Shown: one piece after another, positions 1-64,000 of the stretch | Numbering within the stretch: position 1 is the stretch's first letter | Layout of the letters: each line of letters begins with the position of its first letter | Virus record (IMG/VR): IMGVR_UViG_3300023174_000036 | Location: 186,001-250,000 of that record | DNA length: 64,000 bases | Strand: one strand, 5' to 3' | The notes under the pieces: model-generated | The model's database searches: none | What the model was told of the DNA's origin: nothing | Seen by the model: the letters and a program-made list of their open reading frames with translations, nothing else | Translations under genes and position numbers: made by a program

Positions 1-485
1 GGCAATGTGGGATATGCCACATCATATCTAATAGATCCGCCACCGCTGGTTGCAAATCCTGGTGTTCGCACTCCGTTTTGATCGCTGGCAATCAATACAC
101 GAATTAATCCCATTTTGCCCGCAGTTGGCCATCCTGTAAATGTTAAAGTTGCATCTCCTGCTAGAATGAATCTCTGCACAGGACCGTTAATTAAATCTAC
201 ATTAGAAGCTGTTGAAACAGTGCCTCCGCTAAAATACACGCCGTAAAATCTATTGTACAAGCCATTGCTTATAGTGCTACCATTTAGGTCGTTGTTAACA
301 ACTGCGTTGGTTGCGAGGTTGGCTTTCAACACTGCATTGGTTTGCAATGCGGTAAGTTCAGTTTTGGCAATGGCTAATCCTGCTGAAATAGCTGTAAAAT
401 TATCACGAAACCCTTGGCTGTTATTGTCAACACCTGCAACTGGGTAAGATGTGTTAATTGTTCCGACATTTATTTGACTGGTCAT
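1..485 (-). CDS. Virion structural protein (partial, runs off window start)
   Basis: Manual translation MTSQINVGTINTSYPVAGVDNNSQGFRDNFTAISAGL...; ATG overlaps the TGA of the upstream 871-aa gene (ATGA); lies in the structural operon; absent from the ORF track because it is truncated. Confidence 0.75.
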   Translation of the reverse strand, partial: MTSQINVGTINTSYPVAGVDNNSQGFRDNFTAISAGLAIAKTELTALQTNAVLKANLATNAVVNNDLNGSTISNGLYNRFYGVYFSGGTVSTASNVDLINGPVQRFILAGDATLTFTGWPTAGKMGLIRVLIASDQNGVRTPGFATSGGGSIRYDVAYPTL

Positions 486-3097
486 ACTGTTATCCTATCG
501 TTTCTAAATACAAGATATTTATCGTTAATCGAACCGGTGACAGAATCTATTATGTATCTGTCCACTGTGTAATCTAAAGATTTAAAATCAAATTCGCTGT
601 GTTGGATATTTAATAAAATATCAGCACTTTTGCCCGCTTCGCAGTAACAAATTGGAATAGCCAACACAAATCCTAATTCTTGACTATTCCCAGGTTGTAT
701 ACTACGCATCCATAAAGGCATGTAGTTCCTCTCTGTTGCACCAGTATCTTTAATCCTGCTACGCCAATTGGTAATACTGTTTGGAAAATAGGTATTGACA
801 TTGGGATTTGAAACTTCGTAACCTGTGCTGTCGGCTGTGATTATTGGCTCCGGCCTAATGTTTTCCGGACTGTCGGCACCTAATGAATCCAAAGTTCTAC
901 TCCAAATATTGGTACTGCTATCGATAGTTATAGTATCGCTAGACAGCCCTGGTAATTGAATATTTCTTGGCAAATATTTGCCGTTTGGCTCTTGCGGGTC
1001 CACAACACTGACATATATCACTTCATATACTGTATCGGTAGTACCGGGCTGAATAGCAACTGCGGATTTAACCGGACCAAAAGCAAATCGTTTTCTTTTG
1101 TGATTCAAACCAATTGCACCAACAAACCTAGCGGCATCTTTGGTTTCTATACCAGCATATACCATCATGTTTAAATCAGTCTGAACTCCAAAATTAGCAT
1201 CATTGGTTCTATAAATGCTACTAGGTGTAAAAATAGAAGTATCGGTAATGAATGATTTCCAAAGAGCTCGTTGTGATTGTTTTAAGAACGGCTTGGTTCT
1301 GATATTGCTGAAACTTATATCGTTTGGGGTATCAATGTACAAGGTAAATGCGCGAGTAGTTGCACTATAGTCATATTGATCTCTAGCTTGCACGGTAAAC
1401 GTATATTGCTTGTCTATACTGGTAGTATCAAAATCAAAAGTTATAAATTTTCTACTTGAGCCAACTGTGTCGTAAAATCTCGTAAGGCCTTTGGATCCAG
1501 AAACAGCATCATAAAATTGATTGACCTTGCCTATAATTTCTCCGTCATAGTTTAGTGATAAACCTGGAGGCAGTGATCCACTTGTTAACGTATAAGAAAT
1601 AATTGCATCAGGTATGGTACTTGAAGCGGCCACATGCAAATTAGAAATAAAATTTGCATTGATGTTGCCCAAGTTGGCATCAGTTAGCCACGTTATTACA
1701 CTGTCAATCTCGCCAATAATACCAATAGTAAATGTTCTGGATGCAGTCGCACTGTCTTGTTTGTCTCCAAATCTAGTAGCAGTGATGGTGAAGTTATAAG
1801 TTTTTGTGATAGCTGGCTGATATGGAACCAGTCCGTATACCGTAGCAGTTTGTATATCAAAATTGGTACCTTTGGGTAACACACTCAAAGTTCCAATATA
1901 AAAACTGGTTCCTGTTGGTATGCTTACTTGTAGCGGTGTTAAGATAGTGAGACGATAACGTCCATTGCCTAAATTCTCCACCACACTGATTTTATAAAGT
2001 TGATCAGTTGCACCTGGGATTATGCCTTCAAAGTGGCAATAATATCCAGGCTGTATGGTTCCAGTAACGTTAGTTACAGTTATTTTATTTCCGTTTTTAA
2101 AATTGTCTGAAGGTAAAATATTGACTGCCTGAGCTTTTACTTCCTGATTGATCAATTCTAAATTATAAAACACATTGGAGTCATCATACAGTGCAACTGG
2201 TACAGTTAGATAGTTATTGGCTCTAAATAATCCTATGTTGGGGTTGGTAAGCCATGCTGGCTGTCTAAGATAAGTAACGTCAGCGGTGAATAGCTCATCG
2301 GCAAATCCATCTGTGGTAGTGGTGTCTGCTCTAAATTGGCCATCGCCCACAACAAATATTTTAAAAATTCTCTGAGCAATACTGGTACCATCGGACACAG
2401 TTACTTTAAATTGATAATTAACATTTAGTGTTGATGGTCGAAGATTGGGTAAATTATAATCATAAAAAACTCTATCGTAAATGTAACTATCAAATCCGTT
2501 GGTCGCTCGTAGACCAAAGTCAAAAGCTGCCGCATCATAGTATGTTTCGTCGTAAGTGCCGTTATTATCTGCTGGTTTAATCTTTATAGCAGGCAAAATA
2601 AATCCGCTAATTTTTCCATCTGACGACATGGTCAGTCCTGGAGGCAGTTTTCCATCGCCTGAAGATATAAAATATGTTAATTTTTGACCAGCACTGGTAT
2701 CCAGGTCAAATGCTTCAATTTGATAATTGATGTAAGTCTTGTCCAACACATACATTTGTTTATGTGTGCCAACTGCCAATCTTCCAGTTGTGGTTATGAA
2801 TTCCGGAGCATCTGCTCCGTCTATGGTTATAGAATATGTTCGGTCAGCTATTTCGCCTGAGGTAGATGTTGCTCTCACACAAAATGTAAACGTAGTAACG
2901 TCGGCAACTGAATATGGAGTTCCAGTAATTGTACTACCAACAATTTCCAACCCAGGCGGCAACTTACCTGAAATAACTTTGAATGTTGTTCCGCCAGCGT
3001 ACCCAGACACTAATGGCAATGGCCTATTAAAAATAGCCTGTTCTTGGAATGTTCCAAAAGTATAGCCTGACGGTTGTGACCAAATATTCAATGCCAT
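482..3097 (-). CDS. Baseplate wedge-like virion protein with Ig-like (He_PIG-type) repeats
   Basis: 871 aa; repeated 'SG.LPPGL.....G.I.G.P' and 'Y.FTV.A.D' motifs; position in the tail/baseplate operon. Confidence 0.65.
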   Translation of the reverse strand: MALNIWSQPSGYTFGTFQEQAIFNRPLPLVSGYAGGTTFKVISGKLPPGLEIVGSTITGTPYSVADVTTFTFCVRATSTSGEIADRTYSITIDGADAPEFITTTGRLAVGTHKQMYVLDKTYINYQIEAFDLDTSAGQKLTYFISSGDGKLPPGLTMSSDGKISGFILPAIKIKPADNNGTYDETYYDAAAFDFGLRATNGFDSYIYDRVFYDYNLPNLRPSTLNVNYQFKVTVSDGTSIAQRIFKIFVVGDGQFRADTTTTDGFADELFTADVTYLRQPAWLTNPNIGLFRANNYLTVPVALYDDSNVFYNLELINQEVKAQAVNILPSDNFKNGNKITVTNVTGTIQPGYYCHFEGIIPGATDQLYKISVVENLGNGRYRLTILTPLQVSIPTGTSFYIGTLSVLPKGTNFDIQTATVYGLVPYQPAITKTYNFTITATRFGDKQDSATASRTFTIGIIGEIDSVITWLTDANLGNINANFISNLHVAASSTIPDAIISYTLTSGSLPPGLSLNYDGEIIGKVNQFYDAVSGSKGLTRFYDTVGSSRKFITFDFDTTSIDKQYTFTVQARDQYDYSATTRAFTLYIDTPNDISFSNIRTKPFLKQSQRALWKSFITDTSIFTPSSIYRTNDANFGVQTDLNMMVYAGIETKDAARFVGAIGLNHKRKRFAFGPVKSAVAIQPGTTDTVYEVIYVSVVDPQEPNGKYLPRNIQLPGLSSDTITIDSSTNIWSRTLDSLGADSPENIRPEPIITADSTGYEVSNPNVNTYFPNSITNWRSRIKDTGATERNYMPLWMRSIQPGNSQELGFVLAIPICYCEAGKSADILLNIQHSEFDFKSLDYTVDRYIIDSVTGSINDKYLVFRNDRITV

Positions 3098-3109
3098 GCA
3101 TTTTCTCTG

Positions 3110-3661
3110 TTAAACAAATGTGCCAAAATTAAATCTGTTAGCGGACTGTGGACCAATAAAGGTGCCCATGTCAAACGTATAACCCTGAGCGTTGGTTTCG
3201 TAACCTGTGGGATTGTTAAATGATCCAAAGTCAACAGCAATGTTGTTGTTGGATTCAATCAGCAAGGCTATCATGGAGTTAAGAGCTACGATATCAATGC
3301 CATAAACACTGGCTTTTACATCGCCTGCTCCGACAATATCTCTGTTATTTAAATTTAAATTGCCGCCCAGTGCGGGCGTAATATCTTCTACTAATCGTGT
3401 GTTGGCTTTTAAATTTACTGTGTTATCAGTTGCGGTCAGTGTAACTGAGTTATCTGTACTGGTAATACTTTTAAACTGTAATATAGTGCTGGTTTTACCC
3501 TTTAGTACAGCAACGCCTGCGCCTAGATTAACACCGTCATTGATCTGTGCATCGCTGTCTAACAACGTAAAATTAGCATTGACTTTGTTGAATGCCGTGC
3601 GCAAATCGTCACCAGTACCGTCATTCGCATATCCACCTATTTCAATTCTTTGTATTGGCAT
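3110..3661 (-). CDS. Baseplate/tail protein with T4 gp9/gp10-like N-terminus
   Basis: IEIGGYANDGTGDDLRTAFNKVNANF motif; GGAG SD and TAAATA upstream. Confidence 0.7.
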   Translation of the reverse strand: MPIQRIEIGGYANDGTGDDLRTAFNKVNANFTLLDSDAQINDGVNLGAGVAVLKGKTSTILQFKSITSTDNSVTLTATDNTVNLKANTRLVEDITPALGGNLNLNNRDIVGAGDVKASVYGIDIVALNSMIALLIESNNNIAVDFGSFNNPTGYETNAQGYTFDMGTFIGPQSANRFNFGTFV

Positions 3662-3674
3662 GTTCTGCTCCGTT

Positions 3675-4448
3675 TTATATATTTACCGTTTCTAGAAACT
3701 CTAAAGTCTTGATGAGTTCAGCATACTTTTTAGGGCTCAAATAAGGTGCCAGCGCCATGCGATTGTGTCCCGGCACGTACTGATGCAAGTTGCTGGTGCT
3801 ACTCATGCCTTTTACATCGTTTTCAGTATAGGTCTTGCTCATTCTAACCACTGTTGCTGTAGTTGCTTTAATGTCCACAATGTTGCGACCAATGTGTACA
3901 TCAGTAGGAGCCGCACCTATTCTACGGGCAAACTGTATTAGTTCCATAGCCGCATGAGGTTTGATAATGTATCCGTAAGCACCCCATAGGAACTCGCCTA
4001 CACCGTGCCAAATATTTCTTGCTGGCGGATGCCATACATCTACTGGGTCATTTAAACTGGCATCCACTTTGCCTTCATAACTATCAACGAACACATCGTA
4101 TGGTTCCAGTTTCAGTACACCGTTAAACTTGTCCAACAAGTCATCTGGCAGTGGTCGAATAAAAACACCATCGTGTTCCAAGATAATAATGGGTTCGTCC
4201 AACTTGACACATTTCATCCACAGTTCAAAGTGGCTGAGAAAGCAACCTTGATGTCCAGGATTGTCAATAAGGTCTCTAGTTAAGAATCTAGTGATTCCAT
4301 ACTTGGCAAACAGTTCTGGAGCATTGTATCCCAACACCGCGTTGTGTACTTCTGGCTCAATGCCAAACTTGCGAGCAGCCTCAATGGCTTCAGCACCAAC
4401 CATACGGCTGTGTTCACTTTCTTGTAGTATAATAACAAATGCTTTCAT
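3675..4448 (-). CDS. Glycosyltransferase family 25
   Basis: GCFLSHFELW, IIILEHD and GAYGYII motifs typical of GT25. Confidence 0.85.
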   Translation of the reverse strand: MKAFVIILQESEHSRMVGAEAIEAARKFGIEPEVHNAVLGYNAPELFAKYGITRFLTRDLIDNPGHQGCFLSHFELWMKCVKLDEPIIILEHDGVFIRPLPDDLLDKFNGVLKLEPYDVFVDSYEGKVDASLNDPVDVWHPPARNIWHGVGEFLWGAYGYIIKPHAAMELIQFARRIGAAPTDVHIGRNIVDIKATTATVVRMSKTYTENDVKGMSSTSNLHQYVPGHNRMALAPYLSPKKYAELIKTLEFLETVNI

Positions 4449-5137
4449 GGGTAGCCAAATCTTGTTCGATATGTGGTATACAGCGACTGAACGTTGGCCA
4501 GAGTTAACACACCATTATACACTTTGATAAATCCTATATCAGCTGTTTGTACTTCACTGCCTGATGAACGACTGAACAATCGCAACTGATTGAAACCTCC
4601 GCCACCAGCATTGGTGCCGGTGAACGATGTGCCAGTTGGCGAGGAACTGGTTGCAGAATATAGTTGTCCTAGACCTGTTGAAGTGTTCCAAGTAGCCCAA
4701 TCAAGGTGCCAGAAGAGATCAGCACCCGATGACGGCAGGTTAACTGCAAAGTTTGGATAGAATGTTTGGTCGTGGCCGTTGTACAGGCCCATAAGCCAGT
4801 CTTTGCTGGCTTCGCTTTGTGTGTTCAATAATCTACCATCAGCAGTTGCTATGCGTTTGTAGGCCATGAACACTGTGTAACTTTGTCCAGTGACATAGTC
4901 AGGACCACCATAGATAACATCAGTGCCCACGTTGTTGCTTTTTCTAAATACCCCACCGTTGGAAGATTGCCAAGTGATACTACTGCCAGCATTGGCCACT
5001 GTGATAGTATGTGCGCCGGCGCCAGCCACTGTGCTTCCTGTAGTAGGCACAGCAGAATAGTTGGCTGCATCTAAATCGTATACCAGTGTGGGAAGGCTTG
5101 TTCCATAACTGGTCATTAATGCTGTTACGCCTGTCAT
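4445..5137 (-). CDS. ConA-like/LamG lectin-domain virion protein
   Basis: N-terminal 'LDAANY' and C-terminal 'DIGFIKVYNGVLT..VQSLY' typical of phage LamG domains; directly follows the tail fibre. Confidence 0.7.
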   Translation of the reverse strand: MTGVTALMTSYGTSLPTLVYDLDAANYSAVPTTGSTVAGAGAHTITVANAGSSITWQSSNGGVFRKSNNVGTDVIYGGPDYVTGQSYTVFMAYKRIATADGRLLNTQSEASKDWLMGLYNGHDQTFYPNFAVNLPSSGADLFWHLDWATWNTSTGLGQLYSATSSSPTGTSFTGTNAGGGGFNQLRLFSRSSGSEVQTADIGFIKVYNGVLTLANVQSLYTTYRTRFGYP

Positions 5138-5138
5138 A

Positions 5139-8100
5139 TTATGTTAGTCCTACACCGTTGATGTACCAGGTAGTGGCAGCTACCTTGACTGCTGTGGCCA
5201 TACCATTTGCGGCCAGAGTTCTTGAACCTGTTGATGTGCCACCTGCCAATCTCAGTGTGTCTGTGGCAATAGCAATGCTGACTGTGGTAGCACTTGATCC
5301 AGCAATAAATGTGAGAGTGGTTCCTATTGGATAGGCCACTGAAGCATTGGCTGGAATTGTTATTGTTTGACTTGCTGTGGTTACATAAATGTGTTTGCCA
5401 GCATCACCTATGGCCAATGTGGCAGTGGTAGCAGTGGCACTTTGTGGCAAGCCCAAGTAGCCTAAACTTGCGGCTGTACTTGATGTGGTAGCAGTTGCCG
5501 CAAAGCCAGTAATAGGTGCACCGCTTGCACCAATGTTCAATGCTGTGGTAGCACTGCCAGCAATGGTAACTGAAGTTTGACTTGCATCATTCAACACGGC
5601 TGTAGCAGTTAGTACAGCAACATTGTTGATCTTGTAGGACTTGCCTGAAGCAATGTTCCAATGTTCACTTGCAGTCCAGTTGGTATTGGCATTGTCCCAG
5701 ACTATGGTTTTATCAGTAGTACCTTTCAGTGTGATACCGCCGCCATCAGCTGTGGTGTTGGTTGGTGATGCAACACTGCCAAGTTCAATGTTCTTGTCAT
5801 CAACTGTGACAGTTGTTGAATTGATAGTGGTTGTGGTACCGTTAACAACCAAGTCGCCAGCAATGGTAGTAGTGCCGCCTGCCGCGCCCATGTTCAGCGT
5901 AGTGGCCGCACCAAATGCGTTAACTGTAGTTGATATTGTGTTGAATACATTTTGTGTGGCTGTGCCAATGATACTGCCTGGCACGGTTAACGTACCGTCC
6001 TTGGCAAACGTCCACGTAAACTGACTACTATCTTGTGTTGTGAGTTTTATGGCCGTGCCGTTGGCAAACATATTGAAAGCATTGTTGAGATTGGTTACAT
6101 TGGTATCTGTACCTTGATTCCAAAGATAGCCAATGGTGCCATTGTTATGATAGAATTGAGCATCAACGGTTTTGTTATTTTCCGCTGTGGGCATTGCTAA
6201 CGTAGAACGAATAAATGTTCCAGCATAGCTGTCTACAAAAAAGTTAAAGAATTTACTAGACACAGCCGATTGTGGTGTAATAGATAAATTACCTGTGGTG
6301 TTGGTAATACCCGTTGGCAATTTTAATGAGCCGTTTGTACCAAATGTAAAGTCCACATTAGCATATGAAAGAGCACCACTGCCAGCCGGTGGGCTGGTTA
6401 CACCGGCATATCTTGTTCGGATAACTAAATCTTCTTCTGGATCAGTTTGGATTATGTTAGGAACCTGCAACTTGCCATTGCTCAACAAGGTCACGGATTC
6501 AGTGCCCGAGGTAATCTCCACACTGGTCAGTAATGCTTGCCAAGTGGCGTAGCTGTCTCGAACAAGTACCAATGCGGCTCTAAGTTCAGCATACGTTGCA
6601 GATGTAATAGGAGGCTGAAATATCAGCGGCGTTGGTGGACTGGTTGGTGCACCTTGCTGTATTTGCCAAGCTGTTAACAGCTGAGCTATCAACCCAGCGG
6701 CAGTTGGGCCAGTTGCGCTCCACGCTATAAATGGCCAATTAGAAGATGTGAGACCCGAAGTAGTGGCCTGTGCCTGATAACTGGCTCGTACCCCGGCCCA
6801 AAAAGTCAAACTATCGGTATAGGCTGTGGCCGCGACAGTGATTTCAACATCGCTTGCTTGACCAATAACAGCTGAGTTAGGCAATGATAAACTACCAGTT
6901 GTGCCAAAGGTCCATGCCGCTGAGACGGGCGATGCACCCCAAGTAGAGGCTCTTACTTGTACATTACCATCGTTGACCAACTTGACATATTGAAAGTCAT
7001 CGCCCAAGTACAGTTCAGTGGTGCCGCCTATCTGGCCTGCGGTCAAGTGTACGTGATCACCGTCACCGGCTGCGGTTGGGTAAATTTTTAATGCTTGTGT
7101 GGCCGAACCTCCTTGAGGTTTAAGGATAATGGAGTGTCCAACTCCGCTGCCACTGCTGCCATCTGCAATGATGCCACCTTGAGGTAATGTTAACTCACCA
7201 GTATTTCCGGTAAAGGTCCAACCAGTAAATGCCGTTACAGTGTTTCCTTCCGCGGTGTTGGACGAATATGGTCCAATGAGAATTGCGTTGTTATTGATTT
7301 CAATTTTATTTTGAGTAAATAGAGTAGGACCACCCCCACCTAAGCTATTAACAGTATACCGCCCAAGAACAATCTTATTGCCATTAACGTTAATGCTACT
7401 ACCACTGCCCAATGAAGGGTCGCCGTTTAGAATATTAGTAACTGAGGTATCAATAGTGATGCCGGCGTTATCTGCAACTGACTGACTTATGGCAATAGCA
7501 GAAACTGTTGAACTTGCAGATCCACCACCTAAGTCAGTGATAGTATTATTGCTGATATAAGGATTCGCACCATTCGGTACTATCTTAAGATAACCATCTG
7601 GAAATGTCAAGCTACCATCTGTGCCAAATGTAAAATTATGTGGAACTGTGCTTGAGGTTGAAAAAGATACACTACGGATACCCGTATTGTTAGGCAGTGT
7701 GCCGTCTACTCTACCACTCACACGCTGCCAGGTTGGATGTGCTGGATCGTATTGTCCTTGAGTTGTAAACGCCTGTGTTATGGTGCCAGTAAACGAATTA
7801 GGCTGACCACCGGATGTTTCATACACCACACCCATACCCGTGCCCAGAGCCAGTCCAGTCACATAGGTCACAAACGCAGGGGTTCCGAACAGGGCAAACT
7901 CAATCTGTTGACTATTGCGTTGATACCATCCCTGTATAAATGTGCCGTTTACTGTTATGTCTCTTGAGAAGGCTGTTGCATTGTTATAGGTCGGACTGGT
8001 GGTAACCACTGTTTTCTGAGTGGTAACTGCAAGCGCAGTGTCTACCGCAGATTTAATGGTGTTGCTGGGAAATGTCAAGCTACCATCTGTGCTAAGACTC

Positions 8101-9686
8101 AATGTGCTGCCACCGTTGACCAAACTGCTTACACTGCCAAGCCAGGCTGTGGTCTGCACTGTGGCATTGGGGAATGTCAAGAGGCCATTTTTATCAAACT
8201 GCCAAGTGCGTAATGTTGTTCCATCATCTGTTCTTATGAATACTCTGCCATTCTCTCCGTCAGCAACAACTGCCGCTGTTAGATCGTTTCGAGTCTCTAC
8301 AGGTAATCCTTGATCAGATAATCCTTGATAGACGGTTGTGCCTACACTGACCAATGTGAGATTATTGTTTTTGGTAATTACACCTGGAACTCTCAAAGCG
8401 CCAGTGTTCTCAAAGCTGAATGTGTTGGTGCCTGCCACAATGTCAATGTTGCGTTGCAGTTCTTTGTATGCTAGGTAATTATCGCTTGCGGTCTTGGCTG
8501 TGGGCGCCATATTACCGGGTACTGGTAATTGTCCGCCAGTTGGCTGATAACCCACCACTAATGGATATGCTGTGTAGCTGGGCATACCTGCCCACGGTCT
8601 TGCACCTCGGCCAGCATTAATCTGCGCATCTTCAGTACGTATATCTATCCACGCTTGCTCAGATCCCATCCAATTTTCTAGAGCAGTTCGTATTGTGGCT
8701 GTATCTGTACTGGCACCAGCTCGATAGATTTTAGCTGAGACAATTTGATTCACATTGGTCAGTGTAGCTGACTGTGCTGGTAAAGTCAATGTGCCATCCG
8801 AGCCAAGGCTCACTGTGCGAGCACCGTTGACCAAACTGCTTACACTGCCACTGCTGGCAGTAACAACGCCACTGCCATCTATACTTAGGCCAGAGCCAAT
8901 TTTGATACCACCCAATATGGATGCGGATGCTGTGGGCAATGTGTAAGCACTGGGTATAGATCCGTAGGTAACTTCTTTAGTTGTGGTGTTGTAAAACAAA
9001 ACATTACTGGGTGTGGCATCGGTTCTAATAGGATTAACATAGAAACTATTGGTTTGGGCACTGACGCCATTGAGCGGTGCATTTACAGCATTAAGAATAA
9101 TTGTGTTAGCGGGTTGACTAGTTTGACCAGCTAGTTTACCAATAGCTATTGAATATGCACCCTGACTAGTTTGGCCAGATTGCCTACCAATAGAAATAGC
9201 ACCGGTACCTTGTGTGTCGTTCCCAGACAAATAACCAATAGCAATAGCATCATTTCTTTGTGTGGTTGTTCCAGCGTATGTTCCAATAGCCACTGCCGCG
9301 CCACCTTGTGTGTCGTTTCCGGCGTACGAACCAACAGCAACGGTTGCGCCGCCTTGAGCTATGTTACCAGCACTGTTACCAATTGCTATTCTAGTTGGAC
9401 CAAACTCATTGTTAGTGTTGGCCACTGGCCAAACGGCCAGAGCCGCCCCAGTTAACAATATTTTGTTATTGGCATCATCATAGGTCACAGTGATGTTGGT
9501 GTGACTGGCATGATTGAACATGGGTGCCGCATAGTCCTGCGCCAGCTCTCTCAAGTCTGCACTAGTGCCACCTGTCAAGGTATACAGTTCAGTAAAGTTT
9601 TGATTTATTTTATCAAACGCTGAGCGAAGTGTGTCACCGGTTTTATCGTTGACACTTTGTCCAATATTAACATTTAATTTAGTCAT
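5139..9686 (-). CDS. Modular long tail fibre / receptor-binding protein
   Basis: 1515 aa; gp9/gp10-like N-terminus (NDKTGDTLRSAFDKINQNF), YadA-like AIG..AG..Q repeats, about 10 copies of a '(W/F)TF..(D/N)G.L..P' linker, C-terminal 'WYINGVGLT'. Confidence 0.8.
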   Translation of the reverse strand: MTKLNVNIGQSVNDKTGDTLRSAFDKINQNFTELYTLTGGTSADLRELAQDYAAPMFNHASHTNITVTYDDANNKILLTGAALAVWPVANTNNEFGPTRIAIGNSAGNIAQGGATVAVGSYAGNDTQGGAAVAIGTYAGTTTQRNDAIAIGYLSGNDTQGTGAISIGRQSGQTSQGAYSIAIGKLAGQTSQPANTIILNAVNAPLNGVSAQTNSFYVNPIRTDATPSNVLFYNTTTKEVTYGSIPSAYTLPTASASILGGIKIGSGLSIDGSGVVTASSGSVSSLVNGARTVSLGSDGTLTLPAQSATLTNVNQIVSAKIYRAGASTDTATIRTALENWMGSEQAWIDIRTEDAQINAGRGARPWAGMPSYTAYPLVVGYQPTGGQLPVPGNMAPTAKTASDNYLAYKELQRNIDIVAGTNTFSFENTGALRVPGVITKNNNLTLVSVGTTVYQGLSDQGLPVETRNDLTAAVVADGENGRVFIRTDDGTTLRTWQFDKNGLLTFPNATVQTTAWLGSVSSLVNGGSTLSLSTDGSLTFPSNTIKSAVDTALAVTTQKTVVTTSPTYNNATAFSRDITVNGTFIQGWYQRNSQQIEFALFGTPAFVTYVTGLALGTGMGVVYETSGGQPNSFTGTITQAFTTQGQYDPAHPTWQRVSGRVDGTLPNNTGIRSVSFSTSSTVPHNFTFGTDGSLTFPDGYLKIVPNGANPYISNNTITDLGGGSASSTVSAIAISQSVADNAGITIDTSVTNILNGDPSLGSGSSINVNGNKIVLGRYTVNSLGGGGPTLFTQNKIEINNNAILIGPYSSNTAEGNTVTAFTGWTFTGNTGELTLPQGGIIADGSSGSGVGHSIILKPQGGSATQALKIYPTAAGDGDHVHLTAGQIGGTTELYLGDDFQYVKLVNDGNVQVRASTWGASPVSAAWTFGTTGSLSLPNSAVIGQASDVEITVAATAYTDSLTFWAGVRASYQAQATTSGLTSSNWPFIAWSATGPTAAGLIAQLLTAWQIQQGAPTSPPTPLIFQPPITSATYAELRAALVLVRDSYATWQALLTSVEITSGTESVTLLSNGKLQVPNIIQTDPEEDLVIRTRYAGVTSPPAGSGALSYANVDFTFGTNGSLKLPTGITNTTGNLSITPQSAVSSKFFNFFVDSYAGTFIRSTLAMPTAENNKTVDAQFYHNNGTIGYLWNQGTDTNVTNLNNAFNMFANGTAIKLTTQDSSQFTWTFAKDGTLTVPGSIIGTATQNVFNTISTTVNAFGAATTLNMGAAGGTTTIAGDLVVNGTTTTINSTTVTVDDKNIELGSVASPTNTTADGGGITLKGTTDKTIVWDNANTNWTASEHWNIASGKSYKINNVAVLTATAVLNDASQTSVTIAGSATTALNIGASGAPITGFAATATTSSTAASLGYLGLPQSATATTATLAIGDAGKHIYVTTASQTITIPANASVAYPIGTTLTFIAGSSATTVSIAIATDTLRLAGGTSTGSRTLAANGMATAVKVAATTWYINGVGLT
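7600..8092. repeat. Exact 25-bp direct repeat GGAAATGTCAAGCTACCATCTGTGC (7600-7624 and 8068-8092)
   Basis: Read directly; encodes the TDGSLTFP linker in both copies. Confidence 0.9.
8111..8850. repeat. Exact 29-bp direct repeat CACCGTTGACCAAACTGCTTACACTGCCA (8111-8139 and 8822-8850)
   Basis: Read directly; encodes GSVSSLVNG in both copies. Confidence 0.9.
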
Positions 9687-12600
9687 TATACTCTCCCCAC
9701 AGCAACTTGTATCATACCTGCTTCTCCGTAGTCTTTATCTTCCAGTGCTTTACCAATTACTGCACCCAAAGTAGGATTCAAAGCCTTAACAGCATAACCA
9801 GCAGTGGCACTGGTGGTCAGCATGTCACCTTTCTTAACACGCCCAATAACTTTTACTGGCACACGACCGGCCAGTGCAATACACACCTTAATGCCAGTTT
9901 GCTCACCGTTCATCACATACGCTGGGTTGGCACTGACCACGCCAGCTGAACGTGTATCGTTTATTTGTGTTGTGACAGTGACTTCTTTGTCACCACCGAA
10001 CACCAACACTGTGCCTTCTTCGTAATCCTGGTCGCCTTCATAATATTCTGCCAAGTCGGCATAGGTAGCTTGTAGTCTACTTGCACCATCCAGTCTCCAA
10101 CGTCCAGTCATAACACCTGGAATAGTGTCGCCGCCTGTGGTCAGTGACAAGGATTTTAGTGTACCTAGACTAAAGTCAATTTGACTTGATGCCTGTATTG
10201 CCCACCATCCGTTAATACTTGCACTGCCTGCGTTAGGGCCACTTGGTGCTCCTGATTTGTCAGTGGTCAACAAGTTGGTTTTTAATGTACCATTGCTGAC
10301 ATCCAATGTACCAAACACAGTCATGTTGGAATTACTTGACGTTGTTCCCAGCACAGTCATGTAATCAAATCCGCCAGGTGTAGTAAATGTATTAGTTAAA
10401 GATGTAATTCCTAATGCTTTGTATCCACCTATCTTTATATAGTTGACATCAATGCCGCCTGAACTGTCTGTTTTAACAAGACTGTTAACAGCTCGTGTGG
10501 TAGTAATGCCTGTTACCGCATACACATTGTTTGCCACGTTTACGCCATCAAATGCCACTGTCACAGCACCGCTGGCATTGAATAACGAATTAGTAAGTCC
10601 ACCTGCATCTCCCACTACCTGTGCAGGAGTTAATTCAACAGGACTTGCAGTGGACCCGCTTCTGTTACCCAGTATGGTTCCGTTACTGATCTGCTGAATT
10701 TTACTCAACGTTACGCCAGTGCTTGCACTGGAGCTTGTTCGTAAACTGGCCCAGCCGTTAAACAATGTAAATTCGTTAGAGTTAAAACTGGACACGCCAT
10801 TGCTTGACTGTATTGAAGCCGCATTGCCACTTGGCGCTGATCCAGATACTCCGGCAATGGTCATTGACAACTTGCTTTGCAGAATACCAGCACTGGGTGA
10901 AATTTGTGTATTGACAATTGAACTTGGTTGTATAACAGCAGACAACACTCCAGTGCTAGTGTTAAAATCAAGATTTACGTCACCAGTAATGGTTTTATTT
11001 TTCCATTTGCTCACTGTTTGGTCGTACACAAGAATGTTATTTGTTGACGGCCCCACCACGGTGGTATCAATCAACTTATTAATAGCATTGTATGCCAGTA
11101 CTCTGCCATCAACATATAATTTATTTGCGGCTTCGTAGTCAGTGCCTGGTGTACCCAAGTTAACAATATTAAAATTGCCCATGTTGAAAGTGGATTTCAT
11201 GGCCAACGTGCCGTTTAATGGCACATATCCTGAACCAATCAAACTTGCAAGTGCAACCGGACTGCCTCCGTGGTCAATGCCCAAACGTTTATCAATGTAA
11301 CTTCTAATAGCACTTTGTACAGGAACAGTGTCACTGGCGTTGTTGGTCATGCTTGGATCAGTTGAAAATTCACTGACCACAACACCACGTTTGAATCCCA
11401 ATCCGTCCAAGTTACTCAACGCAATACTTGCGGAGAATGTAACTGATCCAGTTCCTTGGTCAACTGTAAAGAAACGTCCCACACGGAAGATACCGTTTTG
11501 GTCAGTGGTCACATAGAACACACGACCCACGCCTTCTTCTTTAATTTCTTGAGATTGTTGATAAACTTTGGCAGGGTTACCGTAAATCACAGTTGGCCAG
11601 TTGGTAGTGGTATAACTACCAGTTCCAATGTCTAGTAAATCATGACCAGTAACACGACAAGTACTAATACGTGTAGTAACTTGAGCTGATGAATTTATAG
11701 GATATCCTGCTCTTAAAGTCACTGCGGTTCCGGTACTGAATGGTTTGCTGATACCCAATTGAGTACTGGTTCCGCTAGTCACTGACAATATCACTGTGGT
11801 GGGCGTACTGGTACTCCATGTTCCTGGATTAAAATTATAAATTAATCTAATATTAGTTGTTGTTGATCCAGTGGTGTCGACTTTGTAAAAACCATTATAC
11901 AGTGTATTTGTGTTACCAGTAACTTGATACCACGTGCCAGCTGTTGGTACTGCACCGGAATTTATAGTTAAGTTAACTGTGTATGGTCCGCTTCCGGCAA
12001 TGCTGCCAAATCCACTAACGGTCCTACTAGCGCCCACAGTAAATGCACCAGGATCACTAGCATAAATTAACCCCAATCTAGTTGTTATGTTACCTGCTGT
12101 CACTGTAGAATTAATCTGAGGCGATTCAGAAAGAACTGGAGTTAATACTGCATCGCCATAGCTGACTGTAACGTTAGGAGCACTGCTGTATCCGTATCCT
12201 GGACTAACAATAGTTACTGATTGAATACTGCCGTTTGCAACTACGCAAGTAGCAATAGCCTGTACCAATGCGCCACCACCCGATATTTCAATTTGAGGAA
12301 CTACGGTATAGTTAGTTCCGGGATTACTGATAGTCAATCCTGACAAGTATGCTACCAGTGTTGACACAATGCTACTTCCGCTTGGAATCCAAGCCGCTGG
12401 ACTGACTGTGAATAATGTAGAACTGTCAATGCTTTGAATAACACAAGTACTAGGCACATATGTACCAGTTGCAGAACTAGAAATAACCATACCCACTGAT
12501 AATGCACTAGTGCTGGCAATAGAAATTTGTGTTTTACTTATAACCGACAACACTTGATATGTGCCATTATAACTGGCGTTTGCTTGATTGGCAATTGTTA

Positions 12601-15600
12601 AATAACTGTCCACCACAGGCAATGTGGTAGTAAATGGCACATCAAAAAACACTTGAGTATAATTTGTGTTAGTAGGCCCACTAACTTTTGAGTTGTAATT
12701 CAATGATGATACACCAGTACCGTCAGCTGAGTTATTCAGTACAGCATTGGGATCTATACTCAAATATCCGTTTTTACTAACACCAAATGTAATGGTACCA
12801 GCAGGTGTGGTATTTGCTATAGCACTTAGCGTAACAGTTGCGGTTATGGTTCCAGTTCCAGTCAATGTGACATTTGAAACAGTTTGTCCACTGCTGAACC
12901 CAGTACCAGTGACAACATCGCCAATGTCAATACTTCCTGCCACGTTGGTTACAATTAATCTAAGTGTTGCATCATCGTAGCTACTGAATGCCCCAGTTGC
13001 AATAAACAACGGCGGAGTATAACCAGTGATACGGTGAACTCGTCCATTCCAGCCAGCCAAAAAGATTCCCTTGTTCAATTGGTCAATTTGGCTTTGCTGA
13101 CTGATTTGCAACACTGCTATTTTATTATCACCAACTTTACTACCCTGTGTTTTATTAGAATCACTAGGATCCAATTGGGTAATATTTGTGCCATCAGTTG
13201 TGAATTTATAATAGTTGAATGAACTATCACTTTGTAGAACAGCAACGTTTGCTGGCAACAATTCGCCTGTTGATTCTGTCAAGTTATAAGCAATAATTCT
13301 ATAAATGTCGCCTAAGTTTTCACTGTACTGAACAGCAGTACTGGGTCTTGTTGGTTTGACGTTGTCGATATCATTAAATTTGATATTTTGATTAACACGA
13401 ATGGTCAGCATTTGTCCATCGTATAATGCGTATGCCAGTCCTGTGGTGATAGTGCTGTTTGTACCAGCGGTACTTAAATTTAATTTAAGTACGTTTTGCC
13501 CGTTGACTGTGATGGTGGTATGCTCAATAGTACTGATAAGGTATCGATAGATAGCACCGCCTGATGCGGAGTGATCAATCTCAATCTCAGCATTGTTTGG
13601 AGGAGTATATGTATAACCAATAATCCAAATTCCCAAGGCCTGAGCAGTGGCAGTTGGAGCCATCTGTGTTGAAACTAATCCCTGTTTGTATACCTGTGCA
13701 GTCTGGACCATGTCGTTGGCCAATTTTACAGAATCGGGCAATTCAGTCACATCGTAACCGCTGGATCTCAAACCGTAATTACCATGTGCATTGGAGCCTG
13801 CTACAGAACGAATTTGTCCGCCGTTGTTGGCCCAATAGTGAGTATGACAATAATATGTAAATGTTGAAACTTGTTCAGTTACGCCGCCGTTGGTGGCCAC
13901 AATCGCATAACCCAAGTCGTTAATCATAGCAAAGTCATTGGCCAACATTGATCGATTACCACCCATCTCAATGTTAATACTAGTGCCGCCGCCAGCATCT
14001 AAGTAACTGATGACTCCGTTTTGTATAGAAGTTTTTGCAGACACAATAGCGCCAGCATCCAGTATGCGTTGGCTATTTTGTCCAGCTGTGGTAGGTGCTG
14101 TTCTACTTGGCACAGTTCCGCCCACTGTTAATTTTAAGTTAGTGCTAGTTACTGTAGCAATTGCACTCATAACAACAATATTAGTTACTGGATCATATGA
14201 TACAATAGTTGTTCCTGAAGGTACACCGGCATTGACTGCGCTGGCAATTGTTGCTCCATTTATCAGTGCAGGATTGTATGACACGTTGGTTATGTTAGCA
14301 GATCCTGATGTAATAGTACCAATTATGGAATTATTAAAATTGCCATCCAATATGTAATCAATGGCCAAACTGGCCAAGTTAGCCAGTATAGTTCCTTGCG
14401 CTGAAGTGGCCACAGGCAAATTAGTAACTTGCGGAGATACATTTCCCACCGTTGGTGTAACAGTGGTATTTACTACCACTGACTTTACCAAAGATATCAG
14501 TTTAGAAATTGCAGGTGAATACAAGTACTCCAACCCTGCAATCTGACTAACACTGTTGCTGTAATAGAATTGTGCAATATCTCTAGTTGCACTGTTGCCG
14601 CCGTATAACAAATCATAAGTCATTGCATCGATCAAATACCCCATGCGCTGACTCAAATCAAATGCACTATATCCCAAGTATCCTCTAGTGGCAAAGTTAC
14701 TTGCAACCCATGCAACTAGCTCGTCTCGAATGAATTGTTTGTTGGCTTTTAATATGTTTACTGCCCGTGACACGTTAGTGGCCACACCAATGGGCTCTGG
14801 GAATGTGGCCGCAGGCAATGCTGCCAAGCCGGAAGATATCATGTCAGTGACAGTGGTCATCTGACTGGTTATGATACCACGAGAAGTACCATTTGAAATG
14901 GCTGCGTTCATCAAGTCTCGAGTTTTGTTTAACCCGGCCAGCAGATATGTCTGTTTAATTCCCACCACAACATTTGCAGTTTGAAGATAATACAATCCTG
15001 TTTTGATGCTTTGGAAATTAGATCCCAGTACTAAGTCATTGGTTAAATCGTCGATGCGCAAGCCAACAGCAGTTGAGAAATTAGCAGTGTTATAAATGTT
15101 AACAGTGTTGAATGGTGTTGACACATCCAATGTCAATACAACTGTGTATGTGGCTGGATCAAAACTAACAACATCGTTAACTTGGAAACGATTACCTTGC
15201 ACATAAAACACACAAGGTGCTTGTGGTGGACGAATGTCTAATCCACTGTTTACGGAACCAGTCACAGTTACAGTGATACCTGCATCGGCCACATTGGTAA
15301 TGGTGCCAAACAATCTACCAGCAAATCCGTCAACAAATTGGCCGCCCCTGAAGGCCTGTCGATTTACCGATTGACTAAAACTTGAACAAACTTGCCCATA
15401 AGGTGATTTGGTTTTAATTTGACCTTCTGGATCCAGCACCATGGCAAAACCACCATGCCCTTGGAATGTTATATTGCTAACTCTTACTGCATCTCCACAC
15501 AAAATAACGTCAATGTCTCGATTATTTTTGGCAGTGCTGGTTATGTCTAATGGATTGGTCAAATAATGTCTGCCGTAATTGTATGTTCCATACAAATGCC

Positions 15601-18600
15601 AATTGCCAGAAGCATAAGTTGTTTTGGCGGCAAACGGATAGATAACTGAGCAGTTCATGGTATTTCCTGCTACAGATTCAACTACAGCTTTACCAGGAGG
15701 AACGTTATTGTCTTGAACAATTTTTCCAATCCAATTGGCCTGGGCCTGCCCAGAACCCAACGTGATAATAATTTTATCTGTGGTACTGCCTAATGTAATG
15801 CTAGCGGCAGTTGCATAATCAACTGATGTATTGGTCAATCCAATTTGTAGTCCGTCGATAACCGCATCTCGATAAAAGAAAATCTTTCTCCAAGGAGATT
15901 GCGAAATTCTATCCAATGGACGAATAATTGTTCGACGGAATTCATCGCCTTTGATACTACAGTTAGCGGGCAAACGTATTGGGTAGTCTTCATAGTATAC
16001 TCCGCTTTCAACAAAAATAGTAATGTTGAGATCGTTAACAGTTTCACCAAATTCCATCTGCTCAGTTGTTTGAAAGAAAGCAGGTTTAGTTAATCTTACT
16101 TGAATAGAATCTGTACTTGCACCACTGCCTGGCAAATATTTCACAATAGTACCTGCCGCACCCGATGTACTACCTAACAATATCTTGGCAGGAATAATGT
16201 GAACGCTGCCTGGAGATCCTTGATCCACATAGCCGTTGCCGCCGTTGCCAAACACCACAGTGTATATGCCAGTGCCAAACGATGCCGCAGGAGCTGAACC
16301 ATATCCGTTAGTAATGATACTAAGGATAGTATTCATATTATTAGTCAGAGTGGTCTTTGCTGGTGCTGATGCAGTCAATGACACATTGAACACTTGAGTA
16401 ACCAATGATTGAAAACGAGTAGCGGAAGTTTGATTTAATACTTGCAATGCCAAATTCTTAGCAAACGTTAAACCATCAACAGTTTCTGTCAATTGTGTTG
16501 TGATAGCTAGTCTAGCACTGGCACTTTTGTAATAACTTTTACCAGCAGTAACAGTTTGATAATTGCCACCTGTTAGTAAATCAATGCGCATACCTTCAAT
16601 AATATAGCCAATATCTCTATAACAAGTTACTTCGTTATAATTAAATCCGCCTTTGTATTTTGCAGTTAAGTAGTTGACCACACTGGCTGATATTGATGCC
16701 TTGTTACCAATAATAGTTGTTCGTGCGGCTTTGTATACACTATCAAATCCATCTAAGGTTGGATACACATACACCAATGATGTGTTGTTTTGAATGATAG
16801 TTGAAATATTTGAAAATCTTTCATTAATGGTTGATTGTGCCGCGCTGCCGCCAACCCATATGATGTTAAATGTTTGACTAATATCACCTTGGAATGTAGG
16901 AGTTACTACTGAATTAGACGACACCAGTGATGCTATATTCTGTAAACGACCAATTGCTTGTGCATAGATGCTACGCTCAGTGCTTGACAGCGTTGATACT
17001 CCGTTGAGCCAGTACTCGTAACCAGTTGGCAAACTGCCTGAATTTCCACCATAGGTAATGTCATATGCAATTGCTTCTATAAAATAATTGAGTCTGCGTT
17101 TAAAAGATGCAACTCCTTCTGAGGGAACAAAAGTAGGAGTTTGTACCAGCTGCCAAACATATGTTTCTTCTACTAAGAAATTGCTGTTGGCCAGTAATGC
17201 TTGTCTAGCATAAGTATAACCTGCATCTAATCCAGATGGACTAACATATGTAGGAACAGATCGAGAACCAATACCCAATGTTAATATATTTTTTATTGTG
17301 TTGAAATTAGCAGTAATAATACCGTTTATAACATCGTTATTAATAACAGAAAAACTTGTGTTAGAATTAATGTATGCAGTGGCCGCTGTTTTTAATGCTG
17401 TTTTCTGAGACACAATATCAGTTCTTGCTGTTAGCAACACAGACGATACAGCACTGATTGTGGGAAGCACAACTGTGGGGGTTGGCACACTGTTTGCATT
17501 GACAATGCTAGCAATAGAAGCTATGTTTGTTGAAATACTGCCTGAAGCGGCTGAGCCGCCCAGCACAGTTTCGTTTGTGTATTGTCTAAAACTGGTTTGA
17601 TACACAGTTGCAGGCTGAGCATTGATAATAATGGCTTGTGCTAAATTATTTACGTAGTTGATAGCCGCAACCCATGATTCTTTTTCTGAACTTAATAATT
17701 GATAAACTCCACCCTGCCAGTATTGCAAACCAGTGTATACACTTTGCTGATTCCCACCATACATCAAATCGTATACTACACTCCAAACTATGTAGTTTAT
17801 ATCGCGTTCACTGCGTGTTTTGCTGTATGCGACTGTTGGAAAGTTTGCTTTTAAGTAAGCAGTAACTTCAGCTTGGATAAACGGTATGTTAGCCAACAAC
17901 AGATCTCTTGCACTAACTAATCCAGATGCAGTTCCTTGTAATCTTGGAAATGATACTGCTGGTATGTCACCTGTAGTCAACAAATTATTAATCAAGTTGA
18001 TATTATTAGTGATGGATGACACAGCGTTTGTACTCAACGCTACTGATGGTATTGCTACTAGAGTAGTTTGTAAATTTAATAATGTAGCTTTGATTTCGTC
18101 AAGGTCTAATCCGGTATTGTATTGACCAAACGCTAGTGCAACTTGTATGCTTTGGAAAGACCCTTGAAAAACTAGATCGTAACATATAGCGTCAATGACT
18201 GCACCAATGTAATTTTGTGCATTAACAGTGCTGTAACTGTAGGCTAAAATTATGTTTTTGGCATAGTCAATACCATCCAACAGCTGAGTTAATTGTTCTG
18301 TAACTAGGTCTATGTAAATAGGATTGAATAATTTAGAAGCCTGCGTTACTGAATTGTAATTTGTGTTTAATACCAAATCATAACCAATGCCATCTACAAT
18401 ATTGCTTATGATTGAGTTATAACGTGCTGAATCAATTGGAATATAATTTACATATTTTTTATTAAGATACGCAATCGTTTCGCTTTGAATAAAACTTTTG
18501 TTAAGACGCAACAATTCACTTGCGTGTTCGTAACCACTAACTCCAGCATTACCGCCACTCAGTGTCACACTTTGTATAGTGCTGAATGTTTGATTAACGC

Positions 18601-19558
18601 CAACTGTGTAAGCAATTTTTTGTCTATAAGGTCCTGGCTCAATGCTTGATAAGTTAATTAAACTTTCAGCGGCCAATGCGGCCTGGCCAACTGTTTTATA
18701 AGCATACTGCCAAAAACGTCCTTCTTTGCCCTCTGGGCTTTTTGTTTGATTGTCGTCACCACTAGTTGTTGATACAAACAAATTGATATTGCTGGAATAA
18801 CTGTTGTTATCCACATAGTATTTGGTGGCCGCTTGCAAATCGTTGGCGCCATTTGGCGTGCCAAAGCCCTCCAATGGAGCTGGATGATCGCTAAGAGTCA
18901 ATGGCCCAGTCATCTTGTCACCGCCGCGATACACTGTATCTTTGCGTTGCATTACCTCAGTAGATACATAATTACCAGTCAAAGTTTTATCGTAATCTGG
19001 GTCATTGATTTGAGGAATAGCTGGTTCATTTCTTGCTCTCAAAGCATCAGTAATATATCCATTTGAAACAGCAACATAATGACTGTCTGCATAGCCTTTG
19101 TTAATGGCCAGTTGTGAAAGAGTAGTTGACACACCCAAGCTGGCGTAGGATGCATTGAACGCATCAACTAAGGCCTGACTGGGATTTGCTAATCGAGCAA
19201 TAGTAAAATTATTTGCATTTAAGTTCAGTCCTAGGCTAGGTGCGCTATCGCCGATCAATCCCGCCGTAGTCGATCTAATAGTTACACTAGCGTTATTAGT
19301 TTTATCAATTGCAATACCAGCACCAGCCACTAGGTCTCTAGCAGTTAATGTTGTCCCGGTAGTGTCAGACATGATTACTTGATTAGCGGAATAACTGGTA
19401 GGAGTATCTCCCAAATCGGTAAATCTAATAGTACCGCCTAGTCCAAAGACTGAGTAAATTTCATTAAAGTTTTCATTTACTTTACGGAAAGATTCGCGAA
19501 TACTGTCGCCCGTACCGTCATTACCTTGTACGCCAATGTCAATTAGTTGTTGTGTCAT
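9686..19558 (-). CDS. Giant baseplate/tail protein with C-terminal intramolecular-chaperone (peptidase G2/IMC-like) domain
   Basis: 3290 aa; N-terminal NDGTGDSIRESFRKVNENF; 'AATKYYVD' fibre motifs; about 7 helical 'D...YDL..GGN' repeats; C-terminal YADLAEYY...ALAGRVPVKV...IGKALE. Confidence 0.8.
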   Translation of the reverse strand: MTQQLIDIGVQGNDGTGDSIRESFRKVNENFNEIYSVFGLGGTIRFTDLGDTPTSYSANQVIMSDTTGTTLTARDLVAGAGIAIDKTNNASVTIRSTTAGLIGDSAPSLGLNLNANNFTIARLANPSQALVDAFNASYASLGVSTTLSQLAINKGYADSHYVAVSNGYITDALRARNEPAIPQINDPDYDKTLTGNYVSTEVMQRKDTVYRGGDKMTGPLTLSDHPAPLEGFGTPNGANDLQAATKYYVDNNSYSSNINLFVSTTSGDDNQTKSPEGKEGRFWQYAYKTVGQAALAAESLINLSSIEPGPYRQKIAYTVGVNQTFSTIQSVTLSGGNAGVSGYEHASELLRLNKSFIQSETIAYLNKKYVNYIPIDSARYNSIISNIVDGIGYDLVLNTNYNSVTQASKLFNPIYIDLVTEQLTQLLDGIDYAKNIILAYSYSTVNAQNYIGAVIDAICYDLVFQGSFQSIQVALAFGQYNTGLDLDEIKATLLNLQTTLVAIPSVALSTNAVSSITNNINLINNLLTTGDIPAVSFPRLQGTASGLVSARDLLLANIPFIQAEVTAYLKANFPTVAYSKTRSERDINYIVWSVVYDLMYGGNQQSVYTGLQYWQGGVYQLLSSEKESWVAAINYVNNLAQAIIINAQPATVYQTSFRQYTNETVLGGSAASGSISTNIASIASIVNANSVPTPTVVLPTISAVSSVLLTARTDIVSQKTALKTAATAYINSNTSFSVINNDVINGIITANFNTIKNILTLGIGSRSVPTYVSPSGLDAGYTYARQALLANSNFLVEETYVWQLVQTPTFVPSEGVASFKRRLNYFIEAIAYDITYGGNSGSLPTGYEYWLNGVSTLSSTERSIYAQAIGRLQNIASLVSSNSVVTPTFQGDISQTFNIIWVGGSAAQSTINERFSNISTIIQNNTSLVYVYPTLDGFDSVYKAARTTIIGNKASISASVVNYLTAKYKGGFNYNEVTCYRDIGYIIEGMRIDLLTGGNYQTVTAGKSYYKSASARLAITTQLTETVDGLTFAKNLALQVLNQTSATRFQSLVTQVFNVSLTASAPAKTTLTNNMNTILSIITNGYGSAPAASFGTGIYTVVFGNGGNGYVDQGSPGSVHIIPAKILLGSTSGAAGTIVKYLPGSGASTDSIQVRLTKPAFFQTTEQMEFGETVNDLNITIFVESGVYYEDYPIRLPANCSIKGDEFRRTIIRPLDRISQSPWRKIFFYRDAVIDGLQIGLTNTSVDYATAASITLGSTTDKIIITLGSGQAQANWIGKIVQDNNVPPGKAVVESVAGNTMNCSVIYPFAAKTTYASGNWHLYGTYNYGRHYLTNPLDITSTAKNNRDIDVILCGDAVRVSNITFQGHGGFAMVLDPEGQIKTKSPYGQVCSSFSQSVNRQAFRGGQFVDGFAGRLFGTITNVADAGITVTVTGSVNSGLDIRPPQAPCVFYVQGNRFQVNDVVSFDPATYTVVLTLDVSTPFNTVNIYNTANFSTAVGLRIDDLTNDLVLGSNFQSIKTGLYYLQTANVVVGIKQTYLLAGLNKTRDLMNAAISNGTSRGIITSQMTTVTDMISSGLAALPAATFPEPIGVATNVSRAVNILKANKQFIRDELVAWVASNFATRGYLGYSAFDLSQRMGYLIDAMTYDLLYGGNSATRDIAQFYYSNSVSQIAGLEYLYSPAISKLISLVKSVVVNTTVTPTVGNVSPQVTNLPVATSAQGTILANLASLAIDYILDGNFNNSIIGTITSGSANITNVSYNPALINGATIASAVNAGVPSGTTIVSYDPVTNIVVMSAIATVTSTNLKLTVGGTVPSRTAPTTAGQNSQRILDAGAIVSAKTSIQNGVISYLDAGGGTSINIEMGGNRSMLANDFAMINDLGYAIVATNGGVTEQVSTFTYYCHTHYWANNGGQIRSVAGSNAHGNYGLRSSGYDVTELPDSVKLANDMVQTAQVYKQGLVSTQMAPTATAQALGIWIIGYTYTPPNNAEIEIDHSASGGAIYRYLISTIEHTTITVNGQNVLKLNLSTAGTNSTITTGLAYALYDGQMLTIRVNQNIKFNDIDNVKPTRPSTAVQYSENLGDIYRIIAYNLTESTGELLPANVAVLQSDSSFNYYKFTTDGTNITQLDPSDSNKTQGSKVGDNKIAVLQISQQSQIDQLNKGIFLAGWNGRVHRITGYTPPLFIATGAFSSYDDATLRLIVTNVAGSIDIGDVVTGTGFSSGQTVSNVTLTGTGTITATVTLSAIANTTPAGTITFGVSKNGYLSIDPNAVLNNSADGTGVSSLNYNSKVSGPTNTNYTQVFFDVPFTTTLPVVDSYLTIANQANASYNGTYQVLSVISKTQISIASTSALSVGMVISSSATGTYVPSTCVIQSIDSSTLFTVSPAAWIPSGSSIVSTLVAYLSGLTISNPGTNYTVVPQIEISGGGALVQAIATCVVANGSIQSVTIVSPGYGYSSAPNVTVSYGDAVLTPVLSESPQINSTVTAGNITTRLGLIYASDPGAFTVGASRTVSGFGSIAGSGPYTVNLTINSGAVPTAGTWYQVTGNTNTLYNGFYKVDTTGSTTTNIRLIYNFNPGTWSTSTPTTVILSVTSGTSTQLGISKPFSTGTAVTLRAGYPINSSAQVTTRISTCRVTGHDLLDIGTGSYTTTNWPTVIYGNPAKVYQQSQEIKEEGVGRVFYVTTDQNGIFRVGRFFTVDQGTGSVTFSASIALSNLDGLGFKRGVVVSEFSTDPSMTNNASDTVPVQSAIRSYIDKRLGIDHGGSPVALASLIGSGYVPLNGTLAMKSTFNMGNFNIVNLGTPGTDYEAANKLYVDGRVLAYNAINKLIDTTVVGPSTNNILVYDQTVSKWKNKTITGDVNLDFNTSTGVLSAVIQPSSIVNTQISPSAGILQSKLSMTIAGVSGSAPSGNAASIQSSNGVSSFNSNEFTLFNGWASLRTSSSASTGVTLSKIQQISNGTILGNRSGSTASPVELTPAQVVGDAGGLTNSLFNASGAVTVAFDGVNVANNVYAVTGITTTRAVNSLVKTDSSGGIDVNYIKIGGYKALGITSLTNTFTTPGGFDYMTVLGTTSSNSNMTVFGTLDVSNGTLKTNLLTTDKSGAPSGPNAGSASINGWWAIQASSQIDFSLGTLKSLSLTTGGDTIPGVMTGRWRLDGASRLQATYADLAEYYEGDQDYEEGTVLVFGGDKEVTVTTQINDTRSAGVVSANPAYVMNGEQTGIKVCIALAGRVPVKVIGRVKKGDMLTTSATAGYAVKALNPTLGAVIGKALEDKDYGEAGMIQVAVGRV

Positions 19559-19564
19559 TTGTCT

Positions 19565-19888
19565 TTAAACTCCGAAACTTGAACCGCACCCGCAAGTTGT
19601 GGTTGCGTTGGGGTTCTTTATGCTGAATGAACTGCCCTGTAAATCTTCTTTATAATCTATTTCTGCACCTGATAGATACTGCATACTCATTGCATCCACA
19701 AGTACACGAAACTCGTCCAGTGGAACTTCAAAATCATCTTCGTTTGCCACATCATCAAAAGTAAACCCGTAGCTAAAACCGCTACAGCCACCGCCTTGCA
19801 CAAATGTGCGTAATGCTAGTTTGGGATTGTTCTCTTCCGAGAGTAAATCTTTAATTTTTGTCTTTGCTGACTGAGAAATAGTGATCAT
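19565..19888 (-). CDS. erpA: A-type Fe-S cluster carrier (IscA/ErpA/HesB family)
   Basis: GGGCSGF and CGCGSSF motifs; start moved to MITISQ (AAGGA SD). Confidence 0.9.
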
Positions 19889-19893
19889 ATTTG

Positions 19894-19919
19894 TCCTTGA
19901 TTGAATATTTATCAAAGGA
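19894..19919 (-). promoter_or_regulatory. Hairpin sequestering the erpA SD with a TAAATA late promoter in the loop
   Basis: Minus strand TCCTTTGAT-AAATATTCA-ATCAAGGA; 8 bp with one bulge; TAAATA at 19906-19911. Confidence 0.5.
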
Positions 19920-19946
19920 TTTTATAACCTTAATGTAAATACAGTT

Positions 19947-20234
19947 ATGTATATTGGAACTGAATTTAGAATAAACCAGCACATACGCACCAGTAAGAAG
20001 GGTAAGACACATTCTTATAGCCGTAAAGTAACAGTGGTTGTGTTCAAGTGCGATTCGTGTCACGGAGTATTCAACCGAGAAAAAGGATCCATGGATCCCA
20101 AACGATTAAACAACAATTTTTATCATGTGTGCGGGGATTGTGACCCTAAGAAATTTGCACAGATGAAAGGGGTAGAAGCACGTAAAGTGTGGGACATGCC
20201 TGTAAGCAGTCTTAAGACACTCGACCAATTCTAG
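19947..20234 (+). CDS. Small Zn-ribbon-like protein
   Basis: CDSC...CGDC pairs; TAAATA 5 nt upstream of the ATG. Confidence 0.65.
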   Translation: MYIGTEFRINQHIRTSKKGKTHSYSRKVTVVVFKCDSCHGVFNREKGSMDPKRLNNNFYHVCGDCDPKKFAQMKGVEARKVWDMPVSSLKTLDQF

Positions 20235-20772
20235 AACTAATCAAGTTCCAGTTGATAATTTTCCACTGGTTATTAAGATAACCCTTCTTGTCAGCTTGAT
20301 AATCAAGAGCCCACGCATGTTCCCACCAGTCGATCAATAGTATAATATCCATCTTAATTTCGTGATTCTTAATGGTTTTAATACTGCCATCTCTAGCCAA
20401 GTAAGCCCAGCCACTGCCCTGTATTTTCATTGCTGTTTTAGAAAATTCGTCCTTGAATCTATCAAAACTTTTGAAATGTTTGTTGATAAAGTTTTCAGCA
20501 ATGTGCTCAGGTTTGTTAGAGTTGGTAGGAGATTGGAATTGTCTAAAATATATGTCGTGTAAAAAAGCACCAGCTTCGTTGAAATCCGGGTCGCCTTCGC
20601 CCTTGTTGTATCGATCCACATAGCCTTTATAAAGCTGGCCATAATGATAATCTATAGTTTTTTTGCTCAAACTTCGACCCAGCCCACCAGCGGCGTAGGG
20701 CAATGGTGCTTGTTCTAAGGTAGTGGGAGTTTTACCTTCATTTAGGGTCACATATTTGATAAAATTATACAT
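20212..20772 (-). CDS. sod: Fe/Mn superoxide dismutase
   Basis: LPY...YH...Y, FLH, GSGW and DWWEHA motifs; all four metal ligands are present. Confidence 0.9.
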   Translation of the reverse strand: MYNFIKYVTLNEGKTPTTLEQAPLPYAAGGLGRSLSKKTIDYHYGQLYKGYVDRYNKGEGDPDFNEAGAFLHDIYFRQFQSPTNSNKPEHIAENFINKHFKSFDRFKDEFSKTAMKIQGSGWAYLARDGSIKTIKNHEIKMDIILLIDWWEHAWALDYQADKKGYLNNQWKIINWNLISSRIGRVS

Positions 20773-20798
20773 GATTGTATTTATTGTTAAATAACTCA

Positions 20799-20899
20799 GT
20801 CAAGTGATCAATAGGGTATCCAAGGATCCGCAAGTTAAGAATTTTCCCTATTTCTTCTTGGCACAGCTAATGTAGCTCAACGGCGAATTGGCGCTTGAC
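20799..20899 (+). ncRNA. Candidate structured leader/ncRNA
   Basis: Terminal stem GTCAAGTG/CGCTTGAC, inner AATAGGG/CCCTATT, AGCT/AGCT hairpin; begins 5 nt after TAAATA (20788-20793). Confidence 0.4.
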
Positions 20900-20916
20900 A
20901 CCTTAAAGGAAAAGAT

Positions 20917-21147
20917 ATGTTACATCACATTAAAAAATTATTTGGTATTAAACCAAAGGCAGAAGTTCAACCAGAAGCTCCTTATAAAGTTGAAGTTGCA
21001 ACTGTAGCAGAACCAACACCAGTTGCGGTTCAAGCTTCTGAAGCTATGGTTGAATCAGTTGCTCCAGCTAAGAAAAAACCTGCGGCTAAAAAAGCACCAG
21101 CGGCTAAAAAGCCACGTGCTCCAAAAGCACCTAAAGTAGCAAAATAA
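20917..21147 (+). CDS. Lys/Ala/Pro-rich histone H1-like small protein
   Basis: PAKKKPAAKKAPAAKKPRAPK tail; AAGGA SD. Confidence 0.7.
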   Translation: MLHHIKKLFGIKPKAEVQPEAPYKVEVATVAEPTPVAVQASEAMVESVAPAKKKPAAKKAPAAKKPRAPKAPKVAK

Positions 21148-21173
21148 TATAAGGGCATTACGCCCTTATATTA
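21145..21173. terminator. Bidirectional hairpin terminator between convergent genes
   Basis: Perfect 12-bp inverted repeat TAATATAAGGGC-ATTAC-GCCCTTATATTA. Confidence 0.75.
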
Positions 21174-21377
21174 AAACTTGCTTAATTGCTGAGAGTAATT
21201 GGCCATATCCTCTTGAATTTTAGCCCGACGTTGATCATTCAATTTGGGATTTTCTTCCAGCTCTTCTCTAAGGGTTTCCAACCTGTGTATCAGTTGTTCT
21301 CGAGATAGTTTTGGGTTTGATGAACGAGCATTTTGACGTTGTGAGTTGTGTTGACTTTTTTTAGGATTGTAACCCAT
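21171..21377 (-). CDS. Hypothetical helical protein
   Basis: 68-aa ORF filling the gap downstream of uvsE. Confidence 0.55.
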   Translation of the reverse strand: MGYNPKKSQHNSQRQNARSSNPKLSREQLIHRLETLREELEENPKLNDQRRAKIQEDMANYSQQLSKF

Positions 21378-21395
21378 TTGTTTGTTTCATTTTTC

Positions 21396-22418
21396 CTATA
21401 CTAATTTGAGTTCTACGGCTCTGTTGTAAACTTGTTCACTGCTCAAATTTTTGCCTTTGCTTTCGCACATGATATCAAAGTTTTCCCAGAAACTGAGTGC
21501 CCAGTCTGTTACGGGCTGGTTCCAGTACCAGTCACTGTGTGCTCGCATTTTTTGTTTCTTGTAGCCTGCGGCTATCAGATCAGAATGATTGGGTAATACA
21601 TCGATAGGATGATCAACCAGCACATCTTCTCTTGATACACTGTAATGGCACACCGGCCTCACTCCACGCCATGAATCGATAATACGTTTGACTCTGTCGT
21701 CTGTGGGCTGAATGTATTCACCAGTGCGTATCCAATGGTGGTGCAGATCCAGCACAAGAGCACAGCTATCCACCAATTCAATACTGCTGTCCACACCCCA
21801 GCAATTTTCATCATTCTCAATGGTGATGCAGTTACGAGCTTCGGGACTCAACTTCTTTATTGTTTCTTTGATACCTTCAGGACCACGTTTGCCTGAGATA
21901 TGCACATTTATCTTCATATCCTGGAATGTTTTACCAAAGCCCATCCAGCGAGCCATATCCGCATGATATTCAAATTCTTCAATTGAACGTTCCACAATGC
22001 CTGGATTTTCCGAAGCAAGTACACAGAACTGTCCGGGATGGAAACTGATACGCACATCATGCTTACGAGCGGCTTCACCTACTGGAGCAAAGATGCGTTC
22101 ACAGTGGCGTTGTTGATCTGGATGTTGCCACCACACAATCCAATCTTTTTCAGTATAACCACTCAGCATTTCGGATCCAATACGCATCATTCTGCGTTCG
22201 GCAGGTAGAGTAGCAACCTTCTCAATCATTTTGATTGCGGCTGATGTGTTGTGATTCATCAGGTCATATTGACGCTGTTCAGCTTCTAACGGATGCTCAC
22301 GCAACCATCGCATGGTGGTACTGCGACCATTCATCACTCTGTTGGCGGCATTGACCTTCATGCCTCTCACTTCGCTAGCATCGTCTAACCATTTGCAAGC
22401 ATAGCCTATACGTTTCAT
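21396..22418 (-). CDS. uvsE: UV damage endonuclease UvsE/UVDE
   Basis: IGYAC, R.SFHPGQF.VL.S, IENDE and DLHHHW motifs; start moved to MKRIGY. Confidence 0.92.
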   Translation of the reverse strand: MKRIGYACKWLDDASEVRGMKVNAANRVMNGRSTTMRWLREHPLEAEQRQYDLMNHNTSAAIKMIEKVATLPAERRMMRIGSEMLSGYTEKDWIVWWQHPDQQRHCERIFAPVGEAARKHDVRISFHPGQFCVLASENPGIVERSIEEFEYHADMARWMGFGKTFQDMKINVHISGKRGPEGIKETIKKLSPEARNCITIENDENCWGVDSSIELVDSCALVLDLHHHWIRTGEYIQPTDDRVKRIIDSWRGVRPVCHYSVSREDVLVDHPIDVLPNHSDLIAAGYKKQKMRAHSDWYWNQPVTDWALSFWENFDIMCESKGKNLSSEQVYNRAVELKLV

Positions 22419-22426
22419 GTGTGCCT

Positions 22427-22636
22427 TTACCAGTGTCGTATGACACCTAAGATTATAAAAATGTTTGTAAGTACATATGATAACACAATCAAAGTACGAA
22501 TGCAAGCAATACGGTCCGATTCCTCGTCCGTACTGCCTGATTTTTCACCTAATGCTTTGGCCCAGAGTCGCCAAATATCTTTAGCCTTGGTAGATAGCCG
22601 AATTGGCCCCATGTTCTGCACACTCCACTTTGACAC
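22427..22636 (-). CDS. Small membrane protein (WRLWAKALG family seen in T4-like phages); start uncertain
   Basis: WRLWAKALGEK...IRT...TM...IRHW. Confidence 0.55.
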   Translation of the reverse strand: MSKWSVQNMGPIRLSTKAKDIWRLWAKALGEKSGSTDEESDRIACIRTLIVLSYVLTNIFIILGVIRHW

Positions 22637-23030
22637 AATAACAACGATTATTAGTTTTTTCTCTAATCAATTTATCAGCAAAATTGAAAGCATGTTCTGC
22701 AAACTTTTCTGCACCCACACCATCAAAGATTCGTATCTCTGCTAGATCCAATGCTTCCAGTTCTTGGAATTTGGCCAAGTGTGGATCATTTTTATCCAAA
22801 GCCAACTTGTGATCAAAGTGATCTTCCAGCCATGCTTTCAGCGATTTGAGTCCGCCAAAGTCCACTGCCCAGTTTTTGTTGTCTAATTCATCACAGCCAA
22901 AAGTGAATGTGAACGCTAGACTGTAACCATGTAGTAAATGACAATGCGAATGATCTGCATTTGGTTGTCTAAACACAGCACTGAGTCCAATGTTGTGTCC
23001 GTAATGTTTTGTTGAGTAATACTTTGCCAT
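22581..23030 (-). CDS. queD: 6-carboxy-5,6,7,8-tetrahydropterin synthase (QueD/PTPS family)
   Basis: C.LLHGY, VDFG.LK, FDHK motifs and C-terminal E...NSA; start at MAKYY with AGGA SD. Confidence 0.88.
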   Translation of the reverse strand: MAKYYSTKHYGHNIGLSAVFRQPNADHSHCHLLHGYSLAFTFTFGCDELDNKNWAVDFGGLKSLKAWLEDHFDHKLALDKNDPHLAKFQELEALDLAEIRIFDGVGAEKFAEHAFNFADKLIREKTNNRCYCVKVECAEHGANSAIYQG

Positions 23031-23052
23031 TGTTGTTTTTCCTATTAACAAT

Positions 23053-23096
23053 GACACGCAGAGTTTATATTGCGGGATGAGCGTCTAAGTCCGCAT
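23053..23096 (-). promoter_or_regulatory. Candidate preQ1-I-like riboswitch/pseudoknot in the queD 5' UTR
   Basis: UGCGG-ACUUAGACGCUCAUC-CCGCA-AUAUAAACUCUGCGUGUC: 5-bp P1, loop ending CAUC, A-rich tail, possible P2 UAGA/UCUG or ACGC/GCGU. Confidence 0.5.
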
Positions 23097-23102
23097 AATA
23101 TA

Positions 23103-23130
23103 ATTATACGCTTTTACAGCGTATGGTCAA
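23103..23130 (-). promoter_or_regulatory. sigma70-like promoter for queD-uvsE
   Basis: TTGACC-N16-TATAAT. Confidence 0.7.
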
Positions 23131-23132
23131 GT

Positions 23133-24344
23133 TTATTGGCGACCAATTGCACCAAATGGTAACCATTGTCCAGGCGTACCAGACGAAATGCACACCCAAC
23201 CAACGTAACCGCTTTCAACTGGATTCTCATTCCATTGGATATCACCTTTGTTGAACTGTCCTTCGGTTGGAACTTGACTACCTTTGATAAATTTCTTATT
23301 ATTCAAAGTAACTGCACCATCAACGGTTAAATCTGAAGTGGTGGCAATTGGACCAAATATCTTAACTGGTCTGCGACCAAAGTTTGGATTACCAACAATG
23401 ATTTCGTCATTACTGCCATAAAATATATCTTCTTCATTGATGGAGATTTTATGGTGTTTGTTACTGTTAGTGCCTTGTGCAGTTACAGATAAACTTTCAA
23501 TACCGTTGTTAATAAACACAGATTTAAAACTTGCGTTGCTTAGTCTAGCATTTAAATTGCCTTGTATTTCAGCATCACCAGTAACGGTCAACCACTGTAG
23601 TGGTCCCACAGTGATTAGGTTACTGTTAACCACACTTGAACCCAAATCAGTCGCACTCAATACAGATCTACCATTTATATGATATGCTTGCTGGTCATCC
23701 AGATCCAAGGATGTACTGGCCCATAATCTATCAGGACCATCACGCATGATCAACTGACGAGTAATACGATCTGCAGACCAAATTAAACCCAAACCGTATA
23801 TGCTGCCGTCTCTATTGGCTTTGAATTCTAACGGACTGTTACGTTCAACACGAGTATCTGAAACAAAATTGTCAACGTGCAAAGACCCATGCACTCGCAA
23901 TACACCAGATTTTCCAGCTTCATTTCCAATAACTACTTCACCGTTGCTTTTTACAAGTATGCGTGGAATATTGTCAGAAATGATAGCAACATCGCTAGTG
24001 GAATAAGTTCCAAAATGTGCAATACCAGGCTCAGGGCTTCCAATAGCAATTTCAACGTCGTTGTCTAAAATACTGATGCTGGCGTTGGCATCTAAAGTGC
24101 CAAGACCCAATCGGCCGTTTGAGCTGTTAAAATGTGCAAATTCTGCCAGTGTGGTAGTGCCTGATACTTCTAAACTTTTAAGAGTACCAATTTCTCTTAG
24201 ATTACTTTTAGTAACAGTAATACCAAGCTCAGTGCTTGATAACACAGGAGTATTATCAATTTTGTAAGCGTGATCAGCAGACAGATCTAGGTTACTATCT
24301 GCCCATAATCTATCGTTTCGTACGGTTAATTGTTGTGTTGTCAT
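23133..24344 (-). CDS. Virion structural / tail-spike-like protein
   Basis: Fibre-like beta repeats (SNLREIGTLKSLEV / SNLITVGPLQWLTV); C-terminal KGDI.WN..P...GWVC...GTPGQW..FG. Confidence 0.65.
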   Translation of the reverse strand: MTTQQLTVRNDRLWADSNLDLSADHAYKIDNTPVLSSTELGITVTKSNLREIGTLKSLEVSGTTTLAEFAHFNSSNGRLGLGTLDANASISILDNDVEIAIGSPEPGIAHFGTYSTSDVAIISDNIPRILVKSNGEVVIGNEAGKSGVLRVHGSLHVDNFVSDTRVERNSPLEFKANRDGSIYGLGLIWSADRITRQLIMRDGPDRLWASTSLDLDDQQAYHINGRSVLSATDLGSSVVNSNLITVGPLQWLTVTGDAEIQGNLNARLSNASFKSVFINNGIESLSVTAQGTNSNKHHKISINEEDIFYGSNDEIIVGNPNFGRRPVKIFGPIATTSDLTVDGAVTLNNKKFIKGSQVPTEGQFNKGDIQWNENPVESGYVGWVCISSGTPGQWLPFGAIGRQ

Positions 24345-24345
24345 A

Positions 24346-24383
24346 ATGGAGTCTCTTTATCTAATATTTATCAGAGACTCCAT
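24346..24383 (-). promoter_or_regulatory. Hairpin over the translation-initiation region with a TAAATA late promoter in the loop
   Basis: Perfect 11-bp IR ATGGAGTCTCT...AGAGACTCCAT ending 1 nt before the ATG; loop GATAAATATTAGATAA. Confidence 0.75.
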
Positions 24384-24398
24384 CAATGAACTACCAAA

Positions 24399-25595
24399 TT
24401 ATGCTACCTTAAGCAAGATGGTATCTTCGTTAATACGGCCGTTTAATTTGGTGTCCGTAGCGTTAATGTCATCTAAGAATTTACGCAACTGCACCTTGCC
24501 CGCGGCCTTGAACTCTTTGAGTTTTTCTTCGGGCTTACGTATAGTCTTTTGAATACTGGTAAACTCGTTAAAGTTGGTAATTGTAGTACCTTTGACGTTT
24601 AATGTGTTAAACTCTGCGGCCACATACTTGCCCAGTTTACGAGTTTTGGTATTAAAAATCCACAGTTCGCCAGCACCGATAATGTCAGTGGGATTAATCG
24701 AAACAAGTTTCAAAGGCTCATTTGTCTTCATAAACTTGAGTTTAGCAACTAACTTTTCTTTTGGAACTGCTTTAGTTTTACGTGGAGCACGATTAACTTT
24801 GGCTTCTTGTGCCAGCATATCGCAAGCACTCATAATCTCTTGATAAAAAGCAATCAAGTTCTTAATTTGCTTACGGCTACGGTGGCTATAGCCCTCTTTG
24901 AGCTGTTCATCTGCCTTACCGCTAGCCAACTCTTCAAGCTCAGCTAAATCCCTACTGTAGAGGGTTTTAATGATTCTAGCATGTGCCGCTTTGACTTCCT
25001 TGCCTTTCAGCAAGTTAAGCATTTTAAATGCTTTAGGATCAAAGTTTTCTGGATCTGCGTGGAAACCTTCGATGGCGTCTTCAATTTCTTCAGTCATACG
25101 CAAGGCAGATTCTTTAACACGCTCTTGAATAGTGGGTTGCGCCACCGTGGGCTTTACTTCGACAACTGCTTCTTCGTCTACGTCGTCTTTACCCTGTGCA
25201 ACGATTTGCACAATTTCGTTACGCAACCAAACTGTAGTGTCTCGGCCCTTGTTAAAATCTTCACGAACAGCAGGCATACCTCGAAGCAAGCAACTGGCAA
25301 TGGCACCCATTGTGACATTACAACGATTATCTTTGGTTCGCTTGAAAGCCGCAATGTCTTCTTTGGTACAACCAATAGTAGTCATCCATTTGATAACAGC
25401 AGGCTTCAAATCCTTGCCCGAAAATTCCAAACGATAGTAGCTCATAGCACTGTGAAAATGGCGCATGAATTGATCAGCGTCCATAGTTTCACAACCTTCC
25501 CAAGTTGGGCTGTGATCCTTAACCGCTTTGGTGCGATGTGCAATCACTTGCTTTTTGGTTACACGAGTTTTTGTTGCTGGTGCTTTAGTAGCCAT
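24399..25595 (-). CDS. Basic hypothetical early protein
   Basis: 398 aa, Lys-rich; GGAG SD at MATKAP; own sigma70 promoter. Confidence 0.75.
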   Translation of the reverse strand: MATKAPATKTRVTKKQVIAHRTKAVKDHSPTWEGCETMDADQFMRHFHSAMSYYRLEFSGKDLKPAVIKWMTTIGCTKEDIAAFKRTKDNRCNVTMGAIASCLLRGMPAVREDFNKGRDTTVWLRNEIVQIVAQGKDDVDEEAVVEVKPTVAQPTIQERVKESALRMTEEIEDAIEGFHADPENFDPKAFKMLNLLKGKEVKAAHARIIKTLYSRDLAELEELASGKADEQLKEGYSHRSRKQIKNLIAFYQEIMSACDMLAQEAKVNRAPRKTKAVPKEKLVAKLKFMKTNEPLKLVSINPTDIIGAGELWIFNTKTRKLGKYVAAEFNTLNVKGTTITNFNEFTSIQKTIRKPEEKLKEFKAAGKVQLRKFLDDINATDTKLNGRINEDTILLKVA

Positions 25596-25625
25596 TTCTG
25601 CTCCTGTTTGTTTAACAATATACAT

Positions 25626-25654
25626 ATTATACTGCCAAACTGCGGTGTTGTCAA
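25626..25654 (-). promoter_or_regulatory. Consensus sigma70 promoter
   Basis: TTGACA-N17-TATAAT. Confidence 0.85.
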
Positions 25655-26460
25655 CCAGACAATTTTCTTATTGTACTGTCATTTTTGGGCAAAATTCCCA
25701 AATTAACATAATCTAAATATTGATTTAAATTGATTTTTTTATTTAATATTTTTGAATGAAAATATTCATGTTTAAAATTATTTACATCCAACTCTTGAAT
25801 AGACTGTGTTATCAAATCAACTAGTATCTTTATATTAGGTTCGGATAAATGGTTTGAACGTGGGTCAAATCCAATCATATTACCACGATACTCGTCGTTG
25901 GAATAAAAATCATAAATTTCATTTCTAGAAATATGCCCTAGATACACATCGGGCATTAAAAAATTTTTTGGCATCGCATACGGTAATTTTTCACGGAACG
26001 GTAAATTCTTCAATAAAATAAATTTTACGCTTGGTTTAGCGTATGCATAGTTAATTAGAGAATGTATATAGCTTTGTTGATTTATGTCTATCAGTCTATA
26101 GTCTTGGTTTACCAAGTACCATTCAATAAATGATTTATTATCACAATACCAAGTGTCTCTATAATTGTCTGGCACATCATGCACATAATTACTAGCCTTG
26201 TTAGGCACATTGTCGGTTACATATCTAAGATTTACTCTGCCAGCAGTAGTCATTACAAAACAAATTATATCATCATCAGCAATAACATTATTACTAATGT
26301 CTCTGCAAATATTAAGCATAGAAAATTCCGTACTACTGCCACCTACTGCTTGGTTGATTAATGGGATACCAAGGCTTTTGGATAGCAGTTTAGGCCAACT
26401 ATCTTGACTATAGTCATACTCGGCCGCATAACTACATCCGTAAATTCTTAGGGTACTCAT
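25651..26460 (-). CDS. SGNH/GDSL-like hydrolase or acyltransferase
   Basis: YGCSY...W..LL...N.AVGGSS and C-terminal NH. Confidence 0.55.
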   Translation of the reverse strand: MSTLRIYGCSYAAEYDYSQDSWPKLLSKSLGIPLINQAVGGSSTEFSMLNICRDISNNVIADDDIICFVMTTAGRVNLRYVTDNVPNKASNYVHDVPDNYRDTWYCDNKSFIEWYLVNQDYRLIDINQQSYIHSLINYAYAKPSVKFILLKNLPFREKLPYAMPKNFLMPDVYLGHISRNEIYDFYSNDEYRGNMIGFDPRSNHLSEPNIKILVDLITQSIQELDVNNFKHEYFHSKILNKKINLNQYLDYVNLGILPKNDSTIRKLSG

Positions 26461-27128
26461 GGTAAACTCAATTCCACTAAACCAGTTGGGTTAATTAAAA
26501 TCAAATCAGCTAATCTATTTCCAAATTTTTGATTTTGGTCGTCTGTAAAATGGTTACGATTTGATTGATCTTCTGGGTAACCTGCCCATGCCCATAATCT
26601 TTCTTTGATAGTCATGCCATTTTGAAACACATAGTTTACAGTACTGTCAAAACACAGCAGATGTACCACATAAGGAATATTATAAGATGCGATGAGCGCA
26701 TCCAGTTCTAGATGCCAAGCCTGTTGTGCCCACCTACAATACTCTCCACACCATAGTTGTTCATAATAAGATACTGCCGCCTTAACAATTTTCTGTTGTG
26801 TAGATCTATCCATATCCAGATGTTCACCGTGCAACGCTATTTTTCCATGGCCAAGTATACCGCTATTGATACCACAATCCATGTCGTTGGGTATTCTATT
26901 TGGTTCAGTATGACACATTATCAAAACTTTTGGTACGCAAATTTCCAGCTCTGACAACAAACGTTTTCTAGTGCTCCACCACGAGCCTCCGCCAAATCCG
27001 TATCCTCGTGGGATGTTATTATAACCAGTCAATCGCTGACTTATAATCATAGGCCAGTCGTTGTGAGTGTCTCTATCTCCGCAAAAACTATCGCCCACTA
27101 TCAGTATGTCTTTGTGTTCAAACATCAT
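26457..27128 (-). CDS. SGNH/GDSL-like hydrolase or acyltransferase
   Basis: IVGDSF...W...GGS.W and C-terminal NHF...N. Confidence 0.55.
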   Translation of the reverse strand: MMFEHKDILIVGDSFCGDRDTHNDWPMIISQRLTGYNNIPRGYGFGGGSWWSTRKRLLSELEICVPKVLIMCHTEPNRIPNDMDCGINSGILGHGKIALHGEHLDMDRSTQQKIVKAAVSYYEQLWCGEYCRWAQQAWHLELDALIASYNIPYVVHLLCFDSTVNYVFQNGMTIKERLWAWAGYPEDQSNRNHFTDDQNQKFGNRLADLILINPTGLVELSLP

Positions 27129-27877
27129 TATTTTCTTTCTATATCCAATTCAGTGCAATTATCTCCGTATTGTATCTCTACCACATGCAAAATGTTGCTG
27201 CCAATGTTTTCAAGCTGATGCCATTCGCTTTTATGTATTTCAATAGTGCCATACTGTTTAATATCAGTATAGCCCAAATGCCAGTGTACTCGGGCTGAGC
27301 CCTGTGCCACAAACCAAAATTCCGTTCGATACGCATGACGTTGCATACTTAATTTCTCACCGGGATTAACTATTAGTTCTTTGGTTTTTACAGCGTTATT
27401 TATTTGAGATAACACACGCCATTCTCCCCATGTTCGGCCAACACGTTCGCCACTCCAGTTGCTCAAGATCCAACTACTTGAATTCTTTTTGTCTTCTCCG
27501 CCTACTCCAAACACAAATTGTAAATTTAAATATTCTTCGAGTAAATCCATTTCTGGAACATTATGTTGAGTCCTATCTCCGCCGTTGGCAAAAATAATAT
27601 CATGATTGGGAAAAATTGATCTGGCCTTACGTACAGCATCTTTGGCAGAGCCGTCGTTGTCATTAAAAGTAATAACTCTATCAACCACAGATAATGCCGC
27701 AATAATTGTGGCACGTTCTCCCCAAGGCATAAATGCCGCACCTTTCTTACGTGATAACCAAGCATCACTGTTAAGTCCAACAACTAATTTATCACCAAGC
27801 TGTCTGGCAGCATTAAAATACTCAATGTGTCCACTGTGTAATGGGTCAAATCCGCCTGTGACTAATACTATTTTCAT
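27128..27877 (-). CDS. Nucleotidyl(cytidylyl/adenylyl)transferase fused to a cupin (mannose-6-P isomerase-like)
   Basis: TGGFDPLHSGH (HxGH), GLNSD, GGDR, KNSSS; C-terminal R.WG...LSMQRH..R.EFW...H.L.N...EIQYG. Confidence 0.85.
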   Translation of the reverse strand: MKIVLVTGGFDPLHSGHIEYFNAARQLGDKLVVGLNSDAWLSRKKGAAFMPWGERATIIAALSVVDRVITFNDNDGSAKDAVRKARSIFPNHDIIFANGGDRTQHNVPEMDLLEEYLNLQFVFGVGGEDKKNSSSWILSNWSGERVGRTWGEWRVLSQINNAVKTKELIVNPGEKLSMQRHAYRTEFWFVAQGSARVHWHLGYTDIKQYGTIEIHKSEWHQLENIGSNILHVVEIQYGDNCTELDIERK

Positions 27878-28701
27878 ACAAGATCCTTGGCAATACAAAC
27901 ACGATTCAACATGTTGCCTCTGTTAAATTCTGAATATTCCGCACTGAGACCAAATAAAATGCAATCAGTTGGCTGTAAATTTAATTCTTTGCAAACTAGA
28001 TCATACTGGTTAGCATAGGTATCCCAGTTGTGATCTATTGTGTATTTTTTCATAAGGAATACTGCTGTGGCCATGTTCTTATGCGGCACCATGCCCACAC
28101 TGTTGAACGCATCTATGCCATCGTCTAAATTTTCTCTTTGGAATCTAATCCCACATCTCAAATATTGTGCGCCATCAAACACTTTGCTTATGCTGGTGCA
28201 AACGGAGTCTATGCATTTGTAGTTTAAATTAACATTGATATTTTTAGATATGCCTAGATAAGCAAAATCCAGCAGTACTGGCACATTTAATAATTCGCAT
28301 TGCTCCAGTATACTGTCCAATTCCGTATGTTTAGATCCAGAGTCGCTGAATGGCACACTGATAATAACAGCATCGTTTGATTCCACAACACTGTCATTCA
28401 GCCAAGACCATGACAATCCAGCTTTTACAGAAGCCTTGTGGTACATGAACTCGCCTTGGAAAAATCTAAATCGTCTGGCAAAATGTTTTAAATAAAAGTG
28501 ATCAAAACCCTGTACAGTGCCGTGAATAAATGATCTAGAACCATAGTTTTCTAAACCCAAAAGATGATTATGTTTGCTGTTGACAATCCATTGAGTGTAT
28601 GTTTCTAGATATTCCGATAGATTGACCTCGGGCGGATTATGATATTTTATTTCTTCAGCAATTGCACTGTTGGGAATAGGTGTTGCACCTGCACATGGCA
28701 T
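27874..28701 (-). CDS. PLP-dependent aminotransferase-like protein
   Basis: VLLDFAY and SISK.F.....R.G fold-type-I PLP motifs. Confidence 0.6.
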   Translation of the reverse strand: MPCAGATPIPNSAIAEEIKYHNPPEVNLSEYLETYTQWIVNSKHNHLLGLENYGSRSFIHGTVQGFDHFYLKHFARRFRFFQGEFMYHKASVKAGLSWSWLNDSVVESNDAVIISVPFSDSGSKHTELDSILEQCELLNVPVLLDFAYLGISKNINVNLNYKCIDSVCTSISKVFDGAQYLRCGIRFQRENLDDGIDAFNSVGMVPHKNMATAVFLMKKYTIDHNWDTYANQYDLVCKELNLQPTDCILFGLSAEYSEFNRGNMLNRVCIAKDLV

Positions 28702-28704
28702 ACA

Positions 28705-29247
28705 TTAACCTTTATAAAATCCTGAAATTTGTAAAGTATATTTGTCTTGCATACCTGCATTTGAACTGAGATGTAACACATTGCTGTCCCACATAAAGCC
28801 CGATCCTTTCTGCCAGTCAACACTAGTTTTGTAAGAGTCTTCAGTTTGATACTGAATAAACTGTCCCAGTTTCCAATCTTCTAAATAAATGTTAGCCCTG
28901 ACTTTTAAATCTGTTCGATTGGGATATTGTTTTGAAATTTGAAAGAATGTATCTCTATGCAAAGGCACTACACAACCCGGAGGTTGCAATATGGTGCTCA
29001 CAGTAATGACTTCCATGTTTAGTTGTTGGCCTAATTCCACATAGTCAACTTGATCAGCAGTCCACCAAAGTTGATGTATAATGGTATTTTCAAAACAATA
29101 GCTCTTGGGAAATCCGCCATATGTTTCATGCACATCTGTTAATTCATGTACTTGATGTTTGATGCAACTGCCTTCGTGAACAGAATAATCTGCACTTAGA
29201 AACATTTCAAAATCATAATCTAGTTGTATTTCTTTTAACATATTCAA
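28705..29247 (-). CDS. 2OG-Fe(II) oxygenase/cupin
   Basis: PG..VPLHRD...H.S.N.G..KYTLQ. Confidence 0.7.
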   Translation of the reverse strand: MNMLKEIQLDYDFEMFLSADYSVHEGSCIKHQVHELTDVHETYGGFPKSYCFENTIIHQLWWTADQVDYVELGQQLNMEVITVSTILQPPGCVVPLHRDTFFQISKQYPNRTDLKVRANIYLEDWKLGQFIQYQTEDSYKTSVDWQKGSGFMWDSNVLHLSSNAGMQDKYTLQISGFYKG

Positions 29248-30299
29248 TTTTCTTTATATTTTATTTGAGTATTCTGATCTTTGAGTAGATTTATGTTACT
29301 GCCACACATTATTGCACATCTTTCTAATCTGTCGTTTTCCCAAGATTTTCGTATACGATCAAACCATTGTCCGTTTACAATGTCTTTTAAATTCTTTTTA
29401 AAAACATTAGTATCCACCCCATCCATCATTTTTAGAATTTTCACATGATCGGAGTTGGATTCTGCTTCTATACCATATATGCGATCGTGTAAGAATCCGC
29501 AAGGAAATACATTGCCATCGGCTCCTATATATAATTTATAATTTTTCATCCAATAGCACTCTATTTTTGTATTTTTAACATACTCTGATAAATCAGTGTG
29601 TTTAATTGCACTATATGAAGTATTTAAGTATTCATTATCTGGAGGCAGTAATTCGTATTCTTTATTGCCTTTATGATCTAAAACATCAATTTTATTTACC
29701 AATTGATGATTCTTGTTGAAAAATCTTCCTGTTTTTTTAACATTAAATTCTGCAAAACCCAACGATAAACTCAATTCTCTAGCTTGATCAACTTGATGCT
29801 GATTGTGACGAAACACTATAAAATCCCAAACAGCTTTGCCACCCGACTTGATAAATGTGTCTGCATTGCCAATAATGCTGTCCCAATTGGTATTTTTTCT
29901 ATAAAGGTGATTGGTATCCGACAGTCCATCTATCCCAAACGCAATAAAATCAACTAGTTTGGCCAATTGTTCATATGTTTGTGTTCGACCCACTCCACCA
30001 TTGGTATGTATGCCAATTTTAAGAGCTGGATTAACCTGCATCAACCATTCGCACATTTTTGGCAAATCTGCGTTCATCAATGGATCACCATATGTTCCGC
30101 AAAAGTATATTAATTCAAGCTGTTTAACAAAATCAATATCTAACACAGTCTTAAACTGTGCCAAATTCCAATTGATTAACGGTAAGTTTTCTATAGTCTT
30201 GCCGCCATAGTTGTTTCTTGGACATTGCGGACATGCGGCATTGCAATGAGTGCTGATTTCGATCTCAATATTTCGAATTGTATCAAATGAATAATTCAT
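29244..30299 (-). CDS. Radical SAM/SPASM-twitch enzyme (subtype C)
   Basis: CNAACPQC; C-terminal C...PC...CAIMC. Confidence 0.9.
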   Translation of the reverse strand: MNYSFDTIRNIEIEISTHCNAACPQCPRNNYGGKTIENLPLINWNLAQFKTVLDIDFVKQLELIYFCGTYGDPLMNADLPKMCEWLMQVNPALKIGIHTNGGVGRTQTYEQLAKLVDFIAFGIDGLSDTNHLYRKNTNWDSIIGNADTFIKSGGKAVWDFIVFRHNQHQVDQARELSLSLGFAEFNVKKTGRFFNKNHQLVNKIDVLDHKGNKEYELLPPDNEYLNTSYSAIKHTDLSEYVKNTKIECYWMKNYKLYIGADGNVFPCGFLHDRIYGIEAESNSDHVKILKMMDGVDTNVFKKNLKDIVNGQWFDRIRKSWENDRLERCAIMCGSNINLLKDQNTQIKYKEN

Positions 30300-30301
30300 T
30301 G

Positions 30302-31567
30302 TTAACTTGCAAGTCCTTCAACGTATGCTCTGAATTCGTCAGCACGTTTATATACGTTCAATCGATTGTGTTCCACTATCTCAGAACATTGTGAAATAAT
30401 TCCGTCTAAATCTTGTGAACATAGGCCTTTTACAATTTGTGTAACTCTTTCGACTCGTTGAGCATAATCTTCAATGTTGTCATAATCTTCTGGCCAAACA
30501 CTATCAAAAGTTTTGTAGCCAGCAGTTCGTAAATAATTCAAAGACTGCGGAGTAGACATCAGTATAAATGGATGTTTATATAATACAGCTCTCATCAATT
30601 TTTCTGTGTAAAAGCTATAAGGTTTAGGGCTTTCAAACCTGCTTTCAAACACCACGCTAAAATAACTGCGATGAAAATAATCTAGCAATTGTTCACGACT
30701 GCCGAATCCCAACCACGAAGTCATGCCACCGCGCTCTCGATCCGTGACTGATCTTTGATCTAAAATACTTGGTAAAACATCAGCACTGTCCTGAATATTT
30801 AAATCATTTCTAATGTACTCGTGTAATGATTTTCCAGCGCCAGTACATTTTTCTGGCATGGAGACAAACCCTTGCTCATTTAAATTTTCTCTTGCAAAAG
30901 ACACATGCGATAAAACACGACCTTTGGTGTATCGACGAACCAATTTGACAAATTTTTTGTTTCGAACAACACTGGGTTCTGGTGCTACATAAGGAGGCAA
31001 TTGATCCACACTCCACATTTCCGCATAAGGAATATGTACCAGCTGATTCCGATAAGCAGGATTGATGCGTTCTACATCAGTGGATTTAAATATAGAAGTG
31101 GTCCACACATACATGCCATCACACGAACCAAATTCTTTATAAAAGCCGTCTAATATTCTGTTAGCAATATCCAACTCGCAATCGTCCCAGATGTGACTTA
31201 TGACAATTTTACACTTTTTGTTTTTCCATAATGTAATAATATTATCGGGCAAGTATTCTATCCAAGAACCTCGACCATTGGCAAATAAAAAATGTCCTTG
31301 ATACCGCATGTTGTGATGAACATTAATCATATATATGATTGGCCCTTGCGAAGCATATATCTCTGTATTTTTTAAGATATCAGAGTGATGAACATACATG
31401 TCACCAAAACCAAGAAATCTATGAAAACTTGGCAATGCAAAATATGACATACCGTGATTGATAGGGGTTTGATAAAAGTGTGAAAAAAATTCTTCAGTTT
31501 TCATTCCTATAGAGTTAGGAATAGGCCCATGTGGGCCAAAACTGTCAATGGCATATACTATTTTCAT
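30302..31567 (-). CDS. Glycosyltransferase-like protein (GT10-like C-terminus)
   Basis: YFSVVFES...YTEK...HPFIL...GYKTF...YD. Confidence 0.5.
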   Translation of the reverse strand: MKIVYAIDSFGPHGPIPNSIGMKTEEFFSHFYQTPINHGMSYFALPSFHRFLGFGDMYVHHSDILKNTEIYASQGPIIYMINVHHNMRYQGHFLFANGRGSWIEYLPDNIITLWKNKKCKIVISHIWDDCELDIANRILDGFYKEFGSCDGMYVWTTSIFKSTDVERINPAYRNQLVHIPYAEMWSVDQLPPYVAPEPSVVRNKKFVKLVRRYTKGRVLSHVSFARENLNEQGFVSMPEKCTGAGKSLHEYIRNDLNIQDSADVLPSILDQRSVTDRERGGMTSWLGFGSREQLLDYFHRSYFSVVFESRFESPKPYSFYTEKLMRAVLYKHPFILMSTPQSLNYLRTAGYKTFDSVWPEDYDNIEDYAQRVERVTQIVKGLCSQDLDGIISQCSEIVEHNRLNVYKRADEFRAYVEGLAS

Positions 31568-31568
31568 T

Positions 31569-33617
31569 TTACACTTCGCTAGATTTTGACAGTGGAATGT
31601 CGGCACCACAAGTACATGATCTCTGTGTGCAAACTATTTCTTTTTTAAAATTAACCCAATTGATTTTTTCCCACTCGGCCATGGTTCCCCAAGACCTACC
31701 ACCTACTTGACAGTTTGCCTTGCGTATGTTGCCAGTCTGATGTATGAACATACTTTCTTTACCAATAGAACAGTTCCAGTTGTAAAATCTAGTTTGTCCT
31801 TTATTGATCAACGATTGATAACTATCCGCTCCTTTTACAACAGTGCCGTCTTTGTATGTTATCATTGGGCTCATATTTAGATTTTTAACAAAATAATTAG
31901 GAGAAGCTGTTCTTGGTTCTATAGTTTTAAAGTTTTCAAAAAATTTCAGCTGTTCTGGACTGTAGTTTATTACACAAAGTTTGTTGGCCTGCTGACCATA
32001 TTGTTCCTCAATCATAACAATGTCAATTCTCACATTGGTCTGTGTTTTTACTTTTTCAATGAATTCTATACAGTTGTCCCAATATAACGGATCCATCATA
32101 ACCCTCACCGTTGTTTTAGTAAACCTGCTGGAAACTTTTAATTTTTCAATAAATGCATCACTGGTTTGATTTTTGAATTCAAATGCAGGATGAAAGCTAC
32201 ATGATGCTTGTAACAAATATTTGAAATTTTCTTCAATAAATCGTTCAGTGCGAGATAAATTGGTAGTCAGCACAGTGTGATGACCGCGATCATATATCTC
32301 TTTAATCAACTGCGTGAAAAACGGACTCATGGTTGGTTCGCCGCCTGATATTGAAAAAATAATTTTTCTATCGTTTTCTGATAGCATGTCTATGGAGTGA
32401 GATATAAAAGGCTCCACTTGTTCCCAGCTGAGAGGATAATTTTTACCGTCATGCAATTCGCTTGGACAATATCTGCACGAGTAGTTACACACATCATTAA
32501 GGATCCAGGTCACTAATGAAAATTCGTTATTTTCAATTTTGACAATCTCCGTACCTTGTATGGGCGGCAACTGTTTCCAATAGGGTTGTCTTTTTTCCTT
32601 GTCCTCATATTCCTCGTAGGCTTGACTGGACGATATGATAGAATAATCAAATATTTCAGTAAATCTTGACAAATCAACTTTTAAAGAGTATTGACGATCT
32701 GACCATAACTCTTCTTTTTGTCTGCCATCCAAGGTTCCAATGGCATAGTATCCTTCTCTATTTTTAAAAAATTCGCCGTAACTAAAACCAAATTGCTCTG
32801 GATTTAATTTCTTCCAGCGATGGTGGTATAGTTTAAATCTTTCGGGTGTATTATCCGACGGAAACATGTGTATCAATATTTCGTTTGACCATGTGGTTTG
32901 TGGGGATATTAAATTTTTCTTTAAACTTTCTAAATCTTCATCGTGTATGATATGTTTGAGACTTTTGCCCAGAGTATTGTAACCCAGGCAAAAATCCCCA
33001 AAGTCTAGAAATGGCTTTAGGCAAAATAAATCTTCATCTTCCAATTCATAATTTGTTCGAGGATTATAACTTGCCACACAAACAAATTCTGACGCTTCTG
33101 TCCAGTCTTCTTTTAATGCAACTTCTGCTGAATGTATTAGGTCGTTGAGCAGTACAAATGCATTGTGCATGTCTTCGTTGAATGTTATGCCTGGCCAACG
33201 CTTTGCATAAGCATGAGTTTCATCGTACAGTTGATAAGCAGTATCCCACCATTTTTCTTTTAATTTTTCCTGATTTCGAACACCGTATATTGCATAGTTG
33301 TCGTGTAATTCGTTCAGTATATCTTGTGTTAATATAGTTATGGGATATCTTAATTTTAAATCATAAAAAGAATTTATTCTCTTGATAATGGTATTGAATT
33401 TTTTTATAAAATCTTCATCAATTTTAAAATTTTTATGATGTACTTTTCTTTCTCGAAAGCTGTAATCACTTTTTTTAAGTTTTTTTAATTCAGCTACCCA
33501 TTTGTGTGCAAGTGGTACATCAAACAAATTAAAATAAAGATCGTAGTTTTCCAAAGTCTTGGGATCAATCAAAGTGACTCGGACTGCGTCATTTATAAAT
33601 CGATTTGCATTACTCAT
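31569..33617 (-). CDS. Fusion of an uncharacterised domain and a radical SAM enzyme (subtype B)
   Basis: C-terminal half W.L..VCNYSCRYC, SGGEPT, C...C.C..D; N-terminal half resembles ORF 52291-53181. Confidence 0.85.
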   Translation of the reverse strand: MSNANRFINDAVRVTLIDPKTLENYDLYFNLFDVPLAHKWVAELKKLKKSDYSFRERKVHHKNFKIDEDFIKKFNTIIKRINSFYDLKLRYPITILTQDILNELHDNYAIYGVRNQEKLKEKWWDTAYQLYDETHAYAKRWPGITFNEDMHNAFVLLNDLIHSAEVALKEDWTEASEFVCVASYNPRTNYELEDEDLFCLKPFLDFGDFCLGYNTLGKSLKHIIHDEDLESLKKNLISPQTTWSNEILIHMFPSDNTPERFKLYHHRWKKLNPEQFGFSYGEFFKNREGYYAIGTLDGRQKEELWSDRQYSLKVDLSRFTEIFDYSIISSSQAYEEYEDKEKRQPYWKQLPPIQGTEIVKIENNEFSLVTWILNDVCNYSCRYCPSELHDGKNYPLSWEQVEPFISHSIDMLSENDRKIIFSISGGEPTMSPFFTQLIKEIYDRGHHTVLTTNLSRTERFIEENFKYLLQASCSFHPAFEFKNQTSDAFIEKLKVSSRFTKTTVRVMMDPLYWDNCIEFIEKVKTQTNVRIDIVMIEEQYGQQANKLCVINYSPEQLKFFENFKTIEPRTASPNYFVKNLNMSPMITYKDGTVVKGADSYQSLINKGQTRFYNWNCSIGKESMFIHQTGNIRKANCQVGGRSWGTMAEWEKINWVNFKKEIVCTQRSCTCGADIPLSKSSEV

Positions 33618-34851
33618 TTGATAAATTTTCCACAGCTTGTTTTACTAGTCTCATTTCAGGAATTACATCTAGCAATTTTTCATCTCTAACAGCATCAACT
33701 TGTTCAGTTACCTTTAAGAATTTTTTGGCCGCTGACAAATCAAAGGGCTGTTTTAGCTCATGAATAGTATGTGTAAACAAATGATCAATAGTGGTATCGT
33801 ATTTTTTGTTGTGTTCCACAATGAACTTTTCTAATTTTTTAATGGTTGCTTGTCTAAAATCATCTGGCAATATATGCATGTGATAATGAGTTGGATCAAA
33901 CAAAAGATTAATAAAGAAATTTTGAAATTTATGTTTCTTACGCACAACACCAATTTCCACTAGTCTGTTGATAATTTCGGGCAATCGATTAACATTCCAT
34001 GCACCAATAGTTAATCCTGGTCTAACAACAATGTTGTCCAGTTTGACCATCTCTTTCAAGTTGTCTTCTACCTTGCTCCACACAGTGCCTGACCTTATGA
34101 TCTCAGCACGTTCGTCGATTTCGTCAATACTGGGCCATACTTCAACTTTCCAATCGTCCCACAATCTCCAATAGTCCAGCACATTCTTTTTGCCGTACAT
34201 CAACGTACTTGCATTGGTATTGTAACTGACTTTGACATCGAATCTCTTATGCTCCACTAGCATATCTAAGATTTGCCAATGCTCGGGCATCAACAGTGGC
34301 TCACCGCCCGCAAAGTAAATTTTTTGTACATGTTCTACTTGATCTTTTAAGAAATCAAAATTGGTAGATGTGCCAACTTGGTCAATACTCCAAACTTTTT
34401 CTTGATCAGAATAACCAAGTTTTTTAGCATCAGGAACCCATGCGCTACTATATCGTGGGCCGCAACTGCGACATTTCATATTGCACAAATTGCTAAAACG
34501 AAAGTCCCAGTATTTTAACTCCATAGTTTTACATGTGCCATCAGGTTCTGTAATTTCTGGAATAATCTTAATTACATCAGGAAAATCTTTATTGTGATAA
34601 AATCTTCCACTTTCTCCGGTGACTTTTTCTCGGTCAAAACATTTGTTGCAAATTTTAGGCTCTACTCCGTTGATCATATCTTTGCGGAGATCTTTCATAT
34701 TTTGACTATTCCAAACCTGATCAATAGTTTGCGTATTTAGGTCGCCCGCAAAATAATTATGCACCGAAGTTAAACAACACGGCACAACTTGTCCACTAGG
34801 TTCGAATGCCAAATGCATCCACGGCACTGCACATAGGGTATCTTTACTCAT
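33610..34851 (-). CDS. Radical SAM enzyme with N-terminal twitch-like Cys domain (subtype A)
   Basis: CAVPWMH...CC...CNKC, then CNMKCRSC and FAGGEP; TAAATA at 34883-34888 supports the MSKDTL start. Confidence 0.9.
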   Translation of the reverse strand: MSKDTLCAVPWMHLAFEPSGQVVPCCLTSVHNYFAGDLNTQTIDQVWNSQNMKDLRKDMINGVEPKICNKCFDREKVTGESGRFYHNKDFPDVIKIIPEITEPDGTCKTMELKYWDFRFSNLCNMKCRSCGPRYSSAWVPDAKKLGYSDQEKVWSIDQVGTSTNFDFLKDQVEHVQKIYFAGGEPLLMPEHWQILDMLVEHKRFDVKVSYNTNASTLMYGKKNVLDYWRLWDDWKVEVWPSIDEIDERAEIIRSGTVWSKVEDNLKEMVKLDNIVVRPGLTIGAWNVNRLPEIINRLVEIGVVRKKHKFQNFFINLLFDPTHYHMHILPDDFRQATIKKLEKFIVEHNKKYDTTIDHLFTHTIHELKQPFDLSAAKKFLKVTEQVDAVRDEKLLDVIPEMRLVKQAVENLSNE

Positions 34852-34922
34852 TTTATTTTTTCTCTTATGTATAAATCGTTTGTATTTACGATAATACTTT
34901 TCTAAAACCGGCCGTATTGAAA

Positions 34923-35762
34923 TCATGTCCAAAGACTGTCTCGGGCCTTAATAAGACGAATCATCATTTCGGTATCTTCTTTTTCGTAAGCCGCTTCAAT
35001 CTTTTGCAGTAGCTTGTGTGCTTTATCGCTGGCCTTTTTAAGTGTAGGATCTTTTTCCTGTCCCCAATTTAACTTGCCACCATTGGCGATACGACTTGCT
35101 TCGCAGACCGCAGTCCACCCACTGGCTTCATATGGATCGGGTCGGTTGCGATAAGTCACTGTCCACCAAGTGTACAGCTCTTTGATTTCTTTAGCACGAA
35201 TTGCTTGTCCGGTAGGTTTGCCGTAGTCGGGATGATCTGGTTCACACCAGTCAGTGTTAGTCAAAGTCATTGCCCAATCAAGATGATCGAGTCCTGCTTG
35301 TGGGCAACGCCAAGTTCTCCAACGCCACCAACCACTGGCCCAGAAAGGAGGATTGTATTTGGCACGATCTTCTTTGCTTCCCCAAGCGATGTGACTCCAT
35401 GCAGACTCTACTTCAACAAAATCCACAAGTTCGTTAAAAAGACATGGGAGAAACCGATTGCCAACATCGCACCAATTACCAGGGGTAATATCACGAGGGT
35501 GAGCAGTGAGTGAGTGGGTTCGAGTAACGAATCGATTATTGATATAATACTTTGCATCATAAATTTTCCTTACAGGCCATGTGACAAAATCTTGAACGTG
35601 TCCAAGTGCTTCTTCGGCTAGCCAATAACGGAAGTTGTGTTTCATTTGAGCCCGAGTGGTCCACTCGTCCCATTCTTCTGCTGTTCCTGCACTCAATTTC
35701 TTAGTGCCGCGAAGCCAGTCTGCAAAAGGTGTGCATGACCAATAGTGTGTATGATGTGCCAT
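34923..35762 (-). CDS. Trp-rich hypothetical protein
   Basis: 279-aa ORF with overlapping start/stop junctions. Confidence 0.7.
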   Translation of the reverse strand: MAHHTHYWSCTPFADWLRGTKKLSAGTAEEWDEWTTRAQMKHNFRYWLAEEALGHVQDFVTWPVRKIYDAKYYINNRFVTRTHSLTAHPRDITPGNWCDVGNRFLPCLFNELVDFVEVESAWSHIAWGSKEDRAKYNPPFWASGWWRWRTWRCPQAGLDHLDWAMTLTNTDWCEPDHPDYGKPTGQAIRAKEIKELYTWWTVTYRNRPDPYEASGWTAVCEASRIANGGKLNWGQEKDPTLKKASDKAHKLLQKIEAAYEKEDTEMMIRLIKARDSLWT

Positions 35763-36199
35763 TAAATCTTCTCGTAAGTTTGTGCAAATATATCTTTTTT
35801 GACTACCCCGTAGTCGTTCTCACCATGTCGAACAATAACATCTTCGCCTGGATTATAGTGTAACTTCTCACCCCATGATGTGTCAACTGATCCGGAACGA
35901 TCCGCCAACTTGGCCCATTTGACGATCTTTTTTGGTGTACAAACACCATCTCCCAAATCGTCTTTAAGATCGTCAAACCGTTCTGGACTGATAGGATATT
36001 GTTCTCCTTTGGGCCCGGTCATAATATAAAAACCTTTAGGATACTTGACTGGTCCTTCCAGTGTATCAATAGTGCCAGGTTTATCTGCAATCTCATAACG
36101 TTCTTTGGCAGGACGTTTGTAGGCTTTGAATCCACCGTCCTTGAACCAGTCGTCAGTGATATGCATACCTTCTACAATATTGATGTATTCACGAATCAT
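35762..36199 (-). CDS. PGDYG-like two-repeat protein
   Basis: Two repeats: TLEG...G.YI..GPKGEQYP and TSWG...GEDV.V......DIFAQTYE. Confidence 0.55.
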   Translation of the reverse strand: MIREYINIVEGMHITDDWFKDGGFKAYKRPAKERYEIADKPGTIDTLEGPVKYPKGFYIMTGPKGEQYPISPERFDDLKDDLGDGVCTPKKIVKWAKLADRSGSVDTSWGEKLHYNPGEDVIVRHGENDYGVVKKDIFAQTYEKI

Positions 36200-36891
36200 T
36201 TTCTATCTCCAAACAACTGTAACAAGTTGATAAACAAGTTAATAAAGTCCATGTACAGAGTCAGTGCTCCACGAATTTCTGCACTGTCACTAGTCTCTAC
36301 ACTTAGCTCTTCTCGAATTTGTTGTGTATCATAAGCAGTAAGTCCTAAAAAGATAATAATGGCTAGTGCAGAAATCACCATCTGCATCACAGTACTACCA
36401 ATAAAGATATTGACGATGCTGGCAATAACAATTGCAATTAAACCAACAAACATAAACTTACCAAGACTATCTAGACTCCGTTTGGTAAAATAACCATAGC
36501 CACTCATTACTGCAAACAAGATTGCCGCACCCATAAATGCACTAACAATAGATCCCATGGTAAACACTGCAAAAATTGTGGCAAAGCTCAGACCCATTAA
36601 TGCCGCAAAACCATGTAAACATAACTGCGCCACGCCCTTGCTAGGATTGTTACCTAACACAAAGCTAATACCAAAGATTGCGGCAAGTGGTGATAATATC
36701 ACAATCCATTTTATCCAGCCTGTAAAAAAGAATTCCAGCAACTCTGGACTAGTGCCAACAAAGTAGCTGACCATCATAGAAACAATAACAGCGAGACTCA
36801 TATGTCCGTACACACGGCCCATGGCTGAATTGATTTCAGCGGCGGATCTATAATTTAAAATTCCGCCATTTGTATAATTTGCACCAAACAT
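36196..36891 (-). CDS. Bax inhibitor-1/YccA family membrane protein
   Basis: About 7 TM helices; LTAYDTQ and ALTLYMDFINLF motifs. Confidence 0.9.
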   Translation of the reverse strand: MFGANYTNGGILNYRSAAEINSAMGRVYGHMSLAVIVSMMVSYFVGTSPELLEFFFTGWIKWIVILSPLAAIFGISFVLGNNPSKGVAQLCLHGFAALMGLSFATIFAVFTMGSIVSAFMGAAILFAVMSGYGYFTKRSLDSLGKFMFVGLIAIVIASIVNIFIGSTVMQMVISALAIIIFLGLTAYDTQQIREELSVETSDSAEIRGALTLYMDFINLFINLLQLFGDRK

Positions 36892-36902
36892 TTTTTTCTC
36901 CT

Positions 36903-37268
36903 TTAAATAAATGGTTTGAGATTGGGCGTCACCCAGCCCACAGGTTTTAACACTTTTCCATCTTCACGCTTGCGAACCTTGCCCGTGTCGTGATCAACTT
37001 TGGCAAAGTTTGTCTTCATAACTTCTTTCCATGCACCTTCTGCATCCGACCCCATGCTATGGATAGCACCGATAGTGACAACCAAAATATCAATCAATGC
37101 GTCAAGTGTTTCCAATTGATCATTGTTGTCCACTGCAACTCTAAGTTCTTTGTATTCTTCATCAATAAGGCCAAGATACATTTTAAATTGTTCTTGGTCA
37201 AATTCACCTCCTGCGGTTTGATCGCAGGCCTTCATAAATTTTTCTTGATCTCTAAATGGGTTTGTCAT
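36903..37268 (-). CDS. MazG-like/PRA-PH NTP pyrophosphohydrolase
   Basis: EEYKEL...DALID...N..K...REDGKVLKP. Confidence 0.8.
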   Translation of the reverse strand: MTNPFRDQEKFMKACDQTAGGEFDQEQFKMYLGLIDEEYKELRVAVDNNDQLETLDALIDILVVTIGAIHSMGSDAEGAWKEVMKTNFAKVDHDTGKVRKREDGKVLKPVGWVTPNLKPFI

Positions 37269-37468
37269 TATGCCATCCTATCTACGTTTTGTCCTGCACG
37301 GTTCATCCGTCGGTTCATTTCAATTCTTGCTTCTTCGTTGGCTTTGAGATTTGCTTTTACACGTCTCTCTTCCAAACGCAGTTCTTCGTGCCGCTTGTCC
37401 AATTTTTTAATTTCTGTCTGACGATACATTTCTGCATTTTGTGCAGATACTCTACTGATTTCTGTCAT
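37268..37468 (-). CDS. Small coiled-coil protein
   Basis: 66 aa, coupled to the ligase stop; ends GQNVDRMA. Confidence 0.6.
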   Translation of the reverse strand: MTEISRVSAQNAEMYRQTEIKKLDKRHEELRLEERRVKANLKANEEARIEMNRRMNRAGQNVDRMA

Positions 37469-38790
37469 AGTTTTTCTCCTACTTCAAAGCCCCTGAACCG
37501 TAAGAACCTTGGAAAGCGCAAACTGTATGTGCCGTCTTGGTTCCTTGTAACGGCATCTGCTCGCACTTCCACGATCTGGCCAAGTAAGGAATCACGTGAA
37601 CTCCAATAACTATCGCGATCACTATCGCTAAAACCACTACCAACGTTGACTCGAATAGTTTTTCCGTCATCGACTCCTTGGCATACAATTGCTCCAAGGC
37701 GTCCAATATTTCTTCCTGTTCCTTCTTCGACATCTATCACCTCCAAAGACACTTCAATAAAAGGCTTCAATTTGAGCCATGCCACACTGCGTTTACATTC
37801 ATAAGGCGCCGCAGGATCTTTAATCATAATGCCTTCGTACCCGCCAGCCACTGCCTTTTGATTAATTTCTTTAAAACGTACTTGACCATCTGCTGTGTCC
37901 AAATCAACAAGTTCATGACCAACAACTGTGACATTGGGCAACATATCTTTATATGTTTTGTGCCAGTGGTAAATCATGTCACTACGAGTGGACTGATCTT
38001 TATCCCAGAATCCTTTTTCAAAATCTGCTAACGGTATTACGTCAAACAAGTTAAGCACAGCATCACCTGCTTCAACATTGTCCTTGCGGTGTACTTGTTT
38101 CATCAAGTCTTGAAAACTGGACGACATGATCTCACCGTCTAGCACAACATCTATATTTTGGTCAGTACCATGTGTTTTGACCACTGCACTAAGTTGTTCT
38201 ACAATGTGTGGAAAATTAGCAAGTTCTTTACCATTACGACTGAACATGTCCACCCGACCATCACTGCGTACAATAGTAAGTACTCTAACTCCGTCGAGTT
38301 TAACTTCGATAAGTTTTTTGCCTGATACCTTCGACTCATGATTAGCACTATCATGAGCAAGCTGACAACCGAATACAGGAATAGCATAGTCAGCATACTT
38401 CTTTTCCACTACTTTGTTAATTGTTTTTTCGCTTACACCACAGCGCAGGTCTTTGATCAAAATACGACGATACCAGCCATTCCATTCTTTTTGAGTAGCT
38501 GACTTCATCATTGCTTGAATCATGTCACGTGCTGTATTGCCTGTGACGTTGCGAGTAACGAAACCAGTAAGAGCGAGAGTAAAACTACTCCAAGGTAAGC
38601 CAGGCCCATCTTCATCTTTTTTCTCCGGAATTTGTTTGAGTCCAAAAGTAATCATAGGATCAAGAGCAAGGCGACACCCTTCAAAAAATTCATCACATTT
38701 TTCTTGTGCAATGACTTCGATAATGCCTTCTTTATCTAAACGTGAATTATGGGTTTCTAAATTCCAAATATGACTGGCACAAACGCTCAT
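37465..38790 (-). CDS. lig: ATP-dependent DNA ligase
   Basis: KLDGVR, DGE, EGIMIK, WLKLK motifs and OB-fold SLRFPRF. Confidence 0.95.
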   Translation of the reverse strand: MSVCASHIWNLETHNSRLDKEGIIEVIAQEKCDEFFEGCRLALDPMITFGLKQIPEKKDEDGPGLPWSSFTLALTGFVTRNVTGNTARDMIQAMMKSATQKEWNGWYRRILIKDLRCGVSEKTINKVVEKKYADYAIPVFGCQLAHDSANHESKVSGKKLIEVKLDGVRVLTIVRSDGRVDMFSRNGKELANFPHIVEQLSAVVKTHGTDQNIDVVLDGEIMSSSFQDLMKQVHRKDNVEAGDAVLNLFDVIPLADFEKGFWDKDQSTRSDMIYHWHKTYKDMLPNVTVVGHELVDLDTADGQVRFKEINQKAVAGGYEGIMIKDPAAPYECKRSVAWLKLKPFIEVSLEVIDVEEGTGRNIGRLGAIVCQGVDDGKTIRVNVGSGFSDSDRDSYWSSRDSLLGQIVEVRADAVTRNQDGTYSLRFPRFLRFRGFEVGEKL

Positions 38791-38822
38791 TTTGACTCCG
38801 ATGATTAACTGTATAAGTTTAT

Positions 38823-38851
38823 ATTATACAGAGTAATTATCAGTATGTCAA
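38823..38851 (-). promoter_or_regulatory. Consensus sigma70 promoter for the ligase operon
   Basis: TTGACA-N17-TATAAT. Confidence 0.85.
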
Positions 38852-39565
38852 GTGATTTGTGGTCTTAAATGGTTTGCCAAGATGTGCATTTTCCAAATTA
38901 CGCACAACCAAATTTCTCATTCTGCGTATAATTGGATGATTGTGGTTCCAATCAAATGCTTTTAAATAGTCATTCCAAGTGGAATTTTTATGTCGTCGAC
39001 ATTGATTTGAATCTAAGTAACGAGCAATAGCAGTTGGGTCGTAGCCAAAACGGTCAACCAATTCACAAGCACAATTGAACGCATGAGCACCCATTTCGTC
39101 TCGATCACCATAGTACTCTTGCTGTTTACGCTCTTTGGCATATTCTGCGGTGCTTTGATATCCGGGAATATTTTTAAAATTACGGCTACGGAATTGGCGT
39201 TGATGCACGATTTCATGCAGTACCACATCAGCGAATCTTATAGCCATTCGTTTGAAACGATGATTAGTTAACCTCAACTTTTTATCCTCGGGATTGTAGT
39301 TGAAATTAACTTCTATGGCAGGCACCTTTTTTCGATCCAAATCACTGTAATAAACACCACCCATGAAAACAAAACCTTTGGTAGTGGGTGCATATATGCA
39401 TTTTTTAATCTTAACGGGTACATGCCGTTTGACATGTCTAGAAATGCGTTTTTGGAGTTGACTAGGACTTAGCTCTTTGCCCACTATTTCACTGTTAAGC
39501 GAATAGAACATAGAGTACAGATTACTGCGTGTTAGTTCCGACCAATTGAACGGTAGCTGAGTCAT
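38840..39565 (-). CDS. HExxH zinc-metalloprotease-like protein
   Basis: LHEIVHQRQ...YY...DEM.A.A; paralog of 47308-47976. Confidence 0.6.
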   Translation of the reverse strand: MTQLPFNWSELTRSNLYSMFYSLNSEIVGKELSPSQLQKRISRHVKRHVPVKIKKCIYAPTTKGFVFMGGVYYSDLDRKKVPAIEVNFNYNPEDKKLRLTNHRFKRMAIRFADVVLHEIVHQRQFRSRNFKNIPGYQSTAEYAKERKQQEYYGDRDEMGAHAFNCACELVDRFGYDPTAIARYLDSNQCRRHKNSTWNDYLKAFDWNHNHPIIRRMRNLVVRNLENAHLGKPFKTTNHLTY

Positions 39566-39566
39566 T

Positions 39567-39608
39567 GCACACTCCTAGTAAGTATATTTATAGTATACTA
39601 GGGTGTAC
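39567..39608 (-). promoter_or_regulatory. SD-sequestering hairpin with TATAAATA late promoter in the loop
   Basis: Minus strand GTACACCCTAGTA-TACTATAAATATACT-TACTAGGAGTGTGC-A-ATG; AGGAG lies in the 3' arm. Confidence 0.7.
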
Positions 39609-39623
39609 CTTTATATACGCACT

Positions 39624-40214
39624 TTATGGGCGTTTTCTAATGATTTCGTCAATCAAACCGTAGTCTAGAGCTTCTTGCGCACTCATAAATTTATCACGTT
39701 CCATATCGTGTCTAAATTGTTCGTAGGTCTTGCCCTTGCTATTATGATCCACATAAATCTGTGTCAAATTCTTCTTCATTTTAAGAATCTCTTCAACTTG
39801 GATTTCCATGTCTGTTGCTTGCCCACCTGCACCACCCGAGGGTTGGTGAATCATGTGTCTAGCACTTGGTAGCATCTTACGCTTGCCAGGAGCACCAGCA
39901 GTAGCAAGCAGACTTCCCATACTACAGGCTTGGCCCATAACGATGGTACTAACGTCAGGCTTAATGAATTGCATAGTATCGTAAATAGCCATACCAGCTG
40001 TGACTACACCGCCTGGACTGTTGATAAAAAATGTAATGTCTTCATTACCTTGACTCTCCAAAAACAAGAGTTGAGCTACCAGCAAACTAGCACTGTGCTC
40101 GTTTACATCTGTATCCAGCATAACAATACGATCTTTGAGAAGACGACTGTAAATGTCATAACTGCGTTCACCACGAGCTTCTTGCTCAATAACCATTGGT
40201 ACCAAATTAGGCAT
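39624..40214 (-). CDS. clpP: ATP-dependent Clp protease proteolytic subunit
   Basis: [27 protein letters not shown] and MERD motifs. Confidence 0.97.
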
Positions 40215-40354
40215 TAATTTTCCTTTTGTTTTTCTTTATTTTTTGATTCTACTTTTTCAATCGGTGGAGGAAAATACGGTTCGATAACATAGTGATTAGC
40301 ACTCCACCAACCAAAGGCTGTGATGAAGCCATATAAGAATACCTCAAGTATCAT
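40214..40354 (-). CDS. Small membrane protein (46 aa, not in ORF track)
   Basis: [31 protein letters not shown]...; overlaps neighbours at both ends (ATGA, TAATG). Confidence 0.6.
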
Positions 40355-40902
40355 TGAAGTTCCTTGAACGCCTCTGTAGAACGACCTGCGGCAATTTCAC
40401 GTTGTTTGGCAGCTTCTTTGGCTTTACGCAATACATTGGCATCACCTGTGGGCAACGCTACCAACACGTATGTGCGAAAACGTGGGCCTTCAGCAATGTG
40501 TTTGATTTCTTTGATTTCAACACCAGTCAAATCAACACTTTTGCATGATGTACGCAAAGCCATTTCACTGAACTCAGTGCTGGTTGCTTCACTGTCTGAG
40601 CGATAGATTTTAGTTTGTTGACTTGCAGTTCCGCCAGCCGCCATACAAATCTTGCCATACGCATCCGCTTTGGCTTTGTGATCAGCCATACTCCAATCTG
40701 CACTAACACTGGTACCTGCTTCAAAAACAGCACTGTTGCTGATAGGAGGCTCACGAAACCATTTGGGTGCTTTGTCAATAGCTTTTTCAACATATCGTTC
40801 TGAACGCTCACGTTCGTTGTCTGCACGTTTTTGATAAACATCAGTAGTACCGCAAGCAGTTAATGCGGCCACAATTGGCAATACAATAAAAATATTTTTC
40901 AT
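40351..40902 (-). CDS. Lipoprotein (LPP20-like)
   Basis: Signal peptide with lipobox LTAC; P.W motif. Confidence 0.7.
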   Translation of the reverse strand: MKNIFIVLPIVAALTACGTTDVYQKRADNERERSERYVEKAIDKAPKWFREPPISNSAVFEAGTSVSADWSMADHKAKADAYGKICMAAGGTASQQTKIYRSDSEATSTEFSEMALRTSCKSVDLTGVEIKEIKHIAEGPRFRTYVLVALPTGDANVLRKAKEAAKQREIAAGRSTEAFKELQ

Positions 40903-40903
40903 C

Positions 40904-41038
40904 TTAGTTTCCCACTTTCTTAATATAATTACCAGCTTTGTTCAAATCATCGCCAGCACCTGAAACTGCCCCACCGATTGTACCACAAGCGGTCAGTGTT
41001 GCTACTACTAAACTCAAAATTAACATTTTCATTTTCAT
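40904..41038 (-). CDS. Entericidin EcnA/B-like small lipoprotein (not in ORF track)
   Basis: MKMKMLILSLVVATLTACGTIGGAVSGAGDDLNKAGNYIKKVGN. Confidence 0.6.
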   Translation of the reverse strand: MKMKMLILSLVVATLTACGTIGGAVSGAGDDLNKAGNYIKKVGN

Positions 41039-41163
41039 TTTGCCATCTCCTGACTGTGTGTTTTAACTGTGTCTACGCCTCTATCAAGCATACGAGCAAT
41101 GCCGGAAAATCCAACAGTTGCTAGTACCAATCCAAAGACTGTGCCTAAAATAAATGCCTTCAT
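41035..41163 (-). CDS. Small membrane peptide (42 aa, not in ORF track)
   Basis: MKAFILGTVFGLVLATVGFSGIARMLDRGVDTVKTHSQEMAK; GAAAGG SD. Confidence 0.6.
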   Translation of the reverse strand: MKAFILGTVFGLVLATVGFSGIARMLDRGVDTVKTHSQEMAK

Positions 41164-41198
41164 AAAGTTGCCTTTCTATGTGTGTTAAACATGTTAGT

Positions 41199-41227
41199 AT
41201 TATAGCGTACTCGTAGTCAAATGTCAA
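41199..41227 (-). promoter_or_regulatory. Consensus sigma70 promoter
   Basis: TTGACA-N17-TATAAT. Confidence 0.85.
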
Positions 41228-41236
41228 AGCATTTGG

Positions 41237-41806
41237 TTACCATCTATCTACCACAGTCCAATTATTATCAATGCGGCCATTTTGGCAAATAACACCGTTG
41301 TAGATTTCTTGATTGCCTTTGAATGTATAACGTTCGGTAAACATTCTGCAAGTTTGCTTGTTGTAAGTAAAATAGTTTTCAATTTTACTTCTGCCTACTT
41401 CGCTCTCCAAAATCCTATCACCAATTTTAAGTTTAAGTGGTTCAAATCCTTTTGATAAGCGTTCGGCGTTGGTGTCGCCTTCTCTACAAACTGTTATGGC
41501 TTCGGTTGTGAATGTACCACCAATACTGGCCAGAAGTTTTTCCTTGCCATATCTAATAGCATCTCTGCACAGTGCAGATTCTTTGGTCCATCTATCTTCC
41601 TGTGTTTCTTCAACTGTATGCCATTGCCCATTTACATTAAGTTTGAAGTTAACTGTGCATTTTCCAGGCACAACAGTTTGTTTAAGATCAGTTACTTCAC
41701 TGACTTGATTTTGTCCGTTTAGCACACTTGAAGATCTTACATTACAATTGGCAAGGGCAATTTGATTAGCAAGTAATAGTGTTATCAAAATTAATTGTTT
41801 AATCAT
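41237..41806 (-). CDS. Secreted Cys-containing protein
   Basis: Signal peptide MIKQLILITLLLANQIALA; several Cys. Confidence 0.65.
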   Translation of the reverse strand: MIKQLILITLLLANQIALANCNVRSSSVLNGQNQVSEVTDLKQTVVPGKCTVNFKLNVNGQWHTVEETQEDRWTKESALCRDAIRYGKEKLLASIGGTFTTEAITVCREGDTNAERLSKGFEPLKLKIGDRILESEVGRSKIENYFTYNKQTCRMFTERYTFKGNQEIYNGVICQNGRIDNNWTVVDRW

Positions 41807-42072
41807 TTTTCGCACCCAAAATAGAACCACCAAATGGTAGATTTTAATCTGCTGTTATATGCACGGTCATACTCGTTTAGTGCATCAGGATTTGAATTAA
41901 AGTTTTTGATTTTTTGTATTTGGCGTAAATGAGCAAGTTGTGTTTCTTTTAACTTGCAATCTACTGGATAACTACGCAATTCTTCTAAAGATAAGATTTT
42001 GGTCTCAGCAGAGCACACAGCAGGATATAACCCTGCCATGGTCAATGCAATTGCGATGGTTATTAGTTTCAT
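41803..42072 (-). CDS. Secreted small protein
   Basis: N-terminal signal peptide; coupled ends. Confidence 0.6.
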   Translation of the reverse strand: MKLITIAIALTMAGLYPAVCSAETKILSLEELRSYPVDCKLKETQLAHLRQIQKIKNFNSNPDALNEYDRAYNSRLKSTIWWFYFGCEK

Positions 42073-42494
42073 TGATATTTGTCATTCAAATCAACACCAG
42101 TCAAACTGGCCAAAGTTTGAAACTTTTCCCAAGCTAATTTAACTGTGGGGTTGTTTTCCAATTCACTGTTAGGCAATACCGCCTCCAGCCAAATTTCTGG
42201 CCTACGTCTCGGATGAGCACCAAACTGTCGAGGCTGATGCATCTTACCATCTTCGTAGAGCATGATGCTGATGCTACGGAATTTGTCTTCATGATCTTTG
42301 TTGTTCAAATCATAGTTGGCCCACTCAGGGTTACTCAATCCACCCAATGTGTATCCTTGCCAAATACCTATCCACTCTTCATCGACTCGGGGATCAAAAT
42401 CCGTACGGGTAATAAGAACTAAAACATCGTCCATGTCCACCCGACCTTCAACAATGTCCAAAACGCAACGGCTATAGCTTAGTCCAATTTTCAT
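42069..42494 (-). CDS. Hypothetical protein
   Basis: 141-aa ORF, coupled to neighbours. Confidence 0.7.
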   Translation of the reverse strand: MKIGLSYSRCVLDIVEGRVDMDDVLVLITRTDFDPRVDEEWIGIWQGYTLGGLSNPEWANYDLNNKDHEDKFRSISIMLYEDGKMHQPRQFGAHPRRRPEIWLEAVLPNSELENNPTVKLAWEKFQTLASLTGVDLNDKYQ

Positions 42495-42805
42495 ACAATC
42501 ACACTTTCGGTTTTAGGTGTTTTAAATACATTCTGTCCACAACGCCTAATGGCGTCTGCCAATTCCTGCGGTTGCTCTTTGGCATACTCATTTAACTCGT
42601 CCAAACTGATTTCGCTTTCGAAAGCCCAAATTTCAGGAAAACGTTGCGGGTTAGCTTGTGCTCTTATTATAGCATATCTGGGTATAGGGAAGTCAACCTT
42701 CTCGTCACCTTTTAATACTGCCCAAAACTTTTTCTTTTCGTATTCGGTTACATTAAAGATCCATTCAAAACCCAATGTATCAAAATATGCCATGTAAGCT
42801 GACAT
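42491..42805 (-). CDS. Hypothetical protein
   Basis: Start moved to MSAYMAY (GAGG SD). Confidence 0.65.
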   Translation of the reverse strand: MSAYMAYFDTLGFEWIFNVTEYEKKKFWAVLKGDEKVDFPIPRYAIIRAQANPQRFPEIWAFESEISLDELNEYAKEQPQELADAIRRCGQNVFKTPKTESVIV

Positions 42806-42806
42806 G

Positions 42807-43046
42807 CTAACCTCTTGTGCTTGTTTTGGTTTTAGTAACAGTTGGGCCTTCGCTGGTAAAGTCCATGCCAGCGGCCCGACCTTCATATGTGCGTCCATTC
42901 CAGTTCATTAACAATTTGACTGATTTGTTCATGACCACAGTCAAGTTACGACCTTCATTAAACGCCATAACTTCGCCATCTACTTCTTTGCCAGTAGCGG
43001 CCTGTTTAACTGTGCATCTATCACTGTGTCTCGTTACTGTGCTCAT
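42807..43046 (-). CDS. Hypothetical protein
   Basis: 79-aa ORF in operon. Confidence 0.6.
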   Translation of the reverse strand: MSTVTRHSDRCTVKQAATGKEVDGEVMAFNEGRNLTVVMNKSVKLLMNWNGRTYEGRAAGMDFTSEGPTVTKTKTSTRG

Positions 43047-43335
43047 ATGCTTGACCTAATGTGAATGAAACAGATTTAATTGAGTCCCAACGAAAACTCT
43101 TCCAATGTCCAGCCTCCATGTCATACACAGGCATCACATCTTCGTTAATTTTCTTTTCTCTTTTAGCTTCAACCGATGCTGGTTCCTTAAACATAATATA
43201 TGTAGGATTGGTTGTGCATTTCATAACTCGTTCAGTACCGTCCTTTTTGGTAAAGGTAACTGTAACGGGTCCAAATTTCAAATGTGATCTAAGCCATTTT
43301 TTAAATAGCTTGAAATCGTTTTCATTTAAGGTCAT
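43021..43335 (-). CDS. WYL-like/SH3 beta-barrel protein
   Basis: VTFTKKDGTER.M.CT...VYD.E...WKSFR. Confidence 0.7.
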   Translation of the reverse strand: MTLNENDFKLFKKWLRSHLKFGPVTVTFTKKDGTERVMKCTTNPTYIMFKEPASVEAKREKKINEDVMPVYDMEAGHWKSFRWDSIKSVSFTLGQAYEHSNETQ

Positions 43336-43501
43336 CGGCTTTGCTTTCCAAATCGGATATTCTATTTGTTAATTGTACTACAGATTGTTCTAACTTGTCA
43401 ATATGATCGGCAATTTGCGTTAGAAAAATTGTTTGGTTTTCCGCAGTGATTCGAATCATGTCTGCTACTTTGATTGTTTCTTGTTTGTTTTCTGTTGTCA
43501 T
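43322..43501 (-). CDS. Small coiled-coil protein (59 aa, not in ORF track)
   Basis: MTTENKQETIKVADMIR...IADHIDKLEQSVVQL; GGAG SD. Confidence 0.6.
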   Translation of the reverse strand: MTTENKQETIKVADMIRITAENQTIFLTQIADHIDKLEQSVVQLTNRISDLESKADDLK

Positions 43502-44113
43502 TTAATTCTCCGTATGAATTTTAAAATTGGTTGCAAGGCTAACCCGCAAATTATCGCTGTTGTTCAGTTCCACATGATGTAAGAACCAACTTGGAAAAAT
43601 TATGTAGTCGCCTTTTTTTGGTGTGTATCTAAATTGTGTTTGAAATATATTGGCAGTTTTGGTTACGGCCGCTGATGTGTTTCTTGAAGAACCCACATCG
43701 GATAATATCAACGGGCTATTGTCATCGGTCAAATACACCACTGATGAAAAAACTGATCCTGGGTGATTGTGCAATATGTTATAGTCATTTTTCAAATTGA
43801 AATTGAACCAAGAGTTTCCCACCTCAATTTCAAATGTTTCAGATGTTTTATAACTGTGATTCACACCTTCTCGAATTAGCCCGGATAATACTTCAAGTAA
43901 TTTTTGGAATTCATCTGAATTTGAGTAGTGGTCAATAGTATGAGGCCAAAACGAATTGCTTTGCCAACCGCCACGATTTGACACAGCAACTCCAACAGGT
44001 TGCTCTTGTTTTATCTCTTTTGCAAATGCAAGCAATTTTTCAAGATCAACGCCGCCGAGTTCTCCAAGCCACACAGCATCCTTGAATGGAACAATTTCAG
44101 TTATTGTAAGCAT
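43502..44113 (-). CDS. Putative 2OG-Fe(II) oxygenase (TIGR02466-like)
   Basis: SNRGGWQS, W.N...HNHPGS.FS.V.Y, FPSW..H.V, RVS.A.N. Confidence 0.8.
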   Translation of the reverse strand: MLTITEIVPFKDAVWLGELGGVDLEKLLAFAKEIKQEQPVGVAVSNRGGWQSNSFWPHTIDHYSNSDEFQKLLEVLSGLIREGVNHSYKTSETFEIEVGNSWFNFNLKNDYNILHNHPGSVFSSVVYLTDDNSPLILSDVGSSRNTSAAVTKTANIFQTQFRYTPKKGDYIIFPSWFLHHVELNNSDNLRVSLATNFKIHTEN

Positions 44114-44997
44114 TACACTTCCAATAAAATGTTGGGGTTCCAGCCTGTGTCTTCGCTGTAACCATCGTTTTCATAACCACGTGGGTTACACACAACTCTA
44201 GTTTCACCGATTACATAATCAAACGGATGATGTGTATGTCCATGTGTCCACAATTTAATCTGTGGGTGATCCAGGATGAACTCACTCAAGTCACTGTGAT
44301 ACCCACCGTTCATCAAAGTTTCATGTGCATACATTGGATGCACACTTTGAAAGCTGGGACTGTGATGTCCAACTACTACACATTTCTTGTCCTTGTGTTC
44401 TTGAACAATGTGTTTGATGTAGGCAAGAGTCTTGTCATGACGGATGGCAACATCCAGCGCACTCATAGTGGCATAGTTACGCTTGTCATTACGAATAATA
44501 CGAAAGTCGTTCATCATGCCTTCAATGGCATGCATGGTGAGAGGATCACGTTTGTTCATGTTGGTCCAAAGTGTCCCGCCCACAAACACAACATCAGTTA
44601 CTTCACCTGTTTCTTTATTGCGATCTTGAATAGTGTAGGTATCATTCTCTAACATATGAATGTTGGGATACTTGGCACACTCGTCACGCATGTAGTCAAT
44701 GGCCGCATAAAACTTACCATGGTAGAATTCGTGGTTGCCCATGATGTAGATCACATGCGGAAACTGAAAACTACAACGTTTGAAAAAATCACGGAACCGA
44801 GCTACCCGTTGCATCTTACGGCTAAGGTCAGCCAATGCACCGTTGCTGTAGGGATTGAAATCCGCGGCATGATGGTCGTGAAGATCCTGGGCGATCATAA
44901 TATCACCACCGAGGATCAAAACATCGTAGTCCTGATCATTTTGAATATTAATGTCACTGAACTCCAAGTGGAGATCGGAAACCAGCTTAATCCTCAT
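44113..44997 (-). CDS. Calcineurin-like metallophosphoesterase
   Basis: SDLH, GD, GNHE, HH.P, GHTH and NPRGY motifs. Confidence 0.9.
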   Translation of the reverse strand: MRIKLVSDLHLEFSDINIQNDQDYDVLILGGDIMIAQDLHDHHAADFNPYSNGALADLSRKMQRVARFRDFFKRCSFQFPHVIYIMGNHEFYHGKFYAAIDYMRDECAKYPNIHMLENDTYTIQDRNKETGEVTDVVFVGGTLWTNMNKRDPLTMHAIEGMMNDFRIIRNDKRNYATMSALDVAIRHDKTLAYIKHIVQEHKDKKCVVVGHHSPSFQSVHPMYAHETLMNGGYHSDLSEFILDHPQIKLWTHGHTHHPFDYVIGETRVVCNPRGYENDGYSEDTGWNPNILLEV

Positions 44998-45592
44998 CGT
45001 CTTCTTTCTCTTTTTCAAACGGCCAAGCCGTTTTGCTTTCTAATACAAAATTTTGAGCATCTTTTCTAGTAAGACGCCCTGCTTCGACTTCTGCAAGAGC
45101 ACGGCGCAACGCTTCTTCAACCAGCTCGTTAAAGGTCATATCACGCTCGTGCGCTAGTTTCATGTATTGTAACAGTTCTTCATCCGAAAAGTCAACCGGA
45201 ACCTGCACCCGTGTATCATAAGTCTCACCAGCACGAATAGACAGTGCTTTTTGAATAAAATCGTCCGCTACTTCTAAATCTACATAGTCCACTTCATCCC
45301 ATGCTTCGTTCAAATTGACATTACGGGATTCTGCTTCCTTGCTGTGCTTCTTTTGATTCTTTGGATTGATCATACGATAAGCACGGTCATTGGTGTAGTC
45401 ACACATGCTTACTTCGTATACTTTTTGGCTCTTAGTACTGAACACAATACTGAAACTATAGCCGCCCGTGCCGTGAACACCATTCCAAGAATCCAGTGTA
45501 TAGGCATTTGGGCCGTAACAACTCCAACCATATTCACCACCTTCGGTGATTCGATAGTCAACCAATTCCATCCATTCTTTCATTGTAATCAT
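44987..45592 (-). CDS. Hypothetical protein with C-terminal ribbon-helix-helix-like segment
   Basis: VPVDFSDEELLQYMKLAHERDMTFNELVEEAL. Confidence 0.6.
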   Translation of the reverse strand: MITMKEWMELVDYRITEGGEYGWSCYGPNAYTLDSWNGVHGTGGYSFSIVFSTKSQKVYEVSMCDYTNDRAYRMINPKNQKKHSKEAESRNVNLNEAWDEVDYVDLEVADDFIQKALSIRAGETYDTRVQVPVDFSDEELLQYMKLAHERDMTFNELVEEALRRALAEVEAGRLTRKDAQNFVLESKTAWPFEKEKEDDED

Positions 45593-45750
45593 TGTACCAA
45601 TCCTTCTTTACGTTGATAAAAAGTAACTTCAATCCAGCCAATCAAGGCCACTAACCATCCTGCGTTTGCAGAAGTTTCCCAAGTAGCAAATACTTGAAAT
45701 ACACACATTATTAAAATTGCTATTGATAAAATTTGTTTAAGTTTGATCAT
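45589..45750 (-). CDS. Small membrane protein (53 aa, not in ORF track)
   Basis: Two hydrophobic segments; overlapping junctions. Confidence 0.5.
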   Translation of the reverse strand: MIKLKQILSIAILIMCVFQVFATWETSANAGWLVALIGWIEVTFYQRKEGLVQ

Positions 45751-46187
45751 AACTCTAATCCATCCTTTCTACATTGTTCTTCAATTCGAGCATTACGCTC
45801 TGCTTCATGTACATCACACAATGTACGCACCCAACCACCACTGCGGCGTTTACCAATACCGCCACACACCTCGCAGGCAATATCTGCCCAAGATTCTGCC
45901 ATACTAACTAGCCCATGAACATAGTCATCCCCGCCTTCATAGTAGAATCGTAGTCCGCCAAATTTTTCTTTAACTTGCATTACAACAACTTGTGGGCAAA
46001 CTTCAGTTTCCCTGTTAGCAAATTCAATGTGTTGCTGGATGCTAGAACTTAATCGTTCAATGATTGGATACCAGCCCTTGCCCACAGCAAACCCGCCGTA
46101 CTTGCCCCCATACATTTTAGGATAGGACTTCTCCAAACGTTGGGCAAATGTTTCATAATCTATAAATTCTTGATCTTCATTGTTCAT
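45747..46187 (-). CDS. Phage hypothetical protein with Zn-binding motif
   Basis: QVKEKFGGLRFY...CEVCG...LCDVH. Confidence 0.7.
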   Translation of the reverse strand: MNNEDQEFIDYETFAQRLEKSYPKMYGGKYGGFAVGKGWYPIIERLSSSIQQHIEFANRETEVCPQVVVMQVKEKFGGLRFYYEGGDDYVHGLVSMAESWADIACEVCGGIGKRRSGGWVRTLCDVHEAERNARIEEQCRKDGLEL

Positions 46188-46188
46188 A

Positions 46189-46356
46189 TTAATGTACCGA
46201 TTCCTTTGCGTCTACTGTACATTCAACAACCCAATTGTTGAATTGTGTAAACTTATTAACTTCGATACCTAACCCAACTGCTTCATTTACAAAATGTTGT
46301 AACAGTGAATTGTACAACTCGTCGGGCATGGTATTTTTATCAAATTTGATTTTCAT
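46189..46356 (-). CDS. Small hypothetical protein (55 aa, not in ORF track)
   Basis: MKIKFDKNTMPDELYN...; fills the gap in the operon. Confidence 0.5.
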   Translation of the reverse strand: MKIKFDKNTMPDELYNSLLQHFVNEAVGLGIEVNKFTQFNNWVVECTVDAKESVH

Positions 46357-46363
46357 ATTAATC

Positions 46364-46582
46364 CTAATCGTAAGCTACACCGGGCATTTGTTTCTTGCCT
46401 TCCCAATGTTCTCGAGTTACGCATAAACCTTTGTGACGTACTTTCATTGGATGATCTAAATTAGTCAATTGTATTTTCACAGCTTCACAATCTTTTTGAC
46501 TATTGAAGCCCACAGTATTTTTCCCCATGAAGTCTCCAGCAGGGCTATACATTGCTATGATTAAAATCCAGGAGTATGTCAT
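46364..46582 (-). CDS. Small secreted/membrane protein
   Basis: Hydrophobic N-terminus; F.S..DC motif. Confidence 0.6.
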   Translation of the reverse strand: MTYSWILIIAMYSPAGDFMGKNTVGFNSQKDCEAVKIQLTNLDHPMKVRHKGLCVTREHWEGKKQMPGVAYD

Positions 46583-47271
46583 TGTGCCGCCTTTACGTAG
46601 TTAAGTCTAGTAACATCGTTGCCGTGCTTCCAGTGTTTAGAGTGCTCTTTAACTTTGGCTTTGACAATAATACATGCACCCAACTGCAAGTTAGTTTTGT
46701 TTAGCCAAGAGCACATCTTACTGTTGATTATAGCATCTATATTGTAACCTTCAAAGTTTTTTGACTTGATTGAGGAAATTATTTCTGCATCCAAGTCTTT
46801 AAGATTACTACCAATATCTGACAAGTAACCTTCTTCAACTGACCGTGCGGCCTTCTTAACTTTAGATTGAGCAATGTCTCTTACATATACACTGGGCAAG
46901 CAAGCCACATAACCAAATTGATTTTGTTTAACTGTATCGCCCGACAGTATTGTGTTTATATTAGTTTGAAAATCATTCTCACCTTCGATGGCACTGAACA
47001 AGAATTTTCGAAAATGTCGTTTGATTTCTTCTGCTAGAGCAGTATCTTCGGCAAGTACCTTTAAAGGCATTGGTGCTTCTTTAGGATCAGCAGTCCAAAT
47101 GGCAGGATCCAGTGTACACAACATCATTAATTTATTGGTCTGTTTGGAATACATGTAGATATTGTCGTCCGAATACACTGCCTGTGCTTCCTTGATATAA
47201 GCACCGTTCACTCGTTGTGCCGCACAAGCCAGCTCAAGAACTTGTTGGGTTGGAAACTCTTTGTTAGCCAT
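46579..47271 (-). CDS. Hypothetical early protein (possible C-terminal OB fold)
   Basis: 230 aa; own sigma70 promoter; ends KAKVKEH...TRLNYVK. Confidence 0.65.
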   Translation of the reverse strand: MANKEFPTQQVLELACAAQRVNGAYIKEAQAVYSDDNIYMYSKQTNKLMMLCTLDPAIWTADPKEAPMPLKVLAEDTALAEEIKRHFRKFLFSAIEGENDFQTNINTILSGDTVKQNQFGYVACLPSVYVRDIAQSKVKKAARSVEEGYLSDIGSNLKDLDAEIISSIKSKNFEGYNIDAIINSKMCSWLNKTNLQLGACIIVKAKVKEHSKHWKHGNDVTRLNYVKAAQ

Positions 47272-47304
47272 TTCGCTCTCTGTGTGTGAGTTAATATACT
47301 TTGT

Positions 47305-47333
47305 ATTTTACAGGAAAACAGCATCTGTGTCAA
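47305..47333 (-). promoter_or_regulatory. sigma70 promoter
   Basis: TTGACA-N17-TAAAAT. Confidence 0.7.
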
Positions 47334-47976
47334 TCTTTTGTAATCGCACATAGACCTTTTTGGTTAAACGTTTGATTACAGGATTGGTTAAATCCCCAAA
47401 CTGTCCAAAATAAGAAGCCAAACACGGACTAACGAATTTGCCATTAAACTTTAATTTGGCTAGAGAAGATACCCTATGCATATATCGTAATGCACGATAT
47501 TTTCCTAAAGCACGACATAGTTCAACGGCTATGCTAAATGCATAAGCATCAATTTCGTCGTCTTCTTCCAAATAGTCTTTGTAGGGTTTTTTAACGTAGT
47601 CTGAATAGATTACATATTTTCGTTTTACGCTTTGTCGTTGGTGTTTGAATTCATGTATAGTGGCGTCAAAAATTTGAATTAAGAATTCTGTAGTTTGTGT
47701 AGTATCCCAAATAACTGTATTATCAAAATTATGATGCACAACTACTTCTATAGGTGTTTCGTTATTTTGATCTTCTTCGGCATCATAATATGCGTTAACA
47801 TAAAATTCTTCGGGCCCTAGTACTTTATCTCTAGTGGATTTAATTTTTAAATTAAATTTTGCCAACCTAAATTCTCTACGAAGAGATACTACTAGATTTT
47901 GGAAACTGGAACCGAGTTTACTTTTGCGTCTAACTTGATTGCAAACAGCACTGACAGTTTCCATTACGGCATTCAT
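47308..47976 (-). CDS. HExxH zinc-metalloprotease-like protein
   Basis: IHEFKHQRQ...YL...DEIDAYA. Confidence 0.6.
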   Translation of the reverse strand: MNAVMETVSAVCNQVRRKSKLGSSFQNLVVSLRREFRLAKFNLKIKSTRDKVLGPEEFYVNAYYDAEEDQNNETPIEVVVHHNFDNTVIWDTTQTTEFLIQIFDATIHEFKHQRQSVKRKYVIYSDYVKKPYKDYLEEDDEIDAYAFSIAVELCRALGKYRALRYMHRVSSLAKLKFNGKFVSPCLASYFGQFGDLTNPVIKRLTKKVYVRLQKIDTDAVFL

Positions 47977-47977
47977 T

Positions 47978-48196
47978 TTATAACCTATATGTTACACGAC
48001 CTTTTGATAAATCATAAGTGCTTACTTCCACTCGGACTTTATCGCCTAAAATAATTTTAATTTTGTGTTGTTTTAATCTGCCACCTAGATAAGCCAATAT
48101 GATGTGTTGATTATCGTCCAACTGTACTCTGTACATGTTACCAGGCAATACTTCAGTAACCTGTCCAGTTAATTCAAGTAGGTCGTCTTTGCTCAT
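47978..48196 (-). CDS. infA: Translation initiation factor IF-1
   Basis: 72 aa; G.V.EVLP...GD.V.VE.S.YDL.KGR.TYR. Confidence 0.95.
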   Translation of the reverse strand: MSKDDLLELTGQVTEVLPGNMYRVQLDDNQHIILAYLGGRLKQHKIKIILGDKVRVEVSTYDLSKGRVTYRL

Positions 48197-48363
48197 GCTT
48201 TGCTAATGATCATTTTTCCATCTTCCACCTGAATATTCAGCGTAGTACCTTCAACCCATCCTTGTGCTTCGCAAATCTCCGGTGGAATTTTCATCATGAC
48301 ATTATCCGGGTCTCCAGGAATATCTTCAAAAATTTCTTCTGCTAAAAATGTTAGTTTTTCCAT
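48193..48363 (-). CDS. AbrB/MazE-like small DNA-binding protein (not in ORF track)
   Basis: MEKLTF...MKIPPEICEAQGWVEGTTLNIQVEDGKMIISKA; TAAATA-N5-ATG. Confidence 0.65.
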   Translation of the reverse strand: MEKLTFLAEEIFEDIPGDPDNVMMKIPPEICEAQGWVEGTTLNIQVEDGKMIISKA

Positions 48364-48376
48364 AATAGTATTTACT

Positions 48377-48931
48377 TTATAGTTCTTCGTCTTTATAAGG
48401 AACTGGTCTCCATCCCAATCGATTTAAATCTAATTCAATTTCTTCAGTTACTTGACCTTCTGGAACATAGGTACGACCATCAGAGACATCCGGCACAGTT
48501 CCATCTAAACCATTGCCTAATTCTGGATTGCCAATACCGCTACAATACCAATCGATGTAGTCACCTTGCTCTCGCATGTCAGCAACAATACCGCCAGCAT
48601 GGCGCCAACTGCACGACCAGGTTTCACCTTTTAGTTCTTGCCAAAACTCTCTGCTTTGCCAATCCATGTTGCACATGGCCGCATACAAGTTTTGAGCATA
48701 ATTTTCACTGGCTTTGACTTTGTCGCACAGTTCTTTTGAACTACGGAGATCATACTCCATATTGTTCTTCTGCCACTTTGGATCTTCAAGATTGGCCACG
48801 TCTTGTTCTCGCCAAGATTTGTACATTTCTAAATATGCAGGATTGGGTAATTTGCCTTCTTCTTCACAGTGTTTGACATACCCTTCCTTTTGGAACGTAT
48901 GTCGCTCAGGACTTGATGCTATTTTTTTCAT
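48377..48931 (-). CDS. Hypothetical protein
   Basis: YAQNLYAAMCN...SWR.AG...A...GDYIDWYCSG. Confidence 0.7.
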   Translation of the reverse strand: MKKIASSPERHTFQKEGYVKHCEEEGKLPNPAYLEMYKSWREQDVANLEDPKWQKNNMEYDLRSSKELCDKVKASENYAQNLYAAMCNMDWQSREFWQELKGETWSCSWRHAGGIVADMREQGDYIDWYCSGIGNPELGNGLDGTVPDVSDGRTYVPEGQVTEEIELDLNRLGWRPVPYKDEEL

Positions 48932-49260
48932 TTGTGGAAATTGCCTTGGAAACAATGCCGGACTTCGTGACCTAAAGTATCGTGGTCAGTTGTTTTTGCA
49001 GTAATCACAGTACACATGTTAGACTTGTTTGGGGCAGGGTTAGACCAAAAAGAGCAACCGTCCATTTTTTGACCACTGCCTAACCTAGCGAACCCACCGT
49101 TGCCCCGATTTTTACTTTCAGTGTCGCAAGCTTCAAATACATTATCAACTTGTATCCACTTGATGGTACTAGTTGTAACAACATTAGAACTTGTTGAAAA
49201 CTGTTCGCCGGCTTGAACTGTTCCCACAAACATTAAAAATACTGCCAGTGCCTTTTTCAT
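48928..49260 (-). CDS. Secreted HExxH-containing small protein
   Basis: Signal peptide; LGHEVRHCF. Confidence 0.65.
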   Translation of the reverse strand: MKKALAVFLMFVGTVQAGEQFSTSSNVVTTSTIKWIQVDNVFEACDTESKNRGNGGFARLGSGQKMDGCSFWSNPAPNKSNMCTVITAKTTDHDTLGHEVRHCFQGNFHK

Positions 49261-49287
49261 TCTTGCCTCTTTCTGTGTGTGTTAAAA

Positions 49288-49398
49288 TGGTGTAGACGGT
49301 AGGATTCGAACCTACAAAGTCGCTCTAAGAGCTAGACCCTGACCCTCCGTTCGCCGAAGCTACTAGGAGGAGGTATACCAAGTTCCACTCACGTCTAC
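49288..49398 (-). tRNA. Atypical 111-nt tRNA-like RNA (Leu-like body, no canonical anticodon loop)
   Basis: Acceptor GTAGACG/CGTCTAC-A-CCA; T arm GTAGG-TTCGAAT-CCTAC; D loop GGAACTTGGTATAC; the anticodon position holds a 17-nt insert with a cUUCGg hairpin; long extra arm. Confidence 0.75.
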
Positions 49399-49404
49399 AG
49401 TTGT

Positions 49405-49433
49405 ATTATATACTTATTTGTAAATACTGTCAA
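49405..49433 (-). promoter_or_regulatory. Consensus sigma70 promoter for the tRNA-like RNA, overlapping a divergent TAAATA late promoter (49421-49426, +)
   Basis: TTGACA-N17-TATAAT on the minus strand; TAAATA-N6-ATG on the plus strand. Confidence 0.85.
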
Positions 49434-50404
49434 TGAGCTTTTCAACCATTCCTTTCCAAAATATTGTACGGTTTGGGCAACGCACAATGCTAGCCAAACC
49501 ATTGTTTTCTACCAGTTGGATTTTGGGTAGATTCTGTAACTATAATTGTAGTTACTGTTGGCCCTATGCTCGCAGTGACCGAATAGATCACCAACCACTT
49601 GAAGTGTATAAAGCCACGGTGGACGAGATTAAGCGTCAAGCACGAGCTAATGGATTCAACCAGTTTCATTGGTCGTTCAGTGGAGGTGAGCCTACTGCTT
49701 ACAAACAGTTGCTAGATCTAGTTAAACATTTGGATGAATTAGAATCCAAGTATCAAAGTATTCATATGACCACTAATTTGTCGCCTGGATCAAAATGGTG
49801 GAACACTTGGTGTCGGAATACTGAGATGTTACAACGTAGAAGTATCACTGCCAGTTTTCACGATGAGTTTGCTTGCGAACAAGAATTTGGCGACAAGTGT
49901 TTACAGTTGCAATACGAACTGGTACACGTTACAATCAATCAAGTAATGGTGCCCGAAAAATTTTACGAATTATATGATCGCATGGAGCGTTTTCATTCTC
50001 GCGGCATCAACGTTACATTGAAGCCTCAAAGCGATCCCACAGCGAGTGCGGTTGTTGACGGTTATACCAAAGATATGATGCATAAAATGCAAACAGGTTT
50101 CCCGCAACGTGCTAATGGTGAGGATGCTTATCAAATAGCATTATACGATGCTGACAACACCGAATACTTGTTTGACCAAGCAGAAAGATTTAATGCATTT
50201 GGATTTAACAAATTCACCAACTGGACTTGTAATGCCGGCTATCAAAGTGTTATAATAAGAGGTAATGAGGTTAAAAGAAGTTACAGTTGTCATGATGTGC
50301 CGTTAGGCACACTTGACAGCTTTGAATTATTCAAAGAACCCAAACGCTGTACTACTCCCAGTTGTGTTAGTAGTGCAGACTCAAAGATACCAAAATGCAA
50401 ATAA
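49433..50404 (+). CDS. Radical SAM enzyme (subtype B)
   Basis: W.LGRFCNYNCSYC, SGGEPT, C-terminal Cys cluster. Confidence 0.9.
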   Translation: MSFSTIPFQNIVRFGQRTMLAKPLFSTSWILGRFCNYNCSYCWPYARSDRIDHQPLEVYKATVDEIKRQARANGFNQFHWSFSGGEPTAYKQLLDLVKHLDELESKYQSIHMTTNLSPGSKWWNTWCRNTEMLQRRSITASFHDEFACEQEFGDKCLQLQYELVHVTINQVMVPEKFYELYDRMERFHSRGINVTLKPQSDPTASAVVDGYTKDMMHKMQTGFPQRANGEDAYQIALYDADNTEYLFDQAERFNAFGFNKFTNWTCNAGYQSVIIRGNEVKRSYSCHDVPLGTLDSFELFKEPKRCTTPSCVSSADSKIPKCK

Positions 50405-51687
50405 CCTTTAGAGACTACGTAAAAACATTTCCCAAACTTGAAAAAGAGTTTGATAATGCCGCTATGTGTGCTATGAAGTGGATCTATCTGTATGTGCATT
50501 TAGGTGAAGGAGTTGTTAAAGGATGCCATAATGTTCCTCACAGATATGTTACTAGTGATGACATTGCCAAGTACGGTAAGGACTTATTTACTAACAGCGA
50601 ATATGAAATTAATACACGCCGAGAAAAATTAAACAACATAAAAAATCCAGAATGTCAAAGGTGTTGGAGTAGCGAATCAAAAAATGTTCGTAGTTGTAGA
50701 TTACCAGAACCTTACTATAAAATGCATAGGGATCGTTTTCCAGAAATCACCAATGATTTAACCCCTATGCCAACTATGATAGAAATTGCATTTAATAATA
50801 CCTGTGATTTAAAATGTATATATTGCAGTAGCACTTTTAGTTCTCAGTGGCAAACTGAAGATAAAAAATTTAACATTGTATCTAAACAACAAGCCGTTGC
50901 CCCAGAAGGATTTGAAGATATATTTTGGCAATGGTTAGAACAAGACGGTTCAAATACCCTACTACAATATTATATTTTGGGAGGCGAGCCCTTAATACAA
51001 CCGGAGTTCTATAATTTCATAGACAGGTTTATCCCTTTAATAAAAGCTAATCCAAATAAATTCAACGTTAAACCTGAATTAGTTATTCTTACCAATGGCA
51101 ATACACCTGAAAAATATTTAACTAAGTGGTTTGAAAAAATAAAAGAATTAAATGAAGTAGTGTCTATTCAATTTCATATCAGCATTGAAGGATACGGAAA
51201 CAAAGCAGAGTACATCAGAACTAATTTAGACTGGGATAGATTTTCCAGCAACGTGGATAAAATATTAGAATTTTCTAAATCAGGTGCAAGTGAAATTAGA
51301 TTCAGCATTACACATTCAGCTATGAGTATTACTAGTTGTTTAGACTTACTACAGTGGATAAAAAAATTATCGGATAAACACAGCATTGATGTAGATTTAA
51401 TTCGAACTAGTGTTGTTACTCCAGAACATCTTGCGCCTTGCATGTTAACTCCTAATTTTAATACCTACATAGATGAAGTGTGTTCATGGATAGAAACTGA
51501 TGCTCCCAAATGGAATCACTACATTGATTTTTTAAAAGGCATTGGTAATAGTTTTGGAAAACACTCTGTTGCCGATTTAAAAAAATTTACTGCATGGGAG
51601 CAAGATATGGTAAGCCGAAGAAATTTTAAAACTAAAGAAACATTCCCTGAGTTAGCTACATGGCTAGAGTATTGCAATGAAAATTGA
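50395..51687 (+). CDS. Radical SAM enzyme (subtype A)
   Basis: N-terminal C..KW...C...CQRC; CDLKCIYC; GGEP. Confidence 0.9.
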   Translation: MQITFRDYVKTFPKLEKEFDNAAMCAMKWIYLYVHLGEGVVKGCHNVPHRYVTSDDIAKYGKDLFTNSEYEINTRREKLNNIKNPECQRCWSSESKNVRSCRLPEPYYKMHRDRFPEITNDLTPMPTMIEIAFNNTCDLKCIYCSSTFSSQWQTEDKKFNIVSKQQAVAPEGFEDIFWQWLEQDGSNTLLQYYILGGEPLIQPEFYNFIDRFIPLIKANPNKFNVKPELVILTNGNTPEKYLTKWFEKIKELNEVVSIQFHISIEGYGNKAEYIRTNLDWDRFSSNVDKILEFSKSGASEIRFSITHSAMSITSCLDLLQWIKKLSDKHSIDVDLIRTSVVTPEHLAPCMLTPNFNTYIDEVCSWIETDAPKWNHYIDFLKGIGNSFGKHSVADLKKFTAWEQDMVSRRNFKTKETFPELATWLEYCNEN

Positions 51688-52291
51688 TACCGAACACTTA
51701 CACTATTGGATGCAGGCTATTAGGCAAAGCCCAGACCCTATGCGGACTATGGATGCTTTTTGGTCAGGACAAATTAAAAGTAAAGAGTGGCTGATCAATT
51801 CGTTAGAGTTAGTTGTACATCCTCAAGTTGATTGTAAATTGCCCAAGCCTTTTTCTATAGACATTCACGGTGGGTGGGTTGGTGTTCTTGCTAGCATGAT
51901 ATTTCAAAGTAGGATACCGGTTGCTAATATTCGAAGTATTGATATAGACCCTACTTGTGAATCCATTGCCACAATGATGAACAAGGGTGAAGAAATAAAT
52001 GGCAAGTTCCGTGCAGTAACTTCAGACATGTGTGCTATACGAAGCGATGCAGATATTGTTATCAATACCAGTTGCGAACATATTACACAAGATCAGTATG
52101 ACTTGTGGAAAAGTGGAATGCCTCATAATAGTATACTTGTCTTACAAAGCAATAATTATAATATTCCCGAACATGTTCGCATTGCCAATAGTTTAGAAGA
52201 ATTTAAACAACAATGTGATATCAATGTACTATGGTCTGGAGAACTAGAATTACCTTTATACAAACGATGGATGATTATAGGAAAAGTATAA
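51677..52291 (+). CDS. Class I SAM-dependent methyltransferase-like protein
   Basis: GGWVG.LA, SIDIDP and INTSCEH motifs. Confidence 0.7.
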   Translation: MKIDTEHLHYWMQAIRQSPDPMRTMDAFWSGQIKSKEWLINSLELVVHPQVDCKLPKPFSIDIHGGWVGVLASMIFQSRIPVANIRSIDIDPTCESIATMMNKGEEINGKFRAVTSDMCAIRSDADIVINTSCEHITQDQYDLWKSGMPHNSILVLQSNNYNIPEHVRIANSLEEFKQQCDINVLWSGELELPLYKRWMIIGKV

Positions 52292-53181
52292 TGGAGTATG
52301 AAATTTACAACAACAAACCTGGAATTGAAATTGTATTTTCTAACGGCTTTGAAAATATTAGTTTGTTTTATGCAATTTATGATTGGCCAGCTGCCACTAA
52401 GTTTTACAAGTTGTTAACCGATGCTATCAATAATAAAAATTCATTTATAAGTGATACTAGTTTCAATGTATCTGAACACGATGAAGTTGTACTATTAAAC
52501 ACCATAAACGATACAGTTGATAAAATAAACAAAAAATACAAAATCAATATTCCTGTAATTACATCAGACTCAGATTTAAATTTATTGCATAGAGCAACTG
52601 TTCCTGTTAATTGTGAGTTGTGGAAAATTATTAATGACAGTATACATTCTTATGAACAATATAAGATTCAAATTAATAGTGAGCCACGTGTTAACGCATA
52701 TTTTAGATTTGAGCCTAGAAATTTAATCCCATTAAATAAAGAAGATTTTTTATTTTTTAAAGCTGACAGAGAGTTTGGCGACTTATGCATGAACTATACC
52801 CATAAGGGAAAACATTGGTTAGAATTACAATCCGATAACGATCCTGATAGTCTAACTGATGGTCAATTGCAAGCAGAAACACATTTAGAAGCAGGAGGCT
52901 ACTTGGTATTTAGACCCCCAAGTCCGAATCCTTTTTATCGTTTAAATAAATTTATACAATGGTTTAATAATGCATGTCCGGGAAAATCCGTAACATCCGA
53001 GATGGCCGTTGGATATTTGTTACTGGGTAAGATGGTGATGCCACAATCTTGGAATGGCTTCTACGTTCCGGAAAGATCTGATTGGGTTAGAAGGTTGTGC
53101 AATTATAAAACCATTATAGGTATAAATTTAATTACAATCAACGATGTACCGTCGTTATTAAAAAAATCTAAGATAATATGA
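52291..53181 (+). CDS. Uncharacterised radical-SAM partner protein
   Basis: Similar to the N-terminal half of 31569-33617; start MEYEIY overlaps the upstream TAA. Confidence 0.7.
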   Translation: MEYEIYNNKPGIEIVFSNGFENISLFYAIYDWPAATKFYKLLTDAINNKNSFISDTSFNVSEHDEVVLLNTINDTVDKINKKYKINIPVITSDSDLNLLHRATVPVNCELWKIINDSIHSYEQYKIQINSEPRVNAYFRFEPRNLIPLNKEDFLFFKADREFGDLCMNYTHKGKHWLELQSDNDPDSLTDGQLQAETHLEAGGYLVFRPPSPNPFYRLNKFIQWFNNACPGKSVTSEMAVGYLLLGKMVMPQSWNGFYVPERSDWVRRLCNYKTIIGINLITINDVPSLLKKSKII

Positions 53182-54185
53182 AACCAATTGCTATTGTTAA
53201 TTTTAATCATAACGACTATTTGTATATCACATGGTCGTTAACTTCTACTTGTAATTACGAATGCAATTATTGCTGGCCAAATGCTCACGATGGAAAACAT
53301 AGATTTCCTATAAATTTAGATTTAATTTGTAAGAATATAGAACATTTGATATCAACTTACAAAACTCACTTTAATAAAACAAATGTAAGATTGTCCTTAG
53401 CAGGCGGCGAGCCAACGTTGTGGCCCGAATTAGGAGAGTTCGTTAAACGCATACACGAATCTACCGGTTGTCGTGTTACACTTAATACTAACGGTTCACG
53501 AACTATACGGTGGTGGAAAGAGTATGCCAAATATTTTGACGATATACAGATTAGCGTACATCGAGAACAATGCGATGTTGCTCATGTTATAGAATTATTA
53601 GATTTGATATACAAAGAAACAGATGCGTTCTGTGCAGGCCGAGTATTGATGGATCCACTAGCGTGGGACGTTAGTATAGGTATGTTAAATCAATTAGTCA
53701 ATCATCCAACTCCTTGGCTTGTTAAAACTGTATTACTCACTGATCCGTTAACTGGTGAAGTAATGACAAATTATCAAAATGAACATTTTGATTTTATGAG
53801 AGACACTGTTAAAAAACGCCCGTCCGACGAATATGTAATGCGCATGAAAAATGCTGGTAAGATAGATGAGACTGATAAAAAAGAAGCAAAGGTAATATTT
53901 TCAAATGGTAACGAAGAACCTTATGATTCTTTCCGCTTAATGGAAAATGGTTGGAATAAATTTTATGGATGGGATTGCAATGTAGGTCTTGATCGTTTGG
54001 GAATTAATTATGCAGGCGAAGTAGAAGGCAACTGCGGCGAAAAGATTTTTAATACAAGTTTAAATATAAACGATCCTAATTTTATTTCTAAATTCAAACC
54101 CGAGTTAGTTGCTCCTATTAAATGTAAGAAGATATGGTGTGATTGTACATCTGATATAAGAATTACAAAACAGAAAAATGTATAA
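53178..54185 (+). CDS. Radical SAM enzyme (subtype B)
   Basis: W.LTSTCNYECNYC, GGEPT, C...C.C..D. Confidence 0.9.
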   Translation: MKPIAIVNFNHNDYLYITWSLTSTCNYECNYCWPNAHDGKHRFPINLDLICKNIEHLISTYKTHFNKTNVRLSLAGGEPTLWPELGEFVKRIHESTGCRVTLNTNGSRTIRWWKEYAKYFDDIQISVHREQCDVAHVIELLDLIYKETDAFCAGRVLMDPLAWDVSIGMLNQLVNHPTPWLVKTVLLTDPLTGEVMTNYQNEHFDFMRDTVKKRPSDEYVMRMKNAGKIDETDKKEAKVIFSNGNEEPYDSFRLMENGWNKFYGWDCNVGLDRLGINYAGEVEGNCGEKIFNTSLNINDPNFISKFKPELVAPIKCKKIWCDCTSDIRITKQKNV

Positions 54186-55149
54186 TTTACAAGATATCAA
54201 AGTTATTCATTTAGAAGTAACTAGCAAATGCCAAGCTAGTTGCCCAATGTGTGTACGTAATATCCGCGGCGGAGTAGACAGTCCTGATTTAAAAATTTCT
54301 GAAATTACTTTGGATCAATTTAAAAAATGGTTCTCTGTTGATTTTATAAAACAATTAGACAAAGTTTATATGTGCGGCAATACAGGAGATCCGATACTTG
54401 CTAAAGATACTTTGAGCATATTTGAATACTTACGTACAGTTAATACAGAATTAGAGCTTAGTATGAATACAAATGGCAGTGCCAGAGATATAAAATTTTG
54501 GCAAGGATTGGCGGAATTAAAAGTTGCAGTTAGATTTGGAATTGACGGCATGAATGATACTCATAGTCTTTATCGAATTGGTACAGATTGGAATAAGGTT
54601 ATACACAATGTACAAACTTTTATAAACAACGGTGGCTATGCAGTGTGGGACATGTTAATATTTGACCATAACAAACACCAAGTTGATGCCTGCGAACAAC
54701 TAAGTCGTAATCTTGGTTTTGCACAATTTGTAACAAAGAACACAAGTAGATTTCAAAATGATAATCTTACTGTGTTAAATAAAGACGGTACAATAAGTCA
54801 TATACTAAAACCTTCTATTAAGAGTAAACAGATTACTGAGAAGTTATCGGAGCAAGAATCTGTTATAACTTGTAAGGTAAAAACGCCTGGCAGTTTATAT
54901 GTTAGTGCCGAAGGAAAGATTGCTCCATGTTGCTGGTTGGATTTCAATGCTATTTCTAGCAATGCTCCTAGTCATGCAGATTTTATTAGCAAGGGTTTTA
55001 ATAATCCAAATTTGCATATACAAGATTTGAAACAAATATTTGACAACGACTTTTTTACAAGAATAGAACAATCTTGGACAAAAAACCCATTACGTGCTTG
55101 TAGTAGACAGTGCGGCAAGGTAGATAAATTTAATGAACAATTCAAATAA
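54178..55149 (+). CDS. Radical SAM enzyme (subtype C)
   Basis: LEVTSKCQASCPMC; PCC...CSRQC. Confidence 0.9.
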   Translation: MYNLQDIKVIHLEVTSKCQASCPMCVRNIRGGVDSPDLKISEITLDQFKKWFSVDFIKQLDKVYMCGNTGDPILAKDTLSIFEYLRTVNTELELSMNTNGSARDIKFWQGLAELKVAVRFGIDGMNDTHSLYRIGTDWNKVIHNVQTFINNGGYAVWDMLIFDHNKHQVDACEQLSRNLGFAQFVTKNTSRFQNDNLTVLNKDGTISHILKPSIKSKQITEKLSEQESVITCKVKTPGSLYVSAEGKIAPCCWLDFNAISSNAPSHADFISKGFNNPNLHIQDLKQIFDNDFFTRIEQSWTKNPLRACSRQCGKVDKFNEQFK

Positions 55150-56443
55150 AACATTTTGTCCGCTACCGTTTATACACATTGCTACTCGTCCTAACGGCGA
55201 CGTTCGTGTATGCTGTACAGCCAACGCTAGTGGCGCAGGCATTATAGATATTAAGGACGCAGGCTTAGTTAAGGAAGGCACTGAAAATTTAAATCTTAAA
55301 ACTCACACTATTAGCCAAATATGGAACAGTCAGTATATGAAAAATATACGATTGGACATGCTGTCTAACAAAATTCCATCCAGCTGTGAAAAATGTTTTA
55401 AAGAAGAAACACAAGGAATTAAAAGTAAACGTAACTGGGAAACACAAGTATGGTCCGAGCGTTTAGATTTAAAATCAATTGTGGATCAGACAGCTGGAGA
55501 CGGATCTCTACCTGTTTCTATTCCCTACTTTGATTTACGATTGGGAAATCTTTGTCAGTTAAAATGCATTATGTGCAGTCCACACGATAGCAGTAGTTGG
55601 ATTAAGGATTGGAAGGTACAATTCCCAAAATATAAAATACAAGAATTAAAACAAGATCAAAGTTGGAATATAGATTTTGATTACACATGGTATCAAAAAG
55701 GATCTTTTTTAGAAGATATGCGTTCAAACGCATCCAATATTAGAGAGTTATATTTTGCAGGAGGCGAACCGTTGTTAATACCTGAACACTATAAGATTTT
55801 AGAGTTCATGGTAGAAACAGGAGCCGCAAAATTATGCGTTATACGTTATAATTCTAATGGTTTAGAATTGCCTGAAAAATTATTTGATTTGTGGAAATAT
55901 TTTAAAGAAGTTAAATTTAATTTTAGTGTGGATGCCGTAGGAGATCGTAATGACTATATTCGCTATCCTAGCAAGTGGAATAATGTTGTTGCAAATTTAG
56001 AAAGGTTAGATGATACCCCGGATAACATCACTGTAAACATAGCGTGTGCGGTGCAGTTGTTAAATATATTGTCTGTGACAGAGTTAGTACATTGGAAGGA
56101 AACTAAAAACTTTAAAAAAGTTAATAAGGCACCTTACGGCGCTGGATTAATTGGAACACATTTGGTATATCTTCCTAGCTATTTAAATGTAAGGGTACTA
56201 CCTAAACATCTAAAAGACCAAGTAGCGGCTCAAATTGATTATTTTTGTTTTAGACAATCGAGGAACATAGAATTCCAAGATAATCCTTACGGCCAACAAC
56301 GATGGCAAGGCCTAGTTCGATACATGATGGCAGAAGACTGGTCCAGCAAATTGCCAGTAACTGTTGAATATTTAGAGCAATGCGATCAACAGCGTGGAAC
56401 TGATTTTAGAACTATTTTTCCAGAATTGGGTGCAGTGCTATAG
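55133..56443 (+). CDS. Radical SAM enzyme (subtype A)
   Basis: CPLPFIH...CC...CEKC; CQLKCIMC; FAGGEP. Confidence 0.9.
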   Translation: MNNSNKTFCPLPFIHIATRPNGDVRVCCTANASGAGIIDIKDAGLVKEGTENLNLKTHTISQIWNSQYMKNIRLDMLSNKIPSSCEKCFKEETQGIKSKRNWETQVWSERLDLKSIVDQTAGDGSLPVSIPYFDLRLGNLCQLKCIMCSPHDSSSWIKDWKVQFPKYKIQELKQDQSWNIDFDYTWYQKGSFLEDMRSNASNIRELYFAGGEPLLIPEHYKILEFMVETGAAKLCVIRYNSNGLELPEKLFDLWKYFKEVKFNFSVDAVGDRNDYIRYPSKWNNVVANLERLDDTPDNITVNIACAVQLLNILSVTELVHWKETKNFKKVNKAPYGAGLIGTHLVYLPSYLNVRVLPKHLKDQVAAQIDYFCFRQSRNIEFQDNPYGQQRWQGLVRYMMAEDWSSKLPVTVEYLEQCDQQRGTDFRTIFPELGAVL

Positions 56444-56999
56444 CATATTCAACACCGTCAAGAATTGCCTTTACAAATTTTGCTGGCCGATGCATTGCAT
56501 AAACTTCCTGGTCAGTTATGGTCAACTTCCCAGTTGTGATGTTACCGATTGTTGTTAAGTTACCAGCAGAGTCAACTTTTAATTTGATTTCCATTCCGGA
56601 ACTATTCGTTAACGCTAATAAAAACTCTGTTAGTACTGGCCCAGTTCCAGAATAATCTCCAGCTACTTTAAAGTGCAATCCGCCAGCCAACGGCGTTTCT
56701 TCTTGACAGTAGCCTAAACTATTCCCCGGAGAAGTCCTTGCATAAACTTGTAGTCCGCCTATCATATCGTCAGCACCAACTGGTAGCTTATTACTTTGGT
56801 CGCCTCTTGATTTGGTTAACCCTACGTACACTGGAGCACCGCCCACACCAGCATAGTCCAAGTAGAATAGCTGTTCGTTTTTTGATGTCCGTATGATTAC
56901 ATGGCCACTCTTGGTACTGTCACCAAATATCTCTTGTTTATCAAAATCTGATGGATCGATGTTGTCTGGTATTACCTTGTCAGAAATATTATAATTCAT
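56412..56999 (-). CDS. Hypothetical protein with tail-fibre-like beta motif
   Basis: KSRG....P...DD.IG.L and K.DS.GNL motifs; TATAAATA upstream. Confidence 0.55.
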   Translation of the reverse strand: MNYNISDKVIPDNIDPSDFDKQEIFGDSTKSGHVIIRTSKNEQLFYLDYAGVGGAPVYVGLTKSRGDQSNKLPVGADDMIGGLQVYARTSPGNSLGYCQEETPLAGGLHFKVAGDYSGTGPVLTEFLLALTNSSGMEIKLKVDSAGNLTTIGNITTGKLTITDQEVYAMHRPAKFVKAILDGVEYAIALHPILEK

Positions 57000-57007
57000 T
57001 GCCAGTA

Positions 57008-57038
57008 CCTATAAATATGTTCACCGACTATTTATAGG
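57008..57038. promoter_or_regulatory. Face-to-face pair of T4-type late promoters
   Basis: ccTATAAATA-N11-TATTTATAgg, a 10-bp inverted repeat between divergent genes. Confidence 0.7.
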
Positions 57039-57044
57039 AATGTT

Positions 57045-57797
57045 ATGAATCAAAAAGAGTTTTTTTGGTTGCACAGAGATTACCATAATCGAAGCCTTAA
57101 TGAAATGGCAAAATCTATTACAGAATACAACACAGCATTTCTATTGAGCAAAGGATATGAAGTATTTTATTGCACCAATGGGGCCGATCCTCAGTTAGAA
57201 CAAGCCGAAATTGGTTCCTTGTTTCCAACCACGGACTTGGATTACACTGTTAAAGATACACACATTGTAAATGATATTTTTAATTTTAATACCTACTTTA
57301 CAAAAAATACAGAAAATAGAATTCAAGTTTCGGGAGAGCATTATAAAACATTTGATTGTTTAGTGTCTCTAGCCGCAGGAGATAAAGTTGATAAAAATCC
57401 AATAGACATTGGATTGCTGGGAGATAATCATTATGTCGTTGATATCAGCCCAACTGCCATTCACAAGTCCATGGGAATTTACAAAGAAGTTTCATCTTAT
57501 AAACAACTTGATATTTTTAATGCAGTAGAACTTAAAAAATTCTTAGCAACATGTAAAGGAACCAAAGGTTTCTTTGTTGTGAGTAATTGTTTCTTATACA
57601 GTGTAAGTGCATTGATTTATGATGTGAAATTAAGATTACAAATGCAAAATCAATTTATTGAAATACTTGCAAACGATAAAATTGATTGGTATGTTGAAAT
57701 GGATTCAGCCGACGGCGAATTTTTCAATTGTGTAAGAGCCAAGGACATACAAAACAAAAAATTAGACAACAGATTCAAAGCCCTGCCATGGATATAA
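57045..57797 (+). CDS. Hypothetical protein (weak methyltransferase-like VVDISP motif)
   Basis: 250-aa ORF with SD. Confidence 0.6.
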   Translation: MNQKEFFWLHRDYHNRSLNEMAKSITEYNTAFLLSKGYEVFYCTNGADPQLEQAEIGSLFPTTDLDYTVKDTHIVNDIFNFNTYFTKNTENRIQVSGEHYKTFDCLVSLAAGDKVDKNPIDIGLLGDNHYVVDISPTAIHKSMGIYKEVSSYKQLDIFNAVELKKFLATCKGTKGFFVVSNCFLYSVSALIYDVKLRLQMQNQFIEILANDKIDWYVEMDSADGEFFNCVRAKDIQNKKLDNRFKALPWI

Positions 57798-58540
57798 ATC
57801 AATTTTTTGTCAATGAATCATCTCGTCCCTTTAATCAGGATGCGTTAATTGCTCCTAAGGAGTTTATTGGTTGGCAATCCGATGATAATATACTGACAAG
57901 TTATTTTAATTGGATACGAGAAAATAGCAGGTGTGCTTGCTTACGTCTGGATATTAATGCATCAATAGATGAAGTTGTAGAAGAATTGGAACACAAAGCA
58001 AGTAAACTTGCAGTTCCACACAGAGCAGGGGACAGTGTTGGTTGGAGAACTATAACACTGCACGGTTACTCTTCTTTGATGTCAGATTATTCTGGTTACT
58101 ACAAAGAAGAAGGCATAGTTTCCCAAGATGCTGTTGAAACGTGGACAGATTCTTGCAGTATTTTTCCTAAAACTGTGCAGTGGATTAAAGACAACATACC
58201 CTTTACAAGTTACAGTAGAATTCGCATAATGGTGTTAGATGCTGGCGGATATATTAATCCGCACAGAGACTGGCAAGGACAGATGCTGGGCGGTGGCATT
58301 AATATTGCCATGACCAATCCAGAAGGAGTTGAATTTGGACTAGAGAATGGCGGACTAGTACCATGGATGCCGGGAGATGTTAGAATCATAGATGTTGCAA
58401 GACATCATGGTGTTAGAAATCTTAGCAGTACTCCGCGAATTCATATTATTGCATCTCCTTTAGGAAAAACTTGGAACAAAGAAGCAATGGTATTAGCATG
58501 TAAAAGTTATTCAATGACACACGGGATGATGTATGACTAA
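57788..58540 (+). CDS. Aspartyl/asparaginyl beta-hydroxylase-like 2OG-Fe(II) oxygenase
   Basis: W.TITLHG...RIRIM.L..GGYINPHRD...H.V.N....RIH. Confidence 0.8.
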   Translation: MDINQFFVNESSRPFNQDALIAPKEFIGWQSDDNILTSYFNWIRENSRCACLRLDINASIDEVVEELEHKASKLAVPHRAGDSVGWRTITLHGYSSLMSDYSGYYKEEGIVSQDAVETWTDSCSIFPKTVQWIKDNIPFTSYSRIRIMVLDAGGYINPHRDWQGQMLGGGINIAMTNPEGVEFGLENGGLVPWMPGDVRIIDVARHHGVRNLSSTPRIHIIASPLGKTWNKEAMVLACKSYSMTHGMMYD

Positions 58541-59189
58541 CGAAGAATTTGAAAGGGCAATGTTATGGAACAGCTTAACAAATTTAGGAAGCTATGCTAA
58601 ACTGGATCTGAGAATAACTGAAACTGTTGTCACAAAAGATTTATTAAAGTTTTCTGAAAACTGGTGTCCTTACAATGAAAAAAAAGATGTACACAATAAT
58701 CGCTGGGGACTCCCAGTAACTAGTCATACTGGCGACGTCATGGATAATTACCATCTTAATAGTTTTGGTTATATGCAAAAATATCATGACGTAGAAATGA
58801 AGGAAGAAAACTTTACAACTCCTACGGATGTATATCATGCAATACCAGAAATTAAAAAACTAGTTGATGTGTTTGCTCCAGATATTGGCAGAGTTCATAT
58901 ACTAAAAGTAAATCAAGGCGGCTACTTTCCTCCCCACAGAGATTTTGCAGGAGTTGCGCCGGAGTATTTTCGACTGTCATGTGTTTTTGGAAGCTGTTCA
59001 GATTTTAATTACGTGCAAACATTACACGATCAAATTTTCAGGCCAGAACGCAGTCATTTATATTTTGTTAATTTTCAATTAAACCACAGCGTTTTTAGTT
59101 TTTCAGATAACTTATATAATCTAATCTTAACAGTTAAATTGAATCGTAGAACACATGATTTGGTTATCAAACATTCCATGTCAAAATGA
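58533..59189 (+). CDS. AspH-like 2OG-Fe(II) oxygenase
   Basis: GR.H.L....GGYFPPHRD...H.VF. Confidence 0.7.
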   Translation: MTNEEFERAMLWNSLTNLGSYAKLDLRITETVVTKDLLKFSENWCPYNEKKDVHNNRWGLPVTSHTGDVMDNYHLNSFGYMQKYHDVEMKEENFTTPTDVYHAIPEIKKLVDVFAPDIGRVHILKVNQGGYFPPHRDFAGVAPEYFRLSCVFGSCSDFNYVQTLHDQIFRPERSHLYFVNFQLNHSVFSFSDNLYNLILTVKLNRRTHDLVIKHSMSK

Positions 59190-60100
59190 AACTAGCTTAC
59201 GCCGATACTGCTAAAGAAAATTGGTTCCTAGTTGCATGGACGTTGTCAAACAAATGCAACTATCGCTGTAGCTATTGTCCTTCATATCTCAATGATGGTA
59301 GCACTGGACAACCTGATTGGCCGGTGGTTGAACAATTTGTAAACGGATTTGATATTCCTGGCAAAACAATTTGCTACAGGATAAGCGGCGGCGAACCCAC
59401 TTATTGGAAACATTTTTTAGACTTGGCTAAACTAGTTAAATCAAAAGGTCATCAGTTTACTTTCTTAACTAACGGTAGCCAAACAGTTGAGTATTATAAA
59501 GAAATTAGTAAATTTTCTGACGGTATCATGATTAGCTACCACGACGAGTATGCTGATATCGATCATATCATCGATGTTGCTAATGCTGTTGAATGCGTAG
59601 TAGTTGTTAATTTAATGATGGTACAAGACAAATTTGATCACATGGTTGGAATAGGTCAACAGTTGTATAAAGGAACTGACAAGTTGGCCATATGGCCCAA
59701 AGTAGTTTTAGATAAAACCAGCGGCGAGTTCGTAACTAACAAAGTAAGCGATTATACCGACGAACAAAAAGCCATCATAAAATCTTGGCCTTATTTTAGA
59801 AAAATTGATGATTCGAAAATACATAGAGGAGCTTTGTTACTTGATAATGTTCCAGTAACAGGAAACGACATTATAGTAAAAGGTCTAAACAATTACAAGG
59901 GCTGGGACTGCTGGGCAGGCGTAGACATGCTGAGTATCGACATGTGGGGTGATGTGTATCGAGCTGAATGTAAACAAGGCGGCAAGCTGGGTAATTTAGC
60001 TAATTACAATTTGCCAACTGAAACTATAACTTGTCCTGCTAACAAATGCAGTTGTCTTAGCGATATCTATCTTCAAAAAGAATCCAAAGTTACTATATAG
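59186..60100 (+). CDS. Radical SAM enzyme (subtype B)
   Basis: W.LSNKCNYRCSYC, SGGEPT, C...CSC..D. Confidence 0.9.
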   Translation: MKLAYADTAKENWFLVAWTLSNKCNYRCSYCPSYLNDGSTGQPDWPVVEQFVNGFDIPGKTICYRISGGEPTYWKHFLDLAKLVKSKGHQFTFLTNGSQTVEYYKEISKFSDGIMISYHDEYADIDHIIDVANAVECVVVVNLMMVQDKFDHMVGIGQQLYKGTDKLAIWPKVVLDKTSGEFVTNKVSDYTDEQKAIIKSWPYFRKIDDSKIHRGALLLDNVPVTGNDIIVKGLNNYKGWDCWAGVDMLSIDMWGDVYRAECKQGGKLGNLANYNLPTETITCPANKCSCLSDIYLQKESKVTI

Positions 60101-61197
60101 CTTTCTTGGTCATTAAAGTTGTGTGCCATTGTCACAACACTGTTTTTATATATAATTGGCCTACCCAACAAATGATCAGCAAACATGTCCCTTGCTAATA
60201 TTTTGCCATGCTTGTTAATAGTTAGTATTGGACAACTGGGAGTTCCAGTGGGTAGGAACATGGCATTACCTCCATAAGCAACTCCTGATCTAAATCTATA
60301 TTTTCCGCCAAATGATAATCCTATATCAAATGTAGTATGCTTGCCGGTAACAATATTGTAAGTTAATCCCCATTGGCTATTGTTGGCATGCTCATCGCCG
60401 TAGGGCAAAGCTACAATTGTGTCGTCTACCAATACCCCAGCATTGTATTTCTTTGCAAAGTCAGGTATGTCTAATTCGTGAAGTTTGTAGGTGTTGGTAA
60501 TAGTATCAAACTCTATTAGTTCCGATACCCCGGACGTTTCGCCAAATGGTAGAATGTACAGTGTATTACCAGTTACAATTATATCCGAATACTTTCTTGT
60601 TACACTGGGATTTTTTACGTTGATTGGAAATGTTTTTATTTTGACGCCGTCAAAGCTGGTCATATTTATGTACCCAGCAGTATCTCCTCGAGGAGCACTC
60701 CAGTACCTACCATTCGCATGTACTGTGCCCATGTGTGTTTTAGTGTGTTCCTGCTTATCAAATTCTACAGTATGCACTGCATCGTCTTTGATGTATATTC
60801 CATAGCTGGTTTGTTCATATCCTAACGGAAAACTAAAAGCAGTGTTACCATCAGTTGCTGAACTGTAGAACTGACCTTTGCCTGGTTTATCAATATAATG
60901 GTATATTGGTTTAAAATCTTTTAATTGTACAACTACATTAAAATCATCCCATATGCCATAAGGTATGAACCATACACTGTCGCCCACGCTTGAAATGGCA
61001 TTGAATTTACTAGTGGCCGCAGGCAAGTCTAAATCTATAAACCAAGTCTTGTCTCCGTCTTTGCACATAACTTTGCTGTAGTTCTTGCATTGTTCTGTAG
61101 CAAAAGGCGGACTAACTAATATATTGTTATGATTGTGCAGTACCAAATGTTTAATTGGTTCTTCTTTGTAAAAATCCTCAAACGCTTTATACTTCAT
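60073..61197 (-). CDS. Kelch-like beta-propeller protein
   Basis: Repeated K(Y/F)......(Y/W)..P(Y/F)G blades. Confidence 0.65.
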   Translation of the reverse strand: MKYKAFEDFYKEEPIKHLVLHNHNNILVSPPFATEQCKNYSKVMCKDGDKTWFIDLDLPAATSKFNAISSVGDSVWFIPYGIWDDFNVVVQLKDFKPIYHYIDKPGKGQFYSSATDGNTAFSFPLGYEQTSYGIYIKDDAVHTVEFDKQEHTKTHMGTVHANGRYWSAPRGDTAGYINMTSFDGVKIKTFPINVKNPSVTRKYSDIIVTGNTLYILPFGETSGVSELIEFDTITNTYKLHELDIPDFAKKYNAGVLVDDTIVALPYGDEHANNSQWGLTYNIVTGKHTTFDIGLSFGGKYRFRSGVAYGGNAMFLPTGTPSCPILTINKHGKILARDMFADHLLGRPIIYKNSVVTMAHNFNDQESYIVTLDSF

Positions 61198-62458
61198 TTA
61201 AGTTGATCTCTTTAATCACAGTTTCGCTAATGGTGTCAAATACCAGTACAGTGTGAAATGTTTCGCTTTGTCCGTAAGGAAAAGCAAATATTTTATCATC
61301 GATGATTACAGACGAGTTGAACTTTTCAATGGTTGTGTTATCTTTAAAATATTCGCTAATGTCTATAGTGTAGAATGAATCATTTGTTGTATCAACAACT
61401 AGTATATCAGCAAGATCGCCTTGTTGCTTCCAATTTTCTTCTGGTTCGCATACACATCCGCCACGCGGTATCCAGTATATCTTTCCTTGAGTATTTTCCC
61501 ACCCGGTAAAGTATTTTTTGCTTTCATATCCTACGCCGTCTACTGGAACTTGTTTCCATGTATCGTTGTTAGAATCAATTATCAACATTTTATTCCAACT
61601 ATCTTCATGGCCTGCTGGAGGGAAGTATGCTTTACCATTTTTAGATACTGCATGACTAAAGTATTTTCTTGAAGTGTCTTGCATACCTGTTTTTTCATAA
61701 GACCAACTAGTGCCATCGAATTTTAACATTATATCAAAATTATCATTTTCACTGTAAGGAGGTGCATACAACTTGTTTCCCACCTGCGCCATGGTTGTGT
61801 ATTTTTTATTAGTTATAATAGGAAACGGTTGCACATCATATTCTTTCCATGCGTGGGACATATCAGTTAATTCGTAATTAAACGTCTCGCAATCTAATTT
61901 TATTATGTAAGGGAAATACGGTTCAATGTAACGTTCTCCACGAGGTACTCCGTATATGAAATTATTAATTAGTTTACTAGTATGCCATTTCTTTTGGTCG
62001 TTGATTGGACAAACAATATTTTTTAAAAGTAATTCTTTAGTATATACATCAAATGAAATAGCAAAATCAAATTCTTTGTGTTCGCCGTATGGTAATGCTA
62101 TTACTTTATTTTTATATCTATGTGAAGCAATATATTTCCCCGGAGAATCGAACGGTAACTTAATCTGAGTTATTTCATCATTATCTGTATTAACAATTAA
62201 AATACTACATTCGTTGTATGGAAGAAATACTATAAAATTGTCTACTATAGTTCCGTACTGCCATTTTTCAAAACTTTCATCTGCTTCTAAATATATTTTT
62301 GTAACATCGAAAGTTACAGGATCAACCTTTATCATATAATCAATACGTTCTTTCAATCCGTACGGAGGTACATAGATCATGTTGTTTTTTCCTACCGTAG
62401 GAAAACTAAATGCTTGCGGGGTCAAATTTTTCTCCAAATGCAGATTTAAGGTCGGCAT
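61187..62458 (-). CDS. Kelch-like beta-propeller protein (paralog)
   Basis: About 8 repeats of K(W/Y/F)......IY..P.G. Confidence 0.65.
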   Translation of the reverse strand: MPTLNLHLEKNLTPQAFSFPTVGKNNMIYVPPYGLKERIDYMIKVDPVTFDVTKIYLEADESFEKWQYGTIVDNFIVFLPYNECSILIVNTDNDEITQIKLPFDSPGKYIASHRYKNKVIALPYGEHKEFDFAISFDVYTKELLLKNIVCPINDQKKWHTSKLINNFIYGVPRGERYIEPYFPYIIKLDCETFNYELTDMSHAWKEYDVQPFPIITNKKYTTMAQVGNKLYAPPYSENDNFDIMLKFDGTSWSYEKTGMQDTSRKYFSHAVSKNGKAYFPPAGHEDSWNKMLIIDSNNDTWKQVPVDGVGYESKKYFTGWENTQGKIYWIPRGGCVCEPEENWKQQGDLADILVVDTTNDSFYTIDISEYFKDNTTIEKFNSSVIIDDKIFAFPYGQSETFHTVLVFDTISETVIKEINLNEV

Positions 62459-62861
62459 GTAGCTTTATTAATATTTCTTCGTTACTGTACAGTCCCACAT
62501 TATCCCAATCTATCATATATATTTTATCATCATCAATTATAATATTACTTAGTACCCAGTCATAGTGAGCATAAGGTGCAGTTTGTTTAATATTATCTAA
62601 ACAAAATTTATATATTTTTTTTATGAAATCAGGACTGTGAGGAAATTTGTTGGCAGTAACTCCTGATATTTTTTTAACCTCTACCCACATCGTATCATGT
62701 GACCATCCGTATTCCTTTATGTAGTCGGGCCATATTGTCTTCATAATGTTAACATGATTAATTAAAAGATCTATATCTTTATATTTCCAAACTTTTTTAT
62801 AAGAATTTGGAAGCTCATATACATCTCTCTGTTTTGCAGGAGTTGATTTAATTAAGACCAT
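62406..62861 (-). CDS. APH/protein-kinase-like phosphotransferase
   Basis: HYDWVLSNII...IDWD catalytic-loop and Mg-binding motifs. Confidence 0.7.
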   Translation of the reverse strand: MVLIKSTPAKQRDVYELPNSYKKVWKYKDIDLLINHVNIMKTIWPDYIKEYGWSHDTMWVEVKKISGVTANKFPHSPDFIKKIYKFCLDNIKQTAPYAHYDWVLSNIIIDDDKIYMIDWDNVGLYSNEEILIKLHADLKSAFGEKFDPASI

Positions 62862-63888
62862 ATGCTGTTGCTACTTCTGGCAAGTAGTCTCTAATATTAA
62901 TTTTCCGCCAACTATCTAATGCTGATATTTTAAATTTAAAATGTTCGATCATTTTTTCATCTGCAACACCCGCAGACCAGTTTCTTACCGAATTACTTTG
63001 ATACTGATCTTTAAGTCGTTGAGGAGCATTTTTGCAACTAAGCCATGCCGGACCATTTAAAATATTTTCATAGTAACCAAAATTATTTTTATCAGCATAT
63101 TCTTTTATATCATCAGTAAAGCTGGCATTGAGAACACTGATAGTAGGAGTTAAATCAACTTTGCAAAAATCTGCGTACCTATGAGCATTTTCATTTATGA
63201 CATCCCAGTTACTTCCGTATCTAATATAATCTATTCGTTTGTCGACTGCATCCAAACTTAATGCCATTAATACATTATTAAATTTCCTAAGAATTTTTTC
63301 AAGTTTTGGATTCCATATTGTACAATTTGTATTAAATCGTAGCGCAACACTGCTATCTAATCTTTCTAAAAATTCTGGTAGATGCCGGACCATCATGGGT
63401 TCGCCACCCGTTAGATAAACTTCTTTCATTTCAGCAGTTTCAATTTTACGAAATGTTTCCTCAGAAGCCCAGTTAAAATTGGGAATTTCTAAAATTCCAT
63501 ATATAGGCGCAGTTCCAGATTGTTGCATATCAATTGCTTCTTCAGCAATACTACTGCTACTCATTTCCCAACAGCTAATACATTTTAAATTACAACTATT
63601 TCCAAATCTCAAATCAAAATGACTCAGCCCGGGCCCATAAGGACGAGTCTTTTGACGTTGACTTTGTATTCCTTTTTCTTCTAAATTTTTACAAGGATGG
63701 CATGCTTCTGGCCAGATTTCGAGATCTAACTGTTTTCTGATATCTGTATGGAAATCACTGTCATGCCACTCTTGGGGAGTATGGGTATGTACAGTTTCTT
63801 TGTTAGTTGATTCTACGCTAACACAGCATAGCCGATATTGTCCGTCGGATCTTATACACGTTTGATGTTCTAAATATTTACATTTCAT
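62848..63888 (-). CDS. Radical SAM enzyme (subtype A)
   Basis: C...CC...CHPC; CNLKCISC; TGGEP. Confidence 0.9.
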   Translation of the reverse strand: MKCKYLEHQTCIRSDGQYRLCCVSVESTNKETVHTHTPQEWHDSDFHTDIRKQLDLEIWPEACHPCKNLEEKGIQSQRQKTRPYGPGLSHFDLRFGNSCNLKCISCWEMSSSSIAEEAIDMQQSGTAPIYGILEIPNFNWASEETFRKIETAEMKEVYLTGGEPMMVRHLPEFLERLDSSVALRFNTNCTIWNPKLEKILRKFNNVLMALSLDAVDKRIDYIRYGSNWDVINENAHRYADFCKVDLTPTISVLNASFTDDIKEYADKNNFGYYENILNGPAWLSCKNAPQRLKDQYQSNSVRNWSAGVADEKMIEHFKFKISALDSWRKINIRDYLPEVATAYGLN

Positions 63889-63953
63889 TAGGAGTCTTAA
63901 ATTAATATAGCATGGTAGTATTTACATAAGTATTGTGTGCAAGAAAAATAATT

Positions 63954-64000
63954 ATGAAACCACACATCAACCAATTAGAAGAATTTTGGCAAGAAAATTC
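63954..64000 (+). CDS. Partial ORF (MKPHINQLEEFWQEN...)
   Basis: ATG that stays open to the window end. Confidence 0.4.
   Translation, partial: MKPHINQLEEFWQEN

What the first reader, a model, noticed from the sequence alone, without database searches (positions are those of the whole stretch)
19894..39608. Recurrent translational timer: late promoter inside the loop of an RBS-occluding hairpin (3 copies)
Seen at 24346-24383 (perfect 11-bp stem ending next to the ATG of a virion gene), 39567-39608 (about 13 bp, AGGAG in the 3' arm) and 19894-19919 (8 bp, AAGGA in the 3' arm). Each loop contains TAAATA. The first two lie downstream of sigma70-driven units (promoters at 25626 and 41199). Established: T4 uses this arrangement for genes e, soc, 49 and I-TevI, where early read-through RNA folds and is silent while late RNA starts in the loop and lacks the 5' arm. 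Inference: this phage uses the device systematically, and it marks the HExxH protein and ErpA as strictly late functions.
Basis: partly seen in the sequence, partly recalled or inferred. Interest (0 to 1): 0.6.

Follow-up and report, generated by a model that had tools for sequence, protein, structure and literature searches.

The report
Late promoters inside start-site-hiding RNA hairpins
This uncultured 356-kb freshwater T4-like phage hides the ribosome-binding sites of several late genes in RNA hairpins that also hold the late promoter, the same trick phage T4 uses for its lysozyme gene, so it is a well-supported new example of a known device.

Summary
All three hairpins are real, lie on the minus strand at the stated coordinates, and hold a T4-type late promoter (NATAAATA).

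- **Promoter classes:** the phage has a gp55-like late sigma factor. ATAAATA is depleted genome-wide, yet 56 of 75 copies sit just upstream of genes.
- **Energy cost:** opening the start site costs 18.3 (site 1), 8.2 (site 2) and 4.1 (site 3) kcal/mol more on read-through RNA than on late RNA. T4 genes e and 49 score 14.9 and 12.5 by the same measure.
- **Single-sequence significance:** only site 1 stands out alone (z -4.85).
- **Conservation:** related IMG/VR contigs keep the device at all three places: 47/48, 39/42 and 19/47 versions, against 2/55 in a hairpin-free control family. Arm sequences differ, and the helix always ends at the start codon.
- **RNA level:** 271 G·U pairs against 3 A·C mismatches on the sense strand.
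- **Prevalence:** about a third of leader-bearing late promoters carry it, 9/28 against 12/184 other genes.
- **Site 3:** weakest, and its upstream neighbour is divergent.
- **Untested:** start sites and translation.

Verdict: new member of a known kind.

The parts
24346..24383 (-). Site 1 hairpin. The 5' arm is 24383-24373, the loop 24372-24357 and the 3' arm 24356-24346. The 3' arm covers the AGAGA Shine-Dalgarno-like bases and ends 1 nt before the ATG.
   Evidence: 11 perfect pairs, -22.9 kcal/mol, z -4.85, ddG 18.3 kcal/mol. The equivalent device is kept in 47/48 related versions.
24365..24372 (-). Late promoter GATAAATA in the site 1 loop. The predicted late start is about 24359-24358.
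   Evidence: Motif class established. The start position is inferred from T4 spacing and from the 4-5 nt leaderless class.
23133..24344 (-). Late gene of site 1: a 403-aa virion or tail-fibre-like protein.
   Evidence: phrog_6002 virion structural protein (1.1e-17). The C-terminus matches tail-fibre families.
24399..25625 (-). Upstream early gene (phrog_11903, function unknown). Its read-through RNA would carry the 5' arm of site 1.
   Evidence: It is conserved in 80 IMG/VR loci.
25626..25654 (-). Perfect sigma-70 promoter, TTGACA-17-TATAAT, driving the unit upstream of site 1.
   Evidence: All 56 unique relatives have a 0-1 mismatch promoter here, against 3-5 mismatches in control segments.
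39567..39608 (-). Site 2 hairpin. The 5' arm is 39608-39596 and the loop 39595-39581. The 3' arm is 39580-39567 with A 39573 bulged, and it holds AGGAG (39576-39572).
   Evidence: -19.0 kcal/mol, z -1.86, ddG 8.2. 39/42 related versions have ddG >= 7. 89% of cells pair in the majority register.
39585..39592 (-). Late promoter TATAAATA in the site 2 loop. The predicted late start is about 39579.
38840..39565 (-). Late gene of site 2: a 241-aa protein with HEIVH (an HExxH motif), function unknown.
   Evidence: motif. No Pfam or PHROG family. Only viral hypothetical clusters. No clear fold match.
39624..40214 (-). ClpP protease gene, the last gene of the early unit upstream of site 2.
   Evidence: PF00574, 2.9e-77.
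41199..41227 (-). Perfect sigma-70 promoter of the unit that reads towards site 2.
38823..38851 (-). Perfect sigma-70 promoter that restarts early transcription (DNA ligase and onward) right after the HExxH gene.
   Evidence: Ligase identified.
19883..19929 (-). Site 3 structure. The inner helix is 19919-19894 (8 pairs plus a bulge, AAGGA at 19898-19894). The outer helix is 19929-19923 with 19889-19883 and covers the ATG at 19888.
   Evidence: -11 kcal/mol, z -0.85, ddG 4.1. In the family alignment 91.7% of cells pair and 0/500 shuffles reach that. 19/47 versions have ddG >= 7.
19906..19913 (-). Late promoter GATAAATA of site 3. GAT lies in the 5' arm. The predicted late start is about 19900.
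19565..19888 (-). ErpA/IscA-type iron-sulphur assembly gene, the first gene after the site 3 promoter.
   Evidence: PF01521, 5.7e-20.
9686..19558 (-). 3290-aa tail-fibre gene, 7 nt after ErpA. It has no late promoter of its own and is probably co-transcribed from the site 3 promoter.
   Evidence: tail-fibre PHROGs. (no other ATAAATA between the two genes).
19947..20234 (+). Conserved 95-aa Cys-rich gene divergent from ErpA. It is the true upstream neighbour of site 3.
   Evidence: intact at 66-100% identity in 77 related loci.

Best explanation
These are T4-type late-promoter-in-hairpin devices. They keep late genes untranslated on RNA that starts upstream.

How it works:
- Host sigma-70 polymerase starts at consensus early promoters and reads through into a late gene.
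- On that long RNA a 5' arm pairs with the Shine-Dalgarno region and/or the AUG, so ribosomes cannot start. The 5' arm lies just before the NATAAATA box or includes it.
- Later, polymerase carrying the phage's gp55-like sigma starts about 6 nt after NATAAATA. That is inside the loop or the 3' arm.
- The late RNA therefore lacks the 5' arm, is unstructured and is translated.

Shown here:
- The promoter classes.
- The helices and their energy cost.
- Their conservation.
- Their selection as sense-strand RNA structures.
- A helix end that tracks the start codon.

Inferred:
- The exact late start sites.
- Actual read-through.
- The effect on translation.

Strength by site: strong for sites 1 and 2, weak for site 3.
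For: Promoter classes:
- ATAAATA occurs 75 times against about 155 expected. 56 copies lie within 100 nt upstream of gene starts, with a spacing peak at 17-30 nt.
- A gp55 homologue is present (phrog_12791, 1.9e-73).
- There are 25 perfect sigma-70 promoters against about 0.5 expected.

Energy cost of opening the start site, long minus late RNA:
- 18.3, 8.2 and 4.1 kcal/mol for sites 1-3.
- 14.9 and 12.5 kcal/mol for the proven T4 cases e and 49.
- The late RNAs are nearly unstructured.

Genome-wide: 9/28 late genes have ddG >= 7, against 12/184 other genes with similar spacers (Fisher p 3e-4).

Related contigs:
- 47/48, 39/42 and 19/47 unique versions have ddG >= 7.
- A control late-promoter family has 2/55.
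- Site 1 relatives use at least six unrelated arm designs. The commonest puts the promoter in the 5' arm and the AUG in the 3' arm, as in T4 gene 49.
- The last paired base lies between -3 and +7 of the AUG in all 46 versions, while the distance to the upstream stop varies from 0 to 37 nt.

RNA-level selection:
- 271 sense-strand G.U pairs against 3 A.C mismatches.
- The sense fold is the more stable in 113 of 128 versions.

Read-through:
- Versions that also have a canonical terminator keep a weaker hairpin (median 9.4 against 16.4).
- The upstream gene has a 0-1 mismatch sigma-70 promoter in all 56 relatives.
- No U-tract follows the stems.
Against: - No start-site, read-through or translation data exist for this phage. 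The one metatranscriptome holds assembled contigs only and has no coverage of site 1.
- Formal covariation within each family is modest: 1-3 pairs with double changes. The arms are constrained by the promoter, the Shine-Dalgarno bases and the AUG, and the sequences are close relatives.
- Site 2 alone has z -1.86 and site 3 alone z -0.85.
- Site 3 has a divergent upstream gene and terminator-like sites before it.
- With crude gene calls, high ddG is no commoner behind co-directional genes (7/24) than behind opposite-strand ones (3/11).
- The terminator comparison rests on one or two lineages.
Confidence: 0.72

Rival explanations
1. The hairpins serve the upstream early RNA as weak terminators, 3'-end stabilisers or processing sites. 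They overlap the promoter and start site only because the spacers are short (about 55 nt).
For: - Each hairpin sits 0-37 nt after the upstream stop codon.
- One other strong case (genome position 257990) looks terminator-like, with GGGGCTTTCT after the stem.
Against: - No U-tract follows the stems at sites 1-3. None was picked up by the terminator scan.
- Relatives with a separate canonical terminator still keep the promoter-spanning hairpin.
- The 3' end of the helix tracks the AUG, not the upstream stop.
- Site 3 has no co-directional upstream gene.
Confidence: 0.13
2. The inverted repeats act as DNA. They would be operators for a dimeric regulator of late promoters, or cruciform-prone sites that tune promoter opening.
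For: - The repeats are centred on or include the late promoter.
- I-TevI is known to repress its own late promoter by binding an overlapping operator.
- The divergent promoter pair at 57008-57038 is a DNA palindrome by construction.
Against: - Arm sequences differ completely between designs while pairing is kept.
- Non-Watson-Crick positions are 271 G.U against 3 A.C on the sense strand, and the antisense folds are weaker. A DNA site would show no such strand bias.
Confidence: 0.05
3. The window's own site 3 copy is a chance or incidental stem in an AT-rich divergent promoter region and has little regulatory effect.
For: - z is -0.85 and 35 of 200 shuffles fold as well.
- ddG of 4.1 lies below the 90th percentile (5.37) of ordinary genes.
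- Part of the region is constrained by the divergent gene's promoter.
Against: - In the family 91.7% of cells pair and 0/500 shuffles reach that.
- 147 G.U pairs against 0 A.C mismatches.
- 19/47 versions have ddG >= 7, against 2/55 in the control family.
- A U-A to C-G double change accompanies an ATG to GTG start codon change.
Confidence: 0.25

Closest known systems
T4 gene e (lysozyme) leader (McPheeters et al. 1986, cited from own knowledge; reviewed in PMC3014915)
   Same: - A late promoter TATAAATA sits within the helix region.
- The 3' arm holds the Shine-Dalgarno bases and reaches the AUG.
- Early read-through RNA folds. Late RNA lacks the 5' arm.
- The computed ddG is similar: 14.9 against 18.3 and 8.2 kcal/mol.
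   Different: - The host phage is a distant 356-kb uncultured relative.
- The regulated genes are a tail-fibre-like protein, an HExxH protein and ErpA, not a lysis enzyme.
- Nothing has been tested at the bench.
T4 gene 49 (endonuclease VII) leader
   Same: The promoter itself lies in the 5' arm and the 3' arm runs into the AUG. This is the same design as the commonest site 1 relatives, CATGGATAAATACTC...GAGTATTTTATCCATG.
   Different: - The window's own site 1 has the promoter in the loop.
- Gene 49 has nested starts. None was seen here.
Homing-endonuclease hairpins: I-TevI, I-TevII, I-TevIII, segB and mobE of phage Aeh1 (PMC2988022)
   Same: A late gene is embedded in an early or middle unit. 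Its ribosome-binding site is sequestered on long RNA and freed on RNA from an adjacent late promoter.
   Different: - No homing endonuclease or intron is involved here.
- No operator-type autorepression is evident.

Membership tests
T4-type late-promoter-in-hairpin translational occlusion (e, soc, 49, I-TevI class) | A gp55-dependent late promoter (TATAAATA-like -10 box, no -35 box) lies immediately upstream of the gene. | tested here: met
   NATAAATA lies 17-20 nt before each ATG. The motif is enriched 11-fold upstream of genes. A gp55 homologue is present.
T4-type late-promoter-in-hairpin translational occlusion (e, soc, 49, I-TevI class) | An RNA helix sequesters the Shine-Dalgarno bases and/or the AUG on the long transcript. 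| tested here: met
   Predicted folds. ddG is 18.3, 8.2 and 4.1, against 14.9 and 12.5 for T4 e and 49. The helix is conserved in relatives and ends at the AUG. This is in silico only, and site 3 is weak.
T4-type late-promoter-in-hairpin translational occlusion (e, soc, 49, I-TevI class) | The late transcript starts downstream of the 5' arm and so cannot form the helix. | not testable with these tools
   The start is inferred from T4 spacing (start about 6 nt after the box). Indirect support: nine genes have ATG 4-5 nt after ATAAATA, which fits leaderless RNAs starting at that distance. The RNA run holds contigs only.
T4-type late-promoter-in-hairpin translational occlusion (e, soc, 49, I-TevI class) | Early or middle transcription from upstream reads into the gene. 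| tested here: inconclusive
   - Sites 1 and 2: perfect sigma-70 promoters lie 1.25 and 1.6 kb upstream on the same strand, with no convincing terminator between.
- Site 3: the upstream neighbour is divergent and terminator-like sites lie before it. One RNA-library contig bridges 19700-20169.
- Actual read-through has not been measured.
T4-type late-promoter-in-hairpin translational occlusion (e, soc, 49, I-TevI class) | Translation is repressed on the long RNA and efficient on the late RNA. | not testable with these tools
   This needs toeprinting, reporters or ribosome profiling.
Intrinsic (Rho-independent) terminator | A G+C-rich stem is followed directly by a U-tract. | tested here: not met
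   The bases after the stems are TATGACAACA, AATGACTCAG and CAAATATGAT. None of the three was reported by the terminator scan.
Any curated RNA family (Rfam 15) | A match at the family's gathering score. | tested here: not met
   No match in window 18000-43000.

The most novel reading that the evidence does not exclude
A large clade of uncultured freshwater T4-like jumbo phages may use a modular 'late island' grammar.
- Single late genes sit inside sigma-70 early units. They include swappable tail-fibre cassettes and accessory enzymes.
- Each island brings its own promoter-in-hairpin insulator and is followed by a fresh consensus early promoter.
- A second class of late genes is expressed from leaderless RNAs, with ATG 4-5 nt after ATAAATA.
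- The many unrelated hairpin designs at one conserved junction would then mark cassette exchange, with the insulator travelling with the cassette.
Probability: 0.4. Interest if true: 0.55.

Novelty: new member of a known kind. Interest (0 to 1): 0.4.

Why it matters
- It extends a classic T4 timing device to a distant, uncultured jumbo-phage clade. It also shows the device is under selection there, with strand-specific G.U pairs and many arm designs.
- It gives a sequence-only way to call genes that are late at the level of translation in metagenomic phage genomes.
- It flags a tail-fibre-like protein and an unknown HExxH protein as products that are probably kept off early.
- It does not reveal a new mechanism.

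Tried and rejected
- **Near-identical phage search:** megablast of 5 kb against GenBank phages found nothing. Protein-level hits only place the phage near PA5oct, phiM12 and Cr30-type T4 relatives.
- **T4 gp45 in this genome:** no match. This is uninformative.
- **RNA evidence:**
  - The only RNA run with this phage (X1/X2, a freshwater metatranscriptome) is held as contigs. It gives no starts, strand or expression level.
  - It has no coverage at 23700-24700. One contig bridges site 3.
  - I laid 5,991 letters.
- **Formal covariation:**
  - Counts are modest.
  - The window-type pairing register at site 2 shows no covariation beyond shuffles.
- **Upstream gene orientation:** linking hairpin strength to the orientation of the upstream gene or to the nearest promoter class was inconclusive with crude gene calls.
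- **Looser promoter variants:** N[CGT]TAAATA added no further convincing devices.
- **HExxH protein function:**
  - No Pfam or PHROG family.
  - Only viral hypothetical clusters in the Atlas.
  - The AlphaFold model (pLDDT 79.9) has no significant Foldseek match. The best E-value is 0.63, with zincins such as IrrE and SPRTN among the weak rows.
  - No clear VIA match; the top Z is 5.6.
- **Conserved block upstream of site 3:** I first suspected an extra promoter in TTTACATTAAGGTTATAAAA. It is the promoter and 5' end of the divergent 95-aa gene.
- **Not used:** the big protein searches and alternative genetic codes were not needed.
Full report
**What the window is**

The window is bases 186001-250000 of a 356,312-bp IMG/VR virus record with 39.9% G+C. 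The genes in the flagged stretch run on the minus strand. Protein matches place the phage among distant T4 relatives such as PA5oct, phiM12 and Cr30.

**Promoter classes**

I made crude gene calls (464 genes covering 93% of the genome) and looked for words enriched upstream of gene starts.
- ATAAATA is the top 7-mer. It occurs 75 times on both strands, against about 155 expected from base composition.
- 56 of those copies lie within 100 nt upstream of a start, in the right orientation.
- The distance from the motif to the start codon peaks at 17-30 nt (35 sites), with a second peak at 4-5 nt (9 sites).
- The genome encodes a gp55-type late sigma factor (E 3.3e-7 to T4 gp55; phrog_12791 at 1.9e-73).
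- It holds 25 perfect TTGACA-N16-18-TATAAT promoters, against about 0.5 expected. Three are in the flagged stretch on the minus strand: 25654-25626, 38851-38823 and 41227-41199.

So the phage has consensus host-type early promoters and T4-type late promoters.

**The three elements**

| | Site 1 | Site 2 | Site 3 |
|---|---|---|---|
| Stem | 11 perfect pairs | 13 pairs, one bulge | 8 pairs plus a bulge; outer 7-pair helix over the ATG |
| Promoter | GATAAATA in the loop | TATAAATA in the loop | GATAAATA, with GAT in the 5' arm |
| 3' arm | ends 1 nt before the ATG | holds AGGAG | holds AAGGA |
| Long RNA, kcal/mol | -22.9 | -19.0 | -11.0 |
| z-score of long RNA | -4.85 | -1.86 | -0.85 |
| Predicted late RNA, kcal/mol | 0 | -4.1 | -0.5 |

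The late RNAs were modelled from a start about 6 nt after the box. None of the stems is followed by a U-tract. None was called by the terminator scan. Rfam has no match in the region.

**A common yardstick**

I computed the extra free energy needed to unpair positions -14 to +4 around the start codon on read-through RNA compared with late RNA.

| Case | ddG, kcal/mol |
|---|---|
| T4 gene e (proven) | 14.9 |
| T4 gene 49 (proven) | 12.5 |
| Site 1 | 18.3 |
| Site 2 | 8.2 |
| Site 3 | 4.1 |

- Across the genome, 10 of 35 late genes with a leader reach 7 kcal/mol, against 22 of 407 other genes.
- Among genes with at least 25 nt of upstream spacer the figures are 9/28 against 12/184 (Fisher p 3e-4).
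- The medians do not differ (p 0.13). So a subset carries the device, about a third, as in T4. It is not every late promoter.
- Two of the high scorers are the divergent promoter pair at window 57008-57038, which is palindromic by construction.
- Other strong cases precede a 1031-aa tail-fibre gene, a nuclease gene and genes of unknown function.

**Related contigs**

IMG/VR holds 77-80 related loci for each site.

*Site 1 junction*
- 68 of 80 loci have a NATAAATA-type box after the conserved upstream gene.
- The 46-48 unique versions use at least six unrelated arm designs.
- The commonest is CATGGATAAATACTC...GAGTATTTTATCCATG. The promoter lies in the 5' arm and the AUG in the 3' arm, which is the design of T4 gene 49.
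- 47 of 48 versions reach 7 kcal/mol, with a median of 14.7.
- The last paired base falls between -3 and +7 of the AUG in all 46 versions. The distance to the upstream stop codon ranges from 0 to 37 nt.
- All 56 unique relatives have a 0-1 mismatch sigma-70 promoter before the upstream gene.
- Eleven versions also carry a canonical terminator. They keep the hairpin, but it is weaker (median 9.4 against 16.4, p 1e-6). They belong to one or two lineages.

*Sites 2 and 3*
- At site 2, 39 of 42 versions reach 7 kcal/mol (median 11.6).
- At site 3, 19 of 47 do (median 4.5).

*Control*
- A late-promoter family with no hairpin in this genome gives 2 of 55 (median 2.0).

*Pairing and covariation*
- 93.9%, 89.0% and 91.7% of cells pair, against 19-60% when the partners are slid.
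- Double-sided changes are few.

**RNA or DNA?**

In the folds of the three families, the non-Watson-Crick positions are 62, 62 and 147 G.U pairs on the sense strand, against 0, 3 and 0 A.C mismatches. The antisense folds show 24, 35 and 8 A.C mismatches. The sense fold is the more stable in 36/46, 38/41 and 39/41 versions. This bias fits a structure selected in sense-strand RNA. It does not fit a DNA operator or cruciform. The promoter sits inside the structure, so only RNA that starts upstream can form it.

**Gene context**

*Sites 1 and 2*
- Both are single late genes inside early units. Site 1 precedes a tail-fibre-like protein and site 2 a 241-aa protein with HEIVH.
- The stretch between them encodes DNA ligase, three radical-SAM proteins, a Bax1-I protein and nucleotide-sugar enzymes.
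- The HExxH gene is followed at once by a perfect sigma-70 promoter. The site 1 gene is followed by an 11-of-12 match (TTGACC-16-TATAAT, 23130-23103).
- The function of the HExxH protein stays unknown.

*Site 3*
- Its upstream neighbour is a conserved divergent 95-aa Cys-rich gene.
- Terminator-like sites lie between the SOD gene and ErpA.
- ErpA is followed 7 nt later by a 3290-aa tail-fibre gene with no late promoter of its own. The promoter probably serves that gene too.

**What is known**

Reviews describe this device for T4 e, soc, 49 and I-TevI (PMC3014915). It is also described for I-TevII, I-TevIII, segB and Aeh1 mobE (PMC2988022). Conservation of the gene e structure among close T4 relatives is noted in PMC3014915.

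**Limits**

- No start-site or translation data exist.
- The only RNA run holding this phage gives contigs only. It has none over site 1 and one that bridges site 3.
- Gene calls are heuristic.
- The related sequences are not independent of one another.

**Verdict**

- 'Systematic' and 'strictly late' are overstated.
- This is a new member of a known kind.

Noticed in passing
window 20772-20791 (-); genome-wide list: Nine predicted genes have their ATG 4-5 nt after ATAAATA and no Shine-Dalgarno bases. In eight of them it is the first possible start of the frame. The SOD gene (AATAAATACAATCATG) is one. The divergent 95-aa gene at 19947 has TGTAAATA-N5-ATG. This fits leaderless late mRNAs that start at the A of the AUG.
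   Followed up: partly
window 57008-57038: There is a back-to-back divergent late promoter pair, CCTATAAATA-N11-TATTTATAGG. It forms a 10-bp palindrome that scores as an occluding hairpin for both genes. Similar pairs lie at genome positions 87995/88019 and 13342/13393.
   Followed up: partly
genome 445-3980 and 352784-355972 (outside the window): Perfect or near-perfect sigma-70 promoters cluster every 300-900 bp at both ends of the record. This looks like an immediate-early region of short genes.
   Followed up: no
window 26457-36199 (-): The early unit between sites 2 and 1 encodes three radical-SAM/SPASM proteins, a cytidylyltransferase-cupin fusion, a PRA-PH-like protein, a PGDYG protein and a Bax1-I membrane protein. 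It may be a modification or small-molecule pathway.
   Followed up: no
window 19947-20234 (+): A conserved 95-aa protein with CxxC...CxxC lies between the SOD gene and ErpA. It belongs to no known family and is intact in 77 related contigs.
   Followed up: partly
window 9686-19558 (-) and genome 58213-68091 (-): There are two giant genes of 3290 and 3292 aa. The first matches tail-fibre families.
   Followed up: partly
L006, L028, L047-L050, L054, L055, L059, L062, L068 (site 1 relatives): In relatives whose downstream gene begins MSQ..., a strong canonical terminator has been added between the early gene and the late promoter. The occluding hairpin is weaker there.
   Followed up: yes
window 19700-25690: A 2015 freshwater metatranscriptome (run X1) holds 57% of the sampled words of this stretch. 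Phages of this type were therefore present in that RNA library, though DNA carry-over cannot be excluded.
   Followed up: partly

Follow-up and report, generated by a model that had tools for sequence, protein, structure and literature searches.

A covarying pseudoknot upstream of queD in uncultured phages resembles an undescribed riboswitch class and probably acts as an ON switch

The short RNA leader in front of the queD gene of a giant phage is a real, strongly conserved pseudoknot that recurs in hundreds of uncultured phages. The element of about 45 nt sits directly upstream of queD-like genes in at least 325 uncultured-phage loci (215 distinct sequences), although the QueD proteins in these loci have diverged to as little as 33% identity. 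It looks like an undescribed riboswitch class, which we infer from sequence and predicted folding probably turns queD translation on rather than off, and it is not a standard preQ1 riboswitch. We are highly confident that it is a functional cis-acting RNA structure, whereas we assign a probability of about 0.6 to the full model, in which a small molecule is sensed and translation is switched ON through competition between the pseudoknot and a hairpin that sequesters the ribosome-binding site.

We analysed a 64,000-nucleotide stretch (hereafter the window) of a 356-kb IMG/VR contig (IMGVR_UViG_3300023174_000036), in which the element lies on the minus strand (Table 1). A promoter matching the consensus at 11 of 12 positions, with a 16-nt spacer, lies just after the stop codon of a tail-fibre-like ORF. 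Seven nucleotides after its -10 hexamer, the RNA reads UGCGG, ACUUAGACGCUCAUC, CCGCA and AUAUAAACUCUGCGUGUC, followed by the Shine-Dalgarno (SD) sequence and the ATG. The sequence-only reading that prompted this analysis had described this arrangement, and its sequence and coordinates proved right. The promoter spacer also holds a hairpin, scored as a terminator-like site, that is probably the terminator of the upstream tail-fibre-like gene and overlaps the promoter. Its stem changes in a compensatory way in two related loci, to TACACT/AGTGTA in L005 and ATACAG/CTGTAT in L014 (L numbers denote related loci). The downstream ORF encodes a 149-aa protein of the 6-carboxytetrahydropterin/6-pyruvoyl-tetrahydropterin synthase (PTPS/QueD) family, with matches to Pfam PF01242 (3e-14) and phrog_2389 'QueD-like' (2e-41). 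The NCBIfam model TIGR03367 QueD scored 1e-8, below its cutoff, and no PDB relative was found by sequence. A mechanical ORF list starts this gene at GTG 23057, but the SD, the ATG and the N-termini of homologues (MAKYYSTK) all place the start at 23030.

Table 1. Positions of the features in and around the queD leader, numbered along the window.
Feature	Positions	Strand	Sequence	Remarks
Stop codon of the tail-fibre-like ORF	23133-23135	-		
-35 hexamer of the queD promoter	23125-23130	-	TTGACC	
Spacer hairpin	23106-23124	-	ATACGCT-GTAAA-AGCGTAT	Probable terminator of the upstream gene
-10 hexamer	23103-23108	-	TATAAT	Predicted transcription start about 7 nt downstream, at the first base of P1 (about 23095-23096)
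Covariance-model hit	23043-23098	-		63.4 bits
P1 5' strand	23091-23095	-	UGCGG	Pairs with 23071-23075
L1	23086-23090	-	ACUUA	Variable first nt, invariant C, near-invariant U, then a spacer of variable length
P2 5' strand (pseudoknot)	23081-23085	-	GACGC	Pairs with 23053-23057
Mismatch U and 5' side of the P2 extension	23078-23080	-	U, then CA	U·C mismatch with C23058; C23079 pairs with G23059, A23078 with U23060
L2	23076-23077	-	UC	Invariant C immediately 5' of the P1 3' strand; candidate ligand-pairing base
P1 3' strand	23071-23075	-	CCGCA	
L3	23061-23070	-	AUAUAAACUC	A-rich 7-mer with invariant A at positions 3, 5 and 7, then Y and invariant UC (CUC in the window)
3' side of the P2 extension and mismatch C	23058-23060	-	UG, then C	
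P2 3' strand	23053-23057	-	GUGUC	Also the 5' end of the strand that pairs with the start-codon region
Sequestor hairpin, 5' strand	23047-23056	-	UGUCAUUGUU	Overlaps four of the five P2 3' nucleotides
Shine-Dalgarno sequence	23040-23043	-	AGGA	In the loop of the sequestor hairpin
Sequestor hairpin, 3' strand	23025-23034	-	AACAAUGGCA	Contains the AUG (23028-23030)
queD-like gene	22581-23030	-		149 aa

To determine whether the element is more than a chance occurrence, we searched viral contigs for relatives of the QueD protein and obtained 80 loci encoding 87-100% identical proteins, almost all of which carry the same element just upstream of queD with obvious compensatory changes. A covariance model built from 57 distinct copies finds exactly one copy in the window, with the next best hit at 12 bits, and one copy just upstream of queD in 78 of the 80 loci. 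We then scanned viral contigs with two degenerate DNA patterns that specified only GG-N-CU, the L2, P1' and L3 consensus, and the tail, and retrieved at least 120 hits with each. Of these 240 hits, 239 have at least 4 of 5 P1 pairs, although the P1 5' strand was left unspecified apart from its two 3' G's, and 231 are followed directly by a QueD-like ORF. In at least two of the exceptions, one short extra ORF precedes queD (a cupin in L195, an uncharacterised 243-aa protein in L208). Since the sequences are related and were partly retrieved with patterns that fix the L2, L3 and tail consensus, conservation of those blocks is over-stated, whereas the paired positions and the R:Y pair described below were left free. 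The QueD proteins following these hits are 33-93% identical to that of the window (median 42%), and the association is therefore old and specific. 

The 5-bp P1 helix is strongly supported by covariation: 99.6% of cells are paired, four of the five pairs change on both sides, and the closing G-C pair is invariant. The middle pair is C-G in 102, A-U in 75 and U-A in 38 of the 215 distinct sequences. None of 500 shuffles reaches the observed covariation score, and sliding the 3' partners drops pairing from 85.6% to 36-51%. For the pseudoknot helix P2, a 'longest helix' measure was too permissive to discriminate, and the MAFFT alignment slips register in some groups, so that its figure of 69.6% paired understates P2. 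We therefore scored a fixed register anchored on the conserved flanks. Among 63 distinct strand combinations, cognate strands form 3.86 of 5 pairs against 2.38 for non-cognate strands (permutation p≤5e-5). P2 continues across a conserved U·C mismatch into two more pairs, CA/UG changing to CG/CG. The R:Y pair of this extension is A-U in 135 and G-C in 80 of the 215 distinct sequences, with no exception; all 120 hits with the tail YUCUGC have A and all 120 with YUCCGC have G, although the search patterns allowed either base. In a mutual-information scan the top-ranked pairs are mainly these predicted pairs. G·U pairs are frequent in the sense orientation while the reverse (A·C) is rare, which fits a structure in the sense RNA rather than a duplex-DNA signal. 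The supported register differs from both of those proposed in the sequence-only reading (UAGA/UCUG or ACGC/GCGU), neither of which is supported by covariation.

The element has its own invariant core (NCU, UCR and YUCYGC), and its unpaired positions are almost invariant. L1 position 1 is A in 103, U in 63 and C in 49 of the 215 distinct sequences, position 2 is C in 215/215 and position 3 is U in 213/215. L2 ends in C in 215/215, and the nucleotide before it is U in 116, A in 64 and C in 35. L3 reads NNANANA followed by YUC, and its positions 4 and 6 track the identity of the middle P1 pair, which could reflect a base triple or shared ancestry.

We next asked how the pseudoknot could be coupled to expression. 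In the window, the minimum-free-energy fold consists of P1 plus a 10-bp hairpin, UGUCAUUGUU with AACAAUGGCA, that holds the AUG in its stem and the SD in its loop; the 51-nt leader tail folds at -10.9 kcal/mol (z = -2.9). Across relatives the leaders follow four different designs with the same logic: group A pairs the P2 3' strand with AUGGCA, group B forms CCUAUG...CAUAGG over the SD, group C pairs GUCAU with AUGGC over about 40 nt, and the YUCCGC group forms ACUCC...GGAGU. In 156 of 167 distinct leaders the P2 3' strand pairs with the start codon (116) or the SD (40). The duplex energy is -6.5 kcal/mol, against -3.4 for shuffled strands (Wilcoxon p = 5e-36) and -4.9 for non-cognate strands. 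No terminator follows the element. P2 and the sequestor are therefore predicted to be mutually exclusive, and stabilising P2 should expose the ribosome-binding site. This ON direction rests on predicted alternative pairings, and ON control is unusual for a biosynthetic gene. It argues against the simple end-product feedback, and hence the OFF switch, implied by the sequence-only reading.

Two promoter arrangements recur in these leaders. In 45 of 178 related contexts, a promoter matching at least 10/12 positions has its -10 ending 6-9 nt before P1, against 22 of 591 (3.7%) random 80-nt windows, so the transcript starts at the aptamer. In 57 of the 178 contexts, a strong σ70-type promoter is built into the element: L3 together with the platform forms TTTACA-N17-TATAAT, with the last base of P1' plus L3 providing the -35 and the sequestor loop an extended -10. 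An example is the group-B leader of locus L012 (TTGATA-N17-TGcTATAAT, 11/12). These loci almost never have the upstream promoter as well (1 of 178), and random 80-nt windows reach the same promoter score in 3.7% of cases. Transcripts from the internal promoter would lack the aptamer, so at least there the element cannot be the only control on queD. Yet the aptamer still covaries in these loci, and one relative, L320, keeps the hairpin after losing the -10. The simplest idea for this otherwise unexplained arrangement is two transcript classes with different regulation.

In about 180 distinct loci the flanking genes vary (tail fibre, HIT, glycosyltransferases, KdsA-like, epimerase, UvdE and others). 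GTP cyclohydrolase I (FolE) lies 1-6 kb upstream on the same strand in 54 loci, a QueE-like radical-SAM gene lies downstream in 49, and 24 loci have both. Homologues in cultured phages are annotated QueD and sit beside QueC, QueE or FolE. The regulated enzyme is therefore the first committed step of 7-deazaguanine synthesis, although the 64-kb window itself holds no folE, queE or queC (tblastn returned neither folE nor queE). The closest cultured-phage QueD genes, those of Synechococcus phage BUCT-ZZ01 and Pseudanabaena phage Pan1, abut or overlap the upstream gene and have no such leader.

No Rfam 15 family matches the element. We found no relevant hit at the gathering threshold anywhere in the window, and none for the window copy or two other variants at E≤10, including preQ1-I, -II and -III. 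Searching GenBank phages by blastn with the window region and the motif returned only queD-coding or chance hits. A pattern scan of 185,579 bacterial and archaeal species genomes gave 26 hits, of which only 7 are real by the covariance model; all 7 lie on contigs of 4-32 kb in metagenome bins and are followed by the phage-type queD, whereas the Idiomarina hits lie in coding sequence at 19-22 bits. Literature searches for a queD- or phage-associated motif of this kind found no description of it.

Taken together, these data partly support the sequence-only interpretation of a variant preQ1/preQ0-type riboswitch: a conserved, covarying H-type pseudoknot does stand at the 5' end of a phage queD transcript in a 7-deazaguanine context, and a riboswitch is the most economical reading, but the class membership, the P2 register and probably the direction of control were wrong. 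Our analysis establishes the structure by covariation, its exclusive link to queD (within the counts given above), and the complementarity of the P2 3' strand, with the bases after it, to the start codon or SD; that a small ligand binds, that binding is selective, and that it changes expression are inferences. In the model we favour, a ligand would bind in the pyrimidine-rich junction between P1 and P2 and stabilise P2, pulling the anti-RBS strand out of the sequestering hairpin and thereby switching QueD translation ON. The ligand is most likely a guanine-like heterocycle that could pair with the invariant L2 cytosine, with a 7-deazaguanine, guanine itself, or a pterin such as the QueD substrate or product as candidates. 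A bolder version, which we hold only tentatively as somewhat less likely than not, is a class that exists only in phages and senses a metabolite not yet known to have a riboswitch, either a pterin such as dihydroneopterin triphosphate or CPH4 or a 7-deazaguanine intermediate such as CDG or preQ0. It would act as an ON switch that times or gates phage 7-deazaguanine synthesis, with a tunable bypass through the promoter embedded in the aptamer.

Of the alternatives, a divergent class-I preQ1 riboswitch that represses queD as end-product feedback survives best but is unlikely. It would bind preQ1 or preQ0 in the same pocket, formed by the L2 cytosine, an L3 adenine and the G-C pair at the top of P1, and it draws on the shared topology and gene context; the features against it are given in the comparison below. 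A protein-binding translational operator, recognised by QueD itself or another phage protein without a small molecule, is slightly less likely. Phage mRNAs use leader pseudoknots for autogenous control, invariant single-stranded bases could equally be protein contacts, and the element is tied to one protein family only. However, the element stays nearly unchanged while QueD diverges and the surrounding genes differ, it is very small with a pyrimidine-rich junction typical of small-molecule aptamers, and T-fold QueD/PTPS enzymes are not known to bind RNA, nor did family scans of this protein link it to RNA binding. A constitutive element without a sensing role, such as a 5' stabiliser against RNases, a translational tuner or an RNA thermometer, is improbable. 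The sequestor hairpin alone could act as a thermometer or damp translation, and the internal promoter bypasses the aptamer in a third of the loci, but about 20 invariant unpaired positions and the conserved overlap between P2 and the sequestor in four designs are hard to explain without a switching function. A frameshift or readthrough stimulator was rejected because many copies start at the transcription start site. A DNA-level promoter architecture or protein operator, suggested by the embedded promoter, is very unlikely given covariation with variable loop lengths of 8-15 nt where a dimeric DNA-binding protein would need fixed spacing, G·U pairs on the sense strand only, and upstream promoters that place the whole element in the transcript.

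Riboswitches in phages are rare, and those reported so far are copies of bacterial classes, whereas this would be a widespread class that seems to belong to phages themselves. It would control the committed step of the pathway that makes 7-deazaguanine bases, which many phages use to protect their DNA from host restriction. The element is tiny, has clean covariation including a mini-helix without exceptions, and offers a clear testable switch, so it is ready for ligand screening and structure work. If the ligand is new, or if the switch is truly ON, it would extend both riboswitch chemistry and our picture of how phages schedule auxiliary metabolism. The embedded promoter is an unusual arrangement worth study in its own right.

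Compared with the published features of preQ1-I riboswitches (Rfam RF00522, types I-III; PMC11625349, PMC10622847), the element shares a small H-type pseudoknot with a 5-bp P1 topped by a G-C pair, the order P1, L1, P2, L2, P1', A-rich L3 and P2', and an association with queuosine/7-deazaguanine genes. It also has the conserved 'specificity' cytosine immediately 5' of the P1 3' strand, usually as UC or AC as in types I-III (PMC11625349). It differs in that no covariance model matches, and in that L1 is at least 4 nt and starts N-C-U instead of with the conserved U or UU that contacts the ligand. P2 is 3-7 bp plus the 2-bp extension across the mismatch. Between the invariant L3 adenines and the variable P2 strand lie a conserved YUC, then Y-G and a mismatched C. 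The SD and AUG lie outside the aptamer, and the P2 3' strand is an anti-RBS strand rather than the SD, giving a predicted ON logic rather than the OFF logic of preQ1-I, in which ligand binding hides the SD or forms a terminator. The element was found only on phage-like contigs and before queD, never before queT/yhhQ-type transporters or queCDEF operons. We therefore do not file it as a preQ1-I member, although it may work in a similar way, with a planar guanine-like ligand stacked between P1 and P2 and paired to the L2 cytosine. Other pseudoknot riboswitches (SAM-II/SAM-V, preQ1-II/-III, guanidine-III, fluoride) likewise have a compact pseudoknot aptamer in a 5' leader that acts on translation initiation, but none of their Rfam models matches at E≤10, the conserved cores differ, and most of these bury the SD when the ligand binds. 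The glutamine riboswitch of pelagiphage-like and cyanophage genomes (PMC9004378) is also a cis-regulatory aptamer carried by an aquatic phage next to auxiliary metabolic genes, yet it is a copy of a bacterial class, whereas this element gave no convincing hit in bacterial and archaeal genomes apart from the short metagenome-bin contigs with the phage-type queD. The leader of T4 gene 32 mRNA is likewise an H-type pseudoknot at the 5' end of a phage mRNA that controls translation, but that pseudoknot is a nucleation site for its own protein, gp32; here there is no evidence of protein binding, and the junction is far more conserved.

In examining the surroundings of the queD leader, we observed a hairpin, ATACGCT-GTAAA-AGCGTAT, inside the spacer of the queD promoter and directly after the stop codon of the upstream tail-fibre-like ORF (coordinates of this and the other features are collected in the table below). 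The stem changes in a compensatory way in relatives, reading TACACT/AGTGTA in locus L005 and ATACAG/CTGTAT in locus L014, and the hairpin is probably a terminator that overlaps the promoter. A different arrangement, absent from the window, is found in locus L012 and in 56 other related contexts, where a σ70-type promoter is embedded in the RNA element itself: its -35 is formed by the P1' end plus L3, and its extended -10 is the loop of the SD-sequestering hairpin. This embedded promoter is almost mutually exclusive with a promoter upstream of P1 (57 against 45 contexts), since both are present in only 1 context. Elsewhere in the window, a perfect TTGACA-N17-TATAAT promoter lies directly upstream of an ORF of the phrog_11903 family, which carries no functional annotation. 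This phage evidently relies on host-type promoters in this region.

Table. Positions of features near the queD leader, elsewhere in the window and in the related locus L012.
Feature	Sequence	Position	Strand
Hairpin in the spacer of the queD promoter, probable terminator	window	23106-23124	-
σ70-type promoter embedded in the RNA element	L012	1822-1850	
Run of auxiliary genes downstream of queD	window	19565-22505	-
UvdE-type UV endonuclease	window	21396-22505	-
Fe/Mn superoxide dismutase	window	20212-20772	-
HesB/IscA-like Fe-S assembly protein	window	19565-19915	-
Two giant ORFs (3290 aa and 1515 aa) and the 403-aa ORF upstream of queD	window	5139-19558 and 23133-24344	-
Four radical-SAM proteins	window	31569-34932 (-), 50395-51687 (+), 55133-56443 (+)	- and +
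Radical-SAM protein with the weak QueE-like hit	window	31569-33617	-
ATP-dependent DNA ligase	window	37465-38790	
Perfect TTGACA-N17-TATAAT promoter	window	25626-25654	-
ORF downstream of that promoter (phrog_11903)	window	24399-25625	

The genes around queD include a run of auxiliary functions downstream of it on the same strand, comprising a UvdE-type UV endonuclease, an Fe/Mn superoxide dismutase and a HesB/IscA-like Fe-S assembly protein. Two giant ORFs of 3290 aa and 1515 aa are also present. The 1515-aa ORF and the 403-aa ORF upstream of queD share a C-terminal region that matches the same virion structural protein family (phrog_6002), whereas only the 403-aa ORF also gave weak tail-fibre-family hits. 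Four radical-SAM proteins lie within 25 kb, one of which has a weak QueE-like hit at 1e-6, and the window additionally encodes an ATP-dependent DNA ligase.

In a few of the related loci, a gene other than queD directly follows the element: a cupin in L195, a CmoB-like methyltransferase in L202, and uncharacterised ORFs in L208 and L227. queD was confirmed as the second gene in the two of these loci that were examined for it, L195 and L208. Such insertions may hint at further chemistry on the pathway product. The motif together with the phage-type queD is also carried on contigs of 4-32 kb in metagenome bins labelled Bacteroidetes, Crocinitomicaceae, Chitinophagales, Nitrospira and Rickettsiales (loci L083, L095, L096, L098, L100, L101 and L103), which are probably phage DNA binned with bacterial genomes.

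Within the element, L3 positions 4 and 6 track the middle P1 pair across the 215 distinct aptamer sequences (loci L001-L346): C-G goes with C or U at L3 position 4, and A-U or U-A goes with A, in 212 of 215 sequences. This correlation could reflect a minor-groove base triple, although shared ancestry could produce it as well. A short variant of the element, found in loci L037, L055, L069, L071 and L076, has a 4-bp P1 (AAGG/CCUU) and an L3 of only 4 nt (CUAA) before UUCUGC. This variant scores 19-27 bits with the covariance model and shows that L3 length is not absolutely fixed.

What the first reader, a model, noticed from the sequence alone, without database searches (positions are those of the whole stretch)
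25651..63888. Late-expressed modification system: 10 radical-SAM enzymes in recurring A/B/C subtypes across two islands
Seen: ten CxxxCxxC enzymes sort into three subtypes. Subtype A has an N-terminal Cys/twitch domain (33610, 50395, 55133, 62848). Subtype B has W.L...CNY.C.YC (31569 C-half, 49433, 53178, 59186). Subtype C has LE....C.A.CP.C.R (29244, 54178). Each island holds an A+B+C set mixed with 2OG-Fe(II) hydroxylases, and between them they carry a PLP enzyme, a nucleotidyltransferase-cupin, SGNH proteins, a GT-like protein, a methyltransferase and a kinase. Four block heads are preceded by the T4-like late motif TAAATA (34883, 49421, 57010, ~63918) rather than by sigma70 promoters. Inference: a multi-step pathway acting late, most plausibly on virion proteins or their glycans (or on DNA after replication). 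Substrate and product are unknown to me.
Basis: partly seen in the sequence, partly recalled or inferred. Interest (0 to 1): 0.8.

Follow-up and report, generated by a model that had tools for sequence, protein, structure and literature searches.

The report
Jumbo-phage radical-SAM tailoring gene islands
A roughly 355-kb phage carries two gene islands with ten radical-SAM enzymes plus hydroxylases, a methyltransferase, a PLP enzyme and sugar-activating enzymes; the core set is shared with predatory bacteria, probably decorates a sugar-containing surface molecule, and its chemistry is unknown.

Summary
The core observation holds. A has an N-terminal twitch domain (NCBIfam NF033640). B has a viperin/MoaA-like core. 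C has a C-terminal SPASM/twitch domain. Each island holds an A+B+C set.

The 2OG oxygenases, the PLP enzyme, the nucleotidyltransferase-cupin, the methyltransferase fold and the small kinase are supported. The SGNH and GT-like calls are leads only.

Late expression is weakly supported. TAAATA is not over-represented overall, but it is enriched just upstream of gene starts.

New findings:
- The core cassette (49433 B, 51677 methyltransferase, 54178 C, 55133 A) is conserved in Bdellovibrionota chromosomes, next to GT2 glycosyltransferases and carbamoyltransferases.
- It also occurs in marine T4-like myophage host-recognition clusters.
- A confidently modelled domain with no solved-structure match (52231) is fused, in different proteins, to rSAM A, to rSAM B or to Asp/Arg hydroxylases.

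Best reading: a glycan or glycoconjugate tailoring system in hypervariable, fibre-adjacent islands (about 0.42). Protein modification is the main rival. Multi-rSAM phage modules were reported in 2010 and 2020 and remain uncharacterised.

The parts
34923..35762 (-). 279-aa Trp-rich protein of unknown function; first gene of the island 1 block
   Evidence: No Pfam or PHROG hit. Sequence shown.
33610..34932 (-). Radical SAM subtype A (N-terminal twitch). The likely true start is the ATG at 34857.
   Evidence: NF033640 at 350.9 bits against a cutoff of 170. SPASM and Radical_SAM Pfam hits. Start position judged from the family alignment.
31569..33617 (-). Fusion protein: an N-terminal DUF-X domain (homologous to 52231) joined to radical SAM subtype B
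   Evidence: BLASTP matches residues 142-241 to 52231 and residues 358-682 to the B paralogues. PF04055 covers residues 373-470. Fusion relatives P0121, P0122 and P0130 are 43-47% identical.
30302..31609 (-). 421-aa protein (ATG at 31567) of a mostly phage-borne family; glycosyltransferase-like as a lead only
   Evidence: 71 homologues, none with a Pfam domain. No PDB profile hit and no GT10 Pfam hit. Atlas GT10 lead at 0.81, and structural neighbours fused to epimerase or methyltransferase domains.
29244..30299 (-). Radical SAM subtype C with a C-terminal SPASM/twitch region
   Evidence: PF04055 and PF13186. 35% identical to 54178. Nearest solved relative by profile is BlsE.
28705..29247 (-). 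Probable small 2OG-Fe(II) oxygenase
   Evidence: PLHRD...H motif. Only weak Asp_Arg_Hydrox and PhyH hits at E about 0.17.
27874..28701 (-). Fold-type I PLP-dependent (aminotransferase-like) enzyme
   Evidence: Family alignment has invariant D144, S169, K172 and R181. PDB profile hit to aminotransferase 3if2 at E 7e-4, across the SFSLSK lysine motif. Fused to rSAM A in marine myophage contigs.
27128..27898 (-). Sugar-phosphate (RfaE domain II-like) nucleotidyltransferase fused to a PMI-type cupin
   Evidence: PF01467 and PF01050. TIGR02199 at 76 bits, below its cutoff of 181, plus the cupin part of GMP_PMI. phrog_7878.
26457..27128 (-). SGNH/GDSL-like protein (motif only)
   Evidence: N-terminal ILIVGDSF motif. 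No HMM hit.
25651..26460 (-). Unknown protein, possibly a degenerate SGNH-like protein; last gene of island 1
   Evidence: YGCSY motif in place of GDS. One Bdellovibrionia homologue, in L045.
49433..50404 (+). Radical SAM subtype B; orthologue of the bacterial cassette's B gene
   Evidence: PF04055. 48-53% identical to the Bdellovibrionales genes that sit next to 55133 orthologues.
50395..51687 (+). Radical SAM subtype A
   Evidence: NF033640 at 223 bits. 24.6% identical to a Ralstonia phage RsoM2USA gene.
51677..52291 (+). Class I SAM-dependent methyltransferase fold; conserved partner of the cassette
   Evidence: AlphaFold2 model at pLDDT 93.4. Foldseek matches to Fur6, PhzM, DnrK and RebM at E 1e-10 to 1e-8. 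Homologues in 27 of 78 bacterial loci and in RsoM2USA.
52231..53181 (+). DUF-X: a domain of about 300 aa with no match among solved structures; proposed shared adaptor or substrate-binding module
   Evidence: pLDDT 86, pTM 0.82. No PDB match at E<=0.001. Only uncharacterised phage proteins match in BFVD. 835 representative clusters. Fusions to rSAM A, rSAM B and Asp/Arg hydroxylase.
53178..54185 (+). Radical SAM subtype B
   Evidence: PF04055 at 54 bits. Best NCBIfam match is viperin_w_prok at 66 bits, below its cutoff of 180.
54178..55149 (+). Radical SAM subtype C (SPASM/twitch); orthologue of the bacterial cassette's C gene
   Evidence: PF04055 and PF13186. 37-41% identical to bacterial neighbours of 55133 orthologues.
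55133..56443 (+). Radical SAM subtype A; best member of NF033640 in the window
   Evidence: 410 bits against a cutoff of 170. 45-49% identical to Bdellovibrionota orthologues.
56412..56999 (-). 195-aa Gly-rich protein of unknown function with its own TATAAATA upstream
   Evidence: No family hit. TATAAATA at 57029-57036 on the minus strand.
57045..57797 (+). 250-aa unknown protein; methyltransferase-like as a lead only
   Evidence: Atlas neighbours DUF7790 and DUF3419 at 0.80-0.89. TATAAATA at 57010.
57728..58540 (+). Asp/Arg beta-hydroxylase family 2OG oxygenase
   Evidence: PF05118 at 39.9 bits against a gathering score of 22.6. Two or three further paralogues lie just past the window end.
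58533..59189 (+). 2OG-Fe(II) oxygenase, proline-hydroxylase-like
   Evidence: Alignment motif PPHRD...HSV. PDB profile hits 4p7w and 1e5r at E about 2e-4.
59186..60100 (+). Radical SAM subtype B
   Evidence: PF04055. BLASTP clustering.
60073..61197 (-). Beta-propeller-like protein, paralogue of 61187
   Evidence: BLASTP match to 61187 at E 7e-6. No HMM hit.
61187..62458 (-). Beta-propeller (Kelch-like) protein of a large phage family
   Evidence: Weak PF24681 hit. Atlas clusters are 100% viral, with propeller structural neighbours.
62406..62861 (-). Small APH/choline-kinase-like kinase
   Evidence: HYDWVLSN and IDWD motifs. Weak PF01633 hit. APH hit (weak) in the L103 homologue. GntI kinase at E 1e-3.
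62848..63888 (-). Radical SAM subtype A
   Evidence: NF033640 at 208 bits. GTAAATAC lies 30 nt upstream.
19565..19915 (-). IscA/HesB-type Fe-S assembly protein; possible support function for the Fe-S enzymes
   Evidence: PF01521 in the precomputed gene table.

Best explanation
The two islands encode one modular tailoring system. It builds and decorates an unusual sugar or glycoconjugate displayed at a surface, either on the phage's fibres or on the infected cell's envelope.

Proposed flow:
1. The APH-like kinase and the RfaE-like nucleotidyltransferase-cupin activate, and perhaps isomerise, a sugar phosphate.
2. The three rSAM types carry out oxygen-independent C-H chemistry on it. A would act like BtrN, oxidising a secondary alcohol to a ketone that the PLP enzyme then aminates. 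B, which resembles viperin and MoaA, would dehydrate or rearrange a nucleotide-linked ribose or sugar. C, which resembles BlsE, would decarboxylate or oxidise.
3. The class I methyltransferase methylates the product, and the Asp/Arg-type and proline-hydroxylase-type 2OG oxygenases hydroxylate it.
4. SGNH-like and GT-like proteins would (de)acylate and transfer it.
5. The DUF-X domain (52231, also the N-half of 31569) holds the common substrate or scaffold for the different oxidative enzymes.

Repeated A/B/C sets with 22-35% identity would give several different decorations. Swapping cassettes would diversify the product, as expected in a host-recognition region.

Shown: the enzyme families, the cassette conservation, the fusions, and the neighbourhood of glycosyltransferases and fibre genes.

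Inferred: every substrate, every reaction, the order of steps and the final target.
For: Families and subtypes.

The core cassette B(49433) + methyltransferase(51677) + C(54178/29244) + A(55133) recurs in Bdellovibrionota chromosomes. Of 78 loci, A is in 77, B in 46, C in 46, the methyltransferase in 27 and the PLP enzyme in 12.

The most recurrent other neighbours there are three GT2 families (11, 9 and 6 loci), a carbamoyltransferase (7 loci) and an SDR-like protein (8 loci). Epimerase/GDP-mannose dehydratase, SIS and GNAT genes also occur.

Sugar-nucleotide enzymes inside the phage islands:
- RfaE-like nucleotidyltransferase + PMI cupin in the window.
- UDP-Glc/GDP-Man dehydrogenase in a related jumbo phage.
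- Two GT-A genes, an amidinotransferase and a PAP2 gene beside five rSAM genes in Campylobacter phage CP220.

Fusions that tie the parts together:
- A to PLP, and A to A.
- DUF-X to B, to A, or to Asp/Arg hydroxylase.
- Hydroxylase to the 499-aa domain whose gene lies just past the window end.

Nearest solved relatives lean towards small-molecule sugar or nucleotide enzymes. The A twitch domain matches the BtrN twitch at E 3e-4. B matches viperin-like proteins and MoaA at E 7e-13 over most of the core. C matches BlsE at E 3e-5.

Position and variability:
- Island 1 follows gp9/10-like fibre or baseplate genes.
- Marine relatives sit beside DUF4815 and fibre genes.
- The pelagimyophage host recognition cluster is described as holding rSAM cassettes, glycosyltransferases and rfaE (PMC7029224).
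- Neighbouring genes differ sharply in divergence between close relatives, 95% against 41-51% identity, which suggests cassette replacement.

No precursor-peptide-like conserved small ORFs were found.
Against: - No substrate is identified, and no glycosyltransferase is demonstrated inside the window. The only candidate, 30302, failed Pfam and PDB profile tests.
- No polysaccharide export or polymerase genes turned up in the 8-kb bacterial flanks, so a classical O-antigen or capsule locus is not indicated.
- A 300-aa adaptor domain shared by three enzyme classes fits a macromolecular substrate, possibly a protein, better than free NDP-sugars.
- PF05118 enzymes classically hydroxylate proteins. 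Twitch/SPASM rSAMs are best known as peptide and protein maturases, and the core of A also matches SkfB and CteB.
- The PDB similarities are mostly to the generic rSAM core.
- GT2 neighbours are frequent but account for only a minority of loci.
Confidence: 0.42

Rival explanations
1. Direct post-translational modification of proteins, such as tail fibres or other virion or envelope proteins. The rSAM enzymes would install cross-links, epimerisations or C-methyl-type changes. The Asp/Arg and proline-type hydroxylases would hydroxylate side chains. DUF-X would act as a large substrate-recognition domain, analogous to a RiPP recognition element.
For: - Twitch and SPASM auxiliary-cluster domains are present.
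- The core of A matches SkfB and CteB.
- There are four to five PF05118 paralogues plus a proline-hydroxylase-like enzyme.
- DUF-X is fused to three enzyme classes, which is how a targeting domain behaves.
- A 2OG oxygenase sits among the fibre genes at 3675-4448.
- The islands lie next to giant fibre proteins.
- A small Gly-rich protein with its own TATAAATA sits inside island 2 at 56412-56999.
Against: - The islands are tightly packed and have no precursor-like ORFs, and the bacterial loci have no conserved small ORFs.
- No RRE domain was detected.
- B and C resemble nucleotide- or nucleoside-acting enzymes rather than peptide maturases.
- The PLP aminotransferase, nucleotidyltransferase-cupin, kinase, GT2 and carbamoyltransferase context is hard to explain for a pure protein modification.
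- The fibre proteins have few Cys residues.
Confidence: 0.27
2. Synthesis of a soluble small molecule during infection, rather than a surface decoration. Candidates are an aminocyclitol-, nucleoside- or pterin-like metabolite, a modified nucleotide or a cofactor.
For: - The BtrN-like twitch domain combined with a PLP aminotransferase.
- An APH/GntI-like kinase.
- An amidinotransferase beside rSAM genes in CP220, and a similar gene set in cyanophage S-SCSM2R (PMC12801897).
- B resembles viperin, MoaA and QueE.
- A QueD-like PTPS gene lies nearby at 22581-23057.
Against: - GT2 enzymes are the commonest bacterial neighbours.
- Placement next to fibre genes and hypervariability suggest a surface role.
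- A shared 300-aa adaptor is unusual for soluble-metabolite enzymes.
- No score reaches the cutoff of any known cofactor pathway family.
Confidence: 0.16
3. Post-replicative DNA base hypermodification. Published thymidine pathways combine kinases, PLP enzymes and rSAM isomerases, and 7-deazaguanine pathways are another known route.
For: - Thymidine hypermodification pathways use rSAM, PLP and kinase enzymes (PMC8989533, PMC5889632).
- A QueD-like PTPS gene is in the window.
- CP220, which has a comparable rSAM module, fully replaces dG by dADG (bioRxiv 10.1101/2023.04.13.536721).
Against: - The same cassette is chromosomal and phylogenetically coherent in Bdellovibrionota, next to rpsU, dnaG and rpoD and GT2 genes.
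- No DpdA, QueC, QueE-level match, hydroxymethylase or DNA-kinase family is found in the window.
- B scores against QueE are 23-34 bits, against cutoffs above 200.
Confidence: 0.06

Closest known systems
Radical-SAM cassettes in the 'host recognition cluster' of pelagimyophages and cyanomyophages (Zaragoza-Solas et al. 2020, PMC7029224)
   Same: - Hypervariable islands beside tail-fibre genes in T4-like phages. They contain rSAM cassettes, an Asp/Asn beta-hydroxylase, rfaE-type genes and sugar genes.
- Marine contigs with A and C orthologues at 36-44% identity sit beside DUF4815 and fibre-like genes.
- Cassette content differs between close relatives.
   Different: - The phage here is a roughly 355-kb jumbo phage with two islands, at least ten rSAM genes and B-type enzymes. 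I did not find B-type genes in the marine contigs I inspected.
- The paper only notes that the cassettes exist. It gives no subtypes, partners or function.
Multi-rSAM 'interchangeable module' of Campylobacter phages CP220 and CPt10 (Timms et al. 2010, PMC2853527)
   Same: - T4-like phages with 11-12 rSAM genes, including a five-gene module described as interchangeable. It lies next to baseplate genes and a QueD-like gene, together with an amidinotransferase, two GT-A genes and a PAP2 gene.
- The module has weak homology to the window's B and C types, 25-31% identity.
   Different: - Only distant sequence similarity.
- No N-terminal twitch (A) orthologue was found at E<=1e-5.
- The function of the CP220 module is also unknown.
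BtrN / BtrR-type step of 2-deoxystreptamine biosynthesis (a twitch rSAM dehydrogenase followed by a PLP aminotransferase); established biochemistry, cited from my own knowledge
   Same: - The N-terminal domain of subtype A matches the BtrN twitch domain (E 3e-4).
- Subtype A is fused to, or encoded next to, a fold-type I PLP enzyme.
   Different: - The twitch domain is N-terminal here and C-terminal in BtrN.
- Similarity is limited to the auxiliary-cluster domain.
- No activity has been tested.
- This is a model for how the enzymes might work, not a family assignment.
Viperin / prokaryotic viperins and MoaA (NTP-acting rSAM enzymes)
   Same: Subtype B aligns with viperin-like structures and MoaA over most of the rSAM core (E 7e-13 to 1e-8). 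These are also its best NCBIfam matches.
   Different: - Scores of 37-66 bits are far below the viperin cutoff of 180 and the MoaA cutoff of 284.
- B has its own C-terminal Cys-rich region, and in 31569 an N-terminal DUF-X fusion.
RiPP or protein maturase systems with SPASM/twitch rSAM enzymes (anSME, SkfB, CteB, PqqE)
   Same: Auxiliary Fe-S domains are present, the core of A matches SkfB and CteB, and several tailoring enzymes are clustered together.
   Different: - No precursor peptide and no RRE were found.
- C has only four C-terminal Cys residues instead of the seven of a full SPASM domain.
- The neighbourhood is dominated by sugar enzymes.

Membership tests
Radical SAM superfamily (PF04055) | A CxxxCxxC cluster motif and a Pfam score above the gathering threshold of 29.5 bits | tested here: met
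   All ten ORFs score 32-54 bits. Each has one CxxxCxxC. The GGEP SAM motif is conserved in A and B.
NF033640 N_Twi_rSAM (twitch domain-containing radical SAM protein) | Whole-protein score above the curated cutoff of 170 bits | tested here: met
   33610 scores 350.9, 50395 scores 223.4, 55133 scores 410.2 and 62848 scores 208.5 bits.
NF033640 N_Twi_rSAM (twitch domain-containing radical SAM protein) | An N-terminal Cys-rich twitch domain ahead of the rSAM core | tested here: met
   Four invariant N-terminal Cys residues (C9, C27, C85, C88 in 55133) across 12 sequences. This domain matches the BtrN twitch.
SPASM domain rSAM enzymes (PF13186), subtype C | A C-terminal seven-Cys motif binding two auxiliary clusters | tested here: inconclusive
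   PF13186 scores of 23.5 and 21.5 bits sit at the gathering score of 21.5. Only four to five C-terminal Cys residues are present, which looks more like a twitch domain.
Viperin / prokaryotic viperin (NF038283), subtype B | Score above the curated cutoff of 180 bits | tested here: not met
   37-66 bits, covering only the N-terminal part of the model.
MoaA, QueE, NrdG and other cofactor-pathway rSAM equivalogs | Score above each family's curated cutoff | tested here: not met
   All are far below cutoff. For example, MoaA scores at most 49 bits against 284, and QueE at most 34 against 206.
RiPP biosynthetic cluster | A precursor peptide gene next to the maturases | tested here: not met
   Genes in the islands overlap or abut. 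The only conserved small ORFs in 78 bacterial loci are a 49-aa membrane peptide beside the carbamoyltransferase, and ribosomal protein S21.
RiPP biosynthetic cluster | A RiPP recognition element (RRE) in the maturases | tested here: not met
   No RRE or PqqD family appears in the Pfam or NCBIfam results. A distant RRE could be missed.
Phage thymidine or 7-deazaguanine DNA hypermodification pathways | Hallmark genes: 5-hmdU DNA kinase and aGPT-Pplase, or FolE, QueC, QueE and DpdA | tested here: not met
   Only a QueD-like PTPS gene is present in the window. The other roughly 290 kb of the genome was not examined.
Host recognition cluster of T4-like marine myophages (PMC7029224) | A hypervariable island adjoining tail-fibre genes, with non-fibre genes such as GTs, rfaE, rSAM genes and hydroxylases | tested here: met
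   Fibre or baseplate genes at 482-19558 and 23133-24344 precede island 1. Identity to relatives is mosaic. Relatives show gene gain and loss.
Host recognition cluster of T4-like marine myophages (PMC7029224) | Position between VrlC and neck protein gp14 | not tested
   No VrlC/DUF4815 or gp14 was seen in the window. Island 2 is separated from the fibre genes by DNA ligase, ClpP and other genes.
T4-type late promoters | TATAAATA at -10 in front of late genes | tested here: inconclusive
   There are three full sites, all intergenic and 19-29 nt before starts. The island heads at 34883, 49421 and 63919 carry (C/T)GTAAATAC instead. TAAATA is positionally enriched.
T4-type late promoters | A phage-encoded late sigma factor (gp55/gp33 type) and late transcription timing | not testable with these tools
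   There are no expression data, and only 64 kb of the genome is in hand.
Glycosyltransferase family GT10 (candidate 30302) | A match to PF00852 or to a solved GT-B structure | tested here: not met
   None of 17 family members hit PF00852 at E<=1. There is no PDB profile hit. Only the Atlas 0.81 lead and an EK-containing motif remain.

The most novel reading that the evidence does not exclude
Phages and predatory Bdellovibrionota share a previously unrecognised class of surface-remodelling machinery. A structurally novel adaptor domain (DUF-X) would deliver at least three kinds of oxidative enzyme to one macromolecular substrate: two rSAM types and Asp/Arg-type 2OG hydroxylases. The result would be radical-installed modifications of a kind not yet described on glycans or fibre proteins, and swapping A/B/C cassettes would diversify host recognition or resistance to it.
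Probability: 0.2. Interest if true: 0.85.

Novelty: new variant of a known kind. Interest (0 to 1): 0.62.

Why it matters
Phage genomes with many rSAM genes have been noted since 2010 (CP220) and again in 2020 (pelagimyophages). No function, substrate or organising principle has been reported for them in the papers I found.

This locus gives the puzzle a testable structure:
- a defined A+B+C+methyltransferase core;
- recurrent PLP and hydroxylase partners;
- fusion proteins that link the parts;
- a widespread adaptor domain (835 representative clusters) with no Pfam family and no match among solved structures;
- cultivable entry points, namely Bdellovibrio sp. HCB2-146, Ralstonia phage RsoM2USA and Campylobacter phage CP220.

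NF033640 appears to have no characterised member, so working out the chemistry would probably yield new rSAM reactions. If the product sits on fibres or on the host envelope, it would bear on how large phages vary or protect their host-recognition surfaces.

Tried and rejected
- Near-identity DNA searches of both islands against isolated phages found nothing.
- Single-sequence Pfam, PHROG and PDB searches left 14 accessory ORFs without a hit. Profiles or models resolved four of them: 27874, 51677, 58533 and 52231.
- PDB profile searches for the 51677 and 30302 families found nothing.
- The GT10 idea for 30302 failed a family-wide Pfam scan.
- A 12-sequence alignment of subtype A was too diverse for the genome scan, so I reran it with five sequences.
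- Host inference failed. The Bdellovibrionota similarity suggested a host, but the tree puts the phage clade on its own long branch, not inside Bdellovibrionota.
- The MAG contigs with 8-11 rSAM genes from six phyla interleave with viral contigs, so they are probably mis-binned phage DNA and not evidence of wide cellular distribution.
- A search for RiPP precursors was negative.
- TAAATA and TATAAATA are not over-represented overall.
- Counts of sigma-70-like and terminator-like sites match shuffled sequence, apart from two perfect promoters.
- Tandem repeats: nothing relevant.
- Literature searches for the twitch-family name and for Bdellovibrio rSAM clusters found nothing specific.
- No toxin or effector genes were encountered.

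Full report
**Source and setting.** The window is part of a contig of about 354-356 kb that was recovered identically from IMG/VR and ENA assemblies. It is therefore a jumbo phage.
- Its left part encodes gp9/10-like baseplate or fibre proteins, including 1515-aa and 3290-aa giants.
- No isolated phage is close at the DNA level.
- Individual proteins find distant relatives in PA5oct-like and other large myophages.

**The observation.**
Each contains exactly one CxxxCxxC, and no other listed ORF in the window does.
- Subtype A (33610, 50395, 55133, 62848) belongs to NCBIfam NF033640, scoring 208-410 bits against a cutoff of 170. It has four invariant N-terminal cysteines, and that domain matches the twitch domain of BtrN.
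- Subtype B (49433, 53178, 59186 and the C-half of 31569) has the W.L...CNYxCxYC motif and a conserved C-terminal Cys-rich region. Its closest solved relatives are viperin-like enzymes and MoaA, but all curated family cutoffs are missed by a wide margin.
- Subtype C (29244, 54178) carries a marginal SPASM hit with only four to five C-terminal cysteines. It is nearest to BlsE, NifB and MoaA.
- Paralogues within a subtype are only 22-35% identical, so these are old lineages and not recent duplications.

**Accessory genes.** Supported:
- 27128 is an RfaE domain II-like nucleotidyltransferase fused to a PMI-type cupin.
- 57728 is an Asp/Arg beta-hydroxylase family enzyme.
- 58533 is a 2OG oxygenase related to proline hydroxylases.
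- 27874 is a fold-type I PLP enzyme with the Schiff-base lysine motif.
- 51677 has a class I methyltransferase fold (pLDDT 93).

Weak or unsupported:
- Weakly supported are the APH-like kinase 62406, a small 2OG-like protein 28705 and the SGNH-like motifs in 26457 and 25651.
- 60073 and 61187 are beta-propellers of a large phage family.
- A glycosyltransferase is not demonstrated. The candidate 30302 belongs to a family of 71 proteins, mostly from phage contigs, with no Pfam or PDB profile match. Only a weak Atlas lead points that way.

Island 2 continues beyond the window. It adds two or three more Asp/Arg hydroxylases and a 499-aa gene.

**Promoters.**
- TAAATA is under-represented overall, 58 copies against 81 expected. 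TATAAATA occurs three times against about 5.7 expected.
- Position tells a different story. All three TATAAATA sites are intergenic and lie 19-29 nt before starts.
- Nine of the 58 TAAATA copies lie in the 50 nt upstream of starts, which is 2.3% of the area. That is the highest share among the 15 hexamers of the same composition.
- The nine include sites before two structural genes (3110 and 23133) and before 33610, 49433, 56412, 57045 and 62848.
- The three island heads share (C/T)GTAAATAC rather than TATAAATA.
- The 34883 site is upstream only if the family-consistent ATG at 34857 is the true start. The 49421 site ends 6 nt from the ATG.
- One full TATAAATA, at 39585, heads a minus-strand block that runs into DNA ligase and MazG-like genes and possibly on into island 1.
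- Two perfect 12/12 sigma-70 promoters flank the islands but serve neighbouring genes.

Late expression is therefore plausible but unproven.

**Relatives and context.**
- Close relatives on other contigs keep the order of island 2 but show mosaic divergence. In L005, 53178 is 95% identical while 54178, 62406 and 62848 are 51%, 44% and 41% identical.
- More distant jumbo-phage relatives gain a B12-rSAM gene, extra rSAM genes and a UDP-Glc/GDP-Man dehydrogenase.
- A scan of one genome per prokaryotic species found the closest cellular 55133 homologues (45-49%) almost entirely in Bdellovibrionales and Bacteriovoracaceae. Some lie on megabase contigs and in an isolate.
- Beside them sit orthologues of 49433 (about 50%), 54178/29244 (about 38%) and 51677 (about 33%). 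Homologues of 27874, 58533 and 57728 are often present too.
- The most recurrent additional neighbours are three GT2 families, a carbamoyltransferase with its small membrane peptide, and an SDR-like protein.
- The loci abut housekeeping genes (rpsU, dnaG, rpoD), so they are chromosomal.
- In a tree of 55133 orthologues, the Bdellovibrionota form one coherent group. The window's phage clade is a separate long branch, so no host can be inferred.
- Marine viral contigs interleave with MAG contigs from six phyla, which are therefore probably mis-binned phage DNA.
- Those marine contigs are T4-like myophage regions beside DUF4815 and fibre-like genes.

**Fusions.**
- 31569 joins the 52231-like domain to a B enzyme.
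- Marine myophages encode an A-A tandem protein (1412 aa) and an A-PLP fusion (820 aa).
- The 52231 domain models confidently (pLDDT 86, pTM 0.82). It matches no solved structure and only uncharacterised phage proteins in BFVD.
- A profile search of 1.84 billion representatives found 835 clusters at E<=1e-3.
- Among the 150 best, the domain is fused to rSAM B, to rSAM A, or to an Asp/Arg hydroxylase followed by a conserved domain of about 500 aa.
- That 500-aa domain is the homologue of the 499-aa gene just beyond the window end.
- One domain attached to three different oxidative enzyme classes behaves like a shared substrate-binding or scaffold module.

**Interpretation.** The evidence establishes a modular, multi-enzyme tailoring system shared by phages and Bdellovibrionota. 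The substrate is not established.

I favour a sugar or glycoconjugate (0.42) for these reasons:
- the activating enzymes in the islands;
- GT2, carbamoyltransferase, dehydrogenase and GT-A neighbours;
- the sugar- or nucleotide-acting character of the nearest solved relatives;
- the A-PLP linkage, which mirrors the BtrN-aminotransferase logic;
- the absence of precursor peptides;
- the fibre-adjacent, hypervariable setting described for pelagimyophage host recognition clusters (PMC7029224).

Direct protein modification (0.27) remains a serious rival. The twitch/SPASM domains, the many PF05118 hydroxylases and the adaptor-like DUF-X all fit it. A soluble metabolite (0.16) and DNA hypermodification (0.06) are less likely. 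DNA hypermodification is weakened mainly by the vertically coherent chromosomal cassette in bacteria and by the lack of hallmark genes in the window.

**Novelty.** Many-rSAM phage genomes and interchangeable rSAM modules were reported for CP220 and CPt10 (PMC2853527). rSAM cassettes were also noted in pelagimyophage host recognition clusters. The phenomenon is therefore known but unexplained.

New here are the A/B/C anatomy, the conserved core cassette with its methyltransferase, the link to Bdellovibrionota, the network of fusions, and the DUF-X domain.

I rate the finding a new variant of a known kind, with interest 0.62.

Noticed in passing
window 19565-19915 (-) and 20212-20772 (-): An IscA/HesB-type Fe-S assembly gene and an Fe/Mn superoxide dismutase lie between the fibre genes and island 1. 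They could support and protect the many oxygen-sensitive Fe-S enzymes (Pfam table).
   Followed up: no
window 22581-23057 (-) and 21396-22505 (-): A QueD-like 6-pyruvoyl-tetrahydropterin synthase and a UvdE-type endonuclease. CP220 also has a QueD-like gene near its rSAM module. This may hint at 7-deazaguanine or pterin chemistry elsewhere in the genome.
   Followed up: partly
window 25626-25654 (-) and 49405-49433 (-): Two perfect 12/12 sigma-70 consensus promoters (TTGACA-17-TATAAT). Each is intergenic and directly in front of a gene that flanks an island (24399-25625 and 48928-49260). The first leaves almost no leader before the ATG.
   Followed up: partly
window 57008-57038: The divergent TATAAATA pair lies in a near-perfect palindrome, CCTATAAATA-11 nt-TATTTATAGG, between 56412-56999 (-) and 57045 (+). 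This suggests a shared bidirectional control element.
   Followed up: no
window 3675-4448 (-): A 2OG-Fe(II) oxygenase (phrog_61) is embedded among the baseplate and fibre genes, away from the two islands.
   Followed up: no
window 3110-3661, 5139-9686, 9686-19558 (-): Three fibre or baseplate proteins share a gp9/10-like N-terminus. The 1515-aa and 3290-aa giants are Thr/Ser/Gly/Ala-rich with few or no Cys residues.
   Followed up: partly
window 36196-36891 (-), 36903-37268 (-), 39624-40214 (-): A Bax inhibitor-1/YccA-like membrane protein (183 bits), a MazG-like PRA-PH protein and a ClpP protease lie between the two islands, together with DNA ligase.
   Followed up: no
loci L066-L073 (MAG contigs assigned to six phyla): These contigs carry 5-11 consecutive rSAM genes and interleave with IMG/VR viral contigs in the 55133 tree. 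L066 also has a fibre-like ORF. They are probably phage DNA binned into MAGs.
   Followed up: partly
L001 (Ralstonia phage RsoM2USA, record 215949-218748): An isolated jumbo phage carries an A-type rSAM gene with a 51677-like methyltransferase gene one gene downstream. All are annotated as hypothetical. This could be a cultivable model for the pair.
   Followed up: partly
L107 (bacterial contig, gene 8001-11069) and L029 10552-12978: Large bacterial proteins join an Asp/Arg hydroxylase to a conserved domain of about 500 aa, preceded in P0134 (L107) by DUF-X. The L107 gene sits beside a carbamoyltransferase without any rSAM gene, so the hydroxylase branch can occur on its own.
   Followed up: partly
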